NCBI GenBank assembly: GCA_964019335.1 | Contig: OZ025724.1 | Coordinates: 62,001 to 126,000, forward strand | Length of the DNA: 64,000 nt | Direction: 5' to 3' | From: Diplonema japonicum | Lineage: Eukaryota; Protista; Euglenozoa: Diplonemea | Shown here: one piece after another, positions 1 to 64,000 of the stretch | How the letters are laid out: every line of letters starts with the position of its first letter | How positions within the stretch are numbered: position 1 is the stretch's first letter | Made by a program: the position numbers and the translations under genes | The notes under the pieces: model-generated | The model's input: the letters and a program-made list of their open reading frames with translations, nothing else | Database searches by the model: none | Told to the model about the DNA's origin: nothing

Positions 1-566
1 CTACAGGGTCATGAGGTGTTAACTCTTGAATACTATCCCCAGCGTTGCCACCCCCCATCAGCGGGGTATTTTCGTCAGTACAATCGTCCTGGAGAAATCG
101 CTTATCAGTATACCGTTGTTTCCACATTCTGAGGGTTTTTTTTTTTTTTTTTTTTTTTTTTTTCCCCCCCATACTTTTCGGTCGCTTTGAAGTGTTTCCT
201 CAGTTTTGCGAGTTCGTTGTTTTTGCCCTCTTTTTTCGCTGCACCGACGGTCTCTTGTGCGTTCATCGTCTTTTTGATCTCTGCCAGATTCCTCCTTACC
301 CTGTTCTTCATCATAATCTTGGTGGTGTCGCTCAATTTCGCAGACTTGTCCTTGTCGTCCAGGATGGAGATGTCGTTGCGGACCTCCGACATGAGGTCGG
401 CGCATTGGTACTGCTTCTTCTCGTACCCTGTCATCCTGCTAGTGTCGATGTTTGACTTCGACCCCTTTGCGGCTGCTATCTCCTCGTCCTCCACCCCCAC
501 AGCGTCGGCTACCTTCCTCAGCTGTTTCATCGAATTGTGTAGCGCGTTTGACCATGGATCACCCAT
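1..566 (-). CDS. Helical/coiled-coil protein, possibly the N-terminal region of a syntaxin/Qc-SNARE; join(566..175,128..<1), runs off the window
   Basis: Removing the 46-nt intron 129-174 (GTATGG-(G)n-(A)n-CCCTCAG) removes the spurious poly-Lys tail and gives an open frame ...KATEK-MWKQRYTDKRFLQDD... to the window edge. The SNARE assignment is tentative. Confidence 0.6.
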
Positions 567-755
567 TTTATTTATTTATTTTTTTATATATATATATATT
601 TTTTTTTTGAATTTCTTTTTTTTTTTCCCTCCCCCACCCCTCGCCCGCCCTCTTTTTTTTTTTTTTTTTTTTTTTCCGGAGGGGGAACAAAAAAAAAATG
701 AAAGGAATTGCACACTTATAATTCAAAAAAAAAAAAAAAAAAAATAAGAAGAAAT

Positions 756-2909
756 TCACTTCTCGAGTTTTTTACGGATCGCGTCCTGCAGCCTCCCGCC
801 TGCCAGCGGAACGAGCTTATCGAGCTGCACGTCCTCCCCGAAACAGTCCTCGAGGTAGGACACCAGCAACGCATCTGTTTCTTCCATCGACTTCAACAAA
901 TCGACGACCACAGCACAGTTCTGAGGAAGCACGGTGTAGTGGTACCCTGTGGTATAAAGCGACAGCGAGAGGGCAAGAATGTGCCGTGTAGCACACAGGG
1001 TCGGGGGCAAGACGGGAAGATACCGAGCAGCCTCGAGCAAGGTGTGCGGCTTCAGATCCTTGAGCTCACGGGGCTTAGCAATGCGGAGAAAAATCCCAAG
1101 CGAGTCCTTAAGCTTCTCAGCAGTTTGTATAAACACGCTAGGTGACGGTGTGCTGACTGTCATGGCAAGCAAAGCCTGCAAAGGAAGCCGGTGGACGGTC
1201 GACAGCCGTTTCAAGGATTCGGAAATATCAGAGATTACAGGAAGCTCATGATGAACAACAGGTAGGACAGTGTCGCCACCACTTTGCAAGGCGAGGTTTA
1301 AGCAGCTTTTCGCAAACTGCACACATGTCACGTGCAGAACACCTGCCTCGACCTCGGTAAGCATAACACTGTCAGGGAGGTAAAATGATGATGTAACACT
1401 TGCAGCCTCCAACTGCAGCGTGTTCCAAAAGTACCTTGCTGTGTTCTCGAGAGCTTGCTGGGTTTTTAACGTGCTGTGTTCACTTTCCGTGTCGAGGTCC
1501 GCAACAAGCCTCACATACACCCTGTCTATCCTGTCCTCGATCAAACCCCAGATATCCTGCAAAAACGCCTCTTTATCCATCATGTCGTCCTCATCGTCCT
1601 CATGACCATCCACAACAAACACCCCATGCCATATCCTGTCGAGGATGGTTGGTTTATCCGGTTTTATAACAGGTGTTGCCGATGTGGTGTCTCTTTTACT
1701 GGATTTTCTTTTTGTGGAGTGTGTTGGCTTTCGGGTGGTGGTGGTGGAAGCGGTGGATGTTCTGCGTGCGTCCTTCACATCGCGTGGAGCGTGAGCTTCA
1801 ACTATGTCGAGGCATTTTCTGAGGGCTTTCTTTGCAACAAAACACCCGCTGGTGTCGAGTAGTACTACATCGTCTCTTGTTGCCTTTGGAAGCTTTGTTT
1901 CAAGCAGTTTACCTATTTCAGCGTTGTCATTGGCTGTGAAGCAAGCGGGCACTACTGACGCGAAGTCGGAGTACATCGCATCGCTCTCCGAAAAGTCCTC
2001 GATCACAAAACTGTAGATGGACTGCAAGGTGTTTTCAGAAATATGGCAGGTCGGCAGCGCGACACCTTTGTATCGTTCCTTGGCGTAGGCTTGCGGGCCT
2101 TTAATGTCAAGCTCCTTTATTTGCGCATAGGTAACATACCCTGCTGTTTGGAACTCTTTGTCCAACGAACTTATTCTGAACGTTTCGAAAACGTTCGGTG
2201 TGTATACCCCTCGAAGCCCGGTAAGCGTCCCGGCAAGCTGCCCCTCCGAATGCCATGTGCTCACCTGGTTGTACAGTTCGTTCTGAAGTTCTCTGTCTGT
2301 TCCAGCTATTTTCGAAACGACTCGTTGTACTTGTACGGAGGATGTTGCAGCATTGAATGCACCGCGTAGAGCGGCTTTCTTCCGTCTTATGTACGAGCTG
2401 GTGTAAAGTGTGCTGCCGTGTAGGGTGCAGTCGTCGATGTTTTCGATGTTGTGGATGACTAGCTTGGCGTCTATTCTGAATCTTTTCGCTATCTCTGCGG
2501 TCTCTACGCTGCCCTTTTGTCGCAGTAACGCTGCTGTTTCTGCGACCACCCCGTCTAGGTAGTCGCGGGAGAATGTTTCGCCTCCGTGGAGTTGTAAGTC
2601 GTCACGTTTGTCTACTACATTTTTAAGGCCTTCTTCGATGTAGGGTGCCATGGGGACGTTGAGCAGTCCGCGGAGGTCCGAGACCACCATCCTTCCGCCG
2701 CGGGCGTCTATCTCGTCAGAGATTTCTTTCTCCAGGTGCTCTTTTGTGATGTACTCCTTGCCGTCGGTGCTGTACACGAGGTCCAGCCCACCCCCGTCTC
2801 TTAGCTGTTGCAACACCTCAGCGCAGCACCTCTCCGAGAGTTTCTCCCCTACGGGTTTGCTCTGTGCCTCGCTGAGCCTGCACATCAGTTTTTTCAGTTC
2901 CGGGTCCAT
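756..2909 (-). CDS. UFL1: E3 UFM1-protein ligase 1
   Basis: N-terminus MDPELKKL...KLSERCCAEVL...LVYSTDGKEYIT...EI...GGR matches the UFL1 family. Likely start is the ATG at 2909 after an A-rich leader; the ORF-track extension to 3086 is homopolymer read-through. Confidence 0.9.
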   Translation of the reverse strand: MDPELKKLMCRLSEAQSKPVGEKLSERCCAEVLQQLRDGGGLDLVYSTDGKEYITKEHLEKEISDEIDARGGRMVVSDLRGLLNVPMAPYIEEGLKNVVDKRDDLQLHGGETFSRDYLDGVVAETAALLRQKGSVETAEIAKRFRIDAKLVIHNIENIDDCTLHGSTLYTSSYIRRKKAALRGAFNAATSSVQVQRVVSKIAGTDRELQNELYNQVSTWHSEGQLAGTLTGLRGVYTPNVFETFRISSLDKEFQTAGYVTYAQIKELDIKGPQAYAKERYKGVALPTCHISENTLQSIYSFVIEDFSESDAMYSDFASVVPACFTANDNAEIGKLLETKLPKATRDDVVLLDTSGCFVAKKALRKCLDIVEAHAPRDVKDARRTSTASTTTTRKPTHSTKRKSSKRDTTSATPVIKPDKPTILDRIWHGVFVVDGHEDDEDDMMDKEAFLQDIWGLIEDRIDRVYVRLVADLDTESEHSTLKTQQALENTARYFWNTLQLEAASVTSSFYLPDSVMLTEVEAGVLHVTCVQFAKSCLNLALQSGGDTVLPVVHHELPVISDISESLKRLSTVHRLPLQALLAMTVSTPSPSVFIQTAEKLKDSLGIFLRIAKPRELKDLKPHTLLEAARYLPVLPPTLCATRHILALSLSLYTTGYHYTVLPQNCAVVVDLLKSMEETDALLVSYLEDCFGEDVQLDKLVPLAGGRLQDAIRKKLEK

Positions 2910-3447
2910 TTTTTCTTTTTTTTTTTTTAAACCTTTTCTTTGAAAGAATATTTGGGGGAGGTAATTGATTTTCTTTGGATTTCCCCCCAGAGTGCCCCCC
3001 CCCCCCCTTTTTTTTGTTTGCGAAAAGATCGGTGTTAAAAAAAAAGGAAATATGGACAACCACAAAATCGTATCTTTTAGACTCAATAGGGGGTTTTATG
3101 TACGAAAGGAGTGGGGGGGGGGGGGGGGGGTTGAAAGAAATCTCGTTCGTGGGGATCTCATTCTCGTAAATAAAAAAGGGGGGGGGGAAGGGGGCGAAGT
3201 TATGTGGGCTACGCGCCCAGCTAAAAAAAGTGCGATACTGAAATCTGAGGTTTCGGAGGATCCACGAGTTAGGGGTTGGCAATGGCCTCTGTTCTTTCTT
3301 TTTTCTTTTTTCCTTTTTTTTCCCGTTCCCTTCCTTTCTCTCGCCACCCCACCCCCCTTCCTCAAAAAGAAAGACTTCCGATGGGGGTCGTTCTTTTTTT
3401 GGTCCTTTTTTCTTTTGCTGAAACAAGTATACAAACCTTGAAAAAGA

Positions 3448-3486
3448 ATATATATGAGTTAAAGGAGGCCGGTGTTGGCGGCGCCC
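3448..3486 (-). repeat. Retroposon 3'-tail motif type I (also 29635-29676, 41427-41463, 41770-41800; degenerate ~5149-5180)
   Basis: Minus strand GGGCGCCGCCAACACCGGCCTCCTTTAACTCATATAT followed by a T-rich tract; all copies co-oriented. Confidence 0.85.
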
Positions 3487-4018
3487 TGTTGAAAGAAATG
3501 TTGTTGCAAAAAAGAGTAGAAGCAGCTCGTCTGTTTATCCCATGTAGGTAAGACGGCTTGGCACAAATAACCGACTCTTTTTTTGCTATTATTTTATTTT
3601 TCCTTTCAAAAAAAAAAGGAAGGATGGGCAGACAGAATAAGTTTCCAGAACTTCGGGGGGGGGGGGAATAAACAAAAACTAGGCACATTGCCTTCTGGGA
3701 ACCTTCACAGTAAGACCTTTTGCGAGATTCTTCTTTTTTTTCTTCCGACCAGTTTTTTTTTTTTTTTTTTTTTTCCCTCGCACTTTTGTTGTTTGCATAA
3801 AAAAAAAAAACCTCCCCCCAAGAAGAGAAAAAAAAAAAAACCATCTCTCTTGTAGAATGAGGTTATGTTTTTGAAAAAAGAAATTCCTCCCCCCCCTCCC
3901 CCTTTTTGCTGTAAAAAAAAAAAAAAAAAAAGAAAATTTCACCATGATAGGGGGCAAACGAACCTTCGCCTCCCTTCTATGAAATAATTCTTTTCTAGGT
4001 CGGGTTTTTTTTGGTGCT

Positions 4019-4408
4019 TCACTTATAGAGAGACAGAGGGTATGTGCAATCATAGTGGCTATCGGAATTATGAGGTGAATCAACTTGTAAGCTAGGGTCG
4101 GCCCTGCCGTAGAGATTGTAGAGGTATACATAAGCAGGGAGGCCTGATGTAGATATGAGTTTTTTAGACCCATGTTTCTCCAGGGCTTGGTACATCCAGG
4201 CCTTAGACAGGCGCTTTAAAAAGCACAATTGGATTGCAGTCGCTGAGATATTCTCGTATTCGTAGTTCTCTCTCTCTAGTTGCTCGTCTTGTTCTTGTAG
4301 GAACCTTGACCTTAGCCGCCGTAAGTGGACCACTGCCAAGTACATCCTCACCGCCCTCTGCATGATCAGTGCGGCCTTCTCGCTGACTATGCGGTTGACC
4401 TCCGCCAT
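4019..4408 (-). CDS. Small IQ-motif (calmodulin-binding-like) protein
   Basis: Two IQ-like motifs, AALIMQRAVRMYL and ATAIQLCFLKRL; ATG at 4408. Confidence 0.55.
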   Translation of the reverse strand: MAEVNRIVSEKAALIMQRAVRMYLAVVHLRRLRSRFLQEQDEQLERENYEYENISATAIQLCFLKRLSKAWMYQALEKHGSKKLISTSGLPAYVYLYNLYGRADPSLQVDSPHNSDSHYDCTYPLSLYK

Positions 4409-5494
4409 TACCCTTTCTACTCTTTTTTTTTTTCTTTGCTTTTCTTTTTTTTGTTTGTTGTCGTTCAGTGATCTAACATCAAAATTGTTGTTTTTCTTTT
4501 TGTTTTTATTCGTTTTGTTTGTTGTGCCTGGTGTGTCAGTTTTCTTTTTTGGAAAAAAAGAAACGAAGAATAAAAAAAAAAAAAAAAAGAAACAAGATCG
4601 AGCCCGTCTGAAAAGACGGGGGGGAGAAAACAGAGAAATGTAGTTTGCCCGGAGTCTGTTGCTATCCCTCCCCGGGGATTCACTCTCGAGCGCTGCTTTC
4701 TGCGTTGCGTATTCATCCAAAACAAAATTCAAATTAACATGCAAGCCCCTGAGACGAAACCCGCGTGCCCTAAAAAGGGAAGGGGGTATGGTCAGTACTA
4801 GGATCTCTCAGTTTCGGTCAATCTCGCGACTCCTCCAGGTGCTGACCTCATCAGGCGAGAGGCACCCTTCAATGGCTCCTACTAGCGTCCCACCAGGTTG
4901 GAGAGTACTTTTCCCGACCAAACAAAACAAAAAAAAGAATGCAATATGACAGGAAACGAAGTGGCGGAAGCAACGGCCCACCGCGGTGGCGTGCCTACCT
5001 TATGCTCGCCTTTTGGGGTCGTTCCCTGCTACCCACCGTAGTGCTTAGCTGAAGCTTTCTATCTTCCAAGAAAGACGAAGAAGAAAAAAAAGCCCTTGCA
5101 ATTTCTTTTTTTTGAGACCCGTTAACGACTTGAACAAACAATAAACTCGATGATTTAAAGGAAGCCGGTGGGGGCGCTTTGCACAAGCACTAGCTTCTTC
5201 TGCGTCACCTTGAGCATGCTTCTCTCCCCGGAGGTCAACAGCGAACAACACATCTGATGTACTTCTTTATATTTTCATATCATCCCCCACCACCAAATAA
5301 AAATCGTTTAAAGCCCTTTAAGCTCTTAAAAAGACGGAGAAAATAAAACCCGTAAATAAAAAGCACTTTAAAAATGCATTGGCAGCATTAATATGCAGAT
5401 AGCAGCTCTGGACAAAAACGGCAAACAATGGGTGCGGCACCAGTGACCTACCCACCGTAAATGAGCCGTGGCATTTCTTTTTTCTTCTTCTTCT

Positions 5495-5529
<35 letters not shown>

Positions 5530-5564
5530 TGAAAGAGGTTATGAAAACAATGAAACTGCAAAGC

Positions 5565-7382
5565 AAACAAACTCATAGTAAAAGACAATCCCACTCGAGG
5601 ACAGCCTCTTGTGGTGTGAGTTCCTATCTATTAATGCTCCCCTTCTGGAGCATAGCCTTCGTTCCTATTGTCGCCTTTAAAGCTTTTCGTAGTCTCGACA
5701 CGCGCTCTTTCTTGTATGTCCCTTTCAACTCCTGTAGCTTTTGCGCTGTCTGTCTTGATGCGAAGATCGGTCTCCTGTTAAAGCCTATTGCAGCCTTGCC
5801 TCCGATCGCTGTGAGCGACTTGACCCTCTTTGCCCCGTCCGCAGGGAAGGGGCGTCTTATCCGTCTCGTTCTGCACACTGCGTTGGCTCTCTCCACCAAC
5901 AGCTTGATTCTGCGTGCCTTCCTCTGCATGTTGTAGACTCCCAGTGACTTACCGGTTGTCTCCTCAAAGTCGAGTGCAAGTTCAGCTGCCGAAACCTCCG
6001 AGTCGGTGTCGCCCATCGCAGCTTTCCCATCCATTCCAGTAGTGGTTCCCCGAATTGCTCCAGCAGTCCCACCACTGTCCCCAGCTGTGCTGTCGTCGGT
6101 ACCGGGGTCACTTTGCCTGTCACTTCCCGCTCCCATGGTAGCTTCTTGTTGCCGCCTTCTGCCTGCATCAGCCCTTCGTCCCGCTTTTCCACCACCATTG
6201 CCAGGTATCGCTGCAGCTTCTCCAGGTGTTCGAACCCGTTCCCCCTTGGTAGGATGGCATGCAGCTCGAGGCAGAGCGGCCATCCCGTCCTGTTGCGCAG
6301 TGGTTCCATCTCCTCCCGTATCAGCTCCTCTCGTGCTGGCGGGCACTCGTACAGCTGGTGGCGTAGCAGTGTTACTGTGTCCGCATGCTTGGTCGGGCAG
6401 AGGTCACATTCAAATCCCGACTCGTCTTGTCCTTCATGCGCCGCTGGCTCGTCTTGATCTTCCTCTTCTTCGCTCCGTCCCTCGGACTCGTCGTCCTCAT
6501 TCGTGGGGGGTACACACTTTGGTCCTGCTCTGGCATACGGACTTAGGTAGGGGATCCCTCCCGCAATTACCCTCTTGATACAGAAAGCTAGATGGCGATC
6601 TTTAGCTGTCCTCCAGAGGTCATTCGTTTTGGGATCTGCTCCTTCCCCGAGTCCGCTGACCGTCTTCCGTTCCGTTGCTAGTGTCGCACTCCTGGCTGCC
6701 CTTACAGTCGCCCTGAAGGCGCTTCCTCGCTTGGGCCACTCAAGTTCTGTGGCTATTTCCATCTTCTCCCAGTCCCATCCGATTCTCGGCATCCACCTGC
6801 ATATCAGATTCCCCACCGGTCCCAAGGGGGTCCTCTGTGAGCCGTACCTCTGCACTATTTGTCGCGCTCTCTGTCCAAGACCTGTCCTTTCCAGCGCGCT
6901 CGATATCACTCTTAGCGAGTGACAGATGACGTAGGACAACGGGTCATTGATGTGTCCTTTCAGCAAAACCGTATTCACCGCTGCAGGCGATCGTCCTCGG
7001 AAGTGAGGCCCCCATAGGTTGCAGGTCACTCTCGTTGTTAGCTTCTTCAGCGCCTCATCACTCGGAGGGGAGAACGGGCTGCTGTAGAGGCACGACGGCA
7101 AGACCGATGTTCCAATCAGGTATCCTTTTGTTTCGAAGGACAGGCTTGTCCCTCCCAGCCGGTCTAGCTTGTTGGCCGCTTCCGTCGCTGGCTCGTTCCA
7201 CGTCGTTCCTGTCCTGTTCGTGAACACCATCACGCCCAGTGCCTTGAACGACGTCACTGTTCTATAGGGGACTGCGACCTCTCTCCCTTTCTGTGTTACT
7301 GTCCTATCACCCAGCACTTTTGACCGGAAGCCCTTCTTCGTGCCAAACGCTACCGTTTTCTCCGAACGCTACCGTTTTCTCC
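5565..7382 (-). mobile_element. 5'-truncated non-LTR retrotransposon (family A, divergent copy)
   Basis: Post-RT region, CCHC finger (CDLC...HQLYEC) and C-terminus KAMLQKGSINR* are shared with the 59-64 kb element, as is part of the 3' UTR. An 18-nt tandem duplication (7346-7382) lies at the 5' truncation point. Confidence 0.9.
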
Positions 7383-7679
7383 AACAAAATTCCGCAAGGA
7401 AAAAAAAAAAAGAAATCTCGCACGTCCGGAAATCTCGGCCTCTAGACTGGAAGTGTCGCTGTGGAAACACCAGAAGCAGAAGCCAAGTCAGCACACATGC
7501 AAATATCGGTGGTCCGGAAGTCTTTTTTTTTCCTGCGGAACATCTTTTTGCGCTCCAGCTTTGTCAAAAAGGCAAACAACAACAAAAAAGAAAAAAAGAA
7601 ACAAACAAAAAAGAAAATGCCTGAACAAAAGTAGTTCTTACTCATGGAAATAAGCAAAACTCGTTTAACCCTTCTCTTT

Positions 7680-10600
7680 TTAGGAGATATGCAGCGTGGT
7701 CAGCGGGGCAATATCAACGCTCTGCGGGGTTTTCCTCACTTCTTCTGTGAGTCGAAGGAGAACCGGGTCGTCAGTATTCTCTAGAATAGCACTCACATCG
7801 CCTTTGGCGAAAGCAGCAGCGTAGTCTGATGACCAGGCCCACGCGCGCACCGTGCCGTCACCGCTCCACAGGTCGTTCCCCTCGATGTTTGGACGTAATT
7901 CGTAAACGGAAAATGTAAGAGGAGAGAGCGCTGCGGAAATGGAAGCAGTCCCGTCGGGGACGGAGAAGCCAGCTTTACTCGACCACCACCCGATGGGGCG
8001 CATGTTGGTGTCGTTGACGCGAAGCATCTTACCAGAAAGCGACACGTAAAGACAGAATATTTTCAACTTCGCAGCCGCGACAAGCAAATCAGCTGAGCAC
8101 CTCACACCAGATCCCATTGGCGTGATGTACCGTTGGTCAAACGTCCCGATGGCACCATAAAGCAGCGGGCAGCGGACCAAACTAAGGTGCAGCTCGTGTG
8201 GGATCGGGCATGGCACAGCCTGCGTTCTGGACAAATGCAAAAATCGTACAAACCGGGTGGAACACTCCCATTGGTCTGAACACGTCCGTCCAAGGTTCCA
8301 GCCAACGTAAAGCGACGAGCCGAACACGCCCAGCGTGGTACCCTCGCACCGTTCCAACTGCGTCACAGCGCGTGTCAACGCGATGTTCGCCGTCGACAGT
8401 ACATCGTAAGGAGAGTAGCTCATCACAAGATCACCTTCGAACATCGTCTCCATCTTGCAAATCGTTGCAGACTCGACCCTGTCCATCTTCCCCACCGGCC
8501 TTCGGGACAACACCGACGACGTGGAAGCTTCCATAGACGATGACCTATCATGCTCCAGTGGGTTGATGTTGCTGTGTGGGATCATGGCTTTCCGGTTCGC
8601 AAGTTCAACCGGAAGGAGGGCTGTGAGCTCCGTTTTCGCGGATATCCCCTTCAGCCCGACCTTACCCATCGGGACCAGCAAGACGTCGGATAAAAGCAGT
8701 GTCCCGTCCTCGTTGTGGATCTCAGCGAGAACGCTTTTCGTCACCGCCACGCAGCCGCCGTAGCACGCGCTCTCTACGCGTGCAGCTTTGTTCACAGTGT
8801 TCCCGAAATAGTCGTAACGCTGCGAGACGGGGTTGAACTCGACTTCGACTTCACCGCAGTGAATTCCGATTCTTATGCGCAGCCCGCCCCAATGAGGCGC
8901 AGAGCGAGCGCAGTCAGGTACTTCGTATACGGCAGATGGCCAGTCTGTGTGGAGAAGTCTGAGTTGTACGGTTGTGCCGAAGAAGCAAGCATCAACCGCG
9001 CGGTCGAAGCTTGCCATGTAAGAGTCGCCGATGATCTTGACCTCGTACCCGTCTGTGTCCGCAAGGCATTTGCGTATTACATTGTTGTGGATTCTGAGGG
9101 CTTCCTTCATTCCTTCCCCGCACTTCTCCCACAGCTTTGTGGACCCCTGTATGTCTGTAAACACTAACGTGGCAAAGTTCGACCGGAGCCCTGGTGCGCA
9201 GTCGCGCTCCGAACATTCCGGGACCAAGCCTAAGTCTCTGAACAGTGCGTCTGGTAGATATGGTCGGTAGGCTTCTAGGTTGTTCAGCATTTTGTCTAGC
9301 GATTTGTACATCATGTCAAGTTCCGTTATTATCGTTTTCTGACGCGGGATGGCGGTCAGCTTCATGATGGCGGCCTGGTTCATCTGCCCAGCGATCGTGC
9401 CGAAAGGGGCGACCAGCATCTCGTTGAATATGTAAAACGCCGAGAACGACGCGGCCAGGATGGCCACCACGATGAGAGCCGCCATTGTGCCCCGCTGCAT
9501 GAGTTCCACGTCGTTCTTCTCGCCTGCCTTGACCAAGCTGTCCATCACCTTGCGGTTGTTCTCACGGACCTCTCGCTTCACATCTTCCTCAGGAATGAGA
9601 ATGCCCACTATCACCGACACAGGCGGTGTCCCTTCCGACGTGATTTGTGTGTAGTCGTAGATCCATCTTTTCGGATCGACCTGCCTGCTTAGGACACCTG
9701 TAGAGAACACCGAGTGGACCTCGGATTCGCGCAGTGACAAATTATACATTTGAAAATCGTCCAACGACCCGGAGTAGTACATCCCTAGCTGGTACGCTTC
9801 TTGAAAGGTCTCTCGCGATTCGTGAAGGGAGATGTTTGCCCTGTCGTACAAGGACCCGTTCACATACATGGAACACTGACTGGTGAAGATCCTGTCGACG
9901 GTGATTGTAAAGTGGGTCCATTGACCTGCAGGCGGACCGTTCAGCAGGGGCTTCGTTTCGCATCCAAACACGTACAGCCCGAGAGAAAAGCCACCGTTTG
10001 CGTACCATCGCACGGCACCGTTCCCCGCAGCAGTGTCGCTGAAGATCCGCGGTTTCATGGGGTATATAGCACTTGTGGAGTTGATGGCCGCGTCGGGTTT
10101 CACCCACACGGAAATTGAAAACTGTGACGTTCCTAAGATGGCTTCGCGTGCGACAGGCTCAAGGCTCCCGGAGACTGAACTTGGGTATGCAACCGTCTCG
10201 GTTCCGTCAGAGTAGTGCAACGTGTGGTTGTAACCGGGAAACGAGCTTCTCCACGGCTCACCGTTCCGCGATACCTTCGTTGCAGCGACACGGGGAATGT
10301 CCGTCGTCAGGTTGTTGTAGATGAACAGAACAGAATCCTTGTCCAGATGCAGCGTGCCCGTGTCACCGATAACCCCTCCGCCGCCACGGATCTCCGTTTT
10401 GTATTCGTTGCCGGATACATCATTGTGCCCCCCGTTTGAGAACGGCAGTGAGATTTGAAGCCACGTAAAATCCTTGTAATAATTACTCTGTTCGAAGTTC
10501 CCCGAGCCGTCCTTGCTGAAGATGCGGCCTTCCTCGTGCGGACGTGTGAAGAGGTACTGCTGCAGCGCGTTCAGTTCGACACTGTACGTGTTGTTCATCG

Positions 10601-13043
10601 AGAGGCTCTCGAGCACGGCACCGGTTCTCCACTGGTTGTCGTATACTTCCAACACCCGTGTTGTCCCTGCAGAAGACGACAGGATCGCACCGTCCGCCAT
10701 GACAGCAAACACGGTCACGTTTTGAGCGCCTTCAATTCCAGCTACAACAGAGGTGATCGCTTCAGAGAGCTCCGGGATGGGCCGTTGTACTTCGATAACC
10801 GCAGATACCTTGTGTGTTTCGGAGTCGAAGATGGGTTTAAGCAACGAAAAAACATGCGGTGCGATATCGTAAACCGTGCTCATTCTCGCCCCCGAGTGTA
10901 AAATGTGCAGTGTTGTCCTGCTGTAAAACCACGTCTGGCCGGGAAAATCGTAGGCCCGCACCCGCGAGACAACTTCGAATGGGTCCGCGAAGGTTTCCCC
11001 GACGACGATGGACGGGTCGAAGGCCGACCTCGATGTCGAGAACAGAAAGAGTGGTTGGTTCGTGACCCAATCGTTTTCGTAGAACGCAATATCGTACAAA
11101 AACCCGTTTTGTGTGGCATTGACGTGTAAATGAGTGTCCTTCCGTACCCCGTCTGGACGGGAGTCGGTGCGGCAAAAGCTGTCCATATAAAAACCCTTTG
11201 TAGTAGATATCTTTATAAACCAGTCGCTATGGTGGGTCAGCGCACGTATCTGAGGGTACAGCAGGATGAAATGCTCCCAAGAACCGTCAAACCCATACAT
11301 CAGCTCGTAGATCATTGCGACTATCTCTTGCGGTTCTTTCAACCACTTGACTGCGATGCTCTCTGTAACCGATACGATCACCTGCCTCCACCTCGTGTTG
11401 ATCTTTTTTATGCTGTCGAGGTCCGCCTTCAACGTCCTGTCAACAGCCACTTCCCCTTCGTGGAGCATTGCATAAGCCGAGTCATGCCCGCTGCTAAACG
11501 TGAGCGCAAAGGTAATCAATGTCGTCAACAGTAAAAGGGTAAACGACAGACCGGTTGATGCGAGCTGCAACGGGATTCCAACTGTCTCTGTTTTTGAGAC
11601 GCGTGCTCTGCGTTTTGTTTGCCGCTGCAAGGTGTATCTTACGACCATGGCTGCTGATATCCCGGTTGTGATGAAGATTGGGATAAGCATCATTGGGTTG
11701 AAGGTCACATGTGATACACCTTCGACGTTGAACTCCTCTTCAATCTCCTTCGTCTCCGGAAGGATCGGTATAATTGGGATGAACTCCTTCACCTCCGCCG
11801 TCGTCCCCAAATAGTGCCCCGAACCCTCTGCCGTCGCAGGCTGCTTTTCAACGTCCGATAAAAACCCCTCCAACCCTATGTTCTTCATTCCGTGAACGGA
11901 GATGTTCACAAGCTTCGAAGGCCCCGTCGGAAGTGAAAGTGTTTCTCCTGCCGATGGAACCACAACAATGCTTTCCACGCCTGCTTGTTGTGCCCGAAGC
12001 ACCATCGTATACAATAGACACTCCAATGGAGGACGTATTAAAATCATACTGCCTTTGTACGGCTCAAAATCGGACGCCTCGCACCCGTTTCTGGGAAGGT
12101 TCTTGAGATACACCACGGGAAGGGACAAGCTGAAGGGGATCTGCGGAAAGGCTGGGGACGTCCACAGTTGTGCGGTTGGAACACGAGGGAGAAGCGCGTT
12201 GCCAGTAAGGCATAAGGTGGAATTCAAGATCTCGAGCATCGCACCACACGACAGGCAGATACGTCTCCTCGGCGCCCTTTCTTGCGTGCATGAGTACGGC
12301 GGGATAATGCGGGCCGCGTATCCACAGCCGTCGGACATACCTTCGACGTCAGGGGGGATGTCAGGGATGGAACAATCGAGACGAACCTTTCCTTTAACAA
12401 TTCCTCCACTATCTATATATTCGATTATGGTTTCAAGTCCGCTCCGCTGCACAGACATAGCTGGGATAGTTATGTTGGGTGATGATGTGCCCAGCATGCC
12501 CATGAGCTGGTTCTCCGGATCTTGGCTGTTCATATGATTGATCTGAAACCCCATCGCTGCGCCAGACGCCGATAAATGTTTGAATTTCGTCACGAACGCG
12601 CAGCCCCCCCTTCGCACCACCACTGCCTTCCTGGTGTAGTTCTTCGCTGTGATGTTTATCGGCGAGCATGCTAGCCTGTCAGGGTCGGCGGGGGACTTCC
12701 CTGAGGTTACAATATCCATTTCAACATCATGAAGGGGGTGGGTTTGATCAATTACGTTTTCTCCTTTAAATGGAAGGAAGTAGTCTTCCTCTAGTAACAG
12801 TCTCATGGACAACCATGGGGGGGATGTTATGTCTAGACCTAGCCTCGGATGGACAAAACAGCTGTCATATATCTCCCATTGTTGTTGGTCGCAAACTGCG
12901 TGCGAATACTGCGGCAGAGCTTCAGTGGCCGCTTGCGCGTCGCCGAATTCCTGACCCGCTCTTCCATACACGCAAGATAACACACTGGAGCTACATTGCA
13001 ACTGAGCGTTTAGGACTGCCACCACGACAACGATGGGCAGCAT
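7680..13043 (-). CDS. Receptor-type adenylate cyclase: signal peptide, 2 PA-like domains, TMs, LamG-containing ectodomain, TM, class III cyclase, degenerate second cyclase-like region
   Basis: Catalytic motifs FTDIQGST, YEVKIIGDSYM, RIGIHCG and YDYFGNTVNKAARVES. PA-like AVVVRRGGCAFVTK. LamG-like FSISVWVKP...WTHFTIT...YVNG...GSLDDFQMYN. Confidence 0.9.
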   Translation of the reverse strand: MLPIVVVVAVLNAQLQCSSSVLSCVYGRAGQEFGDAQAATEALPQYSHAVCDQQQWEIYDSCFVHPRLGLDITSPPWLSMRLLLEEDYFLPFKGENVIDQTHPLHDVEMDIVTSGKSPADPDRLACSPINITAKNYTRKAVVVRRGGCAFVTKFKHLSASGAAMGFQINHMNSQDPENQLMGMLGTSSPNITIPAMSVQRSGLETIIEYIDSGGIVKGKVRLDCSIPDIPPDVEGMSDGCGYAARIIPPYSCTQERAPRRRICLSCGAMLEILNSTLCLTGNALLPRVPTAQLWTSPAFPQIPFSLSLPVVYLKNLPRNGCEASDFEPYKGSMILIRPPLECLLYTMVLRAQQAGVESIVVVPSAGETLSLPTGPSKLVNISVHGMKNIGLEGFLSDVEKQPATAEGSGHYLGTTAEVKEFIPIIPILPETKEIEEEFNVEGVSHVTFNPMMLIPIFITTGISAAMVVRYTLQRQTKRRARVSKTETVGIPLQLASTGLSFTLLLLTTLITFALTFSSGHDSAYAMLHEGEVAVDRTLKADLDSIKKINTRWRQVIVSVTESIAVKWLKEPQEIVAMIYELMYGFDGSWEHFILLYPQIRALTHHSDWFIKISTTKGFYMDSFCRTDSRPDGVRKDTHLHVNATQNGFLYDIAFYENDWVTNQPLFLFSTSRSAFDPSIVVGETFADPFEVVSRVRAYDFPGQTWFYSRTTLHILHSGARMSTVYDIAPHVFSLLKPIFDSETHKVSAVIEVQRPIPELSEAITSVVAGIEGAQNVTVFAVMADGAILSSSAGTTRVLEVYDNQWRTGAVLESLSMNNTYSVELNALQQYLFTRPHEEGRIFSKDGSGNFEQSNYYKDFTWLQISLPFSNGGHNDVSGNEYKTEIRGGGGVIGDTGTLHLDKDSVLFIYNNLTTDIPRVAATKVSRNGEPWRSSFPGYNHTLHYSDGTETVAYPSSVSGSLEPVAREAILGTSQFSISVWVKPDAAINSTSAIYPMKPRIFSDTAAGNGAVRWYANGGFSLGLYVFGCETKPLLNGPPAGQWTHFTITVDRIFTSQCSMYVNGSLYDRANISLHESRETFQEAYQLGMYYSGSLDDFQMYNLSLRESEVHSVFSTGVLSRQVDPKRWIYDYTQITSEGTPPVSVIVGILIPEEDVKREVRENNRKVMDSLVKAGEKNDVELMQRGTMAALIVVAILAASFSAFYIFNEMLVAPFGTIAGQMNQAAIMKLTAIPRQKTIITELDMMYKSLDKMLNNLEAYRPYLPDALFRDLGLVPECSERDCAPGLRSNFATLVFTDIQGSTKLWEKCGEGMKEALRIHNNVIRKCLADTDGYEVKIIGDSYMASFDRAVDACFFGTTVQLRLLHTDWPSAVYEVPDCARSAPHWGGLRIRIGIHCGEVEVEFNPVSQRYDYFGNTVNKAARVESACYGGCVAVTKSVLAEIHNEDGTLLLSDVLLVPMGKVGLKGISAKTELTALLPVELANRKAMIPHSNINPLEHDRSSSMEASTSSVLSRRPVGKMDRVESATICKMETMFEGDLVMSYSPYDVLSTANIALTRAVTQLERCEGTTLGVFGSSLYVGWNLGRTCSDQWECSTRFVRFLHLSRTQAVPCPIPHELHLSLVRCPLLYGAIGTFDQRYITPMGSGVRCSADLLVAAAKLKIFCLYVSLSGKMLRVNDTNMRPIGWWSSKAGFSVPDGTASISAALSPLTFSVYELRPNIEGNDLWSGDGTVRAWAWSSDYAAAFAKGDVSAILENTDDPVLLRLTEEVRKTPQSVDIAPLTTLHIS

Positions 13044-13492
13044 CCAGGTCTTCCTGGGGGGAGGGGGAGGTACCTTTGTTATGTTTTTTTTTCTTTTTGA
13101 AGACGATGAAAATCCCCCCCCAAAAAAAACAGGTATTGCATGTGGCGAGATGGCAATCGATAGAACAAGGAGTCATGGGAACGTCAACCAATGCTTCAAA
13201 CGATGCTTCATAGTCGAAAGCGTGGACAACAAGCGTGGTCTACGGGCAGTAGAAGTTTGACCTAATTGTACCATGATGATGTAAATATAAAGAAATACCA
13301 GAAAATGAGTTGTAAAGAAGTCTTTGTGAGTGGAGAAGCCCCCCCCGTTCTCGTCCACTACCCAAGAAAAAAAAAAAAGAAAGAAAGAAGAAAAAGTAAA
13401 GAAATAGGCAAAAAAATAAAATAAAAAGAATCCCCACCCCCCGGAAGAAAAAAAAAAACTAAAAGTGACGTGTGTAAACACTACTTTTACCA

Positions 13493-14842
13493 CTATTCCC
13501 CGACTGCCTCGGCAACCTCATCTCCTGTTAGCATTACGGGCAAGACTTCGGAGCTCTCTTCGTAACCGGTGAAGAATGGATGGCTGATACACTCATTCGC
13601 ACTAACCCGGGAAGACCCATCACGGGTGGTGAACATAAACCTCAAGAGACACGCAATGGCAGGCGGCGTGGCGCACCAATCTGGCTCAGACCGGTGCACC
13701 AAAGGAGAGGAACCGAGTGGGAAGGGAGGCCTCCCTGTCGACATCATATAAAAAAGCACAGCGAGCGCCCAAATATCGTTGTTCGGCCCTGTGGCCCCAT
13801 GCACCGCAGGGCAAGCAAAGGGGAAATGACTGGCTACTCCCGCACTTCCAAAATGTTGCGCCGCAACATCGACAAGCACTGCACCGCCGTTCCTGTCCGT
13901 GAGCACGTTCTCATGCTTTATGTTGTTGTGAACAATACCGTTTTGATGCAAAAAAGAAACAGCTCCGAGAAGCGCCGCTCCGTGAAGCCGGACCACATCG
14001 ACTTTAAAAGGCATGCTGAACGGTTTGTACAGCATCCCACCTGGTTGGAAAGCTGTGTAAATGAATATCGACGCGCCCCGTCTGACAACCTTCACCAGGT
14101 CGCCAATATGCGGGTGGGAGATATTTTTAAGCAACGCGATCTCCTTTCGCACCTCTTCGACAGACGCTGATGTTGTCCCTGTAATGGTCTTTTCCACGAA
14201 CAGTGCGTTGGTCGTGGTGTCTGAGAGCAGCTTCACTGACCGCGCCCCGCGTGCCTCAAGGTACTCAACGAAACAGCAACTGTTTGAACTGAAATGAGTT
14301 TGTGCAATCCGCAGACTATTCGCCTTGTTGTAATCCCGCGATTTTTGAGAAGGCCCCGGCGGGACCGACCAGTGGGGACACCACGACACATAGTTTCGGT
14401 TCATTAAAACACAGTACATGCATTCCGTATTTATGTATCCCGGCTTCCGTGCGGCTTGGTCTGCCTCATGGTATTCGCACTGAACGTGCCTCCCCGCCAC
14501 GTACTCCTCCAGCTCCTTGTGCATCTCTGTTGTGTTGTATGTCGACAAGAGGCCCATCTCTCGAAAGAAGACGGAGATGTTGCCGTTGGGCTCGTTGGGC
14601 TTTATGCAGGTGTGCGAGAATGATGTGTAGCCTGTGCTCTGCAGGGCTTCTATGTAGTTCAGCAGTACGCACGCTTCCCCCAGATCGACGTGTGCCTCGC
14701 CTATCTTTAGCTTTTGTGGGTTTGTGTCTACTGAGGATAGATCTACCGTGTTTTCACCCAGTGCCCACCTGCTTAGAGAGTTGCATTCAGTGCCGCTCAC
14801 ACTCGTAAGATGAGGTCGATGATTGCTTGAACCACATCCCAT
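13493..14842 (-). CDS. N-acylated (MGCGSS) protein-kinase-fold protein, probably a pseudokinase
   Basis: Kinase subdomains present (EIALLKNISHPHI, NDIWALAV, GRPPF, HPFF), but HRD is HNN and DFG is DVA. Confidence 0.8.
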   Translation of the reverse strand: MGCGSSNHRPHLTSVSGTECNSLSRWALGENTVDLSSVDTNPQKLKIGEAHVDLGEACVLLNYIEALQSTGYTSFSHTCIKPNEPNGNISVFFREMGLLSTYNTTEMHKELEEYVAGRHVQCEYHEADQAARKPGYINTECMYCVLMNRNYVSWCPHWSVPPGPSQKSRDYNKANSLRIAQTHFSSNSCCFVEYLEARGARSVKLLSDTTTNALFVEKTITGTTSASVEEVRKEIALLKNISHPHIGDLVKVVRRGASIFIYTAFQPGGMLYKPFSMPFKVDVVRLHGAALLGAVSFLHQNGIVHNNIKHENVLTDRNGGAVLVDVAAQHFGSAGVASHFPFACPAVHGATGPNNDIWALAVLFYMMSTGRPPFPLGSSPLVHRSEPDWCATPPAIACLLRFMFTTRDGSSRVSANECISHPFFTGYEESSEVLPVMLTGDEVAEAVGE

Positions 14843-14999
14843 TTTCTTTTTTTTTTGGATGCCCGCTCAGAACATAGATATGTTGCGCATTTCATGGGGT
14901 GGGGGAAAAAAAAAAAGAAAAAAAGGGTGTCTTTGAAGGGAACCTGCAGTATGTGACAGGATCGCCTAACGACAATCAACTCATCTAGTGTTTGATCCC

Positions 15000-16880
15000 T
15001 TCTGTCGTGGTAGTGCCTTAGGCCCGTCGTAGTATCTCATCAGCAGCTTACTAGCGAGTTGTTGAGGATGCAATGCGTTCGCATTTGTTCCTCTAGGATC
15101 GAGTGACCTTCGGGGACGCGAAGATCGGACGAGTGGAGTAACCAGTGACGGCATGGCTGTGGAGCCCTAGGGTGCGTAGTGAGTGTACTGACTTCATAGT
15201 TTCTGCCGGAATCAGATGATTCCCCGTCCCTTTTAGATGGATCCTTTCTAAGACGCTGAGAATCCTGCCGAGCTTTCTCGCCCAGCACGCTATGTCTTCC
15301 CCACCCATGTGGAGCCTTTCCGTTGCAATGAGGTCGACTGCTAGTTCCGCCTTAGAAACTTGCCCGCCTTCCTTGCCCCATTTTAGCATTCAGCCAGTTG
15401 AGGACAAATGGGATTAGGCCTGGGAAGTATTTCTTCTGCAGCCCATGTTCGTGGTACCAGGGGAGAGGCTTCGGGGTTAAGAGGTTCCCCGTCGGAATGG
15501 TCTATTCCAGAAATGCTGTTTCGTGTACCTGACCTGCTTGTCGGCGTGCAGGTTCTCGAGCTTGCCTGCCACTTCTGCTAGCATCAGGTGGAGCTCCTTG
15601 ACTCTCGATAGGCTGATGTCCAAGTCCGAGGTAATGATGCCGTGTACGCGGGTGCAGATTGGCCAGTTGATGTGTTCTTGCACTAGCCATTCGCGGTCGG
15701 CGTTGGCCGTTCTAAAACCGGCGTGTGCCGGGCAGTGCCAAATTGTATGCAGCAGGAGGTTGCTGGTCCCGCCCCTAATGTCGAAGGGTGTGTCACACCC
15801 AAGGCATTTCATTCGCGTGCCATCCATGTCGCCGTAGGCTCTAGGGTGCAGTGGAAGGATGGCGCCTGTAACGGCACAAAGGATTCTCCTTGCTTTCTGC
15901 GGGTTGGTAATCGCCACCTCGTTGTGTAGGACGTTCGTCTTCATCTCGTCCACTCCTATCTCGATTCCTTTGAAAGTGTCCCACTCTTCGGCGAGCTCGC
16001 CCCGCAGTTTTTCTTTCAACCGCGCTCTGACCTCGTGTTTCAGGTGTGGCAACTCTTTAATAAAGTCCTTCCATCTCGTCCCGATGTCCCGTAGCCATAT
16101 TTCCGCATTACCAAATGGCCCCTTCGAAAGCGACGGCGTTCCATCTCGCTCCTTTGCGTACTTGTAAGTTTCCCAGGGACTTGTTCGACTGTCGTGTGCA
16201 CAGGCGACCTAGGGTCGAAATGGCTTTATAGACCACCGAAGAGTAAGGGTCTAGGGTTTGTAGGCAATCCTTAGCAGCGCACTGGCGGAGGTTGCGTGCG
16301 CCCCAGATGCATGACGTGATCTGCTTCTTCAGTTTCACCAGCCAAGAGTCTGGGATTGGGTCGAAGAGGACGCCGTAGAAGGCGGACGGTAGGATGTTCT
16401 CTGCGATGACCTGTACCTTGCGGTTGTGGTCTCGTTGCTGCGAGGCGCTCAATTTCTGCAAGTGCCTTGCGGGCTCTCGTGTTCTCTCTTCTACAAGGCT
16501 GGAAGTAGACCAGTACCCCCAGGATCTGCAGTTTGCAGGACGTGTCGAAGGTCTCCCCGTGTAGCTGTACGTTGCCGCAGTACTTGGGTTTCGTTCCAAA
16601 CGACGTAGTTTTCTTCGGGTGGATAGCCATCCCTGTGAGCTTGCAGAGGGTGCCAAGCAGGTTAACGGAGCGTTGCACCGCGGCCTCCGAGGTAGCTGAC
16701 GTGAAGTTTAGGTCGTCTGCATACGACACAGGATGGGCGTTTCTAGGGTTCGCCGTGCATTTCTTGGTGAATATAGCGAGGATCGCGTTGATGAAGACCG
16801 GTGATATTGAACAACCCTGGAGAATCCCATTCGTGGTTCTGAACGGTGCGCCCACCCCCATGGGGAAACGTAACCGACGG
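15000..16880 (-). mobile_element. Degenerate 5'-truncated non-LTR retrotransposon (family B, related to A)
   Basis: Frameshifted RT fragments NGILQGCSISP and SYADD; CLGC...HTIWHC finger; VSKAELAVDL resembles family A VSAVELAIDF. Ends approximate. Confidence 0.85.
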
Positions 16881-16936
16881 ATTAAAAAAAAAAACTATGC
16901 AAGATGGTGGAAAAAAAAAGAGGGGGGGGGTGGCAT

Positions 16937-17551
16937 CTAGAACCCAAAGATTTTGTTCGCCTCCGCCATGCTCATCCCAATGGAGCCTAGCATCTCGTTG
17001 CAGGCTCTCTTGTACAAATTATTCCTCTGTTTCGCCTTTTCCATGGCTTTTTTTATTTTGCGAACCGTTTCAGGGGGTACTTGCGGGGAGCCTTTGGTAG
17101 ATGTTCTTAAGGCAGCTACTTCAGAGCGCATTGCTTCCAAACGAGTTGTTAGCTTCGAGGTCTCTGAAAGAAGATCATCGTCGGTGGGGGTTTGCCGCAG
17201 ACGTTGGGCTTCTAAAGTAAGAGACTTGCAAACGCTTTCCAGTTGCTGTTTCGCTTGGGCTGAACCGGCTGTTTGCTTTGTAAGTGCTGCCGCGGTGTCA
17301 GAAGACTGGCAGACGAGCTCTTTTTGATCGATGTAATAAACCCTGTTTCTCCCAAAGTCCTTCGCCACAAGGCGCTTGTTCTCAACTAGATTCTCCAACA
17401 CCTTTACAGCCAAAGGCTTCCTCACGCTTCCTGAAGTATTGTCCGAGACCAGCTGTGAGTTGTAGGGCCTATTCGTCGTTCTCATCAGCTCCATGACGAT
17501 TCGCTCAGCCTCATCTTGGTCTGTCACTTTCTGTTTCCCTTCTTTCTTCAT
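16937..17551 (-). CDS. HOP2: Hop2/TBPIP meiotic recombination factor
   Basis: Winged-helix motifs MRTTNRPYNSQ...VKVLENL...KDFGRNRVYY followed by a coiled coil and PTDDDL; ATG at 17551. Confidence 0.85.
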   Translation of the reverse strand: MKKEGKQKVTDQDEAERIVMELMRTTNRPYNSQLVSDNTSGSVRKPLAVKVLENLVENKRLVAKDFGRNRVYYIDQKELVCQSSDTAAALTKQTAGSAQAKQQLESVCKSLTLEAQRLRQTPTDDDLLSETSKLTTRLEAMRSEVAALRTSTKGSPQVPPETVRKIKKAMEKAKQRNNLYKRACNEMLGSIGMSMAEANKIFGF

Positions 17552-17958
17552 ATTTCTTCCCCCCTCTGAAAAAAAAAAAAAAAAGAAGAAAGCTATTTTT
17601 TCTTTTCGTAAAAATAGAAATAGAAAAAAAACAACGAAGAAACAACGATGAAAAGCGGTACTTTTTAATTTTTTGAAACCCTTGCGTTCGGGATTTCTTT
17701 TTTTCTTCTTCTTCTTCTTTTTTTGCTTTTTTTTTTTTCCCCGCTCGAGCAAGGAAGTGAGAGGAGGGAGAAACTGAGAGGTAGAAAAGAAAAAAAAAAA
17801 AAACAACAACGTCAAAAAAAAAGGGTGTATTTTCTTTTTTTTTATTTGCTCGGCACAGGGTTTGAATAGAAAACCTCAGCAGGGCTTAAGAATCCTTTTG
17901 AAAAGGAAAGGGGAAAAAAAAAGGGGGAGGGGGGAAGAGGGTCATTAGAGACTCTCTT

Positions 17959-17990
<32 letters not shown>

Positions 17991-18132
17991 CAAGACAAGA
18001 AAAGTATAAACATACTAGTAAACAGCCACCCATGCCCAGAGCACTTTTCGGCTGCTGGGATCAAGAATAAGAAAGCACTTTTCATACGTTTCCCGTTTCC
18101 CCCCCCCCCCCCCCCCGAACTTTCTGGATTTT

Positions 18133-18864
18133 TTAGTACCGTAAATAGTGTATTTTTCCTTGTGGAGACCGGCCGTGATCAAACCCTTTCGCTCTCTCCA
18201 AATCAACCATGCTGACAGGCTTGAAATTCATAACGAGCCCTCTACGATGGGAATTACTGGTGAAATTGCCTAGGCTCTGGTGCAGGGTGGTACCGGTATG
18301 CAGGATGCAGGACCCAGCTTCTACGGGATACGATCGACGGCAGGAAATGGGGTGCGGAGCGTCACATGTCCGCCGCCCATGAGACGCCTGCTGGTGGTGC
18401 CGCACTCCACTTTTGTGACTTCCCAATGCATACCATAAGCATCCGTTCTCTTCTGTTGTCCTATCAATCGCCACCCAACATGACAAAGCACGTTGATCGG
18501 GAAGCGAAGGCCAGTAAGCAGCATCTTGATGCCATTGGGTTTCTTCGGATGTGCCAGGAGCCTTATCTATGAACATATCGTAGTCCAGCACCATGTCTTT
18601 CCCATATAGTGACTTCACCAGTCCTAGAAGCCTTCTGTATACCTGAGTGTCGTGTAGTACTGGCACGATGTCACTTGGCCACACGATGTGGGTTATCGGG
18701 CCTTCGGTTTTTCTGAAGCCTGTCTCTATGGCACCTTTAATCATCATGTTGTACAACTTACCGATCCTTTCTGTCTCGTCCTCGCAGAGGACCCCCTCGA
18801 CTACCACGACGCCCTCTGTGTCCAATGTGGTCTTTATGCTGTCGTGGTCGGAGTACAATGGCAT
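18133..18864 (-). CDS. Phytanoyl-CoA dioxygenase (PhyH) family 2OG-Fe(II) oxygenase
   Basis: WHQDAAYW (HxD), WVAID...ENGCL...GSH, G...H...LHQS..N....RR. Confidence 0.9.
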   Translation of the reverse strand: MPLYSDHDSIKTTLDTEGVVVVEGVLCEDETERIGKLYNMMIKGAIETGFRKTEGPITHIVWPSDIVPVLHDTQVYRRLLGLVKSLYGKDMVLDYDMFIDKAPGTSEETQWHQDAAYWPSLPDQRALSCWVAIDRTTEENGCLWYALGSHKSGVRHHQQASHGRRTCDAPHPISCRRSYPVEAGSCILHTGTTLHQSLGNFTSNSHRRGLVMNFKPVSMVDLERAKGFDHGRSPQGKIHYLRY

Positions 18865-19358
18865 TTTCTTTTTTTTTTTTTTTTCTTCTCTCCCCCCACT
18901 TTTTTTTCTCTTCTTTTTCCACTAGCTGAATGAAAAAAAAAATAAGAAATCTCAAGGAGGGGACAGGGGGGGGGAGTTTGAGAAAATCTTTCAAAATTGG
19001 CTAGAAAGAAAAAAAAACCCCCCCCTCCCCCTCTGTCTCTTTACACTTGCAGCGCCACCCAAACTCGATTCCAGAACATGAAATAACACGAAGCACCACC
19101 AACGCCCTTAGAAAAGCGGTAGTAATTGACTACAGAGATATAGTATGTGAAACAAAAAGTAAATACGATAAAGCCTTATATGAGACACATGTGTCCGATT
19201 CTGTCTCCGGTAAGCCAACTCCTTTACCAGAACCCGAACTTCAGAACTCGCTTGAGGGGAGGTGTCGTTACCCACCTTGGACTTGAGCCTATGTCAAAAG
19301 TCTTGCTGCCCCCTTAAAAAAAAAGCAAAAAGAGAGACACCGAACAATGTCGTTCTCT

Positions 19359-21140
19359 TTACTGCAGTAAATCGAGCTGGTGTTTACTATCCAACACAAG
19401 GCGAACGGTGAAGCACTTTTCAGCTACGTTGTACTCAGCAGTTCTGATGTGGCTTTTTTTTAATTTGCGTGTGGCATACTTTACATCGTCTTCCTTGCCT
19501 TCTTTGTGGTATTCTATGGACAGTTCTCCTTCGGCAGTCAGGTTCCACTTCTTTATAACGTTCTCCTCATTGCACGCTGTGTCCAGCAGCACAAGACCCT
19601 TTCTTCCTCTCGATATCGTCAAGGTCGTATTAGGTATCCCGACACTAGTCCCTGTCGTAGGCACGCTCGGCTCTTCCACGTCCAGTGGCTCCGCCGCGCT
19701 GGGCGGGCTTGCGGGTGGCGTCCCTTTTCGTTGTGGTTCAGGCTCAGGCTCAGGTTCAGGCTCAGGTGTGGACGGTTCGGGTTTCACCACTGGGTCCACA
19801 CGAAGAAGTGGTTCTGGTACTGCTGGATAAACACGATTGGGAGTAACAGGGCCCTGTTGAGACACGACGAGCCCACCACAGGAACCAAGACACCTCTCGT
19901 TGCAGTAAGGGGCATGACCCTTTGTGGAGATGTTGTTGCACCGCTTCCACAAACTGTTAATGCTGTGCACCTCGGATGTCATCTTCTCAAGGTTGTCTGT
20001 GGTCACAGCGTTCGGGAGGAGGATCCCTTTGGGTGGATGGCCGAGGTGCGACATGTCCATATGGACCGCGACGTAGTTCTTCTTCTTCCACGTCTTTTCA
20101 ACACTTGCAACAGAAGGGGCGAGGAGTGTGGTGCACGTTTCGCATTTGTAATTCGTACCGTTTTGGAAGTGAAAGCACTCGGAACACGCGTACATCGAGA
20201 CACGTGTCCTCTTAATGGTACACGTCATGTCATCCTTCTTGTGCGCCCCAATGACGAGCCCTGCGAGCAGTATCGCCGTGCACTCCGACCCGATGTTGTC
20301 CTTTGTACAGCTGATTGTGAGGTACGGTTCCTTCACCACAGAAACAAACAGGGCTTCGCACGACCCGCACATCCCGCATTCAGGCATGGACGAGCTCTTG
20401 CAATGCGGACAGGTCTCCACCACCTTCTTGAAGTACGTTGTGGTCTTCTCGTTGTCAGTGAGGTTCTGTCCGTAGCTCGACACGTTGCCCGCGAAATTCT
20501 TCGTCCTGTCCATGAAGGTGCTCGTGCTGGGTGCGGTGTAGTGGAGGCGAGGAAGCCCAGTCAGAACCCTGGCAAGGTCTTCTGCAGCGAGAGTGCTCCG
20601 ACTGTAGCGCTTGTCATGTGCATACCACAGCACGCTGTCGGGTGTTCGGTCACCAGACTTGGGGAACACCATGACAAAGCCAGTTGCAGGGGTGTCGGGG
20701 AGGACAACAGGAGGGTCCTTGACCTTCTCCACGGTGACCACCACCTTTGCAGGGGTATACAGCTCGTTGAAAAAGTTTGCTGCTGTGCAAGCCTGTCTGT
20801 AGGACTCACTGCCAGCCAACTGGCTCGAGATGCAGACCACAAGCTCCTTTGCATCGTTCTTCTCATGCTCGTGCTTCTTGCACACCGCGACGGGGATGAG
20901 ACCACTTGCGTCTGTTCTCCGGTACTCCAGGTCTGTCCTGGACCGATGTTCCCCACACTGCCGGCAGCAATCTTCCCCATGCTTCATGCTCTCTTGTATC
21001 TTTTTGATCATGCATACGGGCAGAAGCTCTTTATCCGCTTGACAGCTACACGCAACACTCTTCACACACGACAGGCAGGCTTGCTCCAACCTTCTCTCGG
21101 GTTCCTCTAACGTGCTTTCCATTGTTGCTGAAGACGACAT
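19359..21140 (-). CDS. Uncharacterised Cys-rich protein (multiple CxxC), PE-repeat linker; paralog 1
   Basis: Long ORF, likely start MSSSAT at 21140; CRQC, CPHC, CGMC, CSEC and CETC motifs; about 1.2 kb is identical to 27077-28290. Confidence 0.7.
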   Translation of the reverse strand: MSSSATMESTLEEPERRLEQACLSCVKSVACSCQADKELLPVCMIKKIQESMKHGEDCCRQCGEHRSRTDLEYRRTDASGLIPVAVCKKHEHEKNDAKELVVCISSQLAGSESYRQACTAANFFNELYTPAKVVVTVEKVKDPPVVLPDTPATGFVMVFPKSGDRTPDSVLWYAHDKRYSRSTLAAEDLARVLTGLPRLHYTAPSTSTFMDRTKNFAGNVSSYGQNLTDNEKTTTYFKKVVETCPHCKSSSMPECGMCGSCEALFVSVVKEPYLTISCTKDNIGSECTAILLAGLVIGAHKKDDMTCTIKRTRVSMYACSECFHFQNGTNYKCETCTTLLAPSVASVEKTWKKKNYVAVHMDMSHLGHPPKGILLPNAVTTDNLEKMTSEVHSINSLWKRCNNISTKGHAPYCNERCLGSCGGLVVSQQGPVTPNRVYPAVPEPLLRVDPVVKPEPSTPEPEPEPEPEPQRKGTPPASPPSAAEPLDVEEPSVPTTGTSVGIPNTTLTISRGRKGLVLLDTACNEENVIKKWNLTAEGELSIEYHKEGKEDDVKYATRKLKKSHIRTAEYNVAEKCFTVRLVLDSKHQLDLLQ

Positions 21141-21600
21141 TTTGTACTGGAAACTATAATCATACAGTCGGGGAAATGAAACAAAAGTTAAAATACTGAA
21201 CAACAAAAAGAATTGACGAACGGAAAAATGCGAACGCGAAAAAAAGCACGAACCTGTTTTCCCATCTTTTCTCTTCATGAAGCAGCCTGGGATGCCCAGT
21301 AGTTCCATGAAGGCCAGCTGGGCCTCGTGCTTCCGGAAGTACCTTTCGATCTCTGCCACTGCCAGGGAAGGGGTGGGAAGAAGAGGCCACCACCTCTCAA
21401 GAAGCCGAGAAATTCTTTTTTCATCGGACTCATCCCCCTGAACGGGACGAATGGTAAACCAACAAATTCCCGAACGCGAGAAAAGCGCGAACGTTTGCTC
21501 CGTTCGTCAGTTTTTGTCGTGCAGTGACTACTACGGATGGAAAGCGCTTGAGGGCAAAGACGCCTTGGAATACGGTTGCAGCGGTCAAAACCGCGGTCTC

Positions 21601-22219
21601 TACTTGTGATTTTTTTATTTTATTATTTTTTTTTTCTAAAGGGGGGGGGGTGGGGGGATCTAGGGGCTGGGGGTGGGGATTCATACTGCCCAACCAGTTA
21701 GTCTGGTTGGGTCGGCCCTGGCGTCGTGTGCAGCCTGGCGGCCTGTCGGGGTTCCTTCTCCCTGCGGTTTGCACGGTCACCTCCTCTTGCGTTCCGTCTT
21801 GGATCCATTTTTTATTCTTTTTTTTTAAAGTGTGTGTTGGGGGGGAGGGGATCCTTTCGGTAAGCGGCGGGCAGGCCGACGGGCAAAACAACCCCCCCGG
21901 ACGACGGCGACGACGGACGACGGACGCAGCGGCAAACCCAGGCAGAGGCGGCAGGCAGAAACTGTAGCTTTAGAATCGTTGGTCTCTCTCGCGTCGGCCT
22001 CGCTCTCTCGCGTCGGCCTCGACCTGCTCCCAGCCTAGTCTCGCCCGCGCTACCTGCACCCACGAAGGTGCTGCCCCCTGCTGGGGTTTTTGCTCTCCTC
22101 CTGAGGGAGAAGACCCAGGGCCACCACTTGGAGGTTCCCCAGCCATGATTGATTGTGATTTTGTTAATTTCAACCCAATATCCAGCCCCTGAAATAATAA
22201 AATAAAAAAATCACAAGTA
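21601..22219. repeat. ~620-bp segment bounded by 28-bp perfect inverted repeats
   Basis: tacttgtgatttttttattttattattt (21601-21628) is the reverse complement of 22192-22219; aggggctgg also recurs internal to both ends. Confidence 0.75.
21956..21983 (-). other. Spliced-leader exon fragment (diplonemid-type, about nt 2-29)
   Basis: Minus strand reads ACCAACGATTCTAAAGCTACAGTTTCTG. The diplonemid SL exon as I recall it is AACCAACGATTTAAAAGCTACAGTTTCTGTACTTTATTG, giving 26/28 identity. The reference is from memory. Confidence 0.7.
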
Positions 22220-22641
22220 CCCCGGGTGTTGGGCTCTTCACGGTACTCTTCAAAAGTTAAAGCAACTAAGGAATTGAGGGATTTTTTGGGAAATGATGAA
22301 GGTGATGAAAGAGAGAAGTTGTTTACTTGTTCCAGCAAATAAAAAAAAAAGAATTCATTATCGGCAACTTTCTTCTTAATAAAGAGATTATTTGTTAACG
22401 CATAACGCTGCTAACCTTCTTGCTGATAACTACAATAACAAGTGTTTCTGTTCACTTATAATATAAAAAAAAGAGGAAAATAAAAAAGAATTCGATAAAG
22501 TTTCAGTGTGCATGGGGGGTGCTCACTGTTCAAAAAAAATAAAAAGAGACTTTAAGGGCGCCCTGCTCAAGCATCTTCTACTTGATTACAGGGTTATGCC
22601 ACCCAAAAAACTGGACACCCCACTACATAAGCATGATAATT

Positions 22642-24997
22642 TCAAACACCGCTGCAATTTTCATCAGACAAGACACGTGCGTCATCAAATTGCCCGTTCT
22701 CCACTGCATTCCTCTTCCTCTCCCTCAACTTCCTCGATCTGTAACCCCAATAGACCGCTATGCTGATGACAGCGACGCCGATGAGGGACACCACCACGAT
22801 GAGGACAGTGTTCTTCGAGGGAGCTGCTTCTGATACGGCTATAGAGATAGAACCGGTTGCTGTGGCACTAGCAGTTATCGTGACACTGGCAGACATAGAA
22901 TCAGATCCCGTCAAGGTCTCTGTGCTTGTTGTAGAAAGCGATATCGTCTCCGTCTCTGTTTGCGTCAACATGAATTCTTCGAAAATATGAAGCCCGTAGG
23001 AAGCAACATAAACCTTCCCATCGGAAACGGTAACACAGAGCTGGTTTTTTATAGGAGCAGCAATGAAGTATCGGGCCACAGCAGTGATGCTGCGCGGGTT
23101 GCTTACATCGAGGACAATCAGCACAAGATACGTAGTCGCAAGATAGACTGTGGTCCCGTTCACAGCGAAGTCCATGAAAATCCAAGCGTCTTTTCTATAA
23201 CCCCCCATACCATTCTCGAACGTGTCCGTCACGTCATGGCTTGGAATTGGTGAGTCCCCAATGTAAATGATACCAAAGGTCCCACTACATAAATAGTAGA
23301 CATAATTGCCTTTCACAACGATGTTCAATGCTTGATTCCTACATGGGATCTCAACGTCTGTGAACAGTGACACGGGGGACAACGGGTTACTCACGTTAAC
23401 GGCGGAGAAAAAAGAAGGATAAGAAGCCGTGGTGCTTCTTAGCCCGAAAGCAACGCCGTCTTTGACATCAACTAAGCCAATGTTGGTGGAGTTGCTTAAG
23501 AACTCGGGAGACGAGGGATCACTCACATTGACGATGTAGAGGAGCGACCCTGCAAGATAAGCTGTTGGCCCCACAACTGCAAGCTGTTGGACCCACACGT
23601 CTACGCTCCCGATCACAACGATTCGCTGGGTCGCTCACACTTATGATCTGAGTAGAATTGTTGGCGGGTATCATCGCCGTTGTCCCTGAGAACCAATACT
23701 TCCTGACCCCAAGAAAAAATCCCAGTGAATCGAATGTATAATCGCCCAGAAGCACCACGGAAGACGCATCGCTTATATTTTGAACTTCAATGCTTGGCAA
23801 CGCTTCGAGTGATTGTTCATAACTATTTGGAACGGATGTGATTGCCAATGAGCCGGACACCTGCACAGTAGACAGACTATCTGTGTGGTTGTAGGAACCC
23901 ATAGGTTGAGGTGAACTGGGGTTGCTCACGTCGAAGATCACCAGATTATCACCGACCCCAGCAACTATGTTTTTTCCTGAGGAAGAGAGGGTTGATACAC
24001 CGGCGAAAGAGGTGTTCCCCACCACCACGGGCACTGCAGGGTTGCTCACGTCGACAGCAATGATACCAGCTCTGTTGCCTTGCGGGATTCCAACATAAGC
24101 CGTATCCCCCAATACGGTTAAACTTAACGTGCCCACAAAAATGTTCAGTTCCACTTGTATCGATAAATTACCAACCACCTTTGGGGCCGAAGGTGTAGAA
24201 ACATCGATGATGGAAAGGGCCGGGGTGTTAGGCGGCGTTATACCAACAAAATAGAGATAAGATCCAGAGGAAGAAGCAAGGAATGTCGGGCTATTCCACC
24301 TAATGAAAGGTTCAAGAGTAAGCTGACCTAAAAGTTGAACAGGGTCTGGGAGGCTCGATATGTTATACAGACTCAGCACCCCTTCTTGTTCTTTCAGGTC
24401 TCCGAATGAGAACAGCGTGTTTGCAGTTACGCAGAAAGAAAACACGTTGTAGCCAGTGACAATGGTTGTTAGCCTGGGCAATGACGGTATGCTCACATCT
24501 ATCACATCGATGTTGCAGAATTTGATTCCTTCGTTGGTGTCGCTGGGGATGAGTACAAACACGTAATTCCCTGAAGCAGCTAAAAAATATCCATTATAAG
24601 GGATTGCGGGATAAGTAGCCAGTTGCCTCGGCGACGAAGGCGTGCTCACATCAATAATCGTGAAGCCGATATGAATTACGTCCCACCGTGGATCATCGTG
24701 ATAGATATTTTCGGCTGTAATGAAAGCCGTTGTGCCCACCACAGTCACCGTGTGTACTGACGAATTGCACCCAGTGCAACTATCACTGCCTCCCAGCAGC
24801 TTCGGCGACGACGTATTGCTGACATCGAAAATCTTGAGACCCGTGAATTCGCTTGCGACATAAGAGATGTTCCCGATCGTTTGCACATCATTAACAGTGT
24901 CAAAGCCTTCGATACCTCCAATGTAACTGAGACGTGCTCGCGGTGACGCGCTCACGTAAAGGGCTGCCTGCAACAACATGAGCTGAAACAACTTCAT
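22642..24997 (-). CDS. LVIVD-repeat (beta-propeller) type I membrane protein, with one frameshift near 23620
   Basis: Signal peptide MKLFQLMLL, many (L/I)xI(F/I)DVSxPxxP repeats, Ser/Thr stalk, TM and basic tail. The two ORFs join at DPAN/VVIGSV with no GT-AG intron, so this is a real frameshift or a sequencing error. Confidence 0.75.
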
Positions 24998-25243
24998 TTC
25001 TTTTTTTTTTTTTAAAATTAATCTCTTCAGAGTAGGGGGCCTATGTCTAGCGGGGAAATCGTACAAGAGTAAGGAGGACAGCCCTTGAAAACAAGAAACG
25101 TGAATAAGAGAGGAGGGTATCAACGGAAGAGAGAGAACTCTTCAGTTGGCGGGGTACACACTGTCGTTCAACAGTGCTGAGAATGAAATGTTAGGGGCTT
25201 CATCTACTCTATGCTAACTTCGAGCAGAGATGTTCGGGGTTAG

Positions 25244-26943
25244 TTAACCATCTACTAACGAGCGTCTATATATAGACGATTTGAAAAAAGATCTTTACGC
25301 AAAGGGCTTTCAATGCAATACGGCCCGGCCCTTTCTTGCCGGCGGGGTCAATTTACCCTTAAAAATCACTTCAAAAAAAGGCGCCCGGAAAGAGGTTGGA
25401 AGAGGACGTTATGAGTGCTGGCAGCACTGATGGCTCATCCCTATTATGCAATTTTGATACAAACAGTGATTCTGACACGAATTCGACCGGGTGATTGGAC
25501 GGCAAAGCCGGAGCAATCGGAAGGCATCCGGTTTCGTGAAGATCGGAATCCTTGTGGACCCTGTTATGACATCAAAGGCTCAACGCCATACCATATATTC
25601 TCCCAAATGCTCGTCCCAAACGTTATTCGGGTCATAACTTCGAACAATGTGGCAAATGCGGCTAAAAAAGGTGTCTCCCTGGATCTCGATGCTGCTTCTT
25701 TGCGTACCTTCCTAGGGGTCCATTTGTCGACGGACTTGGATATCAAGCCAGATTATTCTGATTACTGGTGCACTGGCTCCACGTCTCTCAACTACACCCC
25801 TGGGTACGCTGCTGTCATGTCAAGAGACCGCTTTTTGACTATTCTGGGAAATCTGTGTTTCCACAGCGAAACAAACAAGCGTGCTGACTTCTACCTATCG
25901 CAAAGGCCTCTCGGAGATCATGGATGCCCCAAAGAAGCGAGGCCGCAAGCCCAAGGACGCGCATCCCGAGGGGACACCCAGTTCCACCAGCACGCGAGCA
26001 TCCTTTGCACCACAACGTGGCATGACATCAAGCCTGTGTGCTTTCTATCGACGTTGGATGTTCCGGTGAAGTCAAATTTGACGTGTCCGCCGCAGAATGA
26101 AAGCCGGAATGGACATCCCGCTCCCCACCAAGTGCATATTTACAACACCACAACGGGCGGAACCGACGCTGGGTGATGCTGTGACAAAACGCCATAAATG
26201 CACCCTTCTGACTTAAAAGTGGCCCCTAAAAGTATTTTCGTACTTGTTAGGTAAATCTCTGGCAAATGCTTGGCTTGTTTGGAAAGAAGCCTTGCCCCCT
26301 AACGCCCTGAGTACGAACGACAGTGGATTTACGCCTTTCAAAGAGGCAGTCATCGAAGGGCTACTAAGGAGGCTGTCTAAACAACAGATAAAGTCAACTA
26401 CAGAGCAGGCTGCCCCAATACCATGCCCCGAAACACAGAACGAGTGCCCTGAGACCCCAATGCGCCGTGACAGAACCTTCTGGGACCATTTCCCCGAAAA
26501 AGTAGTGCAACGTGCGGTGCAAGCATTGCAAGTCGAAAAGACCCCTATTTCAGTGTTCAGCCTGCTTGGTACAACTTTACGTGACTCCGTGCATGCTTCA
26601 AAGACTACCACCTTGCCGGGGATACCCCCCAGAAACCCCTCTCGGGGTCAAAAAAGAAGTCCCCCAGCCCTGGGGCACGTACGAACCGCGTCAAGAAGGC
26701 CTTAAATAGCTTTTTATAGAATTTTACAGTCGATTTTTTTTGACTTGTTTTTTGTACCCCCTATCGGGCACTTCAGGAACGATATTTTTGACAATGTTGT
26801 GGGGTGGACCCTCTCTCTAGAATTGGGACATCTGGAGGCATTTCCGGGGCATATAGCCCCGGCGTTGCGCTAGAATAGCTTTTTTTGAAGTTTTGAAAAT
26901 ATACCCCCTGGTGGGCAAAAATGGTCCGTTGGTAGATGGTTAA
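25244..26943 (+). mobile_element. Internally deleted piggyBac transposon
   Basis: TTAA at 25244-47 and 26940-43; 13-bp TIR ccatctactaacg / cgttggtagatgg (12/13). Transposase fragments YW...MSRDRF..I, WHDIKPVCFLST, YN...GGTD, KWPLKVF...ANAW and a C-terminal Cys-rich domain. Confidence 0.9.
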
Positions 26944-27051
26944 AAGACGTTCCGTCTCGTGCATATGGACGGGCTAGATGAACATCTAAGCGAGTGAAAT
27001 AACAACGTCTTTCTCATAACTTGAGCACTTTTCAGCTACGTTGCACCATCA

Positions 27052-28449
27052 TCAGTTCTTGAGATTCGCGGGCTTAGGTTCAGGCTCAGGTGTGGACGGT
27101 TCGGGTTTCACCACTGGGTCCACACGAAGAAGTGGTTCTGGTACTGCTGGATAAACACGATTGGGAGTAACAGGGCCCTGTTGAGACACGACGAGCCCAC
27201 CACAGGAACCAAGACACCTCTCGTTGCAGTAAGGGGCATGACCCTTTGTGGAGATGTTGTTGCACCGCTTCCACAAACTGTTAATGCTGTGCACCTCGGA
27301 TGTCATCTTCTCAAGGTTGTCTGTGGTCACAGCGTTCGGGAGGAGGATCCCTTTGGGTGGATGGCCGAGGTGCGACATGTCCATATGGACCGCGACGTAG
27401 TTCTTCTTCTTCCACGTCTTTTCAACACTTGCAACAGAAGGGGCGAGGAGTGTGGTGCACGTTTCGCATTTGTAATTCGTACCGTTTTGGAAGTGAAAGC
27501 ACTCGGAACACGCGTACATCGAGACACGTGTCCTCTTAATGGTACACGTCATGTCATCCTTCTTGTGCGCCCCAATGACGAGCCCTGCGAGCAGTATCGC
27601 CGTGCACTCCGACCCGATGTTGTCCTTTGTACAGCTGATTGTGAGGTACGGTTCCTTCACCACAGAAACAAACAGGGCTTCGCACGACCCGCACATCCCG
27701 CATTCAGGCATGGACGAGCTCTTGCAATGCGGACAGGTCTCCACCACCTTCTTGAAGTACGTTGTGGTCTTCTCGTTGTCAGTGAGGTTCTGTCCGTAGC
27801 TCGACACGTTGCCCGCGAAATTCTTCGTCCTGTCCATGAAGGTGCTCGTGCTGGGTGCGGTGTAGTGGAGGCGAGGAAGCCCAGTCAGAACCCTGGCAAG
27901 GTCTTCTGCAGCGAGAGTGCTCCGACTGTAGCGCTTGTCATGTGCATACCACAGCACGCTGTCGGGTGTTCGGTCACCAGACTTGGGGAACACCATGACA
28001 AAGCCAGTTGCAGGGGTGTCGGGGAGGACAACAGGAGGGTCCTTGACCTTCTCCACGGTGACCACCACCTTTGCAGGGGTATACAGCTCGTTGAAAAAGT
28101 TTGCTGCTGTGCAAGCCTGTCTGTAGGACTCACTGCCAGCCAACTGGCTCGAGATGCAGACCACAAGCTCCTTTGCATCGTTCTTCTCATGCTCGTGCTT
28201 CTTGCACACCGCGACGGGGATGAGACCACTTGCGTCTGTTCTCCGGTACTCCAGGTCTGTCCTGGACCGATGTTCCCCACACTGCCGGCATATGTTTTGT
28301 CCTTTTCCATCTCCAATCGTCTTAATCATGGAAACAGGCAAAAGCTCTTCATCTGAAGGGAAGCAGGAGCAAGCCGCTGCCGTATCAGGTATGGCTTCCA
28401 AGCATGTTAAGCACGTGCGTAGCAAAGCCTCATGGCGAGAAGATGGCAT
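27052..28449 (-). CDS. Cys-rich protein paralog 2 (different N-terminus, truncated C-terminus)
   Basis: Identical to paralog 1 over about 1.2 kb (offset 7324). A 20-nt remnant of the lost 3' part lies at 27023-27042 and equals 19412-19431. Confidence 0.65.
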   Translation of the reverse strand: MPSSRHEALLRTCLTCLEAIPDTAAACSCFPSDEELLPVSMIKTIGDGKGQNICRQCGEHRSRTDLEYRRTDASGLIPVAVCKKHEHEKNDAKELVVCISSQLAGSESYRQACTAANFFNELYTPAKVVVTVEKVKDPPVVLPDTPATGFVMVFPKSGDRTPDSVLWYAHDKRYSRSTLAAEDLARVLTGLPRLHYTAPSTSTFMDRTKNFAGNVSSYGQNLTDNEKTTTYFKKVVETCPHCKSSSMPECGMCGSCEALFVSVVKEPYLTISCTKDNIGSECTAILLAGLVIGAHKKDDMTCTIKRTRVSMYACSECFHFQNGTNYKCETCTTLLAPSVASVEKTWKKKNYVAVHMDMSHLGHPPKGILLPNAVTTDNLEKMTSEVHSINSLWKRCNNISTKGHAPYCNERCLGSCGGLVVSQQGPVTPNRVYPAVPEPLLRVDPVVKPEPSTPEPEPKPANLKN

Positions 28450-28535
28450 TTAAATCTGAAGATGGTAGTAAAGGGATTTGGCAGGTGTTGACACAGCTAT
28501 GCGACAGAATTCACTTTTCTTCACCTTCTCTCTTT

Positions 28536-29066
28536 TTAAAACCCGGTCCTGCTGTGCACAAGGATGATGTGGTACCCGAATTGTGTGTATACAGGTTTGG
28601 TAGGCACGCCGATGTCGGCGTTAATACAAGCAGTCTCGAAAATGGGGTCCATCCTGTGGGTTTCGTACAGTCTCTCTCTTGCTTTCTTCCATACATGTTG
28701 AGACCAAAGCTCCCCAAACTGCCCCCGCTTTGCTTCCCACTGGGACAGACACTGTGGGCAGTTGCTAGCTGTTTGAACTTCTGTTTTGTTTATAAGAATT
28801 TGGGGGTAATCTTTTTTTTTTTTTTACGCACCGTTTCAACGTTCTCTTTGTCCTCTGTTGTCAGTGTTTGATATAAGTCAGCTGCCACGTTCTCCTCCTT
28901 CACCAAGATGTGGCTTGCATTTATAGAAGGGCCCTGCTTTTTGTATTATTGTTTATTAGGTTGCTTTTTGTCCCCCCCGTGCCTATGCTACCTGTCCCTT
29001 CATGAACATCATCATCATCAGTATCACCGCTACCGCCACTAGAACATGAACTGGGTCGATGTCCAT
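28536..29066 (-). CDS. Parvulin (PpiC-type) peptidyl-prolyl isomerase with N-terminal hydrophobic anchor; join(29066..28992,28933..28832,28780..28695,28653..28536), 126 aa
   Basis: Not assembled in the ORF track. Splicing three GT-AG introns (58, 51, 41 nt) gives ...ASHILVKEE...KFKQLATAHSVCPSGKQSGGSLGSFG..M...F...PVYTQFGYHIILV, the parvulin signature. Confidence 0.9.
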
Positions 29067-29816
29067 TTTTAGTTTAATTTTTCTAATTTTTTTCCGGCTG
29101 TTGTTTGTTAGAGCTGTTTTGGGGGGAAAGTCAAAAAAAGAAAAAGTCGCTTCATTTGCTTTCGATACTCGCAAAACAAACAAAAAAGTAACTTTTTGCA
29201 AAAAAATGAGTTGAAAAGGAGATCTTTGCGAGCGCACCTTTTGTTCTCATCCACTACCTGAAACAAAAACAAAAAAAAACAAAAAAAAGAATGCAGCCCA
29301 ATAAACCCGTAGCACCTGATGACGGTTTTACAGGGATTTCTTATGAGAGTGATATGAATCGGTGTCAAAAAAAAAATGCTCTTGGACCATAGTCTCAAAA
29401 GAATGTTCCAGCGATTCCGAGAGGCAAGGTAATAAAAAAGAAAAGGGGTTGCAGTATGTAAAAAGAGTTGCATAATAGTTCTTTGTGCACAGCCGGGGGT
29501 TTAACCTGTAGAGGGATAAGCCCAACATGCTACCACTACTCTTTTCTTTTTTTTTTTTTATAGCAAAAATACAATTCATTATCAAAATATATATTGTTTT
29601 TCCTTATTCAAAGCAAAATTTAAAAAAAAAAAAAATATATATATATGAGTTAAAGGAGGCCGGTGTTGGCGGCGCCTCCCCAAAAAAAAAAGGGGGTTAG
29701 CAGGGAGAAAAAAAAAAAAAAAAGAGATGAGATAAAGGAGGTTCCTGTTTTGGAACGTCCCCCTTGTCTCTACTTATCTACCCCTTTCTCCCTTCTGGGG
29801 CCTCGGCCTTTCTTAA

Positions 29817-29930
29817 AAAAAAACTAGTTTGGCGCTCCATTTGTTTGTGCGCACGAGCGGAATTTTACCTAATAAAATAGCTCATTACGCTGCCATCAAC
29901 TAGTTTTTAGTCTCGACAATAATGTTGTTA
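29817..29930. repeat. ~115-bp direct repeat, copy 1 (copy 2 at 35223-35336), flanking the NACHT gene
   Basis: aaaactagtttggcgctccatttgtttgtgcgcacg...gctgccatcaactagtttttagtctcgacaataat..tgttaa, near-identical in both copies. Confidence 0.9.
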
Positions 29931-29988
29931 AAACAAAAAAGAGAGAGAAAGAAAAAAAATGTGTTGTCCCCCCACCGGATATGCAACA

Positions 29989-32900
29989 TCAAGAAGTGCA
30001 AAACCGCACGCACGAAGTGCTGCAGCCACCACTGCTCACCTTCTCAGAGACCGCCAACGTCCGGTGGATCTGCTTACTCTCCTGCGACGATTGCACGGCC
30101 CCGTAAGATTTTGCAAGCTGCCAAAAGTGTTTATTACAAGTCCGCGTGTCCACCTTTGCAGCACTGACACTAAAGCTCGGTTGGCACACCCTTCGCAACA
30201 GCTTGAACTCTGTATTCGAGGGGCTGTATGCAGCGAGAAGCGGAGTTAAACTACTCAACTGCCCACGGCCGTACACCTCAATAGCCCAGTTTGTTCCTGA
30301 ACAAACAAAAGCGGCAGCAAGAGTAGGATGCCATGACAAAGACTTCACAGTCCCTACATCAGGATGAACTTCACACTGTTCACCACTACATATGTTCATC
30401 ACAGTGATGTGCGTGCTATAGTATACCCCCAGGACTGTCGGGTCCGTTTTGTTCCAAGCAGCGCCCTCGATGTTGCTGTTGACTGTTCTTGTGAGTAACG
30501 GTGTGCTGCAGCCTGCTTCGACGTCCCACACCTTGATTTCCTTCTCCGAGACCGTTACAAGCTTCGTTCCGTCGCAGTTCCACTCCGTCCGCTGCGCTCC
30601 CTCGTGCGGAAACTTGCTCACAACTGTTCCAGTAGCTCCCCGTAGTGTGCCTGCACCGCGTTCTAATAACACGCTCATCAGATCTTTGTCCACAACGGGG
30701 TTCTTCCTGAAGTGTTCTCCTGTTTTCAACACTTCTTTCACCTCACCGCTTGTCACGTTGTACGTTGATAGCATCTCCGTGTTTTGTGTAAAGTACACCT
30801 TGTCGCCTGTAGGGCACCACTCGAAGTATTTGACGTCCTGTTCTTCAAGTGACCACCGTCTGACCCCTGTGCATGTGTTGTAGCATGTCAGCGATTTTGT
30901 ATCCGACCCTATCATAGCTTGCCCGTCGAGTGGGTGGTACTGCAGCCGTGTTACCTGTTCCGTGCTGCTCTTTGACAAGAGGTCGCCCGAGGGGACGTGC
31001 CATGTTCGTATCGTACCATCCGAGCTCCCTGTCCCTATCACGCCTTCCATAGAGGGGTGCCAGTCTACGCTTGTCACTGTGCCTGTGTGCGAAGGCTTCT
31101 CTTTGCTTTTCAAGCTCTCTCTTTCGTCCCTGTTGCCGCCGTAGGTGAATCGCAAGTTGCCACCAGAACACCCTGATGCCAGAATGGGTCTTGTACGGTG
31201 GCATTCCACTGTATTCACACTCTCAATGTGCCCTTCGCACCTATGGACGACTGTCTCAGTCACAGAGTTTATGATGCGGACTAAAGCATCTGAGGCACCT
31301 GCGGCAAGCATCGTGGAGGGTGTCTCGGGACACCTGTTGGGTGTGTTTTTGAAATTCTTTTTTTTTATTTGTGCATACCGTGCCCAGGACATCTTTTTGA
31401 AGTAGTGCCCGAAAGGGAGGGTGGTCGCTATCGACTTCAAGAAGGACTTGGTGCCGTAGCTGTAGAGGTCGATGCGACCGGACTTGGCAGCCACAGCCAT
31501 CTGGCTACGCTCTGCGTTGAAGGCGATGTCTGTTACCTGTGCGTGGTGGTCGTGGGTTGCTGAATCGTGCATACCTCGGCATCGAGCTCCTCACGCCACA
31601 CCACTTGCATCTTGCCAACATCAACGATGGAGAAGGACCTATCAGCGCACCAGACTGCGGCTGTCTCACCGTCCTTAAGGGACGACCTCACCCCAAGTAC
31701 GTTACTGTCGAGCTCCAAATTTTTTCTCTTCCGTTTCGCCGCGCAGGAGGTGCTGAGCTCAGGAAAGGCGAACAGAGTCATCCCGGCTGATGCGAGGAGA
31801 GCGGGGTGCTTTGTTGCGGTGTAGGCAATGCCCGTCACCCGCTTCGAGAGGCAGCCAATAGATGTGGTCCCGCCTTTGCTGAAGTTCCATAAGAAGAGCC
31901 CGCCATCGTCGGAGCCCACTGTAAGCTGCGCTTTTTCATTCGGGTGCCACGCGATGCACGACGCGCTACCAAGTTCGCCCATCACGCGCACAGCATCCAC
32001 GTCATAGATGACTATCCGGTTCTCGCTTAGCACGGCAATGATCTGAGGCATCAAGCCGTTCCACGCGGAGTCCAGCACCTTGCCATGTTCTTGCAACATG
32101 GGAAACAGACCTGTCCTCAGCGGCAGCCTGGCAGTCGAAGAATTGCACACCCAGTCGTCCAAGTGTGCTTCTGTGAAATCGCACCCATCGAGGTTTGCTT
32201 GTCTTATATCAACACCGCGAAGGTCTGCACCCCTGAAAGACGCGCCTTTAAATTGCCCTCTGAACAGCCTTGCGCTGGGTATTTTCACACCCGAGAAGTC
32301 CGCGCCGCCCAAGTCGATCCCAGTCGCCACCAGCAGGGACATGCTGTTCACCGCAGTGTTGCATTTCCCTGCGCCGCTCCAGTCCCGTGACAGATCGATG
32401 TTGTCCCATAATTTCTGGATGACGGTTTTGCCCTCTGTGATGTCCTTGCGGAGTCTGGAGCGCACCGCTTCTCCGAAAAAGTCGAGCACCAAAGAATTCC
32501 CGCATGCCAGAGACCAGTGGTCCAAGAGGCTCACACAGCCGAGATCGTCGTCCTCTGCGAGACATTTGTACAATGTGCGAGCAAGGAGGAACTCGTGGAT
32601 AGACCTGTGCACGAACGAGAACATCCCCTGAGGATCTTCGGGATCCTCCAAACGCAACGGCGCGCATGTGAGCAACAGCATCGCGGTATCAATGGACAGG
32701 TTCATAGACTTTGCCACGGCGGCGGTGTGGGGGGCGACCTCACCATGCCAGGAGTCCTTATGGAAGAGGGACAAGGCAAGCTTCTCGCAGAATGTAAACA
32801 GGTACTCTATTTTGTCATCTTGACTCTCGGGCAGTGCGTGTTTGTGCACCTCCAGATTTAGGCGTTTGAGTTTCCTCTCGATTTGTAAGCTGCACCATGT

Positions 32901-35090
32901 CGAATAAACCTGCCAGCGCCCGTCTCCGGGCTGCAAGCTAGCTGCTGAATCGACAGCCATCGACAGTTGGAAGGCATTGTGTACATCACTTGTGAGGCCA
33001 TAGACAATGTTGCTCACAGTGTCCGAAAGCGCTCCAGACACGCTGAAGAAGACAGGCGACACCTTCGTAGCCGACGGGCCTTTGTCTTGCATGTAATTCC
33101 AAATCCTCTCAAGATTGCTCTTGGGAATCAGGTTGAACGTCTTATCCTTCGCAACCCCCTCAAGCCCTCTACTATGCAGATGTTGCACTACTGAAGTCAC
33201 CTGTTCCTTCGCAGCTTTTAGCATATATTCTCTGATATGCCTTCGCCCCAGTTGTTGTACATAATAAAGCTGTGTGTCCGGGCCGAGTATGTGCGCCGCA
33301 TGGAGGTCCCAATATCTAAGATATTCGGTTCGGGTAGATAGCACCACGCGAGCATTCGGCCATTCGTCGAGTTTGAACCCCAGTCTTCCAAGCAAGCATT
33401 CGGAACCAGGAACTTTTAGGTAAGACGCCTCCCCTTTGCATTCGTCAAGGGAGTCGAGGAGGAGGGTCACGTTCCGTGTCTTTAGCTCCTCGATTTCGTT
33501 GTCGTTGAGATTGTATTCGCTCTTCATGGCCTCGATGATATTGGGGGGGTTGTCAGGGCTGAGCACGTTGGGAAGGGACGGTAGGGAGTAGAACATCTTG
33601 ATATGTTGTTTGGAAGGGAGGGCCATCAGGGAGAGGGTGGTGGATGTTTTACCAGAGCCCGCTTCCCCAGCGATAACGGCGGTGCGGACGGTCGCACCAT
33701 CGCCCAGCGCCTCGTAGACGTCGATGAGCTCCTGTTCCGGAACGTTCTCTTGGTTGAGCGACACTTGAGGCTCGACATACCGTGCTTGGAAATCTTGAAA
33801 GAAAACTTTTACGCTCTCGCGCACGCCATCGAATCGTGCGTCTATAACTTTTGACGGCGACATGCTTGGCCGCTTCTTCTCCGACATCTGGTTCAGGATT
33901 ACTACGTCGTTGGCCGACCGAAGCGTTGTGAGTAAAGCGTCACCCGGCCTGAACACAACCTGGAAGACCTGGTTGGAGGGTAGGATAAGCTCCCGTTCTG
34001 AGGGGTACATGGATGTCCAGCTGATGTCCACAGCAGGGTCCTCGTCTGCATTGATGATGAACCATGTTCCACCGGACTCGCCTGTGAACCACCATGCGAT
34101 GGCAGGCTCGCCGGACGTGGATGTGAACGCGGGCCACGTCACCATCGCGCCCTCTCGGTACCGTTTGGAAACACGGTGCCCGGAAAGCCCCCGGAAGACT
34201 GTTCTCGGGGTCCTAGGAAGCGCCCTGACAAAGGTGTCCAAGCGTTTAATCAATGGCTTCATCACTTCCAGTGCCCTTTTGAAGACCATCAGGTCCGCGT
34301 CACCGTTCGCAGAACGCATGTGGGGATCGCCAACCTCACGCATGCAGAGGTTCAGTGCGTTGTATATTTGCATAGGCCGTTCTTGGGCACGGGGAATATC
34401 GGGGGTATTTGGATCGTTGGGCACTTGAGAGTTGTAAGTGTAAAAGAAGCACGACATGAATCCTTCCAGCGCATCCTTCGCGCCCATGTGTTCAAGGGCT
34501 TCCCAAGGTACAGATTCGTTAGTCTCACTGTCTGTCAGAACGCTTTTCAACACCGAGGCAAGGTTGTGAAGCATGCAGCATGTCGGGCTTCCGTTGGCGC
34601 ACCTGCTGTAGTGGAGGCCGTGGGGGCACCACAGCTCGCTTGGGTAGAAGCTGCACCCCCCGCGTTCCAGGAATTGTTCTTCAGAGTGCTTCCAGGTTTG
34701 CCGCATGGCAGTCTTGGGGACGTTCTGTTCCCATTGCACAGGAAGCCCCACGATCCATTTCAGAAGGGGTTCGATTTCACCTTCACTGTCGTAGAACTGG
34801 TACATGTCGCTTAGGATAGCACTCAGAGCGGTGTAGCATTGAGATGCGCCGATGTCCAAGCAGGTGCTTAGTCTATCCAACATCTCCCCTGTCAGGTCGT
34901 GTTCTCGTCCCGATTCTCGTCTTTTCTCACGAAACAAGTTGTACTCCTCTTCCTTAGCATTTTCCTTCTCTCCATCCCATCCATCGTTGCTCCCTTCATG
35001 TTCCTTCAGCCAGGTATGCAGCTGTGCAAACCCCTCCACCACACCGCCTTCAGGGTCTGGTTCGAATTGATAATCTTGTACCCTTGTCAT
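29989..35090 (-). CDS. NLR-like STAND protein: ADP-ribosyltransferase - NACHT - pentapeptide repeats - WD40; join(35090..31575,31536..31379,31333..29989), 1672 aa
   Basis: ART R-S-E motifs VFRG, FTSTS and SERE; Walker A GEAGSGKT; Walker B LLLDSLDE; VVLSTR; FSFVHRSIHEFL; A(D/S/N)(F/L)xx repeats; WD40 repeats. Removing the 38-nt intron fuses the two ORFs (LDAE|VTDIAF); removing the 45-nt intron deletes a Lys-rich insert. Confidence 0.9.
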
Positions 35091-35222
35091 TTCTTTTTTG
35101 TTTTTTTTTTGTTTTTTTTTCTCCTCCACTCCCCCCTTTTTTTTTCTTCTTTTTCTTTTTGTTCGTTTTGTATCGTCGTTCGGGCAAAGAAACTACAATG
35201 AATGGCACAGAAAAACAAAAAA

Positions 35223-35336
35223 AAAAAACTAGTTTGGCGCTCCATTTGTTTGTGCGCACGAACGGAATTTTACCTAATAAAATAGCTCATTACGCTGCCA
35301 TCAACTAGTTTTTAGTCTCGACAATAATATTGTTAA
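35223..35336. repeat. ~115-bp direct repeat, copy 2; its terminal TTAA is the piggyBac target site
   Basis: Matches 29817-29930. Confidence 0.9.
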
Positions 35337-37083
35337 CCCCTAAAGGCCCGGAGCCTATCTACGGTATCCCCCCATTTTCGTTGTTGCTTTAAATACTCAA
35401 AAAAAGGGCAGCATGCAACCATAGGAAGGTGCAAGGAAAGGGTAAACGGTACTCCAGATTCAGATGAGAACACTTAACTATGTGTGTAAGAGGGGGGTTG
35501 AGGGGGTACCTTTTATGTCCGATTTTGGGGGGTCTTGTCGTGGGGGGTCCGTGGAGTTATGGCTGGGCTAAAAAGGGCAGCATTCAGCCCTATTTGGTGC
35601 CCTGAACTCTAGGATTGAGGTCAGTCTGGAGACTTTTGGGGGCTGTGGGATGAAAAAAGCAACTTGTGAGTTTTTCCAGCTGAGGTAGCATGCAAGGGTA
35701 AAAAACACGTTTTGCATAAGGGGGTTTTGCAACAGGGGCACCACATTTGCACCTTCTTCCCGCACCCAGGAACAGCACAGAGCACCCTCCTCACCTTCGT
35801 TCCGTTCATCATGGTCTCGGAGGTGTGATTTAAGGTCAAATCGAGACGTTTTGGGTATTTCTGAGTGAGGGAATCCTCATTGCTAGCGTGTTTGCGCTTG
35901 GGGGTCGGTGACGGTGTTGTCGGGGTGTGTGCTATCGGTTTTTGGGGCATGGGTGAGAAGCTTGCCAACAAGTTCTTCTTTGAAGCTCGGGAAGCCATAA
36001 TTTTTGCCACATTCCCTGCTCTTCTTCCAGATTATGGAGGAGTTGGCAACACAGCTTTCGACCATGGTCCACTTCCGGGTTTTCATATGCCGAACTCCAG
36101 TCCCCTGGAGCTGGTCTTGCCGGTCAGGGGTCGACAGCAAACCCTTAGGAGTCGACAGTACGCATGACTAGGTCCTGTGTTGTGGACTTCTTGCTGAAAA
36201 TGTTGAAATTCGCCAGGTAACCGTTTTATGAGTCACATGTAGCGATTACCTTGATGCCCACCGAGTTGCTTTTTCGTGGTGCCATGACTTTTGTTGTTGT
36301 CGGGATAACACTGTCGTCAACAGACAACCACTTGCCAGGGGTCCGCACAGTCCTACACCGGTTGACAATGATGTCAAGAAACCTGCACATGAGGTGCAGT
36401 TTCAGGCCTTCCAAATGTTTTCCAGGTTGTCAAAGGTGAGGTAGCGCTGTATGTCAACGAATCGGTTTGCTCATTTTCTTAAAAGCCGGATGGTTAAATT
36501 AGAATTTGTTGTCCAGTAGCTCTTCATGTTCGGTGCCGAGCGTAACCCCATTAACAGGACCAACCCAAGCCAAATTTTGTACTCTAGGATGGAAAGATTC
36601 AGATTCCGCTGTTTTTTTGAATCGAAACGACCGTTCGTGGAAGAAACTATGAGCTCAAGTACCGCGTGTGCAAAAAAAAAAGATTAAAAACACCCTCCTC
36701 ATTGGCCGCTTCACCTAGAGGTGTCCTGAGCCCACCTTTTCACGGAAATGATATGTTTTGGGCCTTTGGGAGTATTTCTCCCACCCAAGCATCGTTTCCG
36801 GCCCCTCTTTGACCGCCTCATCGTCTTTTTCTTCTTTATCTGACCAGTCGGGGGAGACTCACGTTTTCGCTGCTATTTTGACCATCTGATTTCATTTTAA
36901 GCCGACCCTGCCGGTTTCAATTGAAACAAAACCTTTAACGCAAAATGTAGTTCCAAGACAAAATAAACCGCGCAACAATGCCATATTTTGAAGTCCAGGG
37001 GCCGTGTTCAAAAAAAAGTACTTAGCGAAAAAGCAAATTTTGAAATAAGGACAAAAATGTCCGCGCGGGCCTTTAGGGGTTAA
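35333..37083 (-). mobile_element. Degenerate piggyBac transposon (second family)
   Basis: TTAA at 35333-36 and 37080-83; perfect 14-bp TIR cccctaaaggcccg / cgggcctttagggg; transposase fragments PGKWLSVDDSVIP and GIKVIATCDS; Cys-rich tail CAVPGC...WCPCCKTPLCKTCF..H. Confidence 0.92.
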
Positions 37084-37217
37084 ATTTTGCTTTAAAAAAG
37101 AAAAAAAAAATAAGCCAAAAATACAAAAGAAAAAAAAAGAAGAAAAAAAAAAGGGATATACGAAAAGAGGAACTCTCTTGTTATCGCAAAAAAAAGAATA
37201 CATAATATCAGCAATGC

Positions 37218-38126
37218 TCACAGAACGTCATACCCGGCATAGAGGGGGAAGGGCCGTGTGTCTCCGGTGTGCAAAGGTGGGTAGTCGTCTCGAAGGGGCT
37301 CGTAAACCGACTTGAGCGCGACCTCAACCTTCTCCAAGCCCTCCTCGACACGTTCGTAGTCTCTGGAGAGGAATACGTCAAAGCCCTGCAGGCTCTGCAG
37401 CTGGTCCCGGCTTCTGACAAGGTCCGCCTTGTGTAGCTCGAGACGCTCTTTCATCTTTTTATATTTTTCATAGTCACGGGAGTACGCCTCGCTAGCGATG
37501 TCAACACGTGCCTGCTGGCGCTGGACCAGCTCATCCTCGAAGTCCTCTGCCGACTTGGTGTCCAGTCTCAACGGTGGCTGAGGGGGCGGCTGCACCCCTT
37601 TCTTATGGTACATTACCGTCTCGCGAGGGTTTTCAAGATCTACTTCACCCCTGCTGCATTTTGCGTTAAAGTACGCCCAGTAAGGGTCAGGACCCCGAGG
37701 GGCTTTGGGAACGCTTTTCACCTTCTTTCGTGGTTCGGTTACAGTTGACAGCGTGTACTGAGAGGACACAAAGGATGCCGATGTTAGGTATTCTTCATCT
37801 TCCTCTTCTGTTAGAAAAGTAGATGCCAAGCTTCCTCTGTAGCTTGGGGGCTTCCCGGCTTCAACCCATTTCACGCCGTTTCGTGTGGCGAGGTGTTTCA
37901 GTCGTTTTGCTAGTTCTCTCCCGGGGAGTACGCCACCGCCTCCGTTCTCGTCTTTAACCTCTTTGCTGACGTGGTCGTAGGTAAGCTCCTTGCATTCGCC
38001 GAGTCTCTTCGCCTCTGGGTCGCCGGGCTTCTTTAGATACACCTGAAGCCTCCCTTTCGCAGTAGGGTCGTGTAAGAAGGTGACTTGATTCGCACCTTTT
38101 CTGAAGGTCACGACGTCTGTCGCCAT
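37218..38126 (-). CDS. Hypothetical protein (302 aa) with C-terminal coiled coil
   Basis: Intact long ORF with normal composition, co-oriented with neighbours. Confidence 0.7.
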   Translation of the reverse strand: MATDVVTFRKGANQVTFLHDPTAKGRLQVYLKKPGDPEAKRLGECKELTYDHVSKEVKDENGGGGVLPGRELAKRLKHLATRNGVKWVEAGKPPSYRGSLASTFLTEEEDEEYLTSASFVSSQYTLSTVTEPRKKVKSVPKAPRGPDPYWAYFNAKCSRGEVDLENPRETVMYHKKGVQPPPQPPLRLDTKSAEDFEDELVQRQQARVDIASEAYSRDYEKYKKMKERLELHKADLVRSRDQLQSLQGFDVFLSRDYERVEEGLEKVEVALKSVYEPLRDDYPPLHTGDTRPFPLYAGYDVL

Positions 38127-38280
38127 TCCCCCTCCCCCTCCCCCTCCCCCCTTCTTGCTTTTTCTTTTCTTTTAAATTTTTAGACGAAGAAAAAAAAAAA
38201 CGAGGAAGAAGAAAAAAAAACCTTTTTCCATGTGAGTGAATAAAAAGGGAGGGGGGGGGGGTTACAAAAAGTAGTAGGAC

Positions 38281-38578
38281 CTATGCTTCTCCTGCCGACG
38301 TACTTTCCTCGGCTGCTACTGTTGCCGCAGCTGTCTTTTGGGCCGCTGTGTGTATTTTTTGATTCCCCCCCCCCATCGTTGCACACCTTGAAGTACACTC
38401 TCGGGCCATTGTACACCTAAAGGGTACACGATATCAAGGATAAAGAGAGCCATAGACTATTTTTTTTTTTTTGTTCTTATTTTTGCACACACGACCCTTG
38501 GCATACCGCTAGCCAAATTCCAATAAGTGCCCAAATCCACCAGGGCCAGTCGTCCTTCTTATCTTGCTTGCCGGACAT
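38281..38578 (-). CDS. 68-aa single-TM microprotein; join(38578..38507,38456..38387,38345..38281)
   Basis: Two GT-AG mini-introns (50, 41 nt) give MSGKQDKKDDWPWWIWALIGIWLASMALFILDIVYPLGVQWPESVLQAAQKTAAATVAAEESTSAGEA*. Confidence 0.7.
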
Positions 38579-38793
38579 TTTCTTTTCTCTTTTTTTTTTT
38601 TTTTTTGTTTCCCCCTCGGCTCTCTGTGGCAAACTGAAAAATAAACTCAAAAAAAAAAAAAGAAGAAAAATTCACTAACTTTTGTTTGTCCACTGCAAAC
38701 TCTGATTTTTTTTCTTGGTTTCTTTTAAGTAACATTGGCAGTATCTATCAATGTTGTGCTATAATATTTCTCTGTCTCCCCTTCTTTTAAATC

Positions 38794-39091
38794 TTATTTT
38801 GCAGGATTTGCCGGCACCACCAGTGTCTTTAACTTTTCAGTAAACGCATCGTTAGGGATCTATGTGTGGGTGTGTTTTGGGTTTTCTTTTCTTTCTCCCC
38901 TAGCATACCGCCCAAGAATCTATCCACATTGCTCTCTCAGCTCCATCGGGCTGAGCTGCATTCTGTTGGTGTACATTCTTCTTTCTGTTTCTTTTCCTTC
39001 CCCTCCATACCTTCCCCCACACCTCGGGGTCGAAGTCATCAAAATCATCTTCCTCAATGAATGACAAGGATAAGGTATTCTGCTCCGACAT
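38794..39091 (-). CDS. SEM1: Sem1/DSS1 family small acidic protein; join(39091..39011,38962..38909,38859..38794), 66 aa
   Basis: Two mini-introns (48, 49 nt). The product MSEQNTLSLSFIEEDDFDDFDPEVWGK...MWIDSWAIPNDAFTEKLK has the EEDDxFxxF / W / WxxxW / DxFxxxL pattern. Confidence 0.8.
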
Positions 39092-39203
39092 TTCTTTTTT
39101 CCTCCCCCCGCCCGTGCTGTGAATAAAAAAGCTGAGACGCAAATATTTAAAAAAGAAATAAATAAAAAAAAGAAAAGAAAGCTACGACCTATATCTAAAA
39201 AGG

Positions 39204-41327
39204 TCAGGAGACGACGCAGCAGCCTGCCACATTTCTTTTCGTGGTGTTCTTTGTCGCAGGTTCCCAGCACCTTGCAGGGTTTTGTTCAGGTAGCTTGGCG
39301 GTCACCACCACCACCTGTGCTTCGCAATGTTCCTGTACCACGGCGTCGTCTCTGTTCCCGGGATCCTCCTCGTTGAGCAGCTGCATCCCTTCAGCGTTAT
39401 TCCGAGCGGCTATTGGGGTCCCTGAAAGAAACCACTTTCCAACAGCTGTGACTTTGCGAAGAGGGCTGAGGTCAACGCTCTCCAAAGAAATGCAACTGTT
39501 GAAAAAACTGTCCCCAACAAACTGCACGTTCTGCAAGGGGCTCATATCCACAGAAGTCAATGATTCACAATTGTCGAGGAAGCTATCGCCGACTGAGGTG
39601 GCGTTGCGAAGAAGGCTGAGATCAACGGCTTCCAAAAGCTTGCAGTTGAAGAGAAAGTAATCGCCGACAGACTCCACACTCTGAGACTCTTGCTTGTTCA
39701 AAGTAACCCACCGTAGCGAGTCGCAGCCACTCATGAAGGAGAAGTTCACTCTCGTCACATTCTTAAGTGAGCTCAGATCAACAGAAGTCAATGTTTCACA
39801 CCTGGATAAAAAACTGTGCCCAAGGGCACTGACATTACAAAGGGGACCGAGGTCAACTGTTTTCAAAGACTTGCAGCTGCTGAGAAATGAACTCCCGATG
39901 GACTGAACCATTTGCAAGGGACTCAAATCCACAAAAGTCAATGATTCACAGCGACTGAGAAAGCCATGGCCGAGTGCGGTCACATTGCGAAGCGGGGTGA
40001 GGTCTACAGTTGTTAGGGAGGTGCATTTATTGAGAAAATTGTCGCCGACATGCACGCTAAGCGAAGCAACGAGGTCCTCTTTCTGAAGGCCCTGTTCATC
40101 AACACAAGAAGTCATTGATTTGCAGTGGTTTTCGCCGCCGATCGTTGTGTTGTTCTGAAGGAAACAGAGATTCACGGACGTGAGAGAGTTGCACTCGTAG
40201 AGAAAATAGTCCCCAACCGACCGAACACCATGGAGGGCTGTCAAGTCCAAGGTGACAACTGATGAGCAAGATCCTAAAAAATAGCTGTCAATAGTCATGA
40301 CATTGAACAGCTGGCTCAAATCCACAAACTTCAACGACACACAAGCATTCATGAAACTGCAACCCACAGCGGATATACGCTCAAGGGGGCTCAGATCCAC
40401 AGATGTCAATGATCCGCATTTTGAGAGAAAGCTGTCGCCGACGGTGGTGACGTTGCGAAGGGGGCTCAGATCAACGGTTTTCAGAGACTTGCAGCTGTGG
40501 AGAAAATAATTCCCGACCGACTGGACGTTCTGCAAGGGGCTGAGATCCACGGAGGCCAATGACTCACAGCCGTCGAGGAAATAATCTCCCGTTGTTTTGA
40601 GGTTTTCGAGGAACCCGAGGTCGATGCTCGAAAGAGATTTGCAGTTGTGGAGAAGACAGCTCCCAACCGACTGAGCGTTTTCAAAAGACGTCACGTTAAC
40701 AGAAGTCAATGATGCACAGCCAGTGAGGAACTTGCTACCGATTGCCGTGAGGTTCCTGAAGACGCAGAATAGGGATGTTAGCGAGCTGCTTTCACTGAGA
40801 AAGCAGTCCCCAATGGACTGAACGCCCCGCATGGCCGCCAGCTCCAAGGTGACGAGTGAGGAGCCAGATAAAAAAGAATCCCCTATAGATGTTGCACCGT
40901 CGCTCAGGGTCCACACCTTGAGGTGACGAAGATTTGAGGGAAATTCGTTTGTGAGGCTACTATCGAGGCAGGTCAGTCCTGCAACATCCACCTCAAGAAG
41001 AAGCTCAGGGTTCTCCTCAAGAAACCCTTTGATCTCCTCTTTTCGCCTCGGGAGCTCCTCGTGACTGACACTAAGTGCTCTGTTACAGGTGCACAAGAGA
41101 AGCTCGCTCCCCTGCCCCATCCCCAGCTGCTGTATCTCCTGTTCCCCACCGCCAGATGTCTCATTATCCAAGACCACACCTTCGAATTGTAAGAGGAACC
41201 ACCCTACCTCCATTGCAGAAACCTCAGCCGCCTTCCTGTACAGGTCCTTCACCCTGTCAAGCCCAGACAGCTCCACCTCGTGCACCACATCCTCGTCGAC
41301 AGTCCTGATCAACACTGCGAGGCTCAT
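39204..41327 (-). CDS. Ubiquitin-like - BspA-type LRR - CaaX protein (paralog 1, 707 aa)
   Basis: N-terminal ~80-aa beta-grasp-like domain, about 20 repeats of ~23 aa (CxSLTSVDLSPLxNVxxxGxxFL), C-terminal GCCVVS. Confidence 0.85.
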   Translation of the reverse strand: MSLAVLIRTVDEDVVHEVELSGLDRVKDLYRKAAEVSAMEVGWFLLQFEGVVLDNETSGGGEQEIQQLGMGQGSELLLCTCNRALSVSHEELPRRKEEIKGFLEENPELLLEVDVAGLTCLDSSLTNEFPSNLRHLKVWTLSDGATSIGDSFLSGSSLVTLELAAMRGVQSIGDCFLSESSSLTSLFCVFRNLTAIGSKFLTGCASLTSVNVTSFENAQSVGSCLLHNCKSLSSIDLGFLENLKTTGDYFLDGCESLASVDLSPLQNVQSVGNYFLHSCKSLKTVDLSPLRNVTTVGDSFLSKCGSLTSVDLSPLERISAVGCSFMNACVSLKFVDLSQLFNVMTIDSYFLGSCSSVVTLDLTALHGVRSVGDYFLYECNSLTSVNLCFLQNNTTIGGENHCKSMTSCVDEQGLQKEDLVASLSVHVGDNFLNKCTSLTTVDLTPLRNVTALGHGFLSRCESLTFVDLSPLQMVQSIGSSFLSSCKSLKTVDLGPLCNVSALGHSFLSRCETLTSVDLSSLKNVTRVNFSFMSGCDSLRWVTLNKQESQSVESVGDYFLFNCKLLEAVDLSLLRNATSVGDSFLDNCESLTSVDMSPLQNVQFVGDSFFNSCISLESVDLSPLRKVTAVGKWFLSGTPIAARNNAEGMQLLNEEDPGNRDDAVVQEHCEAQVVVVTAKLPEQNPARCWEPATKNTTKRNVAGCCVVS

Positions 41328-41426
41328 GTTTATATGGTTCTTTGTCCTTTTTCGAATATTGCAGAGAGTGACATTCTTTTTTGGTTCCCCCCTCCCCCCC
41401 CGGCCGCTGTTATGTGCAAAATAAAA

Positions 41427-41623
41427 ATATATGAGTTAAAGGAGGCCGGTGTTGGCGGCGCCCTGCACAAGAACTGTCTACTTATTTACAGGGGGCGCAC
41501 CGCGACCGAGTTGTAGCTTCTGCTGCGTTCCGCGCCGTGTCCTTACTTGCGTGCAGTGTACAGCTCAACAGCAAACAACACACTCTGATGTTCTTCTTAT
41601 ATTTTCATGTTATCCCCACCACC
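41427..41623 (-). mobile_element. ~200-bp SINE-like element ending in the type-I tail; related copies at ~5149-5295, ~22550-22595 and ~42575-42845
   Basis: Shared blocks tgtagcttctgctgcgttccgcgccgtgtcctta and tcaacagc(g/a)aacaacac..ctgatgt.cttct.tatattt.cat. Confidence 0.65.
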
Positions 41624-43911
41624 TGAAAAGAAAGAATAACTCGAAAAGGGGGAGGGGGGGGTACAGGTAAGAGAAGCGCTCCGGTAACATCATCAAGAAC
41701 GCAGTTAGAAAGAAAGGTACTTTATTAAGAGAAGAAGGAAAGGAAAAGAAAAACTAAGAGAAACAAAAAATATATGAGTTAAAGGAGGCTGGTGTTGGCG
41801 TCCTGTGAAAATCGCCCCACAAAAAAGAAAAGCTAGGAAGGAAAAAAGAACTCGTTAAATCTCACGGGGTGCTCATTATTCAGAAAAAAAGAAACAAGAG
41901 AAGGTGGCTGAAATATTGGGGAAGACCCGACGTCAGGCGTTTTACTATCTGTATAGGGAAATAAATAAATTGGGGGGTCACTCCAACACAAAAAGAGGAA
42001 GGAAAAAAAAACACTGTAAAACGAATAAAGTCGGGCAGAAAACTCCCGGACACCAAAAAAACCCGGACGGGATTTTTCTGGGAAGAATTCTTTTTACATG
42101 GGAGGGTAGAGCTCCTGCTTTTTTTTGTTCCATACCACGTCTGCATGGAAGAGCATTATTCCTTGTGCAGACTCGTATACCCAAGGCACGGGCACGTTGA
42201 GCAGCTAGCTTGTGAGGTTTCTTTTTTTTTTTTTTTTTTGACTTTTTTCTACTTCGTCGATCTTTTTTTCCAAACCGTCCGTTCACCATATTTCCCATTT
42301 TTTTGTGTCGATCTCCCGCCCCTTCATACTGCTCCTTCCAATCGATATTACGGAGTAAGCGCCTAGCACGCCAGGGAACGCACCAAATAGATGTTATCTC
42401 CTCCGAACTGTCTTGTCCGGTCGCAGCTGAAAATTACTTTTTCCTGCCATTTCTTTTTCTCCCTCCTCCTTCTTCGAGAAGGAAAAAGCTAAGAGAAACA
42501 AAAAGATGAGTGAAAAAAATAGGGCTTTGATTGCAACACTAAGTGTCGTTAAGCGTGCAACGAAGCACGAACTACCTACTTGATTACAGTTGGCGCAACT
42601 CGGCCGAGCTGTAGCTTCTGCTGCGTTCCGCGCCGTGTCCTTAATGCGTGCGGTGTGCAACTCAACCCTAGCCGGGCGCCCTGGGTAACCAAGATTCGGC
42701 GCTCATGCGTCTCAGTTTGCCTGTTCGTCACCCTGAGCATATGCAATACGTTCTTCCACTCGGGCGCTACCGGTGATGACCGACGAGGAGGTCAACAGCG
42801 AACAACACATCTGATGTACTTCTTATATTTCCATGCTATCCCAGGGCTTTTGATCTTTTAACGTCAAGGTTAGGGATTTGGGACAAGCACGCCGTCTTAT
42901 GCGTTTCCCTGTCGCAAACTGCCCCGCAGCCAATTTACACGGGAAAAACAGAGGAAATACCCCGGGTCCCACACCCCCCAAAAGGCTGGAGTTTAACAGC
43001 TTCGAAATCTCACTGGGCCACCCAAGAAACGCTTCGGCTCTGGGTAGAAGATCTGTTTCTCTCCTTTGCTACAACCTCATCGAGTCGTCGCAGCCCAAGA
43101 CTTGCCGAGGCCGAGGCCAGGCGCACTGCCAAGGCTGCAAAGGCAGCAAACAAGACGGCCGGACAGGTAGGACGCTGCTTGCCTTTTCCTCGCCCCCTTA
43201 TTTAGTTTTATTGGTCGGGAAAAGTACTCTCCGGACGCTAGTAGGAGCCATTGAATTATATTTTTGCCATTTTTGAGACTCTTGCAACATAAACATACGT
43301 TTTTCCAGACAGAGGGGACAGTGCGTAGGACAGGCTTGGTACCCCCTTAGCGGAAGATAAAATCACCAGATGTTTCGGCGGTCCGGACATTTTATCATCC
43401 GATGATTTTTTGTTTTACAGTAACTCGAACTGCCAAAAGAGGAACTGGCGTGCCGGCGTGGAGGGCAGCGAGAGGACAAACATGTCCTCTGCCCTTTAGC
43501 GCTACACCTCGCACAGTGCACCGCAGTGTCACCGTGCGAGGTGTCGCACTCCTCGAAGACGCAGTCCGCGAGGTGAGGGGCACGAGTGCTTCCCGATGGG
43601 TACTCGAGGTCCGCGTATTGGACCAAATCATCCCAGTCGAGTGCCGTCATATTTTGGTTTGTACGTGCCGGGTAAAAACCTGGAGAAGTTTGTCAACCCG
43701 AAACACGTTGCCAACGTTCCCCTTTTGTTTATACAAGTCAAAGACTCGTTCTTGCAAAAAAGTGTTGACATTCTTTTTTCCGGACGAGGGTACCTGAATG
43801 ATGAATGTGGAGAAGAATGAAAAAAGAAAGATAACAAAGAATGGGGCACAGCACACTGCACAGGGGAGGGTGACCGTAACCCAAAATGCCTTCCTTTGCC
43901 CTGTAAAGTCA

Positions 43912-45291
43912 TCAGCAAACGATGCAACACTCTTTACTTTTACAGGTTGCTTGCTTCACAGGAGGACCCCAGGACCTTGTTGGTATTCTTGGTCGCTCTT
44001 CCTGTTGTGCTGGTTGCTCCTCCTGTTCCTGTTGATGTCCCCGTAGTCTGAGGAATTCCACAACATCTTTCCTGTGTTCCACTGGGGTCCCTGAAAGAAA
44101 ACAGCTGCCGACGGTGGTGACATTGCGTAGGGGGTTGAGATCCACAGAAGTCAATGATTTACAGCCATGGAGAAAATTATCACCGATATTTGTGATGTTC
44201 TGCAAAGGACCCAGATCAACAGTTTTCAAAGAGCTGCAGTTGTAGAGAAAATCTTTGCCAACTAACTGAACGTTCCGCAAGGGGCTCAGATCAACAGAAG
44301 TCAATGATTCACAGCCATTGAGAAAACTGTATTCGAACCGTGTGATGTTCTGGATCAACAGTCGTTAGAGCTTTGCAGTTGAAGAGAAAATAGTCCACAC
44401 TGGATGCAGAAGTACAGGTGTTGCGCAGGGGGCTCAGATCGATAAATCTTAACGAAACACAATAAAACATGAGACCCCAGTGGTCCATACTGGTCACATT
44501 CTGCAAGGGACTCAAATCCACAGAAGTCAATGATTCACAGCCACTGAGAAAATCACTTCCGACGGTGGTGACATTGCCAAAGGGGCTCAGATCAACTGTC
44601 TTCAAAGAGCTGCAATCTCGGAGAAACTCGCGCCCAATGGACTCAACATTCTGCAAAGGACTCAAATCCACAGAAGTCAACGATGTGCAGTTATAGAGAA
44701 AAGAAGAGCCGACGGTGGTGACATTGCCAAAGGGGCTCAGATCAACATTCGTAAGAGACTTGCAATTCTTGAGAAAACAGTCCCCAACGGACTGAAGACC
44801 CTGCAAGGTCGACAGGTCCAAGGTGACGAGTGAGGAGCCAGACAAAAAGGAGTCCCCAATAGAGGTTGCACCGTCGCTCAGGGTCCACACCTTGAGGTGA
44901 CGAAGCTTTGAGGGAAGCTTGCTTGTGAGTCCATCATCAAGACAGTCCAGACCAGTGACATCCACTGAAAGAAGAAGCTCAGGATTCTCCCCAAGATGTC
45001 TTTCAACATCCTCTTTCAGATGCGAGAGGTCCACATGACTGTTTTATAAATACTACACAAGAGAAGCTCGCTCCCCTGCCCCATCCCCAGCTGCTGTATC
45101 TCCTGTTCCCCACCGCCAGATGTCTCATTATCCAAGACCACACCTTCGAATTGTAAGTGGAATCTCCCCACCTCCACTGCAGAAGCCTCAGCCGCCTTCC
45201 TGTACAGGTCCTTCACCCTGTCAAGCCCAGACAGCTCCACCTCGTGCACCACATCCTCGTCGACAGTCCTGATCAACACTGCGAGGCTCAT
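43912..45291 (-). pseudogene. Ubl-LRR-CaaX paralog 2, disrupted
   Basis: Collinear with paralog 3 but with ~10-nt (near 45040) and ~11-nt (near 44352) deletions that cause frameshifts; ends in ECCIVC. Confidence 0.85.
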
Positions 45292-46480
45292 GTTTTTAGC
45301 ACCTTGGTTGGTTTTGTATTTTTAAGGTGTTTGCTACTGCAGACGAAACAATTGTTAAATAGGGGGGGGAGGTTGCAGTATGCTCATCTGGCGAGCTGGC
45401 AACAGGGCGTATGGAGCATTGGTGAACAAGATATCCCGGCGTGACAAACCCCTTTGTTAATCGTGTCGATGCTTAGGGGGCTTGGATGCACCGCAACCGC
45501 GCTTTGAATTGGGCAGTAGGTCGGACAGTGAAGCCGACCCAGGTGTCATGCGCACTCCAGCTTACGGGCGAAAGATAAATGCCCCCCTCCCCTGTGAGGC
45601 CTATGGGTGTGGCCGCCATGTCTGCAACGTTTAGCTCCCTTGAAGCTCACACCAGTGTGCGAGTTGAGCCCATTTTTTGGCACGTTGGCGATGGCTGTGG
45701 TGATCGTTGCAAGAGCGCCTATAGGAAGTATTGGACATAGAGGGAATTTTAAAAGAGAAGGTTTTTCTAGGGAATTCCAGCGATCAATCATGCAAGAACC
45801 AAACCCTTCCGACTGAATACGATTGGTTTGCAGGATACGATTCTTGTTTAATACCTACTTATGTTTCTTTTACATCATTCTTATGCTTTTACATCAGTAC
45901 CACTGCTTTTTTTCATTGAAATGTTCGAACCAAGGAATCAGTCGAAGCGTGAAGCCGCTTTGTCCTTTTGGACTCCCAGTCCACAGTGGGCACCAACCAC
46001 CGCACCGCAGAAATAAATTGAGTTTTTTTTTTTCCCGTTTTCTTTTTTTTTTTTTTTTTTTTTTTTTTGTTTTAACAAAGTTGACCATGTCTCGTGCGAC
46101 ATATCGACAATGGTAGAGGATGCACTTATTGGTGGGAGGCCGTAGGTGCTAGACTTCAGAAGTGCTTTGATCGAGTTCCGCATGAGATTAGATTGCCCTT
46201 TCGTTTGTGGTGTGTACGAACTTGGGGTGTAGGTGATTGGCCACGTAGGGCCTGTTCTACATTTAGTATGGTCCCACCTGAAGAAAAAAAAAAAAGAAAA
46301 AAATAATATTTTCTTGGTTTTTTTTTTTTTTTTTTTTGTTTACAGTAAACTTGCTTTTTAATATTGGTGGTGTGGGTTTTCTTCTACTTCTATAAAATGA
46401 GCAGAGCATCTAGTGGGTTGTTGTACAAACGCTGGCTAAGGATTTCCGCATTTTCTTTTCTGTGTGAACAAAGAATAACA

Positions 46481-47340
46481 ATATATATGAGTTTAAGGAA
46501 GTCTTTGTGAGACGCCCCCTTGTTCTCATCCTCTACCTGCACCTATCCCCTTTCAGCAGCGGTTTTTTTTTTTTTTTTTTTTTTTTTAAATTCCACTTCC
46601 TTTTCGACTTGCTAAGGCCGTGCCCACTAGGTGGGTTGGAAGTGTCTCGAGACGCTCACCCGGTTGCCCGAGTACTCATGACCGTACTGGTGTTCTCTAC
46701 CCACAAGCTTTGCTGGTTGTTTGGCATTTTTTTTTTTTTTTTTGAAGGCTACTGAGGGTGCCGGTCCTCAGCATCTTCTTTTTTTTTTTTTTTTTTTTCA
46801 AATATATTGGGTTTGAGGGATGTCGAGTGTTTCGCCCTGGCCGCAGGGCATTTCAGGAGGAGGTGTTCGAGCGTTCTCTCTGTTGCGGGTCCGCATCTTT
46901 CGCAAATGCGTTGCTTGAAGTCTTTCTTCAACAGCTCGTGATGCCCGGACTTCAGCTGATTGATCATCACCTCTTCTTTTCTGCTGAGCCCTTCCATCTT
47001 TTTGGGTGCTTCTGTCTTCCCTGCCCACTTGTAGTATGTCCTCTCCTTCTTTAAACCAGCAATTATGTCTTTTCTCTGTCTGTTGCTGGTGGTTCTTCGC
47101 TGCGCCCATGCTGATCTTTTGGGTTGCCTCTTCTTCCCTGCCTTTTTCCGCCAGCTCATCTGCTTTCTCGTTCCCTTCTAGTCCGCAGTGGCCTGGGACG
47201 TAGCAGCATGTGAGGTAGTTCCCATTTTTCGTCAGCGCGTGTATGTCTCGCCACACTCCAGCCACCATGTCCTCCTGCTGCCTTGCTGGGCCCTGTTTCA
47301 GTTTCAGCAAGGTTTCTCCTCCTAACAATATCCGGATCAA
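46481..47340 (-). mobile_element. 3' fragment of an RNase H-encoding (ingi/I-like) non-LTR retrotransposon ending in the type-II tail
   Basis: RNase H C-terminus YVPGHCGLEGNEKADELA, then CERC...TLEHLLLKC, then the tail at 46481-46562. Confidence 0.8.
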
Positions 47341-48023
47341 AAGTCAACACTTTTCTTTTTGACAAGTTCGAAGATCTTTTGTTTTGATTATTTGAGCAAA
47401 AAAAGGGCAGCATGCAACCATAGGAAGATGACATATATGGTGTACCTGTTGCCGTTCTTTCAATTGCGATGCTTGTTTTGCCATGAGGGTGGCAGGCTTT
47501 GCAACCGGCTGCCCCCGGGAAGTGTACTGGCCTGAGGCCTTGTTCTCCAACACACCTTCTACAATCAATCTCTGACTCCAGTTACCTGCCAGAAAGTTAT
47601 CAGCAGCGGTGTTGCACGCTCTTCAGCACCACGTCACAATGGGGACAAATGCCTTCCCATGCTACCCCCTTCTGAACCATCCTGCTCCAGAAACAGGGTA
47701 CAGTGAGCGAACATATCGAGGGAATAAACTTCGTTACTTTCCTGTCTGGGCTTTCGAACTAAAGAATTGAAAAACCTTAAATACAAACAGGTGAGTGGGG
47801 TACAGTAACATAAAAAGGCAAAAAAGAGAACAAGAACAAAAAAAAAGGCAAACATGAAAAAAGAAATGGGGCTTTGGTTGCAACACTATTTTGCGTTAAG
47901 TGTGCGGCGTGGTGGTGGTGGGTCTATCTTGTGTTGTTAAAAAAAAAGTAATAGTATCGTTTTGAAACTTGTCGTTTTGGTTTCGCTCGAGCGAGGAAAG
48001 AGGTGCGGGAAAGGGGAAAAAAA

Positions 48024-48092
48024 ATATATATGAGTTAAAAGAAGTCTTTGTGAGACGCCCCCTTGTTCTCATCTTCTACCTACACCTATCCC
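48024..48092 (-). repeat. Retroposon 3'-tail motif type II (also 46481-46562, 52738-52807, 56222-56291; degenerate 29207-29260)
   Basis: Minus strand ...GGTAG(A/T)(A/G)GATGAGAACAAGGGGGCGTCTCACAAAGACTTC..TAACTCATATAT. Confidence 0.85.
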
Positions 48093-48444
48093 AAAAATGC
48101 TTAAAAAGCTTAATAATAAAGTAGATTTGCTCGGCACAAAGGGATGACAAGTTTCTAGTTATCATTTCTTTTTGCCCAAATTGCAGTTTGAACTAAAATC
48201 TATGAGAAAAGCTTGCTCCTCCTGAACGAAAGCTCAAGCTGTTTCTTAACGCGTGGAGGAAGGAATGAGTGCTTTCATGCTACAAGGGCATGGAGGTCCA
48301 AAGACGAAACTAGACGTCAGGAGGGAAATCTTTTTATTTACAATATTCTATCTGGTTGACGACCCGCCGTGTTCCTCGATTCTCACCTATTTTCCCATGA
48401 TCAAGCAAGTAATGTGAAGAGGTTACATGTTGCCATTTCTCGAA

Positions 48445-50109
48445 CTAAGCCTGTTGGGATCTGAACCACTTCCATGACGAGCCGACACAGAGTGGACGGT
48501 AAGTCTTCTGCTTTTCTGATTTTCTTAGACTATACGGTTTGCTGACTACAGAACTATCATTGGTTTCCTTCCGAAGAAGCGCGACAACATCAGCCCTGCC
48601 TGCTCGTGATGCCGACACGAGTGGTGTCATTCCTGATGGTGTCGTGATGTTGACATCAGCCCCATGATCCAGCAAGGTCCTGCATACTGCCATGTGTCCT
48701 AATGATGCCGCAACGTGAAGGGGTGACACCGAGCGCCCCATCCGCTTCAACAGAACATCAGGACACACGCCAAGAGACAAAAGAATCTCAAGTTCATCAG
48801 GAAAGTTGCTGAAGGAGGCCCGAAACATGACAGCCAGCTTGTCCTCCTCGCTCAGTCCCTCCATCGCCTTTCGTGTTGCCTCGTTGCCCCTGATGTACCC
48901 ACCACTCCCGTACCGAAGCATTCCTGACACTTTGCTGTGCCGTTGATAATATGAAACAGTTGCCGTAAGCCCCTTCACAGCCCCTTTCGTCAGAAGAAGT
49001 GACACAACATCAGCCCTGCCTGTTCGTGATGCCGACATGAGTGGTGTCCATCCTGATGGTATTCTGATGTTGACATCAGCCCCATGATCCAGCAAGGTCT
49101 TACAAACCGCTACGTGTCCTGCTGATGCCGCAATGTGAAGGGTTGACACATGACTATTTCCCGACTTGAATAGCTTGTTGGGATCTGAACCACTTTTGAT
49201 GAGGAGTCCACACAAAGTGGAATCCCCCACTCGTGCTGCCGACGGTAAGTCTTCTGCTTTTCTGATTTTCTTACACCCTGGTTTGTTGACCACATTGGTT
49301 CCCTTGGCACCCTTTTGAAGAAGAAGCGCGACAACATCAGCCCTGCCTGCTCGTGATGCCGACATGAGTGGTGTCATTCCTGATGGTGTCTTGATGTTGA
49401 CATCAGCCCCATGATCCAGCAAGGTCCTGCATGCCGCCATGTGTCCTGATGATGCCGCAACGTGAAGGGGTGACACCGAGTGCCCCATCCGCTTCCACAG
49501 AACATCAGGACACACACCAAGAGACAAAAGAATCTCAAGTTCATCAGGAAAGTTGCTGGAGGAGGCCCGAAACGTGACAGCCAGCTTATCCTCCTCGCTC
49601 AGTCCCTCCATCGCTTTCAGTGTTGCCTCGTTGCCCCTGATGTACCCACCACTCCCGTACCGAAGCATTCCTGACACCTCGCTGTGCCGTTGATAACATG
49701 AAACAGTTGCCCCAAGCCCCTTCACAGCCCCTTTCGTCAGAAGAAGTGACACAACATCAGCCCTGCCTGCTTCCGATGCCGACATGAGTGGTGTCCTTCC
49801 TCCTCCTGCTGATGGTGTTCTGATGTTGACATCAGCCCCATGATCAAGTAAGGTTTTGCAAGTTGCTAGTCTTCCGCCTGAAGCCGCAAGATGAAGGGGT
49901 GAGATGGTTCCACTTCCCCACTTAACCAACGAATTAGGATCAGCACCCTGCAGGATGAGATCCCCTATGCCATGGTTGGCCGATACCGCACGGTGAAGAA
50001 CACGCGAGTCAGGTCCACACAGGAGACTTCTGTTTCCCTCCACTTGTTCGACCATCGCCCTGCCCCACATCCCCTTCGCTGTCCCACGCAACCACCTTCC
50101 GAGCCGCAT
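48445..50109 (-). CDS. Ankyrin-repeat protein built from a duplicated 747-bp unit; degenerate 3' end
   Basis: SPLHxAA...G....C..LLDHGADVN and TPLMSAS..G..DVV.LLL repeats; unit offset 48721 vs 49468. The last ~30 codons are an out-of-frame copy of the linker. Confidence 0.85.
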   Translation of the reverse strand: MRLGRWLRGTAKGMWGRAMVEQVEGNRSLLCGPDSRVLHRAVSANHGIGDLILQGADPNSLVKWGSGTISPLHLAASGGRLATCKTLLDHGADVNIRTPSAGGGRTPLMSASEAGRADVVSLLLTKGAVKGLGATVSCYQRHSEVSGMLRYGSGGYIRGNEATLKAMEGLSEEDKLAVTFRASSSNFPDELEILLSLGVCPDVLWKRMGHSVSPLHVAASSGHMAACRTLLDHGADVNIKTPSGMTPLMSASRAGRADVVALLLQKGAKGTNVVNKPGCKKIRKAEDLPSAARVGDSTLCGLLIKSGSDPNKLFKSGNSHVSTLHIAASAGHVAVCKTLLDHGADVNIRIPSGWTPLMSASRTGRADVVSLLLTKGAVKGLTATVSYYQRHSKVSGMLRYGSGGYIRGNEATRKAMEGLSEEDKLAVMFRASFSNFPDELEILLSLGVCPDVLLKRMGRSVSPLHVAASLGHMAVCRTLLDHGADVNITTPSGMTPLVSASRAGRADVVALLRKETNDSSVVSKPYSLRKSEKQKTYRPLCVGSSWKWFRSQQA

Positions 50110-50300
50110 GTGTGTAATACCTACTGAGTTGCGGTGTGATCAAAGACAATAGTGAATGCAGATTAAAGCGTACTACGCCGATGCGCATAAGCGTTTCATT
50201 TTGTTTCAAACTTTCTTGTGTATCGAGAGATGGTCAAAGATACACAGTAAGACCTGCCAAAGAAACACAACTTAGTTGTATGCATCACTGGTTATTGCCC

Positions 50301-50938
50301 TGCACGTTCTTCAGCACCACGTCACAATGGGGACAAATGCCTTCCCGTCCTGTCCATGCTACCTTAACCGACCGTCGGTTTGCTCCGTCGCACCACTGCC
50401 CGCGCTTCGCGCTCTTGGACCGCTATTCGACGAGCAGAGATGGTTCTAGCGCACGATCTGTGTTGGTCTTCACCAGCTTGGTGCCGTGGCCAAGGTTCAC
50501 GTTTGGGCATACGCCTCTCTTTCGCTTCTTCCTGTAGTGGCTCGCGAGGGGCGGGGCCGGTGCTGGGGCTGAGTGCGGGGCCAGAGCTCGTCGCCGTCGT
50601 GGGTGGTGAGGCATGCCAGTTCCAGCTCCTCCGTCCGTGGCGCAGGTTCTGTCTTTACCGATGGTGGGGTCGAGATCGGGGCCTCGATGTCGTCGCCGGT
50701 CAGGTCTATGACCTCCTTCACGTTTCCCTGCACCTCATCGGTTCCCTGTGGCACAGGTCCCGCCTCCTTGTGGGGGAGGTTCCGTTGTAGGTGTTGACTC
50801 CGCGGGTGGTGGCTCCAACATGTACATGTACCCCACTCTGCAGAAGCCTCAGCCTTCGGGTACCCTGTCAAGCCCAGACAGCTCCACCTCGTGCACCATA
50901 TTCTCGTCGACGGTCCTGATCAACACTGCGAGGCTCAT
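50301..50938 (-). pseudogene. Chimeric pseudogene: Ubl N-terminus of the LRR family joined to an unrelated VIDLTGDD / Cys-rich region
   Basis: MSLAVLIRTVDENMVHEVELSGLDRV from the ATG at 50938, then frameshifted EVIDLTGDD and EGICPHCDVVLK. Confidence 0.6.
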
Positions 50939-53498
50939 GGTTTCTTTTGGTTTATTACTTTTGTTGATTCTTTTTTTTGTATTTTTAGGTTTTTACAGAC
51001 GAAATAAATAAATTGGGGGGGGGGGGGGGGGGGGGGCAGGGTCACTGGGCGGGACTGAACAAGAAAAGCGATAAGAGGGAGAGAGGGAGGGGGTTTGCCT
51101 TCCTCCAATACAGAAAAGAAGAAAGAAAAAAAAAGAATAAAAAAAGAAAAAAGGAAAAATGATGAAGTGTCAGCCACAGGTTTGCATAACGTGTGGTTGC
51201 ATGTCACACTTTTGATGAGTGTCACATAGATAAAAACTGGCAAATAGAGAGGAAAATAAAGGGACTGAATGGAATTGGGTTAGCTTGGGCGGGGTGCCAT
51301 CAATCGGGGGTTTGAAAAAAGAAATTTATTTAAAGAAAATGAAATTCATTCTTTTTCTTGTTGTTGATGCGTGGCGAACGACTAAGAACAGGGGAAGAAA
51401 AACAACGAGGAAAGCTGGGGTATTTCTTTTTATTTTTTTATTTTTTTTTTTTTATATATAACTCCAGTCAGATTTTTAAGTGGGTATTTCACTTTATTTT
51501 CACGGCAGATTTCAGGCTTGTTTTAGGAGGAAAACAGGGGCAGGAATGAAAATTACTTTATGAGTGAATATAAAGTACTAGCCCTATTTTCACTGCACAG
51601 CAAGGGTTTGGGGTCGCAAACACGAAAAGAAATCACCCAAGTGGTTACCACATAGGCCCCTTGTTTTGGAAACCCCGGTTCGAATCTGGGAATCTCACTT
51701 TTTACGTCACTCAAGGATCTGGGCCTCTCACCAGAAGGTGGCAAGCCAGCAGCGTCACCGCGTAGTGGGGCGACCTCAGCAACCCAGGCAGCAGCCCCAC
51801 AGGTCCAGACCGAGTACCCGCACCACACAGGATAAGCCTTGGCAATCAATATCAACGTCAACCATAAGCACCGGTAAAATTTGTAACTTGTAACTTTGTA
51901 ATACCCCACACTTTCAAATCCAACTAACGTTAAATATAACAGATTTAGTGAAAATAGATCCGATTTTCATTTGTGGTGGCCTGTTCAACTCGCTTCGCTC
52001 GTGAAGTCATATACCCACTCGTTAAACCACTGCCACCGCGCGTGAAAATCATACGATCTTTTTTTTCACTAAATAAATAGTTATTTCTTTGTTTGTACAA
52101 CATAAAAAAAAAAAAAAAAACATCTTGCCAGCTTTCCCCTTTTTTTGTTTAGACAAGTCAAAGACTCGTTCTGTCGCAAGAAGAAGGTGGACGTTGAAAG
52201 AGAGAAATAAAAAAAAGAAGAATGTCTTTAGTTGCCTCTAAAAATTATTGGAAAAAAAAAAAAGAAAAAGGAACCTGTATATGCGACAGGATAAATGCAA
52301 AATGAACAAAATGAAACGAAACTTCTTTGGGGGTAAAAGAGGGGAGTGGCGGGGGGAGAAAAAAGAGCTGCCGCTTTTGCTGTATATGCTAAGTATTGTG
52401 CAGAAAGGTTAAAAGCCTTAACAAAGCTGCCTCGATTCCCTTCCTTTTTTTCCTCTTTTCTTTTTGTTTTAATTAAAGTATAACTGCTTTCATAAATGGA
52501 ATTAGGCATGCTTCCGGCCTAGCGATGCTAAAAAAAAAAAACTTCCAGCCGTAGTAGGGACTGTAAAGATAAGAATTTCGCAAGTTTTCTGCCCTCCGCC
52601 TTTTCAGTCAGAGGGTGGGAGGAAAACAAATAGGGTAAGGTCATTTCGCCATTTTTGTCCGTTTCGTCAATTCTTTTTGGTTTTACAGTGACAATGTATA
52701 GAAATGAAAGTAAACGAAAAAAAAAAAAAAAAAAAATTATGAGTTAAGGGGGGTCGTTGTGAGACGCCCCCCTTGTTCTCATCCACTGCACCTACCCCTT
52801 TCAGCAGGTTTTTCCAGCTTGGACACTTTTCTACGTCTTCAGAAGCCCATGCAGTCTCCTGTCGTCCGCTTGATCCCCCGCCTTCCCCCTTATAGGGTTT
52901 TTCTAGTCACGTTCTCGAAACAAAAAAGAATAAGAAAAAAAAGAAGAAAAACAAAGAATTTTTTTTTTTCTTTTTTGCTGTTGTGTTGTTACATTATATA
53001 TGTGCGATGGCGAAAGTCGGGTTTTTTTTTTTTTTTTTTTCAAATCACACATAAAAGATCAGAAGCAACTGCCGCACATGGCCAGCCCTTCATCAACAGC
53101 AACAGAGAACAGTGTCCGCACGTCTTGCGTATCGAAACCAGTGAGCGAGGCAACCTTCTCCCGCACTGCCGTCATCGGAAACACAACCTGCAGACCTATG
53201 TACTGCTGTTCCATTTTTTCCCCCCTTTCTTCTTTTTTTTTATTTATAAATAAAAGGTGTTTGGCTGTGGTTGTTTAGATATTTTACCCTACCCCTATTT
53301 GTACCTCCCCACAAGAACAGAAAAAAAATAAAATAAAAAAAGAAAGAGGGAGTGGGGGGGGGGGGGGGGGGGGGGTGCTCACTATTCAAAGAAGAAAATT
53401 CAAACACTAATCTGTCAACCCTTCCACAATTTGTTAGAGTCATGCTAGGGCGGCGGTTCGACTCGAGAACAAAAAAAAAAAAAAAAAAAAAGGCCTTG

Positions 53499-54493
53499 TC
53501 ATGCCGTCTTCAGTTTTGCAGCCTTATCCCATTTCGCCTTAGCTATTGCAATGCGTGTCAGGTTGGCTTTCGAGTCGATTATGAACAGAAAAACAGCGCA
53601 AAACCCAGAGAAGCAAGCTTCATAAGAAACAGGATGGACAAGGATCAAACGAAAAGGGATGTACAGAAAACAAGCACTCTGCCACGTCCATGAGAACAGT
53701 GCCGATGTAAATATGAGAACAGACTGAAACAACGGATGTTTCGGGGTAGCGTGGAACAAGAGAAGGAATGCATAGTTGAGCGAAGCAATGGAGGCACCGA
53801 GAAGTAGGGACATAGCACAGGCTTGCATAAGCGGGCTGAGGTTTCCTCCCCCGAATGCTGGATCCGTACTTAAAATGCAAAACACCATCACCAGGAAGTG
53901 GTGGAGGTAATCGTCCCAAAACAAGGTGGGGAGATATGCCAGTTCCCACACCATGAGCGCAGCAAGCCAAACCCTTACTAAATAGAAGGATCTGACCGCA
54001 CGGACGTCGGGCGAAGAAATGTCACATTCTGGTCCCAACAGAGAGCCTGTAAGGGCCTGAAACTCCAGCCCGTTGTCCCAGTCGAGAAAATTCCACACCT
54101 CCCACATGCCAACACAGCAGACACCTCTTAGCAACAGGGCTACGACCATCATCACAATTTTTCGTTTTTTAGAATAGGCTTGCATTTTGTCGCCATTTCC
54201 CAAGTCGTTCCATCCTGGGAACACATTTGGAAGCACTGTACTGTGCAGTGCAATGGTGGCAAAGCACACATTAAGCGAAGCGGTGAGAAACACGCTTAGA
54301 CCACTTCCTGCACAACACGCTGGGTTTTTTTTTTTTTTTTTTTTTTTATTCACAATATGGTCATACAGTCCGAGCTCAGGGCATGGCCTTGTATCGGCTC
54401 TGGTATGTACTTGATATCTATAAACATCGCTGTCATGGGCAGCACAACACCTGAGAGGAGGACAACTGCCGTGCCACACAGCAGGCCAAGCAT
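53499..54493 (-). CDS. Multi-pass membrane protein, TLC-domain-like; join(54493..54367,54319..53499)
   Basis: A 47-nt GTATGA...(A)n CCCAG intron joins a hydrophobic first exon in frame; several TMs and a YLHH motif. Confidence 0.7.
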
Positions 54494-54560
54494 TTTTCTT
54501 TCTCGCTTTCTCCCCTGACTGTGAAGAATTGAATGGTCGATTTGCAACATTTTGAAACTT

Positions 54561-54592
<32 letters not shown>

Positions 54593-54595
<3 letters not shown>

Positions 54596-56215
54596 TCTGT
54601 TAATACTCCCCTTCTGGAGCATTGCTTTCATCCCGATTGAGGCCGTGAGCGTCTTGCGGAGTCGTGTGATGCGGTCTCGCTTGTAGTCGGCTTTCAATTC
54701 CATTAGCTTGTCGTGCGTGGAGCGGGTGGCGAAAATAGTCCTGGAGATACCAATAGCTGCCTTTCCTCCAATGGCGATGAGGGACTTCACTCTTTTTCTC
54801 TCGTCCGCTGGGAAGGGGCGTCGCTTCTTCCGTGCCATGCATGCTGTGTTTATCTTTACGATGAGAGCTTTGATTCTGCGCGCCTATCTTCCAGCAGGCC
54901 TCCCAAAGACTTTCCGGTCGTCCATTCAAGAAGTCAATGGCCAGTTCCACCGCCGACACCTCCGAGGTGGTGTCCTTCTCCACCCAGCGCAGTTGTGACA
55001 ACCATTGTAGCGGGTTCAGGTACTGGGACAGGACCCCGCTCACTCCTTCGAGCTCGCCAGCTATCGGAACGAGGCATCTCTTACCTACCACATTTCGAAT
55101 CCACGGTAGCGGCTGTGTGTTGACATCCTCCTTCTGCATGAGCTCTACGTCTCGTTTCTCAACCACCACGGCTAAGTATCGTTGCAGCTTCTCTAGGTAC
55201 GCAAAGTCATGTCCTCTCGGCAGAATCGCGTGCAATTCCAGACACAGGGGCCATCCTGTCCTGTTGCGCAGTGGTTCCAAGCCGTCCTGTGCTAGCTCTT
55301 CCTGTGCGCAGGCGCACTCGTAGAGTTGATGGCGGAGTAGGGTTACCGTGTCCGGGTATGGTGATTCACACAGGTCGCACCTGAACCCTTGTGTGCGTGG
55401 TACTGTCGTTGTTGGGACTTGGTTTATGCTCTCTTCGACTTCTTCGGTGCCGTCACCTTCTGGCCAGGGGGACGCTTCTTTGGTTCGTTCCTGCATGCGG
55501 GCTAAGGTAGGGGACCCCTCCGGTGATAACCCGTCTCAGGCAGTAGGACATGAGCGGGTCCTTGGCTGTCTTCCATAGTTGGTTGGTTTTGGGATCCGCT
55601 CCCGCCTCCATCCCTCTCACTGTGTTCCTCTCGTTCGCCAGCGACCGCGTTCGGCCCAGGGTTTGTTCCCACAGTCTAGCAATTGCGCCCAGCTCCATCC
55701 TATATAGGGGAGCCACAGACCAGGTTGCCTACTGGTCCCATCGGGGTGGACCCCGTGCCGCACCCCGCAGCGATCCGCATGCATCTCTGTCGTAGTCGTT
55801 CGTCGTCGAGCGCTCCGGACACTGCCTTCAGGGAGTGGTATATCACATAGGAGAGGGGATCCTTGGTGTGCCCCTTCAAGGGACTGTGTTCACTGCGGTA
55901 GGAGAGCGTCCACGGTGGTGAGGGCCCCATAGGTTGCACGTTACCCTTGTCGACAATTTCTTGAGCGTCTCGTCACATGGGGGGGAGAACGGTCCGCTGT
56001 AGAGGCATGACGGAAGAACCGTCGTTGATGACCGACAGCGGGCACCCCTGGAGGATACCGTTTGTGGCCTCAAACGTGTCACCAACTCCTATGGGGTACT
56101 TGAACCTCCTCGTGATCTGGGAGTACATCCCTTGGAGTGCTCTTCCTATAGATTCGACCCAGGGCGCTCATGAGGTCAAGGGACAGCTGTTGTGGTACCA
56201 GGTCGAAGCACTTTC
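54593..56215 (-). mobile_element. Family A LINE copy, 5'-truncated with internal deletions
   Basis: High similarity to 59118-61122; RT remnant NGILQGCPLS is joined directly to TTVLPSCLY; ends at KGSINR followed by poly-T. Confidence 0.9.
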
Positions 56216-56589
56216 TAAAGAATATATGAGTTAAAAGAAGTCTTTGTGAGACGCCCCCTTGTTCTCATCTTCTACCTGCCCCTTTCAGCGGTTTCTCCTC
56301 CTTTGGTGGTCTTGCCGGCCTTCTCCCCAGCCTGGCCGCTTTTTCTCTTCGTTCTCTTGCGCATTGTCCTTTCAACGCCTCTAGGTCATGCTTGGTCTTC
56401 GGTGATGCAAATATCGCCCTCCTGTATGAAACGGCTGCCCAACGAAACCAACAGAGCCTGCCCCGTCCCACGACGGTCCGTCTTGCCCCCGAAGAACGCA
56501 ACCATGACCTGTTCGTGCTTCACCACCAAGTCTCGACATAGGACCAACCTCAAATCCACAAACCTGGCGGTTCTTGCCCCGTGAAGTCA

Positions 56590-58155
56590 TCAGCAAACGA
56601 TGCAACACTCTTTACTTTTACAGGTTGCTTGCTTCACAGGAGGACCCCAGGACCTTGTTGGTATTCTTGGTCGCTCTTCCTGTTGTGCTGGCTCCTCCTC
56701 CTGTTGTGCTGGTTGCTCCTCCTGTTCCTGTTGATGTCCCCGTAGTCTGAGGAATTCCACAACATCTTTCCTGTGTTCCACTGGGGTCCCTGAAAGAAAA
56801 CAGCTGCCGACAGTGGTGACATTGCGAAGGGGGTTGAGATCTACAGTTCTCAAAGAGCTGCAGTTCTTGAGAAAGCTGTCACCAAGATGCTGAACGTGCA
56901 AGGGGATCAGATCAACAGAAGTCAATGATTCACAGCCATGGAGAAAACGATCACCTATATTTGTGATGTTCTGCAAAGGACCCAGATCAACAGAAGTCAA
57001 TGATTCACAGCTACGGAGAAAATCACGTCCGACGGTGGTGACATTGCCAAAGGGGCTCAGATCAACTGTCTTCAAAGAGCTGCAATCTTGGAGAAAACTG
57101 TCATCTACTTTTGTGATGTTCTGAAGGGGACTCAGATCAACAGTCGTTAGAGCTTTGCAGTTGAAGAGAAAATGGAGAATTGTAGATGCAGAAGTAAAGG
57201 TGTTGCGCAGGGGGCTCAGATCGATAGATCTTAAAGAAACACCATAAAACATGAAACCCAAGTGGTCCATACTGGTCACATTCTGCAAGGGACTCAAATC
57301 CACAGAAGTCAATGATACACAGCCACAGAGAAACCAAGAGCCGACGGTGGTGACATTGCCAAAGGGGCTCAGATCAACTGTCTTCAAAGAGCTGCAACCA
57401 TAGAGAAACCAGCCCCCAATGGACTCAACATTCTGCAAAGGACTCAAATCCACAGAAGTCAATGATGTGCAGTTATAGAGAAAAGAGCCGACGGTGGTGA
57501 CACTGCCAAAGGGGCTCAGATCTACAAAAGTCAATGATTCACAGTCTCTGAGAAACATATGTCCGACAGTTGTGAGGTTCTGGAGGAAACCTAGATCCAC
57601 AGTAGTTAGGGATTTGCACCTGCAGAGGAAAGAGTCCCCAACAGACTGAAGACCCTGCAAGGCCGACAGGTCCAAGGTGACGAGTGAGGAGCCAGACAAA
57701 AAGGAGTCCCCAATAGAGGTTGCACCGTCGCTCAGGGTCCACACCTTGAGGTGACGAAGCTTTGAGGGAAGCTTGCTTGTGAGTCCATCATCAAGACAGT
57801 CCAGACCAGTGACATCCACCACAAGAAGAAGCTCAGGATTCTCCTCAAGATGTCTTTCAACATCCTCTTTCAAATGCGAGAGGTCCACATGACTGACATC
57901 AATTGTTTTATAAATACTGAACAAGAGAAGCTTGCTCCCCTGCCCCATCCCCAGCTGCTGTATCTCCTGTTCCCCACCGCCAGATGTCTCATTATCCAAG
58001 ACCACCCCTTCGAATTGTAAGTGGAACCTCCCCACCTCCACCGCAGAAACCTCAGCCGCCTTCCTGTACAAGTCCTTCACCCTGTCAAGCCCAGACAGCT
58101 CCACCTCGTGCACCACATCCTCGTCGACAGTCCTGATCAACACTGCGAGGCTCAT
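56590..58155 (-). CDS. Ubiquitin-like - BspA-type LRR - CaaX protein (paralog 3, intact)
   Basis: Start MSLAVLIRT at 58155; ~14 LRRs; Q/E-rich linker; C-terminal KECCIVC. Confidence 0.88.
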   Translation of the reverse strand: MSLAVLIRTVDEDVVHEVELSGLDRVKDLYRKAAEVSAVEVGRFHLQFEGVVLDNETSGGGEQEIQQLGMGQGSKLLLFSIYKTIDVSHVDLSHLKEDVERHLEENPELLLVVDVTGLDCLDDGLTSKLPSKLRHLKVWTLSDGATSIGDSFLSGSSLVTLDLSALQGLQSVGDSFLCRCKSLTTVDLGFLQNLTTVGHMFLRDCESLTFVDLSPFGSVTTVGSFLYNCTSLTSVDLSPLQNVESIGGWFLYGCSSLKTVDLSPFGNVTTVGSWFLCGCVSLTSVDLSPLQNVTSMDHLGFMFYGVSLRSIDLSPLRNTFTSASTILHFLFNCKALTTVDLSPLQNITKVDDSFLQDCSSLKTVDLSPFGNVTTVGRDFLRSCESLTSVDLGPLQNITNIGDRFLHGCESLTSVDLIPLHVQHLGDSFLKNCSSLRTVDLNPLRNVTTVGSCFLSGTPVEHRKDVVEFLRLRGHQQEQEEQPAQQEEEPAQQEERPRIPTRSWGPPVKQATCKSKECCIVC

Positions 58156-58299
58156 GTTTATATGGTTCTTTGTCCTTTTTCGAATATTGCAGAGAGTGAC
58201 ATGAAACAAACGTGCGGCTTTCTTTTTCGGTTTCCCCCCCCCCCCCCCCCCGGCCGCTGTTATGTGCAAAAATAAAAATATGAGCTCGTCCGAAAAAAA

Positions 58300-58927
58300 A
58301 TGTCAACACTTTTTTGGGCACCTCCGAAAATTTCTTGTTTTGATTATTTGAGCAAAAAAAGGGCAGCTGAAATGATTGTAGGTTAGAATAAAGAAGCAGC
58401 ATGCAACCATAGGAAGATGACATATATGGTGTACCTGTTGCCGTTCTTTCAATTGCGATGCTTGTTTTGCCGTGAGGGTGGCAGGCTTTGCAACCGGCTG
58501 CCCCCGGGAAGCGAAAAACAGAGGTCAGAAAAACGACGAAAAATGTTTAAAATGCAGTTTAAAAGCTTGAAATGCAGCACCTAGGGTGCATAAAAGTGGT
58601 GAACACACACCTTTGTGACCCCTGGGTACAACCCAGGGTCGGGTTATTGTTAAAAGTACTTAGCGAAAAATATATGGCGTTGCATAGCCCCCCCAAAACC
58701 AGGTTTTTTAGCCCTATTTTTTGCTTTTTCGAGGGGTCCTAAGGGAATTGGCCTAAAAGGCCCATTTTCCTGAAACCCAATTCTTAACACTTGCCTGCTC
58801 AACATCGGTATCTTTGGGGCCAAATATGCATTCTCTACCCATCTGCTGAGGTTTGTCATTTTTTTTCTTAAGTAAACTCATGACAAATTAAAAGTTGAGA
58901 TGTTTGCTTTTAAAGGGCCCTTAGGGG
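58300..58927. repeat. Composite repeat with piggyBac-related pieces; 58335-58510 is duplicated at 47379-47521
   Basis: Shares aaaaaagggcagc/atgcaaccataggaag with 35399-35428 and aaaagtacttagcgaaaaa with 37014-37032; TIR-like gggcccttagggg at 58915-58927. Confidence 0.5.
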
Positions 58928-59053
58928 ATTTTAGCCTAAAATAGGCCAAAATGGCAGTATTTTCCCCACTCCATTTTAATAGTGATAAAGAGCCCAAACC
59001 ACCCAAAATGACCCCTTAAGTTGCGTCCATTTCTTCTCGCTTTTCATTTGAAG

Positions 59054-62000
59054 AAAACAAAACTCAAAGTACAGGACAAGCCCCCCGCTAGAGGGCCGCC
59101 CTATGGGAGGGGGGGGTCTATCTGTTAATACTCCCCTTCTGGAGCATTGCTTTCATCCCGATTGTGGCTGTGAGCGTCTTGCGGAGTCGTGTGATGCGAT
59201 CCCGCTTGTAGGCGGCCTTCAAATCCATCAGCTTGTCGTGCGTGGACTGGGTAGCAAAAATGGGCCTCCTGGAGAAGCCTATAGCTGCCTTTCCTCCTAT
59301 GGCGATGAGGGATTTCACCCTTTTCTGCTCATCCGCTGGGAAGGGGCGTCGCTTCTTCCGTGCCCTGCACGCTGCGTTTATCTTTACGATTAGGGCCTTG
59401 ATTCTGCGTGCCCTATCTTCCAGCAGGCCTCCTAATGATTTACCGGTCGTCCATTCGAAGTCAATGGCTAGCTCCACCGCCGACACCTCCGAGGCGGTGT
59501 CCTTCTCCACCCAGCGCAGCTGTGACAACCATTGTAGCAGCGGGTTCAGGTACTGGGACAGGACCCCACCCACTCCCTCGAGCTCGCCTGCTATCGGAAC
59601 GGGGCATCTCTTTCCTACTACATTTCGTTCCCACGGTAGCGGCTGTGTGTTGACGTCCTCCTTCTGCACGAGCTCCACGTCCCGCTTCTCAACCACCACG
59701 GCCAAGTATCGTTGCAGCTTTTCCAGGTATGCAAAGGCATGTCCTCTCGGCAGTATTGCGTGTAGCTCAAGACACAGGGGCCATCCCGTCCTGTCGCGCA
59801 GCGGTTCCAAACCGTCCTGTGCCAGCTCGTCCCGTGCGCAGGCACACTCGTAAAGCTGATGGCGTAGTAGGGTTACCGTGTCCGGGTGTGGTGACTCACA
59901 CAGGTCACACCTGAACCCTTGTGTGCGTGGTACTTCCGTCGTTGGGACGTGGTCTATGCTGTCCCCGTCTTCCTCGGTGCCATCTCCTTCTGGTGCCAGG
60001 GGGACGCTCCTTTGACTCGTACCTGCATGCGGGCTAAGGTAGGGGACCCCTCCGGCGATCACCCGTCTCAGGCAGTAGGACATGAGTGGGTCCTTGGCTG
60101 TCTTCCACAGTGCCCGCGCTCGGCCCAGGGTTTGTTCCTACAGTCTAGCAGCTGCGTCCAGTTCCACCCTATGTAGGGGAGCCACCGACATATTAGGTTG
60201 CCTACTGGCCCCATTGGGATGGACCCCGTGCCGCACCCCGCAGCGATCCGTGTGCATCTCCGTTGCAGTCTCTCGTCGTCAAGCGCTCTGGACACTACCT
60301 TCAGGGAGTGGTATATCACATAGGAGAGGGGGTCGCTGGTGTGCCCCTTCAAGAGGACCGTGTTGACCGCGGTTGGAGATCGTCCACGATGATGCGGGCC
60401 CCACAGATTGCATGTTACCCTCGTTGACAACTTCTTGAGTGTCTCGTCACATGGGGGAGAGAACGGCCCGCTGTAGAGGCATGACGGGAGTACTGTCGTG
60501 CTGACCATGTGTGCTTTGGTCTCGAAAGCTAATCTCGTGCACCCTAGCCGGTCTAGTGAGTCAAGTGCATCCGTGGATGGTCTGTTCCATTTCGTTCCTG
60601 TCCTGCGCGTGTTGATCATCACGCCAAGCCCTTTGAAGTCCGTCACTGTCTTGTAAGGTACAGCAACTACCGAGCCTTTCCTAATCGCCGTACGGTCTCC
60701 TACGACTCTCGACTTGTAACCCTCTGCGGTGCCAAAGCCAACCGTCTTTTCCTCGTTGACCTTCATGCCAGTCAGGTCGCAGAACTCCAGAGTCCCTTCG
60801 ACCGCTGCTTGTAGGGAGTCGCGTAGCTTCGCTAACAGGTAAGCGTCGTCGGCATATGCTAGCACCTCGGCGTCCGGCGCTACTTGCTCGATGGCCCGTA
60901 TCATGATGGAGAGCAGGGCGTTGATGACAATGACCGACAACGGGCACCCTTGGAGGATTCCGTTTGTGGCCTCAAATGTGTCACCTACTCCTATGGGGTA
61001 CTTGAACCTCCTTGTGATCTGGGAATACATCCCCTGGAGTGCTTTCCCTATGGACTCGTCCATCCCCAGGGCGTTCATGAGGTCAAGTGACAGCTGTTGT
61101 GGGACTAGGTCGAAGCACTTTCGAAAATCCAGGGCTAGTCCCTCCAGAGGCTCTCCTTCCACCAAAGCCAGCTCCAGCTTGGTACACAGTTCCATGAGGG
61201 CTGTTGTCGTGCTGTGCTTGGGCCTAAACCCGTGCTGTCTCGGCGTGATCCAACGTTCCTGCCAGTCAAGGACATCCTTCAGCCTCGTACACGCCCACAA
61301 GCGGTAGATGGTGCTGGTCACTGTGATGGGTCGGTGGTTCAGCGGTGCTGACCCTTCACCCTTTGGTATCAGTGACACCAGGGCTGTCGTGATCTGTCTC
61401 GGCCACTGGCCCGTCTCCTCAATCAGGTTGAAGAGGTCTGCGAAGGCCTTTAGGATGCTCACCGGGAGACGTTTCAGCTCACTCATTCGCCAGCCGTCTA
61501 CGCCACAGGCTCCCTTCTCCGGCTTCTTTTTGACCACTTCTCTTAGCCGCTCTGCTGTGATCGGGGTCCGCGTCATTGGGGTTTTCTTGATTAAGTCCCT
61601 GTAGCGCTGTGCGAATCGTTCGTACTTCTGGTGTCCGCGCAGAAAAGATGCCCGACCAAGCATCCCGCATCACCTCGTCCATCTTCCGTAGGTTTGCGGT
61701 CACCCCGCCGTCTGCTGTCTCAACCACATCTGTCTTCTGGTTTGGGCGGTCTCTGACCCAGGCCGTGATGTGTCTGCGCTCCTTCCCAAAGTCTGAGCGT
61801 ATTGAACGTTCGTATGCTTTCGCCTGCATGTTCTTGCGTTGTAGGAGCAGCTCCGATAACATTCCCTGGGCGTGATCTTCAGCTATTTCCAGCTCTCCCC
61901 TGATGCTATCAATACTCCCTGCCGCGTCGGTCTTGCAGGACTCGACCTTCAGCTCTTCCCCCAACGTTGTAATGTTCCTGAGTGTGTTCCGTACCTCTAC

Positions 62001-64000
62001 TGGGAGCGGCCCGCAGTGCCCGCCCTCATAGAGCTTTAACATTTGCTGTTTTGCGCTTCGGATTTTGAGCTTCAACTTCTCAAGTCGTTGTTGTCGATTT
62101 GTTGCCGCCCCAACTGTCGACTCCGTAGACCTCGCACTCAGCTCCGACTTCGTAGGCTCCCGAACCTTGCCTCTCCCGGTGTATACGCTGCGCACCGGAC
62201 CCACGTATCCATGTAGTAGGTACTGCTCCGCGAGGTCTGCTATCTCCGAGAACGCTTCGGTGGGCTTCTGCGCCGTAATGAACTCACGGTATTTCGACTT
62301 CTGCATCAGTGTCTCCGCTACTCCGGTGGGTGCCCTCTTGGTCTTCGGTATCTCCTGCGGGACGGTGTATCTTAGGACTTCTTGTCGGAAGGCTGGGATG
62401 TTGAGTGTTACCGACAGGCATCGGTGGTCCGACCCGGAGATAGCCTCGTTTACTCCACAGTGTTCGAGCCCCTGGGCCGCGATGTTGTTCAACAGTACCC
62501 TATCCACCCGCGTACTGCAGTTGGTTCTGACAAGCGTGCTCTCTACCTGCGCTCCATCCCTCCGAGCACAGAACGCAGCGGCGTCTACCCAATCCGTCTG
62601 TAGAGCCCTCCTTAGCGTGGCGGAACGGGTTTCGTCCGTGTTGAAGTCACCCATCACGGCCACCGGCACGTCTCCCAGCTCGAACTTGAGTCGGTGTAGT
62701 AGGTAATGGAGAAGCTCCTCACGGTACTTCGCCTTCGTCGGGTCTTGTCCTGAGTGGCAGTATACATTCACCAAATGAAGCCATCGCTTGTTCCCATCAA
62801 GTGAGATTTTCACGTGTGACCATCTGTCCTTGTGCGGCCCAGCCGTTTCACAGACCACCGCTGTCCGTGGTTTTTTCACAAAGATCCCTAGTCCGCCCCG
62901 CTTCGCTATCGTCAGAGACGTGACACCCTTGGTCTCCCTCCCCGGCTGAGGTTTGCTCCAGAATCTGGTGTATTGTTTGCCCCAAACATCATCTCTCAGC
63001 ACGTGTTCAATCTCCATCTGAGTCTGTGCTGTGAGGGCAGTTTCTTGGATGCAGAATGCGTCCGGGAGGACAGTAGAGTACTCACCCAGCCGGTTGTTTA
63101 GTGCTGAGCCGTTGTGTGTGAAAATGGTGAAACTCTCTGGTCCTGGCTCTGGTCCGGGGTGGGGTTCGACACCTTGTTCGATGAGGCGTTCAAATTTCTT
63201 GTCAGATAGGCGTATCGGATGTATTTGGATGGACGGGAAAGGGGGGGAGGGAATGGGTTTGAAGGGTGGGTTTGGGGGGAGTTCCCCTGTAGTCACTGCT
63301 CGCTTTGCTCGCATCCGCGGCACTTTACCCTATTGCAGTCTAATATTATGCAGGACTGTGCTGGGTTGTTTTTCGTGATATTCCCGTTGCAGTAGTGGCA
63401 CACCCCCTTCCAGTATTGGTATGTCCCGTTGTAGACGTGGCATATGCCTTTGCCCAGGCAGTCGTTGATGTCGGTGCCCTCATCTAGGTCGATGTCGGTG
63501 TCATCGTCAGTCGGGGGGGGACCCAAGTCATCCTCCGTCTCCATGTCGTCGTTTTCTCCTTCCTCGGTTAGCGAACGGGGCTGGTCCTTGTCCAGTCTCG
63601 AGATCGTCGCCTCCGTGAGGGCTTTTATCTGCTCGGTGAGAGCTGCCATCTGGGTGCGCATCTGCTGGACCTCCCCTCGCAGCTGCGCGTTCTCTCTCCG
63701 CAGTTCGATCACTTCCGCAGATGGCTCGTCGTCTCTGCTCGGTTCCCCCGCCAGCTTGCGGATCGCATTTTCGATTGCTGTGAGGCGGTCTTCCACTCCC
63801 GGGGTACCTGATTTTCCCGTCGCTGTGGGCGCCTTCCCGGACTTCAGAGGGGCAGTCTTTTTCGGGGGAGCGGTCTTCTTCCCTGTAGCAGGTGGTTTGT
63901 GGCCGGGCTGGGTGGACCCCGTCACTGCGCCTAGGTAGGATTTGCCTGTGGCTGTGGTCCCTGTCTTCGGTCTTCCCCAGGACTGTGCAGTCGGTGTCTT
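59054..64000 (-). mobile_element. Near-complete APE-RT non-LTR retrotransposon (family A): ORF1 (>64000..63293), then ORF2 with 2A-like peptide, APE, RT, CCHC finger (frameshift near 61630, deletion near 60110)
   Basis: APE: THN, CIQET, NVY, MGDFN, RVDRVL, SDHRCL. RT: LIPK, RPITV, QHGFRP, DFRKCFD, GILQGCPLS, YADD. ORF1 has a coiled coil and Cys cluster and is open to the window edge. Confidence 0.95.
63150..63215 (-). other. 2A-like (StopGo) peptide upstream of the APE domain
   Basis: IRLSDKKFERLIEQGVEPHPG/P immediately before EPGPESFTIFTHN; the consensus is (D/G)(V/I)ExNPGP. Confidence 0.7.

Follow-up and report, generated by a model that had tools for sequence, protein, structure and literature searches.

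How do organisms that combine cis-splicing with spliced leader (SL) trans-splicing keep the leader off the acceptors inside their genes, and how does a spliceosome that has U2AF select an AG without a pyrimidine tract? Both questions are raised by a set of very short introns in a 64,000-nt stretch of Diplonema japonicum contig OZ025724.1 (positions 62,001 to 126,000; hereafter the window). We read these as canonical GT-AG introns in which an A/C-rich 3' end replaces the pyrimidine tract, and from which U tracts would be kept out as invitations to SL addition; to this explanation as a whole, introns and reason for U-avoidance together, we assign a probability of roughly 0.6.

Introns of the window and evidence for their removal

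An earlier note on this DNA had listed 11 minus-strand GT-AG introns of 38-58 nt, eight of them with a GTATG donor. Positions, sizes and minus-strand GT and AG ends were confirmed for all 11, and the donors are GTATG (n = 8), GTGTG (n = 1), GTGCG (n = 1) and GTAGC (n = 1). With the addition of segment 19444-19479, all 12 introns begin with GT and end with AG; the GTATG donor is found in 9/12 and a CAG 3' end in 10/12, and all are shorter than 60 nt (range 36-58 nt, median 46.5 nt). The introns and their host genes are:

129-174, minus strand: intron of 46 nt (GTATG..TCAG); its host gene, for a syntaxin-like membrane-anchored coiled-coil protein, has its ATG at 566 and extends past the window edge
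19444-19479, minus strand: extra intron of 36 nt, in frame (GTATG..TCAG), found by profile scan in gene 19359-21140
28536-29066, minus strand: parvulin (PPIC-type PPIase) gene of four exons and 126 aa, identical to protein P0010; Pfam Rotamase_3, 2.4e-15
28654-28694, minus strand: parvulin intron 3, 41 nt (GTATG..ACAG), from P0010
28781-28831, minus strand: parvulin intron 2, 51 nt (GTGCG..ACAG), from P0010
28934-28991, minus strand: parvulin intron 1, 58 nt (GTAGC..GCAG), from P0010
29067-29160, minus strand: U tract, followed by a predicted SL acceptor (..AAAACAG, 47 nt 5' of the ATG) and an A-rich presumptive 5' UTR, read from the sequence
29989-35090, minus strand: ART-NACHT-pentapeptide-WD40 gene of three exons and 1672 aa, from Pfam and P0011
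31334-31378, minus strand: intron of 45 nt (GTATG..ACAG) in the ART-NACHT-pentapeptide-WD40 gene, from P0011
31537-31574, minus strand: C/A-rich intron of 38 nt (GTATG..ACAG) in the same gene, from P0011
38346-38386, minus strand: predicted intron of 41 nt (GTGTG..ACAG) in the small gene 38281-38578 (68 aa), from profile and frame
38457-38506, minus strand: predicted intron of 50 nt (GTATG..ATAG) in gene 38281-38578, from profile and frame
38860-38908, minus strand: predicted intron of 49 nt (GTATG..ATAG) in the small gene 38794-39091 (66 aa), from profile and frame
38963-39010, minus strand: predicted intron of 48 nt (GTATG..ACAG) from the sequence profile; in frame, with no stop codon
54320-54366, minus strand: predicted intron of 47 nt (GTATG..CCAG); the host gene, 53499-54493, encodes a hydrophobic protein of 315 aa

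The syntaxin-like label of the host of 129-174 is our own reading of the protein and comes without Pfam support. Segment 19444-19479 is the one member of the set that was chosen neither by frame repair nor by eye, as the profile alone flagged it. The long ORFs with Pfam families lie almost all on the minus strand, as in a one-strand gene cluster. Such clusters are reported for P. papillatum, where the spliced leader is present on essentially every mRNA (PMC10161547).

Splicing was judged from EukProt proteins, which are predicted from Trinity-derived transcript assemblies. Excision yielded exact matches to these proteins for six of the 11 introns of the earlier list. The three-intron parvulin model (29066-28536) equals P0010 over 126/126 aa, and the last 1050 aa of the two-intron model at 31334-31378 and 31537-31574 equal D. 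japonicum P0011 with 0 differences (1050/1050); these identities to EP01064_Diplonema_japonicum place the window in that species. Excising 129-174 gives a model that corresponds to the first 173 aa of P0008. Proteins of D. ambulator align ungapped over the same junctions: P0009, the orthologue of P0008, over 129-174, and P0012 over both junctions of the ART-NACHT-WD40 gene. For four introns (the three of parvulin and 129-174), GT..AG is the sole canonical placement among the equivalent slid cuts. The twelfth segment, 19444-19479, is also spliced, since D. japonicum P0164 lacks exactly its 12 codons. Seven of the 12 introns are absent from mature mRNA with exact boundaries, whereas the other five (starting at 38346, 38457, 38860, 38963 and 54320) are predictions from profile or frame. 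The claim that the listed segments are introns is supported to this extent, and the profile contributed 19444-19479 besides. A metagenome scan with P0008 gave 53 pattern hits and no relative.

The five predicted introns could instead be retained low-complexity coding or UTR sequence. They have no transcript match, one is in frame, and two of the host ORFs are only 66-68 aa long and without a Pfam family. The earlier statement that each intron restores or cleans up a frame fails for that in-frame, stop-free segment of 48 nt (38963-39010) and holds for four of the five, whose excision extends the ORF. Removal of 38457-38506 lengthens an ORF of 33 aa and completes a hydrophobic stretch, and that of 54320-54366 extends an ORF from 47 to 315 aa; at the latter, three other GT-AG pairs also yield ORFs of more than 200 aa, and GTATG is present only in the chosen pair of the four. 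The five match the seven confirmed introns in donor, length and composition, and the profile that they share correctly predicted one new intron. Retention of these segments is very improbable.

A chance origin of the introns was rejected because a window scan for GTATG..YAG segments that span 35-65 nt and contain at most 0.15 T and at least 0.4 A found eight on the sense strand and none on the opposite strand. Contigs of two runs (X5 and X7) carry the unspliced sequence over 28261-29531 and 29913-33384, with no differing letters or gaps, and the segments are therefore present in the DNA; the kind of these runs is unrecorded and one may be the window's own source. Other comparisons were uninformative on splicing. 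Over 27000-41500, two runs (X1 and X2) were slightly divergent and of low depth, with zero depth at the introns near 31.3-31.6 kb, and no contig joint fell at an intron among the 15 listed of 85 from four runs. An exact look-up of seven unspliced ORFs matched two; the five misses say nothing, since the choice of start matters.

Base composition of introns, look-alikes and gene flanks

Over the 514 bases of the 11 introns first listed, T amounts to about 11.7% and A to about 50.8%, with 8.9% T in the intron bodies (range 2-19%). The T share of the introns (about 12%) compares with 22.6% in coding sequence and 30% in intergenic windows. T runs reach a maximum of 1-3 per intron and pyrimidine runs one of 2-5, and the last 20 nt contain 61% A and 9% T; the usual pyrimidine tract before the AG is missing from these introns. 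A body T of at most 0.19 was found in 12/12 introns relative to 88/397 intergenic 40-nt windows (P = 2.7e-8; Fisher test), and T runs of at least 5 in 0/12 relative to 105/397 (P = 0.04, weakly significant), in a sample of one window and 12 introns, 11 of them picked by eye. The introns had been described as nearly free of U, which their T content of about 12% makes a slight overstatement, while the U-poor character and the lack of a pyrimidine tract stand. A 3' splice site without such a tract, also claimed beforehand, is seen here and likewise in the 10,131 RNA-seq-supported introns of the same species (PMC12621601).

The predicted folding energies of the introns are weak (0 to -7.4 kcal/mol). 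Because of this and of their GT-AG ends, we rejected the possibility that they are non-canonical structured introns. The non-canonical introns of hemistasiid diplonemids and euglenids are of similar size in Artemidia (37 nt) but are non-GT-AG with strongly paired ends, whereas the window introns are GT-AG and weakly structured.

As a negative control we used 33 donor-like pentamers from coding stretches in which, according to the EukProt proteins, no splicing takes place. A YAG lies 36-58 nt on from 18 of the 33, which gives 25 donor/YAG pairs; these are non-independent, owing to a duplicated gene and overlapping pairs. Eighteen of the 25 unspliced pairs are as U-poor as true introns, and we rejected the view that low U defines the intron. 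A share of A+C of at least 0.7 in the last 20 nt was found in 11/12 introns but only 4/25 unspliced pairs. These counts indicate that low U is insufficient and that the A/C-rich 3' end discriminates; judging from sequence, this end looks like a positive cue for splicing. We also rejected U-rich introns at the frameshifts near 23600 (LVIVD gene) and 45040 (LRR gene), which by eye look like small deletions.

The composition of the introns is also that of the sequence just upstream of start codons. The 25 nt before the ATG of 21 genes contain 0.539 A and 0.13 T, relative to 0.505 and 0.118 in introns, and the two are not distinguishable (P = 0.87 for A and P = 0.90 for T; Mann-Whitney test). The T content rises to 0.37-0.39 at 51-100 nt upstream of the ATG and is 0.38-0.40 downstream of stop codons. 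The 11 introns contain none of the 63 sense T runs of at least 8 and five of the 52 sense A runs; one T run and 15 A runs lie within 60 nt of an ATG. A runs are also present in 76/397 intergenic windows. These T-run and composition counts indicate that, from the predicted leader site as far as the stop codon, noncoding sequence lacks U tracts, in introns and 5' UTRs alike. The contrast that the earlier note had drawn between introns and the U tracts upstream of genes is borne out by the same counts.

A U-rich 15-mer was found within 250 nt upstream of 17/21 genes, and in two of the four genes without one the frame is broken or duplicated. In five of these 17 genes, the first AG past the U-rich stretch, the predicted acceptor, directly follows an A run, and several predicted SL acceptors end in ACAG, as introns do. 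Predicted trans acceptors and intron acceptors may therefore overlap in site type. No SL RNA or U snRNA was found in the window (Rfam, 0 matches).

Possible reasons for the scarcity of U

It is nearly certain that we are dealing with short canonical GT-AG introns that have an A/C-rich 3' end in place of the pyrimidine tract and are likely cut by the ordinary U2-type spliceosome. A strong GTATG-type donor paired with a YAG 36-58 nt away would define the intron across a short span, and the unstructured A/C-rich stretch would serve both as a positive 3' cue and as a source of branch adenosines. GUAUG is the donor of the SL RNA. In trypanosomes, pyrimidine tracts fix both trans-splice and poly(A) sites (PMC6597758). 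U tracts in D. japonicum likely do the same, marking trans-splice acceptors and setting the upstream poly(A) site, a role that we borrow from trypanosomes because the SL sites of the window are predictions. Selection would then likely purge U tracts from the noncoding sequence between SL acceptor and stop codon, and introns and 5' UTRs would as a consequence resemble each other.

By this analogy, U depletion would represent avoidance of the SL addition or cleavage that an intragenic U tract would invite, a proposal for which we consider the odds about even. Several observations count against it: A-rich introns are not needed for cis- and trans-splicing to coexist, as E. gracilis uses one C-rich tract (PMC11170887), C-rich tracts are also reported in other diplonemids (PMC12621601), and the predicted acceptors that share an A run or ACAG with introns blur the split. 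The general idea of a cis-versus-trans code, which has a precedent in Schistosoma, appears plausible.

The main rival to U-avoidance is competition between donors, in which a strong GTATG about 45 nt upstream may be sufficient to commit an acceptor to cis-splicing. The A-richness would then result incidentally from homopolymer slippage, low structure or the supply of branch adenosines and would do nothing to keep the leader away. This is consistent with the GTATG start of 9/12 introns, all shorter than 60 nt, with their weak folding, with the A runs that are common across noncoding DNA (76/397 intergenic windows) and with the weak first donors that accompany trans-splicing in Ciona (PMC11155486). 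It leaves unexplained why introns and presumptive 5' UTRs lack U runs, although no homopolymer is more frequent in intergenic DNA (63 vs 52 A runs). Trypanosomatid cis-introns are much longer than those of D. japonicum, which weakens the comparison. Despite highly conserved donors, they still give rise to SL-exon2 (PMC11613528), which also argues against donors acting alone. On balance we consider donor competition an unlikely explanation, if a serious one.

A stronger form of the code would split the 3' signal itself. The U tract would serve only SL addition and the coupled polyadenylation, whereas the A/C element, recognized positively through a modified U2AF or a different factor, would serve only to splice introns of 36-58 nt in cis. 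If true, no natural example of a sequence code that sorts acceptors between cis and trans would be cleaner, but we find it doubtful. Rather improbable is a two-code system in which cis-splicing relies on recognition of the A/C-rich 3' end by a specialized A/C-binding factor or a modified U2AF65, and trans-splicing on the usual U-binding mode. The A+C content of the last 20 nt does tell introns and unspliced look-alikes apart more clearly than low U does, and CA/CAC-rich motifs were found with MEME in several diplonemids (PMC12621601). However, U2AF1/2 are reported present in D. japonicum (PMC12621601), and the ACAG end is often common to predicted trans acceptors too.

Relation to published introns and other systems

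Thakur et al. (2025, RNA) described a D. japonicum set of 10,131 introns with RNA-seq support, GT-AG in 98% of cases, with a median length of 41 nt, a (G)/GTATG donor, a CAG end and A as the most abundant base in the position of the pyrimidine tract (PMC12621601). They checked eight introns by RT-PCR and reported U1 snRNA, U2AF1/2 and U2-type snRNAs in this species (PMC12621601). Heterologous diplonemid introns were removed inefficiently when placed in T. brucei or P. papillatum (PMC12621601). The window introns are alike in GT-AG ends, GTATG, CAG and A in place of pyrimidines (median of 46.5 vs 41 nt), the motif YTRAY is rare in both (1/11 and 13.9%, respectively), and among the features compared none differed between the two sets. 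This class of introns is already known for D. japonicum (PMC12621601); we rejected its novelty on that ground, and sighting it again adds little. The new part is that introns are set side by side with 5' UTRs and the U tracts upstream, in one window and with predicted leader sites. The main text of PMC12621601 contains no comparison of introns with trans-splice acceptors ("spliced leader" and "outron", 0 occurrences each), and we found no comparison of cis and trans acceptors in diplonemids in the literature searched, which did not extend to the supplements of PMC12621601 and PMC10161547.

The principle that short, U-poor acceptors are used in cis and long, U-rich ones in trans is already reported for Schistosoma mansoni, in which the acceptors of trans-spliced introns are longer and U-richer (PMC5832876). 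In S. mansoni as in Ciona (PMC11155486), shorter and U-poorer introns are spliced in cis, and longer, U-richer or weak-donor ones in trans. These differences are graded, whereas the cis tract of D. japonicum is wholly replaced by A/C. The cis-introns of trypanosomatids (PAP1, DBP2B and RBP20; Kostygov et al. 2024) resemble those of the window as euglenozoan GT-AG introns in trans-spliced pre-mRNAs, with no conserved branch motif in the account given there, but they are limited to three genes, always have pyrimidine tracts and have acceptors that also take the SL, with SL-exon2 as by-product (PMC11613528). Euglena gracilis is another euglenozoan with cis- and trans-splicing and U-poor acceptors; it differs by its C-rich tract, its long introns and one pattern at introns and outrons, with no split code in the published description (PMC11170887). 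Among these systems D. japonicum represents an extreme contrast, with A/C-rich introns and 5' UTRs against U-rich upstream regions. Deposited poly(A) RNA-seq data for the species are reported in a genome note (PMC13598402). The intron profile is also useful for gene annotation, as it caught the in-frame intron 19444-19479 that ORF reading had missed.

Sequence upstream of start codons and a short dispersed repeat

Most ATGs of the window typically follow an A run that ends in AAAAGAAA or a similar sequence (for example at 14843-14860, 18865-18890 and 38579-38610), and a G run often lies ahead of this A run.

The intergenic regions of the window also carry a short dispersed repeat, which falls into two families of approximately 40 and 60 nt that both end in a common TTTAACTCATAT-like motif. 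All seven copies of this motif are found on the sense strand, for a chance expectation of 0.13 in the window.

Copies of the TTTAACTCATAT-like repeat motif
3452-3464, minus
29643-29655, minus
41429-41441, minus
41772-41784, minus
46485-46497, minus
48028-48040, minus
56224-56236, minus

The TTTAACTCATAT-like end is usually followed by a U-rich stretch, and the copy at 41429 lies a short way ahead of a predicted spliced-leader acceptor. The summed depth of sequencing-run contigs is very high where copies of the repeat sit, which hints that it is repeated genome-wide. These sequences could be the relic of a SINE/SIDER-like element, or could act in mRNA processing.

Gene families and duplicated sequences

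Several other genes and duplications were identified.

Genes and duplicated blocks
39204-41374, 43912-45291, 56590-58202 and 50840-50938, BspA-type leucine-rich-repeat family
22642-24997, surface-protein-like LVIVD-repeat gene
29989-35090, ART-family, NACHT, pentapeptide and WD40 protein (1672 aa)
29810-29930 and 35220-35335, 116-nt intergenic block pair flanking the NACHT gene
19359-21140 and 27052-28449, duplicated gene pair

The BspA-type family, which has no introns in the window, comprises two long copies, another that carries a frameshift, and a fragment from the 5' end; in two copies, a 14-codon upstream ORF precedes the shared start. The LVIVD-repeat gene contains a frameshift near 23600, which lacks an intron-like appearance.

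The NACHT protein has relatives in D. ambulator (~50%) and P. papillatum (36%), and we read its domain arrangement as similar to that of NLR-like proteins of immunity or signalling. The two flanking intergenic blocks are 98% identical.

The paired genes share ~1.2 kb of identical sequence. In the transcript-derived D. japonicum protein P0164, the N-terminus is that of the 28449 copy and the C-terminus that of the 21140 copy; this protein is most likely a chimera of transcript assembly.

Mobile elements

A non-LTR retroelement encoding an endonuclease and a reverse transcriptase, fragments related to it and, on the plus strand, part of a DDE_Tnp_1_7 transposase jointly occupy 59118-64000, 54600-56200, 5624-7368, 15040-16894 and 25415-26176.

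Follow-up and report, generated by a model that had tools for sequence, protein, structure and literature searches.

Positions 35090..29989 (minus strand) of the analysed window, a stretch of 64,000 nucleotides from Diplonema japonicum, hold a single spliced gene with 5019 nt of coding sequence, which encodes 1672 aa and ends in its one terminal stop. Removal of two introns merges two stop-to-stop ORFs, 31533-35192 and 29989-31590. All parts lie on the minus strand. The coding part of exon 1 (31575..35090) encodes aa 1-1172, with the ART domain, the NACHT module, the pentapeptide repeats and the first WD40 blades; exon 2 (31379..31536) has 158 nt; and exon 3, including the stop codon (29989..31333), encodes further WD40 blades and a Cys-rich C-terminal tail. 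Intron 1 (31537..31574, 38 nt) shifts the frame, and intron 2 (31334..31378, 45 nt) is in frame and has no stop; both have GT..AG borders.

Both exon joints are present in contigs of two of the four runs, X6 and X7 (studies P3 and P2), with 157 letters on the shorter side; the two introns are skipped in these contigs. The introns are kept in contigs of runs X1 and X4, and the spliced joints are absent from these. This splicing evidence comes from contigs, and the RNA or DNA nature of the runs is inferred from the joints themselves. In addition, the Trinity protein P0002 corresponds to residues 623-1672 of the model, spans both junctions and is 100% identical to it. The joining of two ORF fragments into one 1672-aa gene, proposed by the first-pass annotation, is borne out by the X6 and X7 joints and by P0002, and the gene, its architecture and its splicing are confirmed as first described. 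No variant letters were found for the gene at 95% likeness in the four runs. A 117-nt repeat with very high summed depth is located upstream of the gene (35220..35336), and its 98% identical copy lies downstream (29815..29931) in the same orientation. An Rfam search over 29000-36500 gave two matches, both sub-threshold.

The first domain is a predicted ARTC-type (R-S-E) mono-ADP-ribosyltransferase (33876..34817, minus strand; aa 92-405), with the residues R300, S324, E365 and E367. The motifs of the proposed intact signature, VFRG (298-301), FTSTS (322-326) and SERE (364-367), were found at these residues, and R300, S324 and E367 are invariant in the 52 alignment rows (52/52). The ExE motif is E365-R-E367, and ExE is the signature of arginine-specific ART transfer. 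The Pfam ART profile matches aa 294-380 above its cut-off (30.4 against 22.3 bits). In the fold model of aa 1-997 (pLDDT 86.3, pTM 0.83), the best VIA match of aa 92-405 is ART2.2 (Z 15.1, rmsd 3.2, 201 residues aligned), followed by HopU1 (14.8), the toxin/immunity ART 6drh (14.8), XopAI, Vis and ExoS. The predicted structure supports the proposal of an ART fold at the N-terminus; the domain goes beyond the catalytic strand region, since the fold match spans aa 92-405. Most of the N-terminus is, in the model, the helical lobe of the ART. A Cys/His insertion occurs inside the domain, at aa 155-172. Language-model atlas matches for the ART part, scored 0.83, were taken as a lead only, and a single-sequence fold of aa 1-430 was discarded as poor (pLDDT 37.8).

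The domain shares the helical-lobe fold and the R-STS-ExE motif with the ARTC R-S-E mono-ARTs ART2.2, HopU1, ExoS/T and Vis. Some of those are ecto-enzymes, the others bacterial effectors that are secreted or injected, whereas here the ART is fused before a NACHT module and a simple hydropathy scan found no 19-residue hydrophobic window above 1.6 in the model, and so no sign of the signal peptide or membrane anchor of vertebrate-type ecto-ARTs. Because of this fusion and the lack of a hydrophobic segment, the enzyme would act inside its own cell.

The predicted NACHT module (NBD, HD1, winged helix and HD2) occupies 32313..33863 on the minus strand (aa 410-926), with K481, D546/D549/E550, R587 and H828. 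Walker A is GEAGSGKT (475-482), with K481 in 51/52 rows; Walker B, defined for NACHT as hhhhD[GAS]hDE, is LLLDSLDE (543-550); sensor-1 R587 is present in 52/52 rows; and the winged helix carries the FxH-type motif FVHRS (826-830). The proline of the HD1 GxP-type motif is Ala706 here and Pro in 40/52 family rows. Pfam NACHT (PF05729) matches aa 469-627 with E 4.5e-5 and 23.8 bits, below the cut-off of 26.7, which several relatives pass (P0052, for instance, with 41.4 bits). The best Foldseek matches are NLRC4, NOD2 and NLRP3 (E about 1e-10 to 1e-8), and the same three were matched by VIA over aa 410-926 (Z 11.5-12.2; NOD2 with Z 12.2 and rmsd 6.0 over 395 residues). Motifs and predicted NBD-HD1-WHD-HD2 fold together support the full NACHT module that had been proposed. 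This fold is shared with the animal NLRs, from which the protein differs in having no CARD, PYD or TIR-like domain and only 11-17% identity to those structures.

Pentapeptide repeats follow (32160..32309, minus strand; aa 928-977), which form regular short strands in the model and match Pfam at aa 946-977 (36.1 bits, cut-off 20.2). A divergent WD40 beta-propeller region, the candidate sensor, extends over 30150..32135 (minus strand; about aa 986-1620, ends approximate); it was recognised by Pfam and lies outside the fold model. The WD40 match in the last exon reaches 54.3 bits, and many propeller families also match; both repeat classes, as first annotated, are above their Pfam cut-offs. Compared with the D. 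ambulator ortholog, the WD40 region is the least conserved part, with 38% identity against 51-74% in other parts and 74% in the ART core. Faster divergence of WD40 domains than of enzyme cores is common and is no proof of an arms race. The Cys-rich C-terminal tail is conserved and could anchor the protein to membranes.

The order effector-NACHT-WD40 is that of the fungal HNWD/NWD NLRs, such as Podospora HET-E and HET-D, and this part of the analogy drawn earlier was upheld. For this copy the HET-E parallel is a weak one, as its WD40 repeats lack the internal conservation of those in HET-E: in a diagonal scan the best 80-residue self-match is 20%, against 18-22% in shuffles. HET-E-like, near-identical repeats do occur in some relatives (at least 50% in 16 of 41, and 100% in one), and the family shares with the fungal proteins the interchangeable WD40, TPR and ankyrin sensors. 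The effector of the fungal proteins is HET, HeLo, PNP or an amyloid motif; here Pfam found no HET domain and the effector is an ART, and the protein further differs in its pentapeptide spacer and unicellular host. A survey of fungal NLR effectors (10.1101/2022.03.16.484565) does not contain the string 'adp-ribos' in its main text.

The closest relatives are those of Diplonema ambulator (58% identity) and D. papillatum (37%), and orthologs of the same architecture are present in these two other Diplonema species with a support of 0.99. One colinear and spliced paralog was seen in this organism, and of the 40 differences listed for it, 28 fall on third codon positions; a six-frame profile search of the window revealed no second ART-NACHT piece. 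Among the sequences searched, 111 of the 151 proteins found by profile span both ART and NBD. Thirty clusters were looked up: the 22 with an assigned taxon are all diplonemids, prokinetoplastids or Euglena, and the other eight (seven ENA, one Logan) include some that lie on contigs of up to 1.8 Mb and are nested among euglenozoan tree rows. Namystynia alone supplies 10 of these 30 clusters, and no Bodo or trypanosomatid member occurs among the 30 of 111 proteins looked up. As judged by profile matches, the ART-NACHT family is large and is present in all three main euglenozoan groups.

A profile word search added two further members (P0162 and P0163) and otherwise returned generic WD40 or NACHT proteins. 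No family relatives were found in JGI metagenomes or viral contigs by a DNA-pattern scan, nor in plasmids by tblastn, both of them insensitive searches that leave room for prokaryotic or viral members. One match in a bacterial MAG (L001), weak and confined to N-terminal residues 4-63 of another family member, does not appear to belong to the family. A literature search found no description of an ART-NACHT fusion, though reviews of ART evolution could still mention such fusions.

The paralog in this organism and the large family elsewhere indicate that this is not a single-copy housekeeping gene, the finding that the first-pass annotation had named as contrary to its proposal. A housekeeping scaffold or relic with an inactive ART or ATPase would fit the conservation of the orthologs across Diplonema and the sub-threshold Pfam NACHT score, but the catalytic residues are all intact here and near-invariant in a family that is variable as well as large, which makes such a reading very improbable.

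Counts of catalytic motifs omit the three profile seeds, which reduces the 111 rows to 108 independent ones. The R-S-E triad is intact in 94/108, R-S-ExE in 85/108, the Walker A K[T/S] in 98/108 and both in 90/108. In a 103-row alignment, the columns conserved at 90% or more are only those of ART catalytic and NTPase residues. The first position of ExE is E in 94/111 rows and Q in 7/111, and the R-S-E triad is decayed in five of the seven ankyrin members. These exceptions bear on the reading that the NLR-like switch is real, with an ART that is mainly an NAD+ hydrolase, a self-modifier or an integrated decoy for invader proteins and not a transferase onto other proteins. Q at the first ExE position favours NAD+ hydrolysis in rodent ART2, and NAD+ depletion (TIR, SIR2, TeTIR) is a common output of STAND proteins in excerpts of their literature. 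This protein has ExE, however, as most of the family has E at that position, and for a decoy there would be no need to keep the triad invariant; we regard this reading as improbable.

C-terminal domains, assigned by Pfam in 110 of the 111 rows, are WD40 (41), TPR (7), ankyrin (7) and LRR (5); in 51 of the 111 rows no C-terminal repeat was recognised, and 19 of these are shorter than 1100 aa and may be partial. The search profile included the ART, so that the visible variation is limited to the sensor end and effector swaps are outside its reach. On the core tree (FastTree, long branches flagged), the C-terminal labels require 8 changes, with a least possible number of 3 and 18.2 for shuffled labels; the starred branches force two changes each for WD40, TPR and LRR, and one for ankyrin. 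Since the sensor labels cluster on the tree, sensor swaps appear to be occasional, not rampant. Distances of ART and NBD covary (rho 0.44; maximum of 0.14 in 200 permutations), which is consistent with one inherited fusion. Taken across the aligned proteins, these comparisons show a family that retains its predicted ART-NACHT core and exchanges the repeat domain behind this core.

In the STAND cycle, as in NLRC4, Apaf-1, HET-E, bacterial NACHT and Avs, the repeats keep the ADP-bound module closed, and the ligand leads to ATP exchange and oligomerisation, by which the N-terminal effector is activated. By analogy, the same cycle would gate the ART here. Ligand binding to the WD40 region would free the NACHT ATPase, which would switch on the predicted arginine-directed mono-ADP-ribosyltransferase; its targets may be arginines on own-cell or invader proteins, and the trigger may be non-self, such as viruses, bacterial endosymbionts or prey.

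Bacterial bNACHT proteins (Kibby et al., 10.1101/2022.07.19.500537) share, in the main text of that study, the tripartite plan with an enzymatic effector; the NAD+-targeting effectors listed there are TIR, SIR2, DrHyd and PNPase, and ADP-ribosyltransferase has no occurrence in it. The present gene differs from bNACHT and Avs in being eukaryotic and spliced, and PADLOC returned no family for any of the four proteins. The nearest language-model clusters of aa 430-1000 are bacterial NACHT-pentapeptide proteins of Cyanobacteriota (score 0.95), a similarity that is no evidence of the direction of transfer. In TEP1/NWD1-type TeTIR-NACHT-WD40 NADases (10.64898/2026.09.21.753143), too, a domain that uses NAD+ is joined to NACHT and WD40; the NAD+-using domain here has instead an ART fold.

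The ART-NACHT core could also be a general signalling output, comparable to a kinase or cyclase, which would reversibly ADP-ribosylate proteins in response to cues from inside the cell or from its environment, unconnected with infection or death. In several hemistasiid relatives (P0004, P0010) the core is preceded by hydrophobic helices and by RCC1 or ANF-receptor domains, and Pfam found no C-terminal repeats in them; these proteins resemble membrane receptors, with putative ligand-binding domains, and point to general signalling. SAM or PDZ adaptors in P0032, P0022 and P0030, the possible membrane anchor in the tail, and transcripts from several studies for which no challenge is recorded agree with this. 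So do the conserved low-copy orthologs: the one paralog seen and the orthologs in two other Diplonema species fit a stable function of this copy. Against it, the family has features typical of conflict systems, namely lineage-specific expansion, each of the four NLR sensor repeat types and, in some members, HET-E-like repeats; moreover, most of the characterised NACHT proteins that have an enzymatic effector at the N-terminus serve in defence (10.1101/2022.07.19.500537). We consider general signalling unlikely, though deserving of weight.

We propose that the gene encodes an NLR-type switch with an arginine-directed mono-ART effector, probably in a defence or cell-fate response, with a probability of about 0.57. 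We consider it likely that the ART is active and gated by the NACHT module; given such an enzyme, a role in defence or death is fairly likely. The gene would be a new variant of the NLR/STAND receptors, one with an ART effector. At slightly less than even odds, the family may further represent a euglenozoan NLR immune system of its own that goes back to the common ancestor of euglenids, diplonemids and kinetoplastids. In such a system, a constant ART-NACHT core with WD40, TPR, LRR or ankyrin sensors, or surface-receptor domains in hemistasiids, would convert pathogen sensing directly into arginine ADP-ribosylation. If true, its effector class would be new among the NLRs described from animals, plants, fungi and bacteria.

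Much is still to be learned about how unicellular eukaryotes sense viruses and intracellular bacteria, and the diplonemids are abundant among marine protists. The family supplies specific candidates for such receptors throughout Euglenozoa, and their own predicted enzyme activity would serve as a readout that can readily be assayed by NAD+ labelling. If confirmed, toxin-type mono-ADP-ribosylation would join the TIR/SIR2 NADases, proteases, nucleases and pores among the NLR outputs, and the family would be a further case in which a unicellular lineage has independently assembled the full set of NLR sensors.

The gene under study (35090..29989 of the window, minus strand) consists of two long ORFs, which overlap in different frames near 31530-31590 and are joined by the removal of two introns on the same strand, intron 1 (31574-31537, 38 nt) and intron 2 (31378-31334, 45 nt), both GT..AG in the sequence. 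Excision of both gives 1672 codons with a single stop, as the first-pass annotation had proposed, and the Trinity-derived protein P0002 matches residues 623-1672 exactly, both junctions included. Both introns are skipped in a contig of sequencing run X6 and of run X7, which come from two studies (two of the four runs compared), and are retained in contigs of X1 and X4. As the kinds of these runs are unrecorded, we infer that X6 and X7 are RNA and X1 and X4 DNA; so read, the proposed junctions are used. The ART and NACHT part is covered by the X6 and X7 contigs in pieces, not as one continuous transcript, and the full-length Trinity ortholog P0001 (1683 aa) has the same domain order. The GC3 of the gene is 0.64, at the upper end relative to seven neighbouring ORFs (0.49-0.63).

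Pfam placed the ART above its cut-off and also found the pentapeptide and WD40 repeats. The NACHT match (E 4.5e-5) fell below the cut-off. The model of aa 1-997, obtained from a 52-row alignment, is confident (pLDDT 86.3, pTM 0.83), with low-confidence stretches at 1-84, 161-169 and 980-997. When it was compared with 48,161 chains, the first five rows were all R-S-E ARTs, with NACHT NLRs next. ART2.2 matched model residues 92-405 (Z 15.1, rmsd 3.2, 201 aligned); HopU1 (Z 14.8), 6drh (Z 14.8) and XopAI (Z 14.0) were other R-S-E matches, and the NLRs included NOD2 (Z 12.2), NLRP3 (Z 12.1) and NLRC4 (Z 11.5). The leading Foldseek matches were NLRC4, NLRP7, NOD2 and NLRP3, with HopU1 at E 3.8e-7, and a sequence profile matched HopU1 and ExoT (E 0.0011). 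The catalytic motifs that had been read in the gene are present in the ART (R300, S324-T-S, E365-R-E367), as are Walker A, Walker B, R587 and H828 in the NACHT module. The gene is thus genuine and expressed, and it encodes an NLR-like STAND protein whose ARTC effector is intact. Its product is probably cytosolic, since no hydrophobic segment was found in the 1672-aa protein. An insertion in the ART helical lobe (34575-34628, aa 155-172) carries a Cys/His cluster (C155, H160, C164, C171, C172), a possible zinc site retained in about 14 of the 52 rows. The C-terminus (29989-30030) ends in a three-cysteine tail, possibly a lipid anchor or metal site, which is shared with the D. ambulator ortholog while its flanks are not conserved.

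A second colinear copy, located outside the window, was found in X1 and X6 at 80% likeness, being 81-85% identical in aligned pieces (X1, X6 and X11 aligned to 29940-35090). Third codon positions hold 28 of its 40 listed differences (of 392). This paralog is spliced too, because its main contig shortens from 3438 nt (X1) to 3363 nt (X6). The gene itself is bracketed by a 117-nt direct repeat (29815-29931 downstream and 35220-35336 upstream, 98% identical), which had no match in Rfam. Its summed depth in X1, about 77,000 against 138 for the gene (depth not being copy number), suggests that it is a common interspersed element. Read on the coding strand, a T-run closes the upstream copy and an AG follows it near 35195, an arrangement that may be used in trans-splicing, and the pair could permit gene duplication or loss through recombination. 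Neighbours of the gene are three LRR genes of the BspA type, one gene with ankyrin repeats, and LINE remnants with EN and RT (jointly 39204-41435, 44309-45043, 56590-58302, 48445-50139 and 59118-63329); a BspA LRR is also the C-terminal domain of family member P0054. Elsewhere in the window are an 1830-aa ORF with PA, laminin-G and nucleotide cyclase domains (7680-13172) and an identical duplication of at least 300 nt (19747-20046 and 27071-27370), with copies 7.3 kb apart within ORFs without Pfam match.

An initial search returned four proteins: D. ambulator (58%), the identical P0002, D. papillatum (37%) and a 1983-aa 'Hpha'-prefixed protein, read as Hemistasia. Searching 1.84 billion cluster representatives with the ART-NACHT core profile yielded 305 matches at 1e-10, and the family figures rest on the best 150 of these 305. 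Among the matches listed, 111 of the 151 proteins compared covered both domains, the 40 partial or single-domain rows being removed. With at least 111 such proteins and one colinear paralog, the gene is not single-copy; that its product is inactive or housekeeping is highly improbable. Among the matches listed, 30 members were looked up, and all 22 with a host name were euglenozoan: Namystynia (10), Lacrimia (3), Artemidia, Apiculatamorpha and Euglena gracilis (2 each), and D. ambulator, Flectonema and Papus (1 each). Since Papus and Apiculatamorpha are prokinetoplastids, Namystynia is a hemistasiid diplonemid and Euglena gracilis is also a host, the fusion is present in diplonemids, kinetoplastids and euglenids. 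The distances measured in the ART and in the NBD vary together (rho 0.44, 111 members), and the closest ART neighbour lies within the five closest NBD neighbours in 82/111, again among the matches listed; this fits inheritance of the fusion as one unit.

With three seeds left out, R-S-E is intact in 94/108 of the matches listed, R-S-ExE in 85/108 and Walker A in 98/108. The triad is decayed in P0047, P0056 and P0068, which also lack the Walker A lysine, and in the ankyrin members P0072, P0075, P0090, P0109 and P0126; helpers, decoys or partners that only sense would be expected to show such losses. Pfam was run on 110 of the 111 members (P0024 left out) and recognised, among the matches listed, C-terminal WD40 (41), TPR (7), ankyrin (7) or LRR (5) domains, and none in the rest. 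These four labels require 8 changes on the core tree, a FastTree tree with long branches (minimum 3; shuffled 18.2). On this tree sensor swaps did occur, yet most sensors are clade-specific. Identity to D. ambulator falls at 74% in the ART core, 57% in the NBD and 38% in the WD40 region. Internal repeats of at least 50% identity occur in 16/41 WD40 members among the matches listed. Long contigs carry P0069 and members of the ENA clade (P0028-P0052 group), and the WD40 repeats of some are nearly identical (in P0069, 100% over 80 aa), resembling those of fungal HET-E; the gene under study differs from HET-E, its internal WD40 likeness not rising above shuffle level.

N-terminal additions comprise RCC1 (4), an ANF receptor domain, SAM, PDZ, ankyrin and an EEP domain. 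In the hemistasiid diplonemid proteins P0004, P0007, P0010, P0011 and P0013, the core is preceded by RCC1 propellers or by a ligand-binding domain of the ANF type. Because hydrophobic helices precede the ART in P0004, P0005, P0006 and P0010, some relatives are suggested to be surface receptors with an ADP-ribosylating output. Such relatives suggest a wider signalling use of the core, and the gene under study is conserved and low-copy; general signalling is thus possible, though rather unlikely, since family expansion, the fact that the family draws on every one of the four types of NLR sensor, and the HET-E-like repeats of relatives favour defence. We propose, with a probability of about 0.57, that the product is a defence or cell-fate switch.

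In the STAND cycle, repeats hold the ADP-bound module shut until a ligand induces ATP exchange and oligomerisation, which activate the N-terminal effector; an ExE motif marks an arginine-type mono-ART. We infer the gating of the ART, its target and its trigger by analogy: ligand binding by the repeats would free the closed, ADP-bound NACHT module, and ATP exchange and oligomerisation would then switch on the N-terminal ART, presumably an arginine-type mono-ART. That this ART acts instead as an NADase or decoy is improbable.

Literature searching, which covered titles, abstract openings and passages of selected papers (including PMC3482391 and the fungal NLR effector survey 10.1101/2022.03.16.484565), found no description of an ART-NACHT fusion or of euglenozoan NLRs; an earlier bioinformatic mention is possible. 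In the parts covered, related reports describe TeTIR-NACHT-WD40 NADases (10.64898/2026.09.21.753143), the LRR-ART family LRRC9 without a NACHT fusion (PMC7955679), ARTs among apoptotic effectors in general (PMC8195603) and a bacterial NACHT effector list without ART (10.1101/2022.07.19.500537), and 'adp-ribos' had 0 occurrences in the portion covered of 10.64898/2026.01.04.697583. The gene under study is one member of a pan-euglenozoan ART-NACHT family of the NLR-like STAND kind, apparently undescribed so far.

Follow-up and report, generated by a model that had tools for sequence, protein, structure and literature searches.

A Diplonema japonicum gene family joining a ubiquitin-like head, a fast-changing LRR array and a CaaX tail

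The window analysed here, a 64,000-nt stretch of contig C77 of the marine protist Diplonema japonicum, carries two intact genes and one pseudogene of a single family, all on the minus strand. Their products are predicted to consist of a ubiquitin-like (Ubl) head, a helix with N-cap, a rod of 25-residue TpLRR/BspA repeats, a flexible acidic/Gln spacer that varies in length and a Cys-CaaX end. Within the repeats, positions 20, 21, 24 and 25 gain amino-acid changes faster than synonymous ones, position 2 more weakly, whereas purifying selection acts on the repeat framework, which recombination between paralogs has partly homogenised. Taken as a whole, these features incline us, if only slightly, towards a diversifying, membrane-tethered recognition family, the three loci being members of a birth-and-death multigene family with at least 150 Ubl-bearing loci. 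A first-pass annotation had arrived at a similar reading: its architecture, CaaX end and clustered changes hold, but its 'defence island' is not supported.

The loci, their family and their surroundings

Table 1. Features of the Ubl-LRR-CaaX family and of its neighbours, in window positions
Feature	Position	Strand	Residues	Remarks
Paralog 1 (par1)	39204-41327	minus	707 aa	intact; ORF list
par1 Ubl	~41088-41327	minus		
par1 LRR_5 array	~39420-40892	minus		~19 units, one non-repeat insert; unit parse
par1 CaaX codons CVVS	39207-39218	minus		tail ...NVAGCCVVS
Paralog 2 (par2)	43912-45291	minus		pseudogene; Ubl, LRR array and CCIVC end all kept
par2 ORF pieces	45016-45291, 44309-45034, 43912-44358	minus		ORF list
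Paralog 3 (par3)	56590-58155	minus	521 aa	intact, from ATG at 58155; ORF list
par3 Ubl	57916-58155	minus	aa 1-80	
par3 helix and N-cap			aa 81-145	
par3 LRR array	56788-57720	minus	aa 146-456	13 units
par3 helix and EQPAQQE spacer			aa 457-517	
par3 CaaX codons CIVC	56593-56604	minus		
par3 21-nt spacer repeat	56674-56726			75-nt repeats in par3 too
Fourth family relic	50861-50938	minus		first 26 Ubl codons (MSLAVLIRTVDENMVHEVELSGLDRV), homology lost beyond
Ankyrin-repeat gene	48445-50109	minus		between par2 and par3; Pfam Ank_2 E 1e-61
ART / NACHT-like / pentapeptide ORF, then WD40 ORF	29989-35129	minus		first-pass 'NLR'; context only
Non-LTR retroelement	59118-63323	minus		adjoins par3; ORF translations
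Second copy of retroelement 3' part	54600-55496			
RNase H-like fragment	46749-47340			

The three paralogs first described as ending in CCxxx are all present, with CCVVS in par1 and CCIVC in par2 and par3; par1 and par3 are intact, but par2 is broken. The nucleotide alignment with par3 reveals two deletions in par2, one of 10 nt at 45042/45041 and one of 11 nt at 44353/44352; both shift the frame, and they split the gene into three ORF pieces. Two entire repeat units and 21 nt of spacer that par3 has are missing from par2 as well. The differing repeat number reported earlier reflects whole 75-nt units that are present or absent. The N-termini described as near-identical share their first 75 nt exactly in all three paralogs. 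The fourth, relic locus was found by genome search (match at C77:112855-112938) and translation.

Genome-wide, D. japonicum yields more than 150 Ubl and more than 183 LRR matches. Several relatives carry stops, pseudogenes being common in the family, and a family ORF on contig C93 has an identical transcript (P0003); transcripts of the three window genes were not among the database matches, the best match to par3 being 43% identical. Outside the LRR region, pS among par2, par3 and a further member, L005, is 0.03-0.06. The 5' flank of par3 is of par1 type and its coding sequence of par2/L005 type, homology stopping ~15 nt past the stop codon, and best matches along the gene form a mosaic. Recombination between paralogs is evident.

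The proposed defence island, in which the paralogs would be grouped with NLR and ankyrin genes, finds no support in the neighbourhood. In Pfam, the supposed NLR region matches ART (E 3e-7), WD40 and, at 23.8 bits and thus under the 26.7 cut-off, NACHT; the genome contains just two relatives of the NACHT-like gene, one of them sharing a contig with Ubl-LRR genes at a distance of ~58 kb. The ankyrin gene has no established link with the family and is context only, and the further neighbours are mixed (LINE fragments, cyclase, kinase, UFM1 ligase). By eye, from their motifs, the ORFs of the retroelement next to par3 resemble an endonuclease/unknown part, a reverse transcriptase and a zinc-finger-like tail; the only one scanned against Pfam (59118-60083) gave no match.

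The repeat unit and its variable positions

The unit measures 25 aa or 75 nt, not 69 nt as first given, with a super-period of 150 nt. Its assignment to the BspA/TpLRR class stands: PF13306 matches at 109-151 bits (150.8 bits, E 2.4e-44 in par1; 109.1 bits in par3), the published TpLRR consensus fits the unit (PMC2946307), and the best fold match is 4fs7, both for the family profile (E 1e-26) and in Foldseek (E 1e-8). The AF2 model of par3 has a pLDDT of 84. The first and last units of the array are conserved.

Proteins from Holosporales MAGs are among the best external matches. Their LRR module is near-identical to that of the family, with the 25-aa unit and its variable positions; two carry an F-box, and one has the N-cap in common with the family (36.7 bits, E 1.8e-11), a match that beats those to Ubl-LRR proteins on megabase-scale ENA contigs. 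D. japonicum itself hosts two Holosporaceae, in whose genomes LRR proteins lie beside T6SS genes (10.1101/719211). The LRR module could have moved between diplonemids and Holosporales, the host family acting chiefly as decoys or antagonists of secreted bacterial LRR or F-box-LRR effectors, or the bacteria mimicking the host. However, the MAGs are at most candidate diplonemid symbionts, the repeats make a tree of the module unreliable, so that the direction of transfer is not derivable from one, and a preprint on symbiont-bearing diplonemids reports no endosymbiotic gene transfer and leaves LRR proteins unmentioned (10.64898/2026.01.29.702485). We regard such an exchange as unlikely, if worth keeping in view. 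It could be combined with the recognition family that we favour.

The motif G-x-x-F-L-x-x-C-x, around which the first-pass annotation saw changes cluster, covers unit positions 19-25, 1 and 2, its x being 20, 21, 24, 25 and 2. Entropy at these five is 2.5-3.4 bits, against at most 1 bit in the core, and the clustering lies far beyond chance: par2 and par3 differ in amino acid at 16 of 35 variable-position codons and at 18 of 200 framework codons (odds ratio 8.5, p=7e-7). At the gene level, where estimates are inflated because some aligned units are not orthologous, as LRR-region pS of ~3x flank pS indicates, par3 versus par2 gives Nd 29.8 and Sd 3.2 at variable codons (pN 0.35) and Nd 26.5 and Sd 27.5 in the framework (pN 0.059, pS 0.183), and another pair, L010 versus L012, has a variable pN of 0.283 and a pS of 0.035. 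In an independent set of 33 disjoint unit pairs, picked on 14 core codons only, pN reaches 0.42, 0.41, 0.41 and 0.36 at positions 20, 21, 24 and 25, 0.26 at position 2 and at most 0.17 at other positions, with pS at ~0.17-0.23 (Fisher odds ratio 3.3, p=6e-4). The dN/dS ratio at the named positions is therefore above one and above the background of the framework, whose omega of ~0.25-0.3 indicates purifying selection. Synonymous divergence in the 33 pairs is 0.235 at variable codons, close to the 0.166 at other codons outside the pair selection, which favours selection over local hypermutation.

But could the x positions merely be unconstrained, with gene conversion homogenising the rest and neither adaptive diversification nor diverse ligands? 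The same positions are non-consensus throughout the TpLRR class and high-entropy in bacterial homologues too, and the recombination and frequent pseudogenes described above would fit. Relaxed constraint, however, predicts pN close to pS, whereas pN at the four positions is ~2x pS in the independent unit pairs and up to ~8x in the closest gene pairs, and other non-consensus positions (5, 6, 10, 13, 16) stay under pS. The composition of the variable residues, with W, Y, H, R, D, S and G abundant, also resembles that of binding sites. We consider this explanation distinctly improbable.

On the preferred reading of a recognition family, the variable positions, which flank the buried F22-L23-C1, would line up, following the periodicity of the solenoid, as a single unbroken stripe that runs along the rod. 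The stripe would occupy the segment between the second short strand and the repeat that follows, outside the canonical concave LRR sheet and binding face. Periodicity and residue composition suggest that they are surface-exposed, and the stripe may be a fast-diversifying binding surface. Lamprey VLRs and the LRRs of plant and animal NLRs likewise combine a conserved framework with positively selected positions at the unit period, and many clustered paralogues with pseudogenes. There, the variable residues lie on the concave beta-sheet (the x of LxxLxLxx), whereas here concave T/S6 and D8 are conserved and the stripe falls in the segment after the second strand; unlike NLRs, the window genes have no NB-ARC or NACHT domain.

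As to repeat shuffling or gene conversion, a check proposed at first pass, recombination between paralogs is borne out but cassette shuffling is not seen in the window's subfamily. Its units differ at synonymous sites and its cassettes are nearly all unique (113 distinct in 130 units); only near-identical units share one, which leaves no visible sign of donor shuffling. One sister subfamily is minisatellite-like, with 10 to 22 copies of the 75-nt unit and reused cassettes; its repeats are identical even at third codon positions except for a TCC/TCT site at codon 17, and differ mainly at codons 20, 21, 24, 25 and 2, though a few framework sites (8, 11, 12) also occur in two states. In its near-identical units, five differing codons and variable copy number it resembles coding minisatellites with hypervariable contact codons, such as PRDM9 and KRAB zinc-finger arrays or the repeat-variable di-residues of TALEs. 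The window's subfamily departs from such arrays in its almost entirely unique cassettes and differing synonymous sites, and the family shows no sign of a nucleic-acid target or a one-unit-one-letter code.

Head, tail and cellular location

Profile, topology and fold search support the ubiquitin-like, beta-grasp N-terminus proposed at first pass. The family profile matches ubiquitin and ISG15 across residues 3-75 (E down to 3e-8), and PF00240 is matched in 15 of 16 members (best E 1.4e-6), par3 alone reaching 19 bits, under the gathering threshold of 25.4 bits. The models have the topology strand-strand-helix-strand-strand-3_10-strand, and the top rows of a structure search with the head are nearly all Ubl domains (Z 4.2-4.9), the UBLs of Ddi2, Dsk2 and Rad23 among the best matches. 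Confidence in the model of the Ubl alone is low (pLDDT 63), and a Foldseek search with it found nothing. No GG end is present, so the Ubl is not conjugatable. In the alignment to ubiquitin, the equivalents of L8, I44 and K48 are not conserved, and docking onto proteasome receptors in the manner of Rad23 or Dsk2 is therefore not supported. A link from bound ligands through the Ubl to the ubiquitin, proteasome or autophagy machinery, as first suggested, is purely conjectural.

Every intact sampled member of the window's subfamily ends in C-a-a-X with X = S, C or A, and a PCCSVS end occurs in another genome. The CaaX end is conserved across paralogs and species, and the genome encodes three prenyltransferase beta genes and ICMT. 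Together with the neighbouring Cys and basic residues, the box would receive farnesyl and palmitoyl groups and so tether the protein to the cytosolic face of a membrane. This side fits the lack of a signal peptide and transmembrane segment in the proteins, and the relatives in sister subfamilies, where an NLS-like (KRKKRKVGV) or tail-anchor-like stretch replaces the CaaX end.

The Entamoeba histolytica and Trichomonas vaginalis BspA-like (LRR_5) families belong to the same LRR class and are likewise large, divergent protist paralogue families. Several Entamoeba members carry a C-terminal CAAX box, and a protein of this kind has been found on the surface of the cell (PMC2843621; PMC5349171). 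Both families lack a ubiquitin-like head and are discussed as surface proteins, and T. vaginalis members have no CAAX; our literature search found no paper combining BspA-like repeats with a ubiquitin-like domain. By analogy with what is proposed for E. histolytica, the window proteins might be adhesins on the outer plasma-membrane face that bind prey, bacteria or substrate. We think this very unlikely: signal peptide and transmembrane segment are missing, the ubiquitin fold at the N-terminus is of a cytosolic type, prenylation takes place on the cytosolic side, and the sister ends place the LRR in the cytosol or nucleus. A membrane signalling scaffold with an RBD/RA-like head and a SHOC2- or yeast adenylate cyclase-like LRR for small-GTPase complexes, its diversity tracking an expanded GTPase/kinase set, would fit the SHOC2 and Roco LRR structural matches, the CaaX anchoring typical of Ras-pathway proteins and a kinase-LRR fusion (L029) in the genome that carries the same repeat, but is highly doubtful, as the matches of the head are specifically to the ubiquitin family (PF00240, ubiquitin, ISG15) with no RA or RBD family appearing, the SHOC2 matches have a TM-score of ~0.15, and dN/dS above one and more than 150 copies are unusual for housekeeping scaffolds.

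For the recognition family, two kinds of protein offer a further parallel. UBL-UBA shuttle factors (Rad23, Dsk2, Ddi1/Ddi2) also place an N-terminal, integral Ubl before a target-binding module, but the family has neither a UBA domain nor, in the alignment, equivalents of the L8/I44 patch. GALA proteins, the F-box-LRR effectors of Ralstonia (PMC2244805), and the F-box + LRR_5 proteins of Holosporales, the latter with the 25-aa unit of the window family, join an LRR recognition module to a small domain by which they engage the ubiquitin system of the host. F-box-LRR effectors are secreted, bacterial proteins and GALA is of another LRR class, whereas the window genes are eukaryotic and encode a Ubl where those effectors have an F-box. 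Through the invariant Ubl head, all members would dock onto one common partner, most likely, though unproven, a ubiquitin-proteasome, segregase or autophagy component, and diverse bound targets may thereby feed one output. Joined in one protein, the constant Ubl head, the fast-changing LRR rod and the lipid-anchor tail look like an undescribed intracellular recognition repertoire.

Variable positions in the leucine-rich repeat rod

The three Ubl-LRR-CaaX paralogs of the window (par1, par2 and par3) join a ubiquitin-like (Ubl) head to a rod of leucine-rich repeats (LRRs) and a tail ending in a CaaX box. The rod is of the BspA type: LRR_5 (PF13306, gathering cut-off 27.7 bits) scores 150.8 bits in par1, 109.1 bits in par3, and 69.4 and 37.8 bits in pieces of par2. 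Its unit, given as 69 nt in the first-pass annotation, proved to be 75 nt, or 25 residues, both in the unit parse and as the TRF period, with a two-unit super-period of 150 nt. The unit sequence, C1 x2 S L x x V D L9 x P L x N V x x V G19 x20 x21 F22 L23 x24 x25, agrees with the TpLRR consensus LxxLxLxxxLxxIgxxAFxx(C/N)xx, whose units span 23-25 residues (PMC2946307), and length and consensus together place the family among LRR_5/TpLRR proteins. By both profile comparison (E 1.1e-26) and Foldseek (E 1e-8, TM-score 0.55 on the target), the closest solved structure is 4fs7, an LRR_5 protein of Bacteroides; profile comparison also matched 4gt6 (E 2.7e-25) and the TpLRR structure 6mlx (E 4.7e-10).

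Variation within this unit is concentrated at fixed places. Positions 2, 20, 21, 24 and 25 reach an entropy of 2.5-3.4 bits, core positions at most 1 bit, and these five are the x residues of G-x-x-F-L-x-x-C-x, the motif around which changes had been reported to cluster. Between par2 and par3, residue-changing codons number 16 of 35 at variable positions and 18 of 200 in the framework (odds ratio 8.5, p=7e-7). Gene-level alignments were scored by Nei-Gojobori counts, comparing codons 20, 21, 24 and 25 with the framework: pN at the four variable codons is 0.35 for par3-par2 and, for other family loci, 0.28 for L010-L012 and 0.34 for L009-L012, and framework pS is 0.18, 0.04 and 0.10, respectively, with a framework omega of 0.3-0.8 in these pairs. 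Across gene pairs the framework has an omega of 0.25-0.8; at the variable codons omega is 2.5-9.8 in the closest pairs and near 1 in more distant ones, and with Sd=0 it is not calculable for L006-L009. Because the LRR region has roughly threefold the pS of the flanks, some aligned units cannot be orthologous, and we therefore also analysed 33 disjoint, non-identical unit pairs, picked on 14 core codons alone so that the remaining 11 codons were free of ascertainment. In these pairs, pN is 0.42, 0.41, 0.41 and 0.36 at positions 20, 21, 24 and 25, 0.26 at position 2 and no more than 0.17 at all others; set against a pS of 0.17-0.23, dN/dS at the four positions is higher than background. Nonsynonymous and synonymous counts at these codons and at the other free codons differ accordingly (Fisher odds ratio 3.3, p=6e-4). 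The original observation is genuine, with strong statistics behind it, and the family has positively selected residues at fixed repeat positions, as diversified LRR receptors do.

Local hypermutation could also concentrate changes at a few codons, and synonymous divergence is 0.235 at the variable codons and 0.166 at the other free codons. These values are close, which argues for selection rather than a locally raised mutation rate. In a sister subfamily on other contigs, moreover, codons 20, 21 and 25 hardly ever vary at the third position, although codon 24 does, and we reject hypermutation as the main cause on both grounds.

What, then, supplies the variants that selection retains? The window subfamily holds 113 distinct four-codon cassettes among 130 units, and cassettes are shared only between units of near-identical framework, that is, recent duplicates. 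Only the last unit (..VGSCFLSG..) departs from this; it is kept across paralogues, as is the first (..IGDSFLSG..). Our sequence analysis of the family took in about 45 loci, and in this sample no 12-nt cassette recurs in a different framework, the conserved last unit aside, so that cassette shuffling is rejected for the sampled set. With no imported cassettes visible, point substitutions kept by selection would be the simplest source of the differences.

Recombination between paralogues is, even so, clearly indicated by the alignments. par3 combines the 55-nt 5' flank of par1 with a coding sequence of the type found in par2 and the locus L005, and the best-matching paralogue switches along the gene, with some matches falling on units at other positions. 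Homology among copies ends about 15 nt past the stop codon and starts upstream within about 55-90 nt of the ATG (56400-56590, 58156-58300, 41328-41420, 45292-45400), where two flank types occur, preceded by a G-run or a C-run. Since whole units have been gained and lost and many relatives carry frameshifts and stops, the family fits birth-and-death evolution.

Where do the variable residues lie on the rod? In the par3 model, the concave-sheet strand occupies unit positions 6-8, which are conserved (T/S6, V7, D8); this agrees with the strand expected at segment positions 3-5 in the conserved part of an LRR (PMC2946307). A second short strand occupies positions 17-18, and it is after this strand that the variable residues come, on either side of the buried F22, L23 and C1. 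Given the periodicity of a solenoid, they must stack into a single stripe along the rod, and this periodicity together with their composition (W, Y, H, R, D, S, G, C) suggests that they are exposed and of a binding-residue type. The stripe lies off the concave face, in contrast to VLRs, TLRs and NLRs, whose variable residues are on it. The VLR or NLR-LRR plan, concave variable residues plus a linked signalling domain or a GPI anchor or stalk, does not describe the family; Pfam searches found neither NACHT nor TIR in the Ubl-LRR genes of the window.

The ubiquitin-like head and the CaaX tail

We accept the head as a beta-grasp Ubl domain from the combination of sequence profile and predicted-structure match. 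The family profile matches ubiquitin and ISG15 (single-domain chains) over residues 3-75, with E 3e-8 to 1e-4, and PF00240 is found in 15 of 16 members (best E 1.4e-6); par3 by itself reaches 19 bits, under the cut-off of 25.4. The AlphaFold model of full-length par3 (pLDDT 84, pTM 0.69; head about 80) has strands at 3-9, 15-20, 44-48 and 75-80 and helices at 26-37 and 65-68, giving the topology strand-strand-helix-strand-strand-3_10-strand, beyond which come one more strand, a helix and the LRR N-cap. In an exhaustive VIA search the top rows were nearly all Ubl domains (Z 4.2-4.9, rmsd 2.1-3.2 A over 58-67 residues), namely those of Ddi2, Dsk2, Rad23, ISG15, OASL, UBL4A, BAG6, midnolin, NUB1 and parkin. 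Folded alone, the head gave a low-confidence model (pLDDT 63) and no Foldseek match; a homologue search with residues 1-145 alone returned nothing even though close relatives sit in that database, and is uninformative.

Two familiar roles of such domains do not suit this head. As it runs on into ...GSKLLLFSIYKT... and has no C-terminal Gly-Gly, it is an integral domain and not a conjugatable modifier. Nor does it fit the plan of a UBL-UBA proteasome shuttle factor: no UBA domain was found by Pfam in the window genes, and the conserved L8/I44/V70-type hydrophobic patch is lacking. In alignment to ubiquitin, L8 is replaced by an acidic residue, I44 by Q, H, R or Y (V in the sister subfamily) and K48 by E, so that Rad23-like docking cannot be assumed.

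After the last unit, the tail consists of a helix, a varying number of EQPAQQE-type 21-nt repeats, a basic stretch and the Cys-CaaX end. The first-pass annotation had read CCxxx as a CaaX box with an adjacent cysteine, and this stands: the last four residues are CVVS in par1 and CIVC in par2 and par3, paralogues end in CIIS, CVIS, CTAS, CAVS, CVLC, CFVC or CTVC, and a protein from another genome ends in CSVS. The X residue is S, C or A throughout, which we take to be the farnesyltransferase type. Prenylation genes are present in the genome, with three loci for prenyltransferase beta-subunits (PF00432; 309, 275 and 236 bits) and one for ICMT (82.6 bits). Entamoeba is already known to have BspA-like proteins that end in a CAAX box (PMC2843621, PMC5349171), but these are without the ubiquitin-like head of the D. 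japonicum family.

Loci in the window and their setting

Two of the three paralogs are intact and par2 is a pseudogene, alignable to par3 at the nucleotide level over its entire length. It falls into pieces because a 10-nt deletion immediately behind the Ubl (between 45042 and 45041) and one of 11 nt (between 44353 and 44352) break the reading frame; two complete units and 21 nt of spacer present in par3 are also missing. Introns are not needed, as the genes can each be read as one ORF. The transcript EP01064_Diplonema_japonicum_P039525 is identical across 430 residues to an ORF of the family on contig C93.

Coordinates of Ubl-LRR-CaaX loci and neighbouring features in the window
Feature	Position	Type	Remark
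par1	39204-41327	intact gene	ends CCVVS
par3	56590-58155	intact gene, true ATG at 58155	ends CCIVC
par2	43912-45291	pseudogene in three ORF pieces	ends CCIVC
fourth Ubl relic	50861-50938	26 codons	genome search match and translation
C2H2-like ORF, first copy	54600-55496	probably LINE 3' module	
C2H2-like ORF, second copy	59118-60083	probably LINE 3' module	
LINE reverse-transcriptase ORF	60068-61663		
E3 UFM1-protein ligase 1 homologue	756-3086	housekeeping-type	PF09743, E 1.5e-61
receptor-type adenylate/guanylate cyclase	7680-13043	large	PF00211, PF13385, PF02225

The long ORFs of the window are all on the minus strand, with non-LTR retroelement ORFs in between. The defence island first proposed, with an NLR and an ankyrin gene, finds no support in the neighbour content or in the relatives of the supposed NLR. 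The latter is an ORF with ART, NACHT-like (score under the cut-off) and pentapeptide regions, followed by a WD40 ORF; of the two genome relatives of the NACHT-like region, one shares a contig with Ubl-LRR genes but about 58 kb away, and neither adjoins them. Among the remaining neighbours are LINE fragments and genes for an ankyrin protein, a UFM1 ligase, a kinase and a cyclase. Positions 12-150 kb of contig C77, to which the window belongs, look like a retroelement-rich zone in which the family expanded. par3 itself sits between two paralogous ORFs with a C2H2-like motif (FRCDLCESP..LLRHQLYEC), which are probably LINE 3' modules, since a LINE reverse-transcriptase ORF lies immediately upstream of the second. 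The UFM1 ligase borders the variable region, and the cyclase carries PA and laminin-G-like domains.

Relatives of the family and a possible recognition repertoire

Genome-wide, there are at least 150 Ubl-like matches and more than 183 LRR matches. The sister subfamily (L016-L019, L022, L025 and L028 on contigs C66, C85, C21, C95 and C101) starts with MTVFVKTGGGVHDVEV... and, with no CaaX, ends in LNLKRK(KRK)VGV, which by inspection resembles a classical NLS. Its 10-22 units of 75 nt are the same even at third codon positions, save a TCC/TCT site at codon 17, and differ mainly at codons 20, 21, 24, 25 and 2; a few framework sites (8, 11, 12) occur in two states. Cassettes are heavily reused, 36 serving 109 units: the arrays are a coding minisatellite with hypervariable codons, analogous to PRDM9 zinc-finger arrays or TALE repeats.

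A D. japonicum transcript (P0001) has yet another, hydrophobic and tail-anchor-like end. Among the best 120 external matches, 45 have the Ubl plus LRR architecture, and since megabase-scale ENA contigs encode members with a CaaX end (..PCCSVS) as well as members with a basic tail (..KRSRDESPEQSQKRRRHAQ), the architecture and its alternative address tags predate D. japonicum. Three proteins of the ENA genome (P0053, P0100, P0118) have an N-terminal Cys/His-rich region, a long intervening region, a Ubl and an LRR_5 array, an architecture that is loosely TRIM-like; their B-box-like motif scores about 19 bits, below the cut-off. L029 (C107:216037-219720) joins a protein-kinase-like N-terminus to a long array of the family repeat, with 23 clean units, so that the LRR module has also been combined with heads other than Ubl.

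The best external matches to par3 include proteins from Holosporales MAGs (P0005, P0013, P0025, P0066, P0098, P0109), which have the 25-residue unit with an identical set of high-entropy positions. They start with signal-peptide-like segments, an F-box is found at threshold in P0013 and P0098, and P0098 scores 36.7 bits against the D. japonicum N-cap, more than the Ubl-LRR proteins of the ENA contigs do. The LRR module is thus joined to a ubiquitin-system plug on both sides, a Ubl in the host and an F-box in bacteria. Two Holosporaceae endosymbionts live in D. japonicum, and their genomes have LRR proteins adjoining T6SS genes (10.1101/719211), making exchange of the module with bacteria of the symbiont lineage possible; the sequence matches fit such an exchange, and mimicry is possibly involved.

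We favour, by a modest degree, reading the family as a diversifying, intracellular, membrane-tethered binding repertoire, and treat Ubl-mediated output and a role in defence as hypotheses. A constant Ubl head, a positively selected stripe on an unusual face of the LRR rod and swappable lipid, tail-anchor or nuclear tags follow the logic of a recognition repertoire, in a combination of parts not seen before; a literature search found no paper describing a Ubl-LRR-CaaX family. Far more speculatively, and at long odds, diplonemids might run an innate 'recognise-and-dispose' system of hundreds of Ubl-LRR proteins. On its hypervariable, non-canonical LRR face such a system would catch proteins that are foreign or aberrant, with effectors of cytoplasmic Holosporales endosymbionts, viral proteins and prey proteins as candidates, at membranes via CaaX or tail anchor and in the nucleus via the NLS. 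The fused Ubl would hand the captured protein straight to the proteasome, p97 or autophagy receptors with no prior ubiquitination, and bacteria would respond with F-box versions of the same module.

Few marine heterotrophic protists are as abundant and diverse as diplonemids, and to our knowledge almost nothing is known of how they sense or handle other organisms. The family is a natural case of a consensus repeat scaffold bearing a randomised binding surface and, with more than 150 genes in a species that has two endosymbionts, a testable entry to protist cell-autonomous immunity or symbiont control. Were the recognise-and-dispose system to exist, it would add a new class to the immune or quality-control receptors of eukaryotes.
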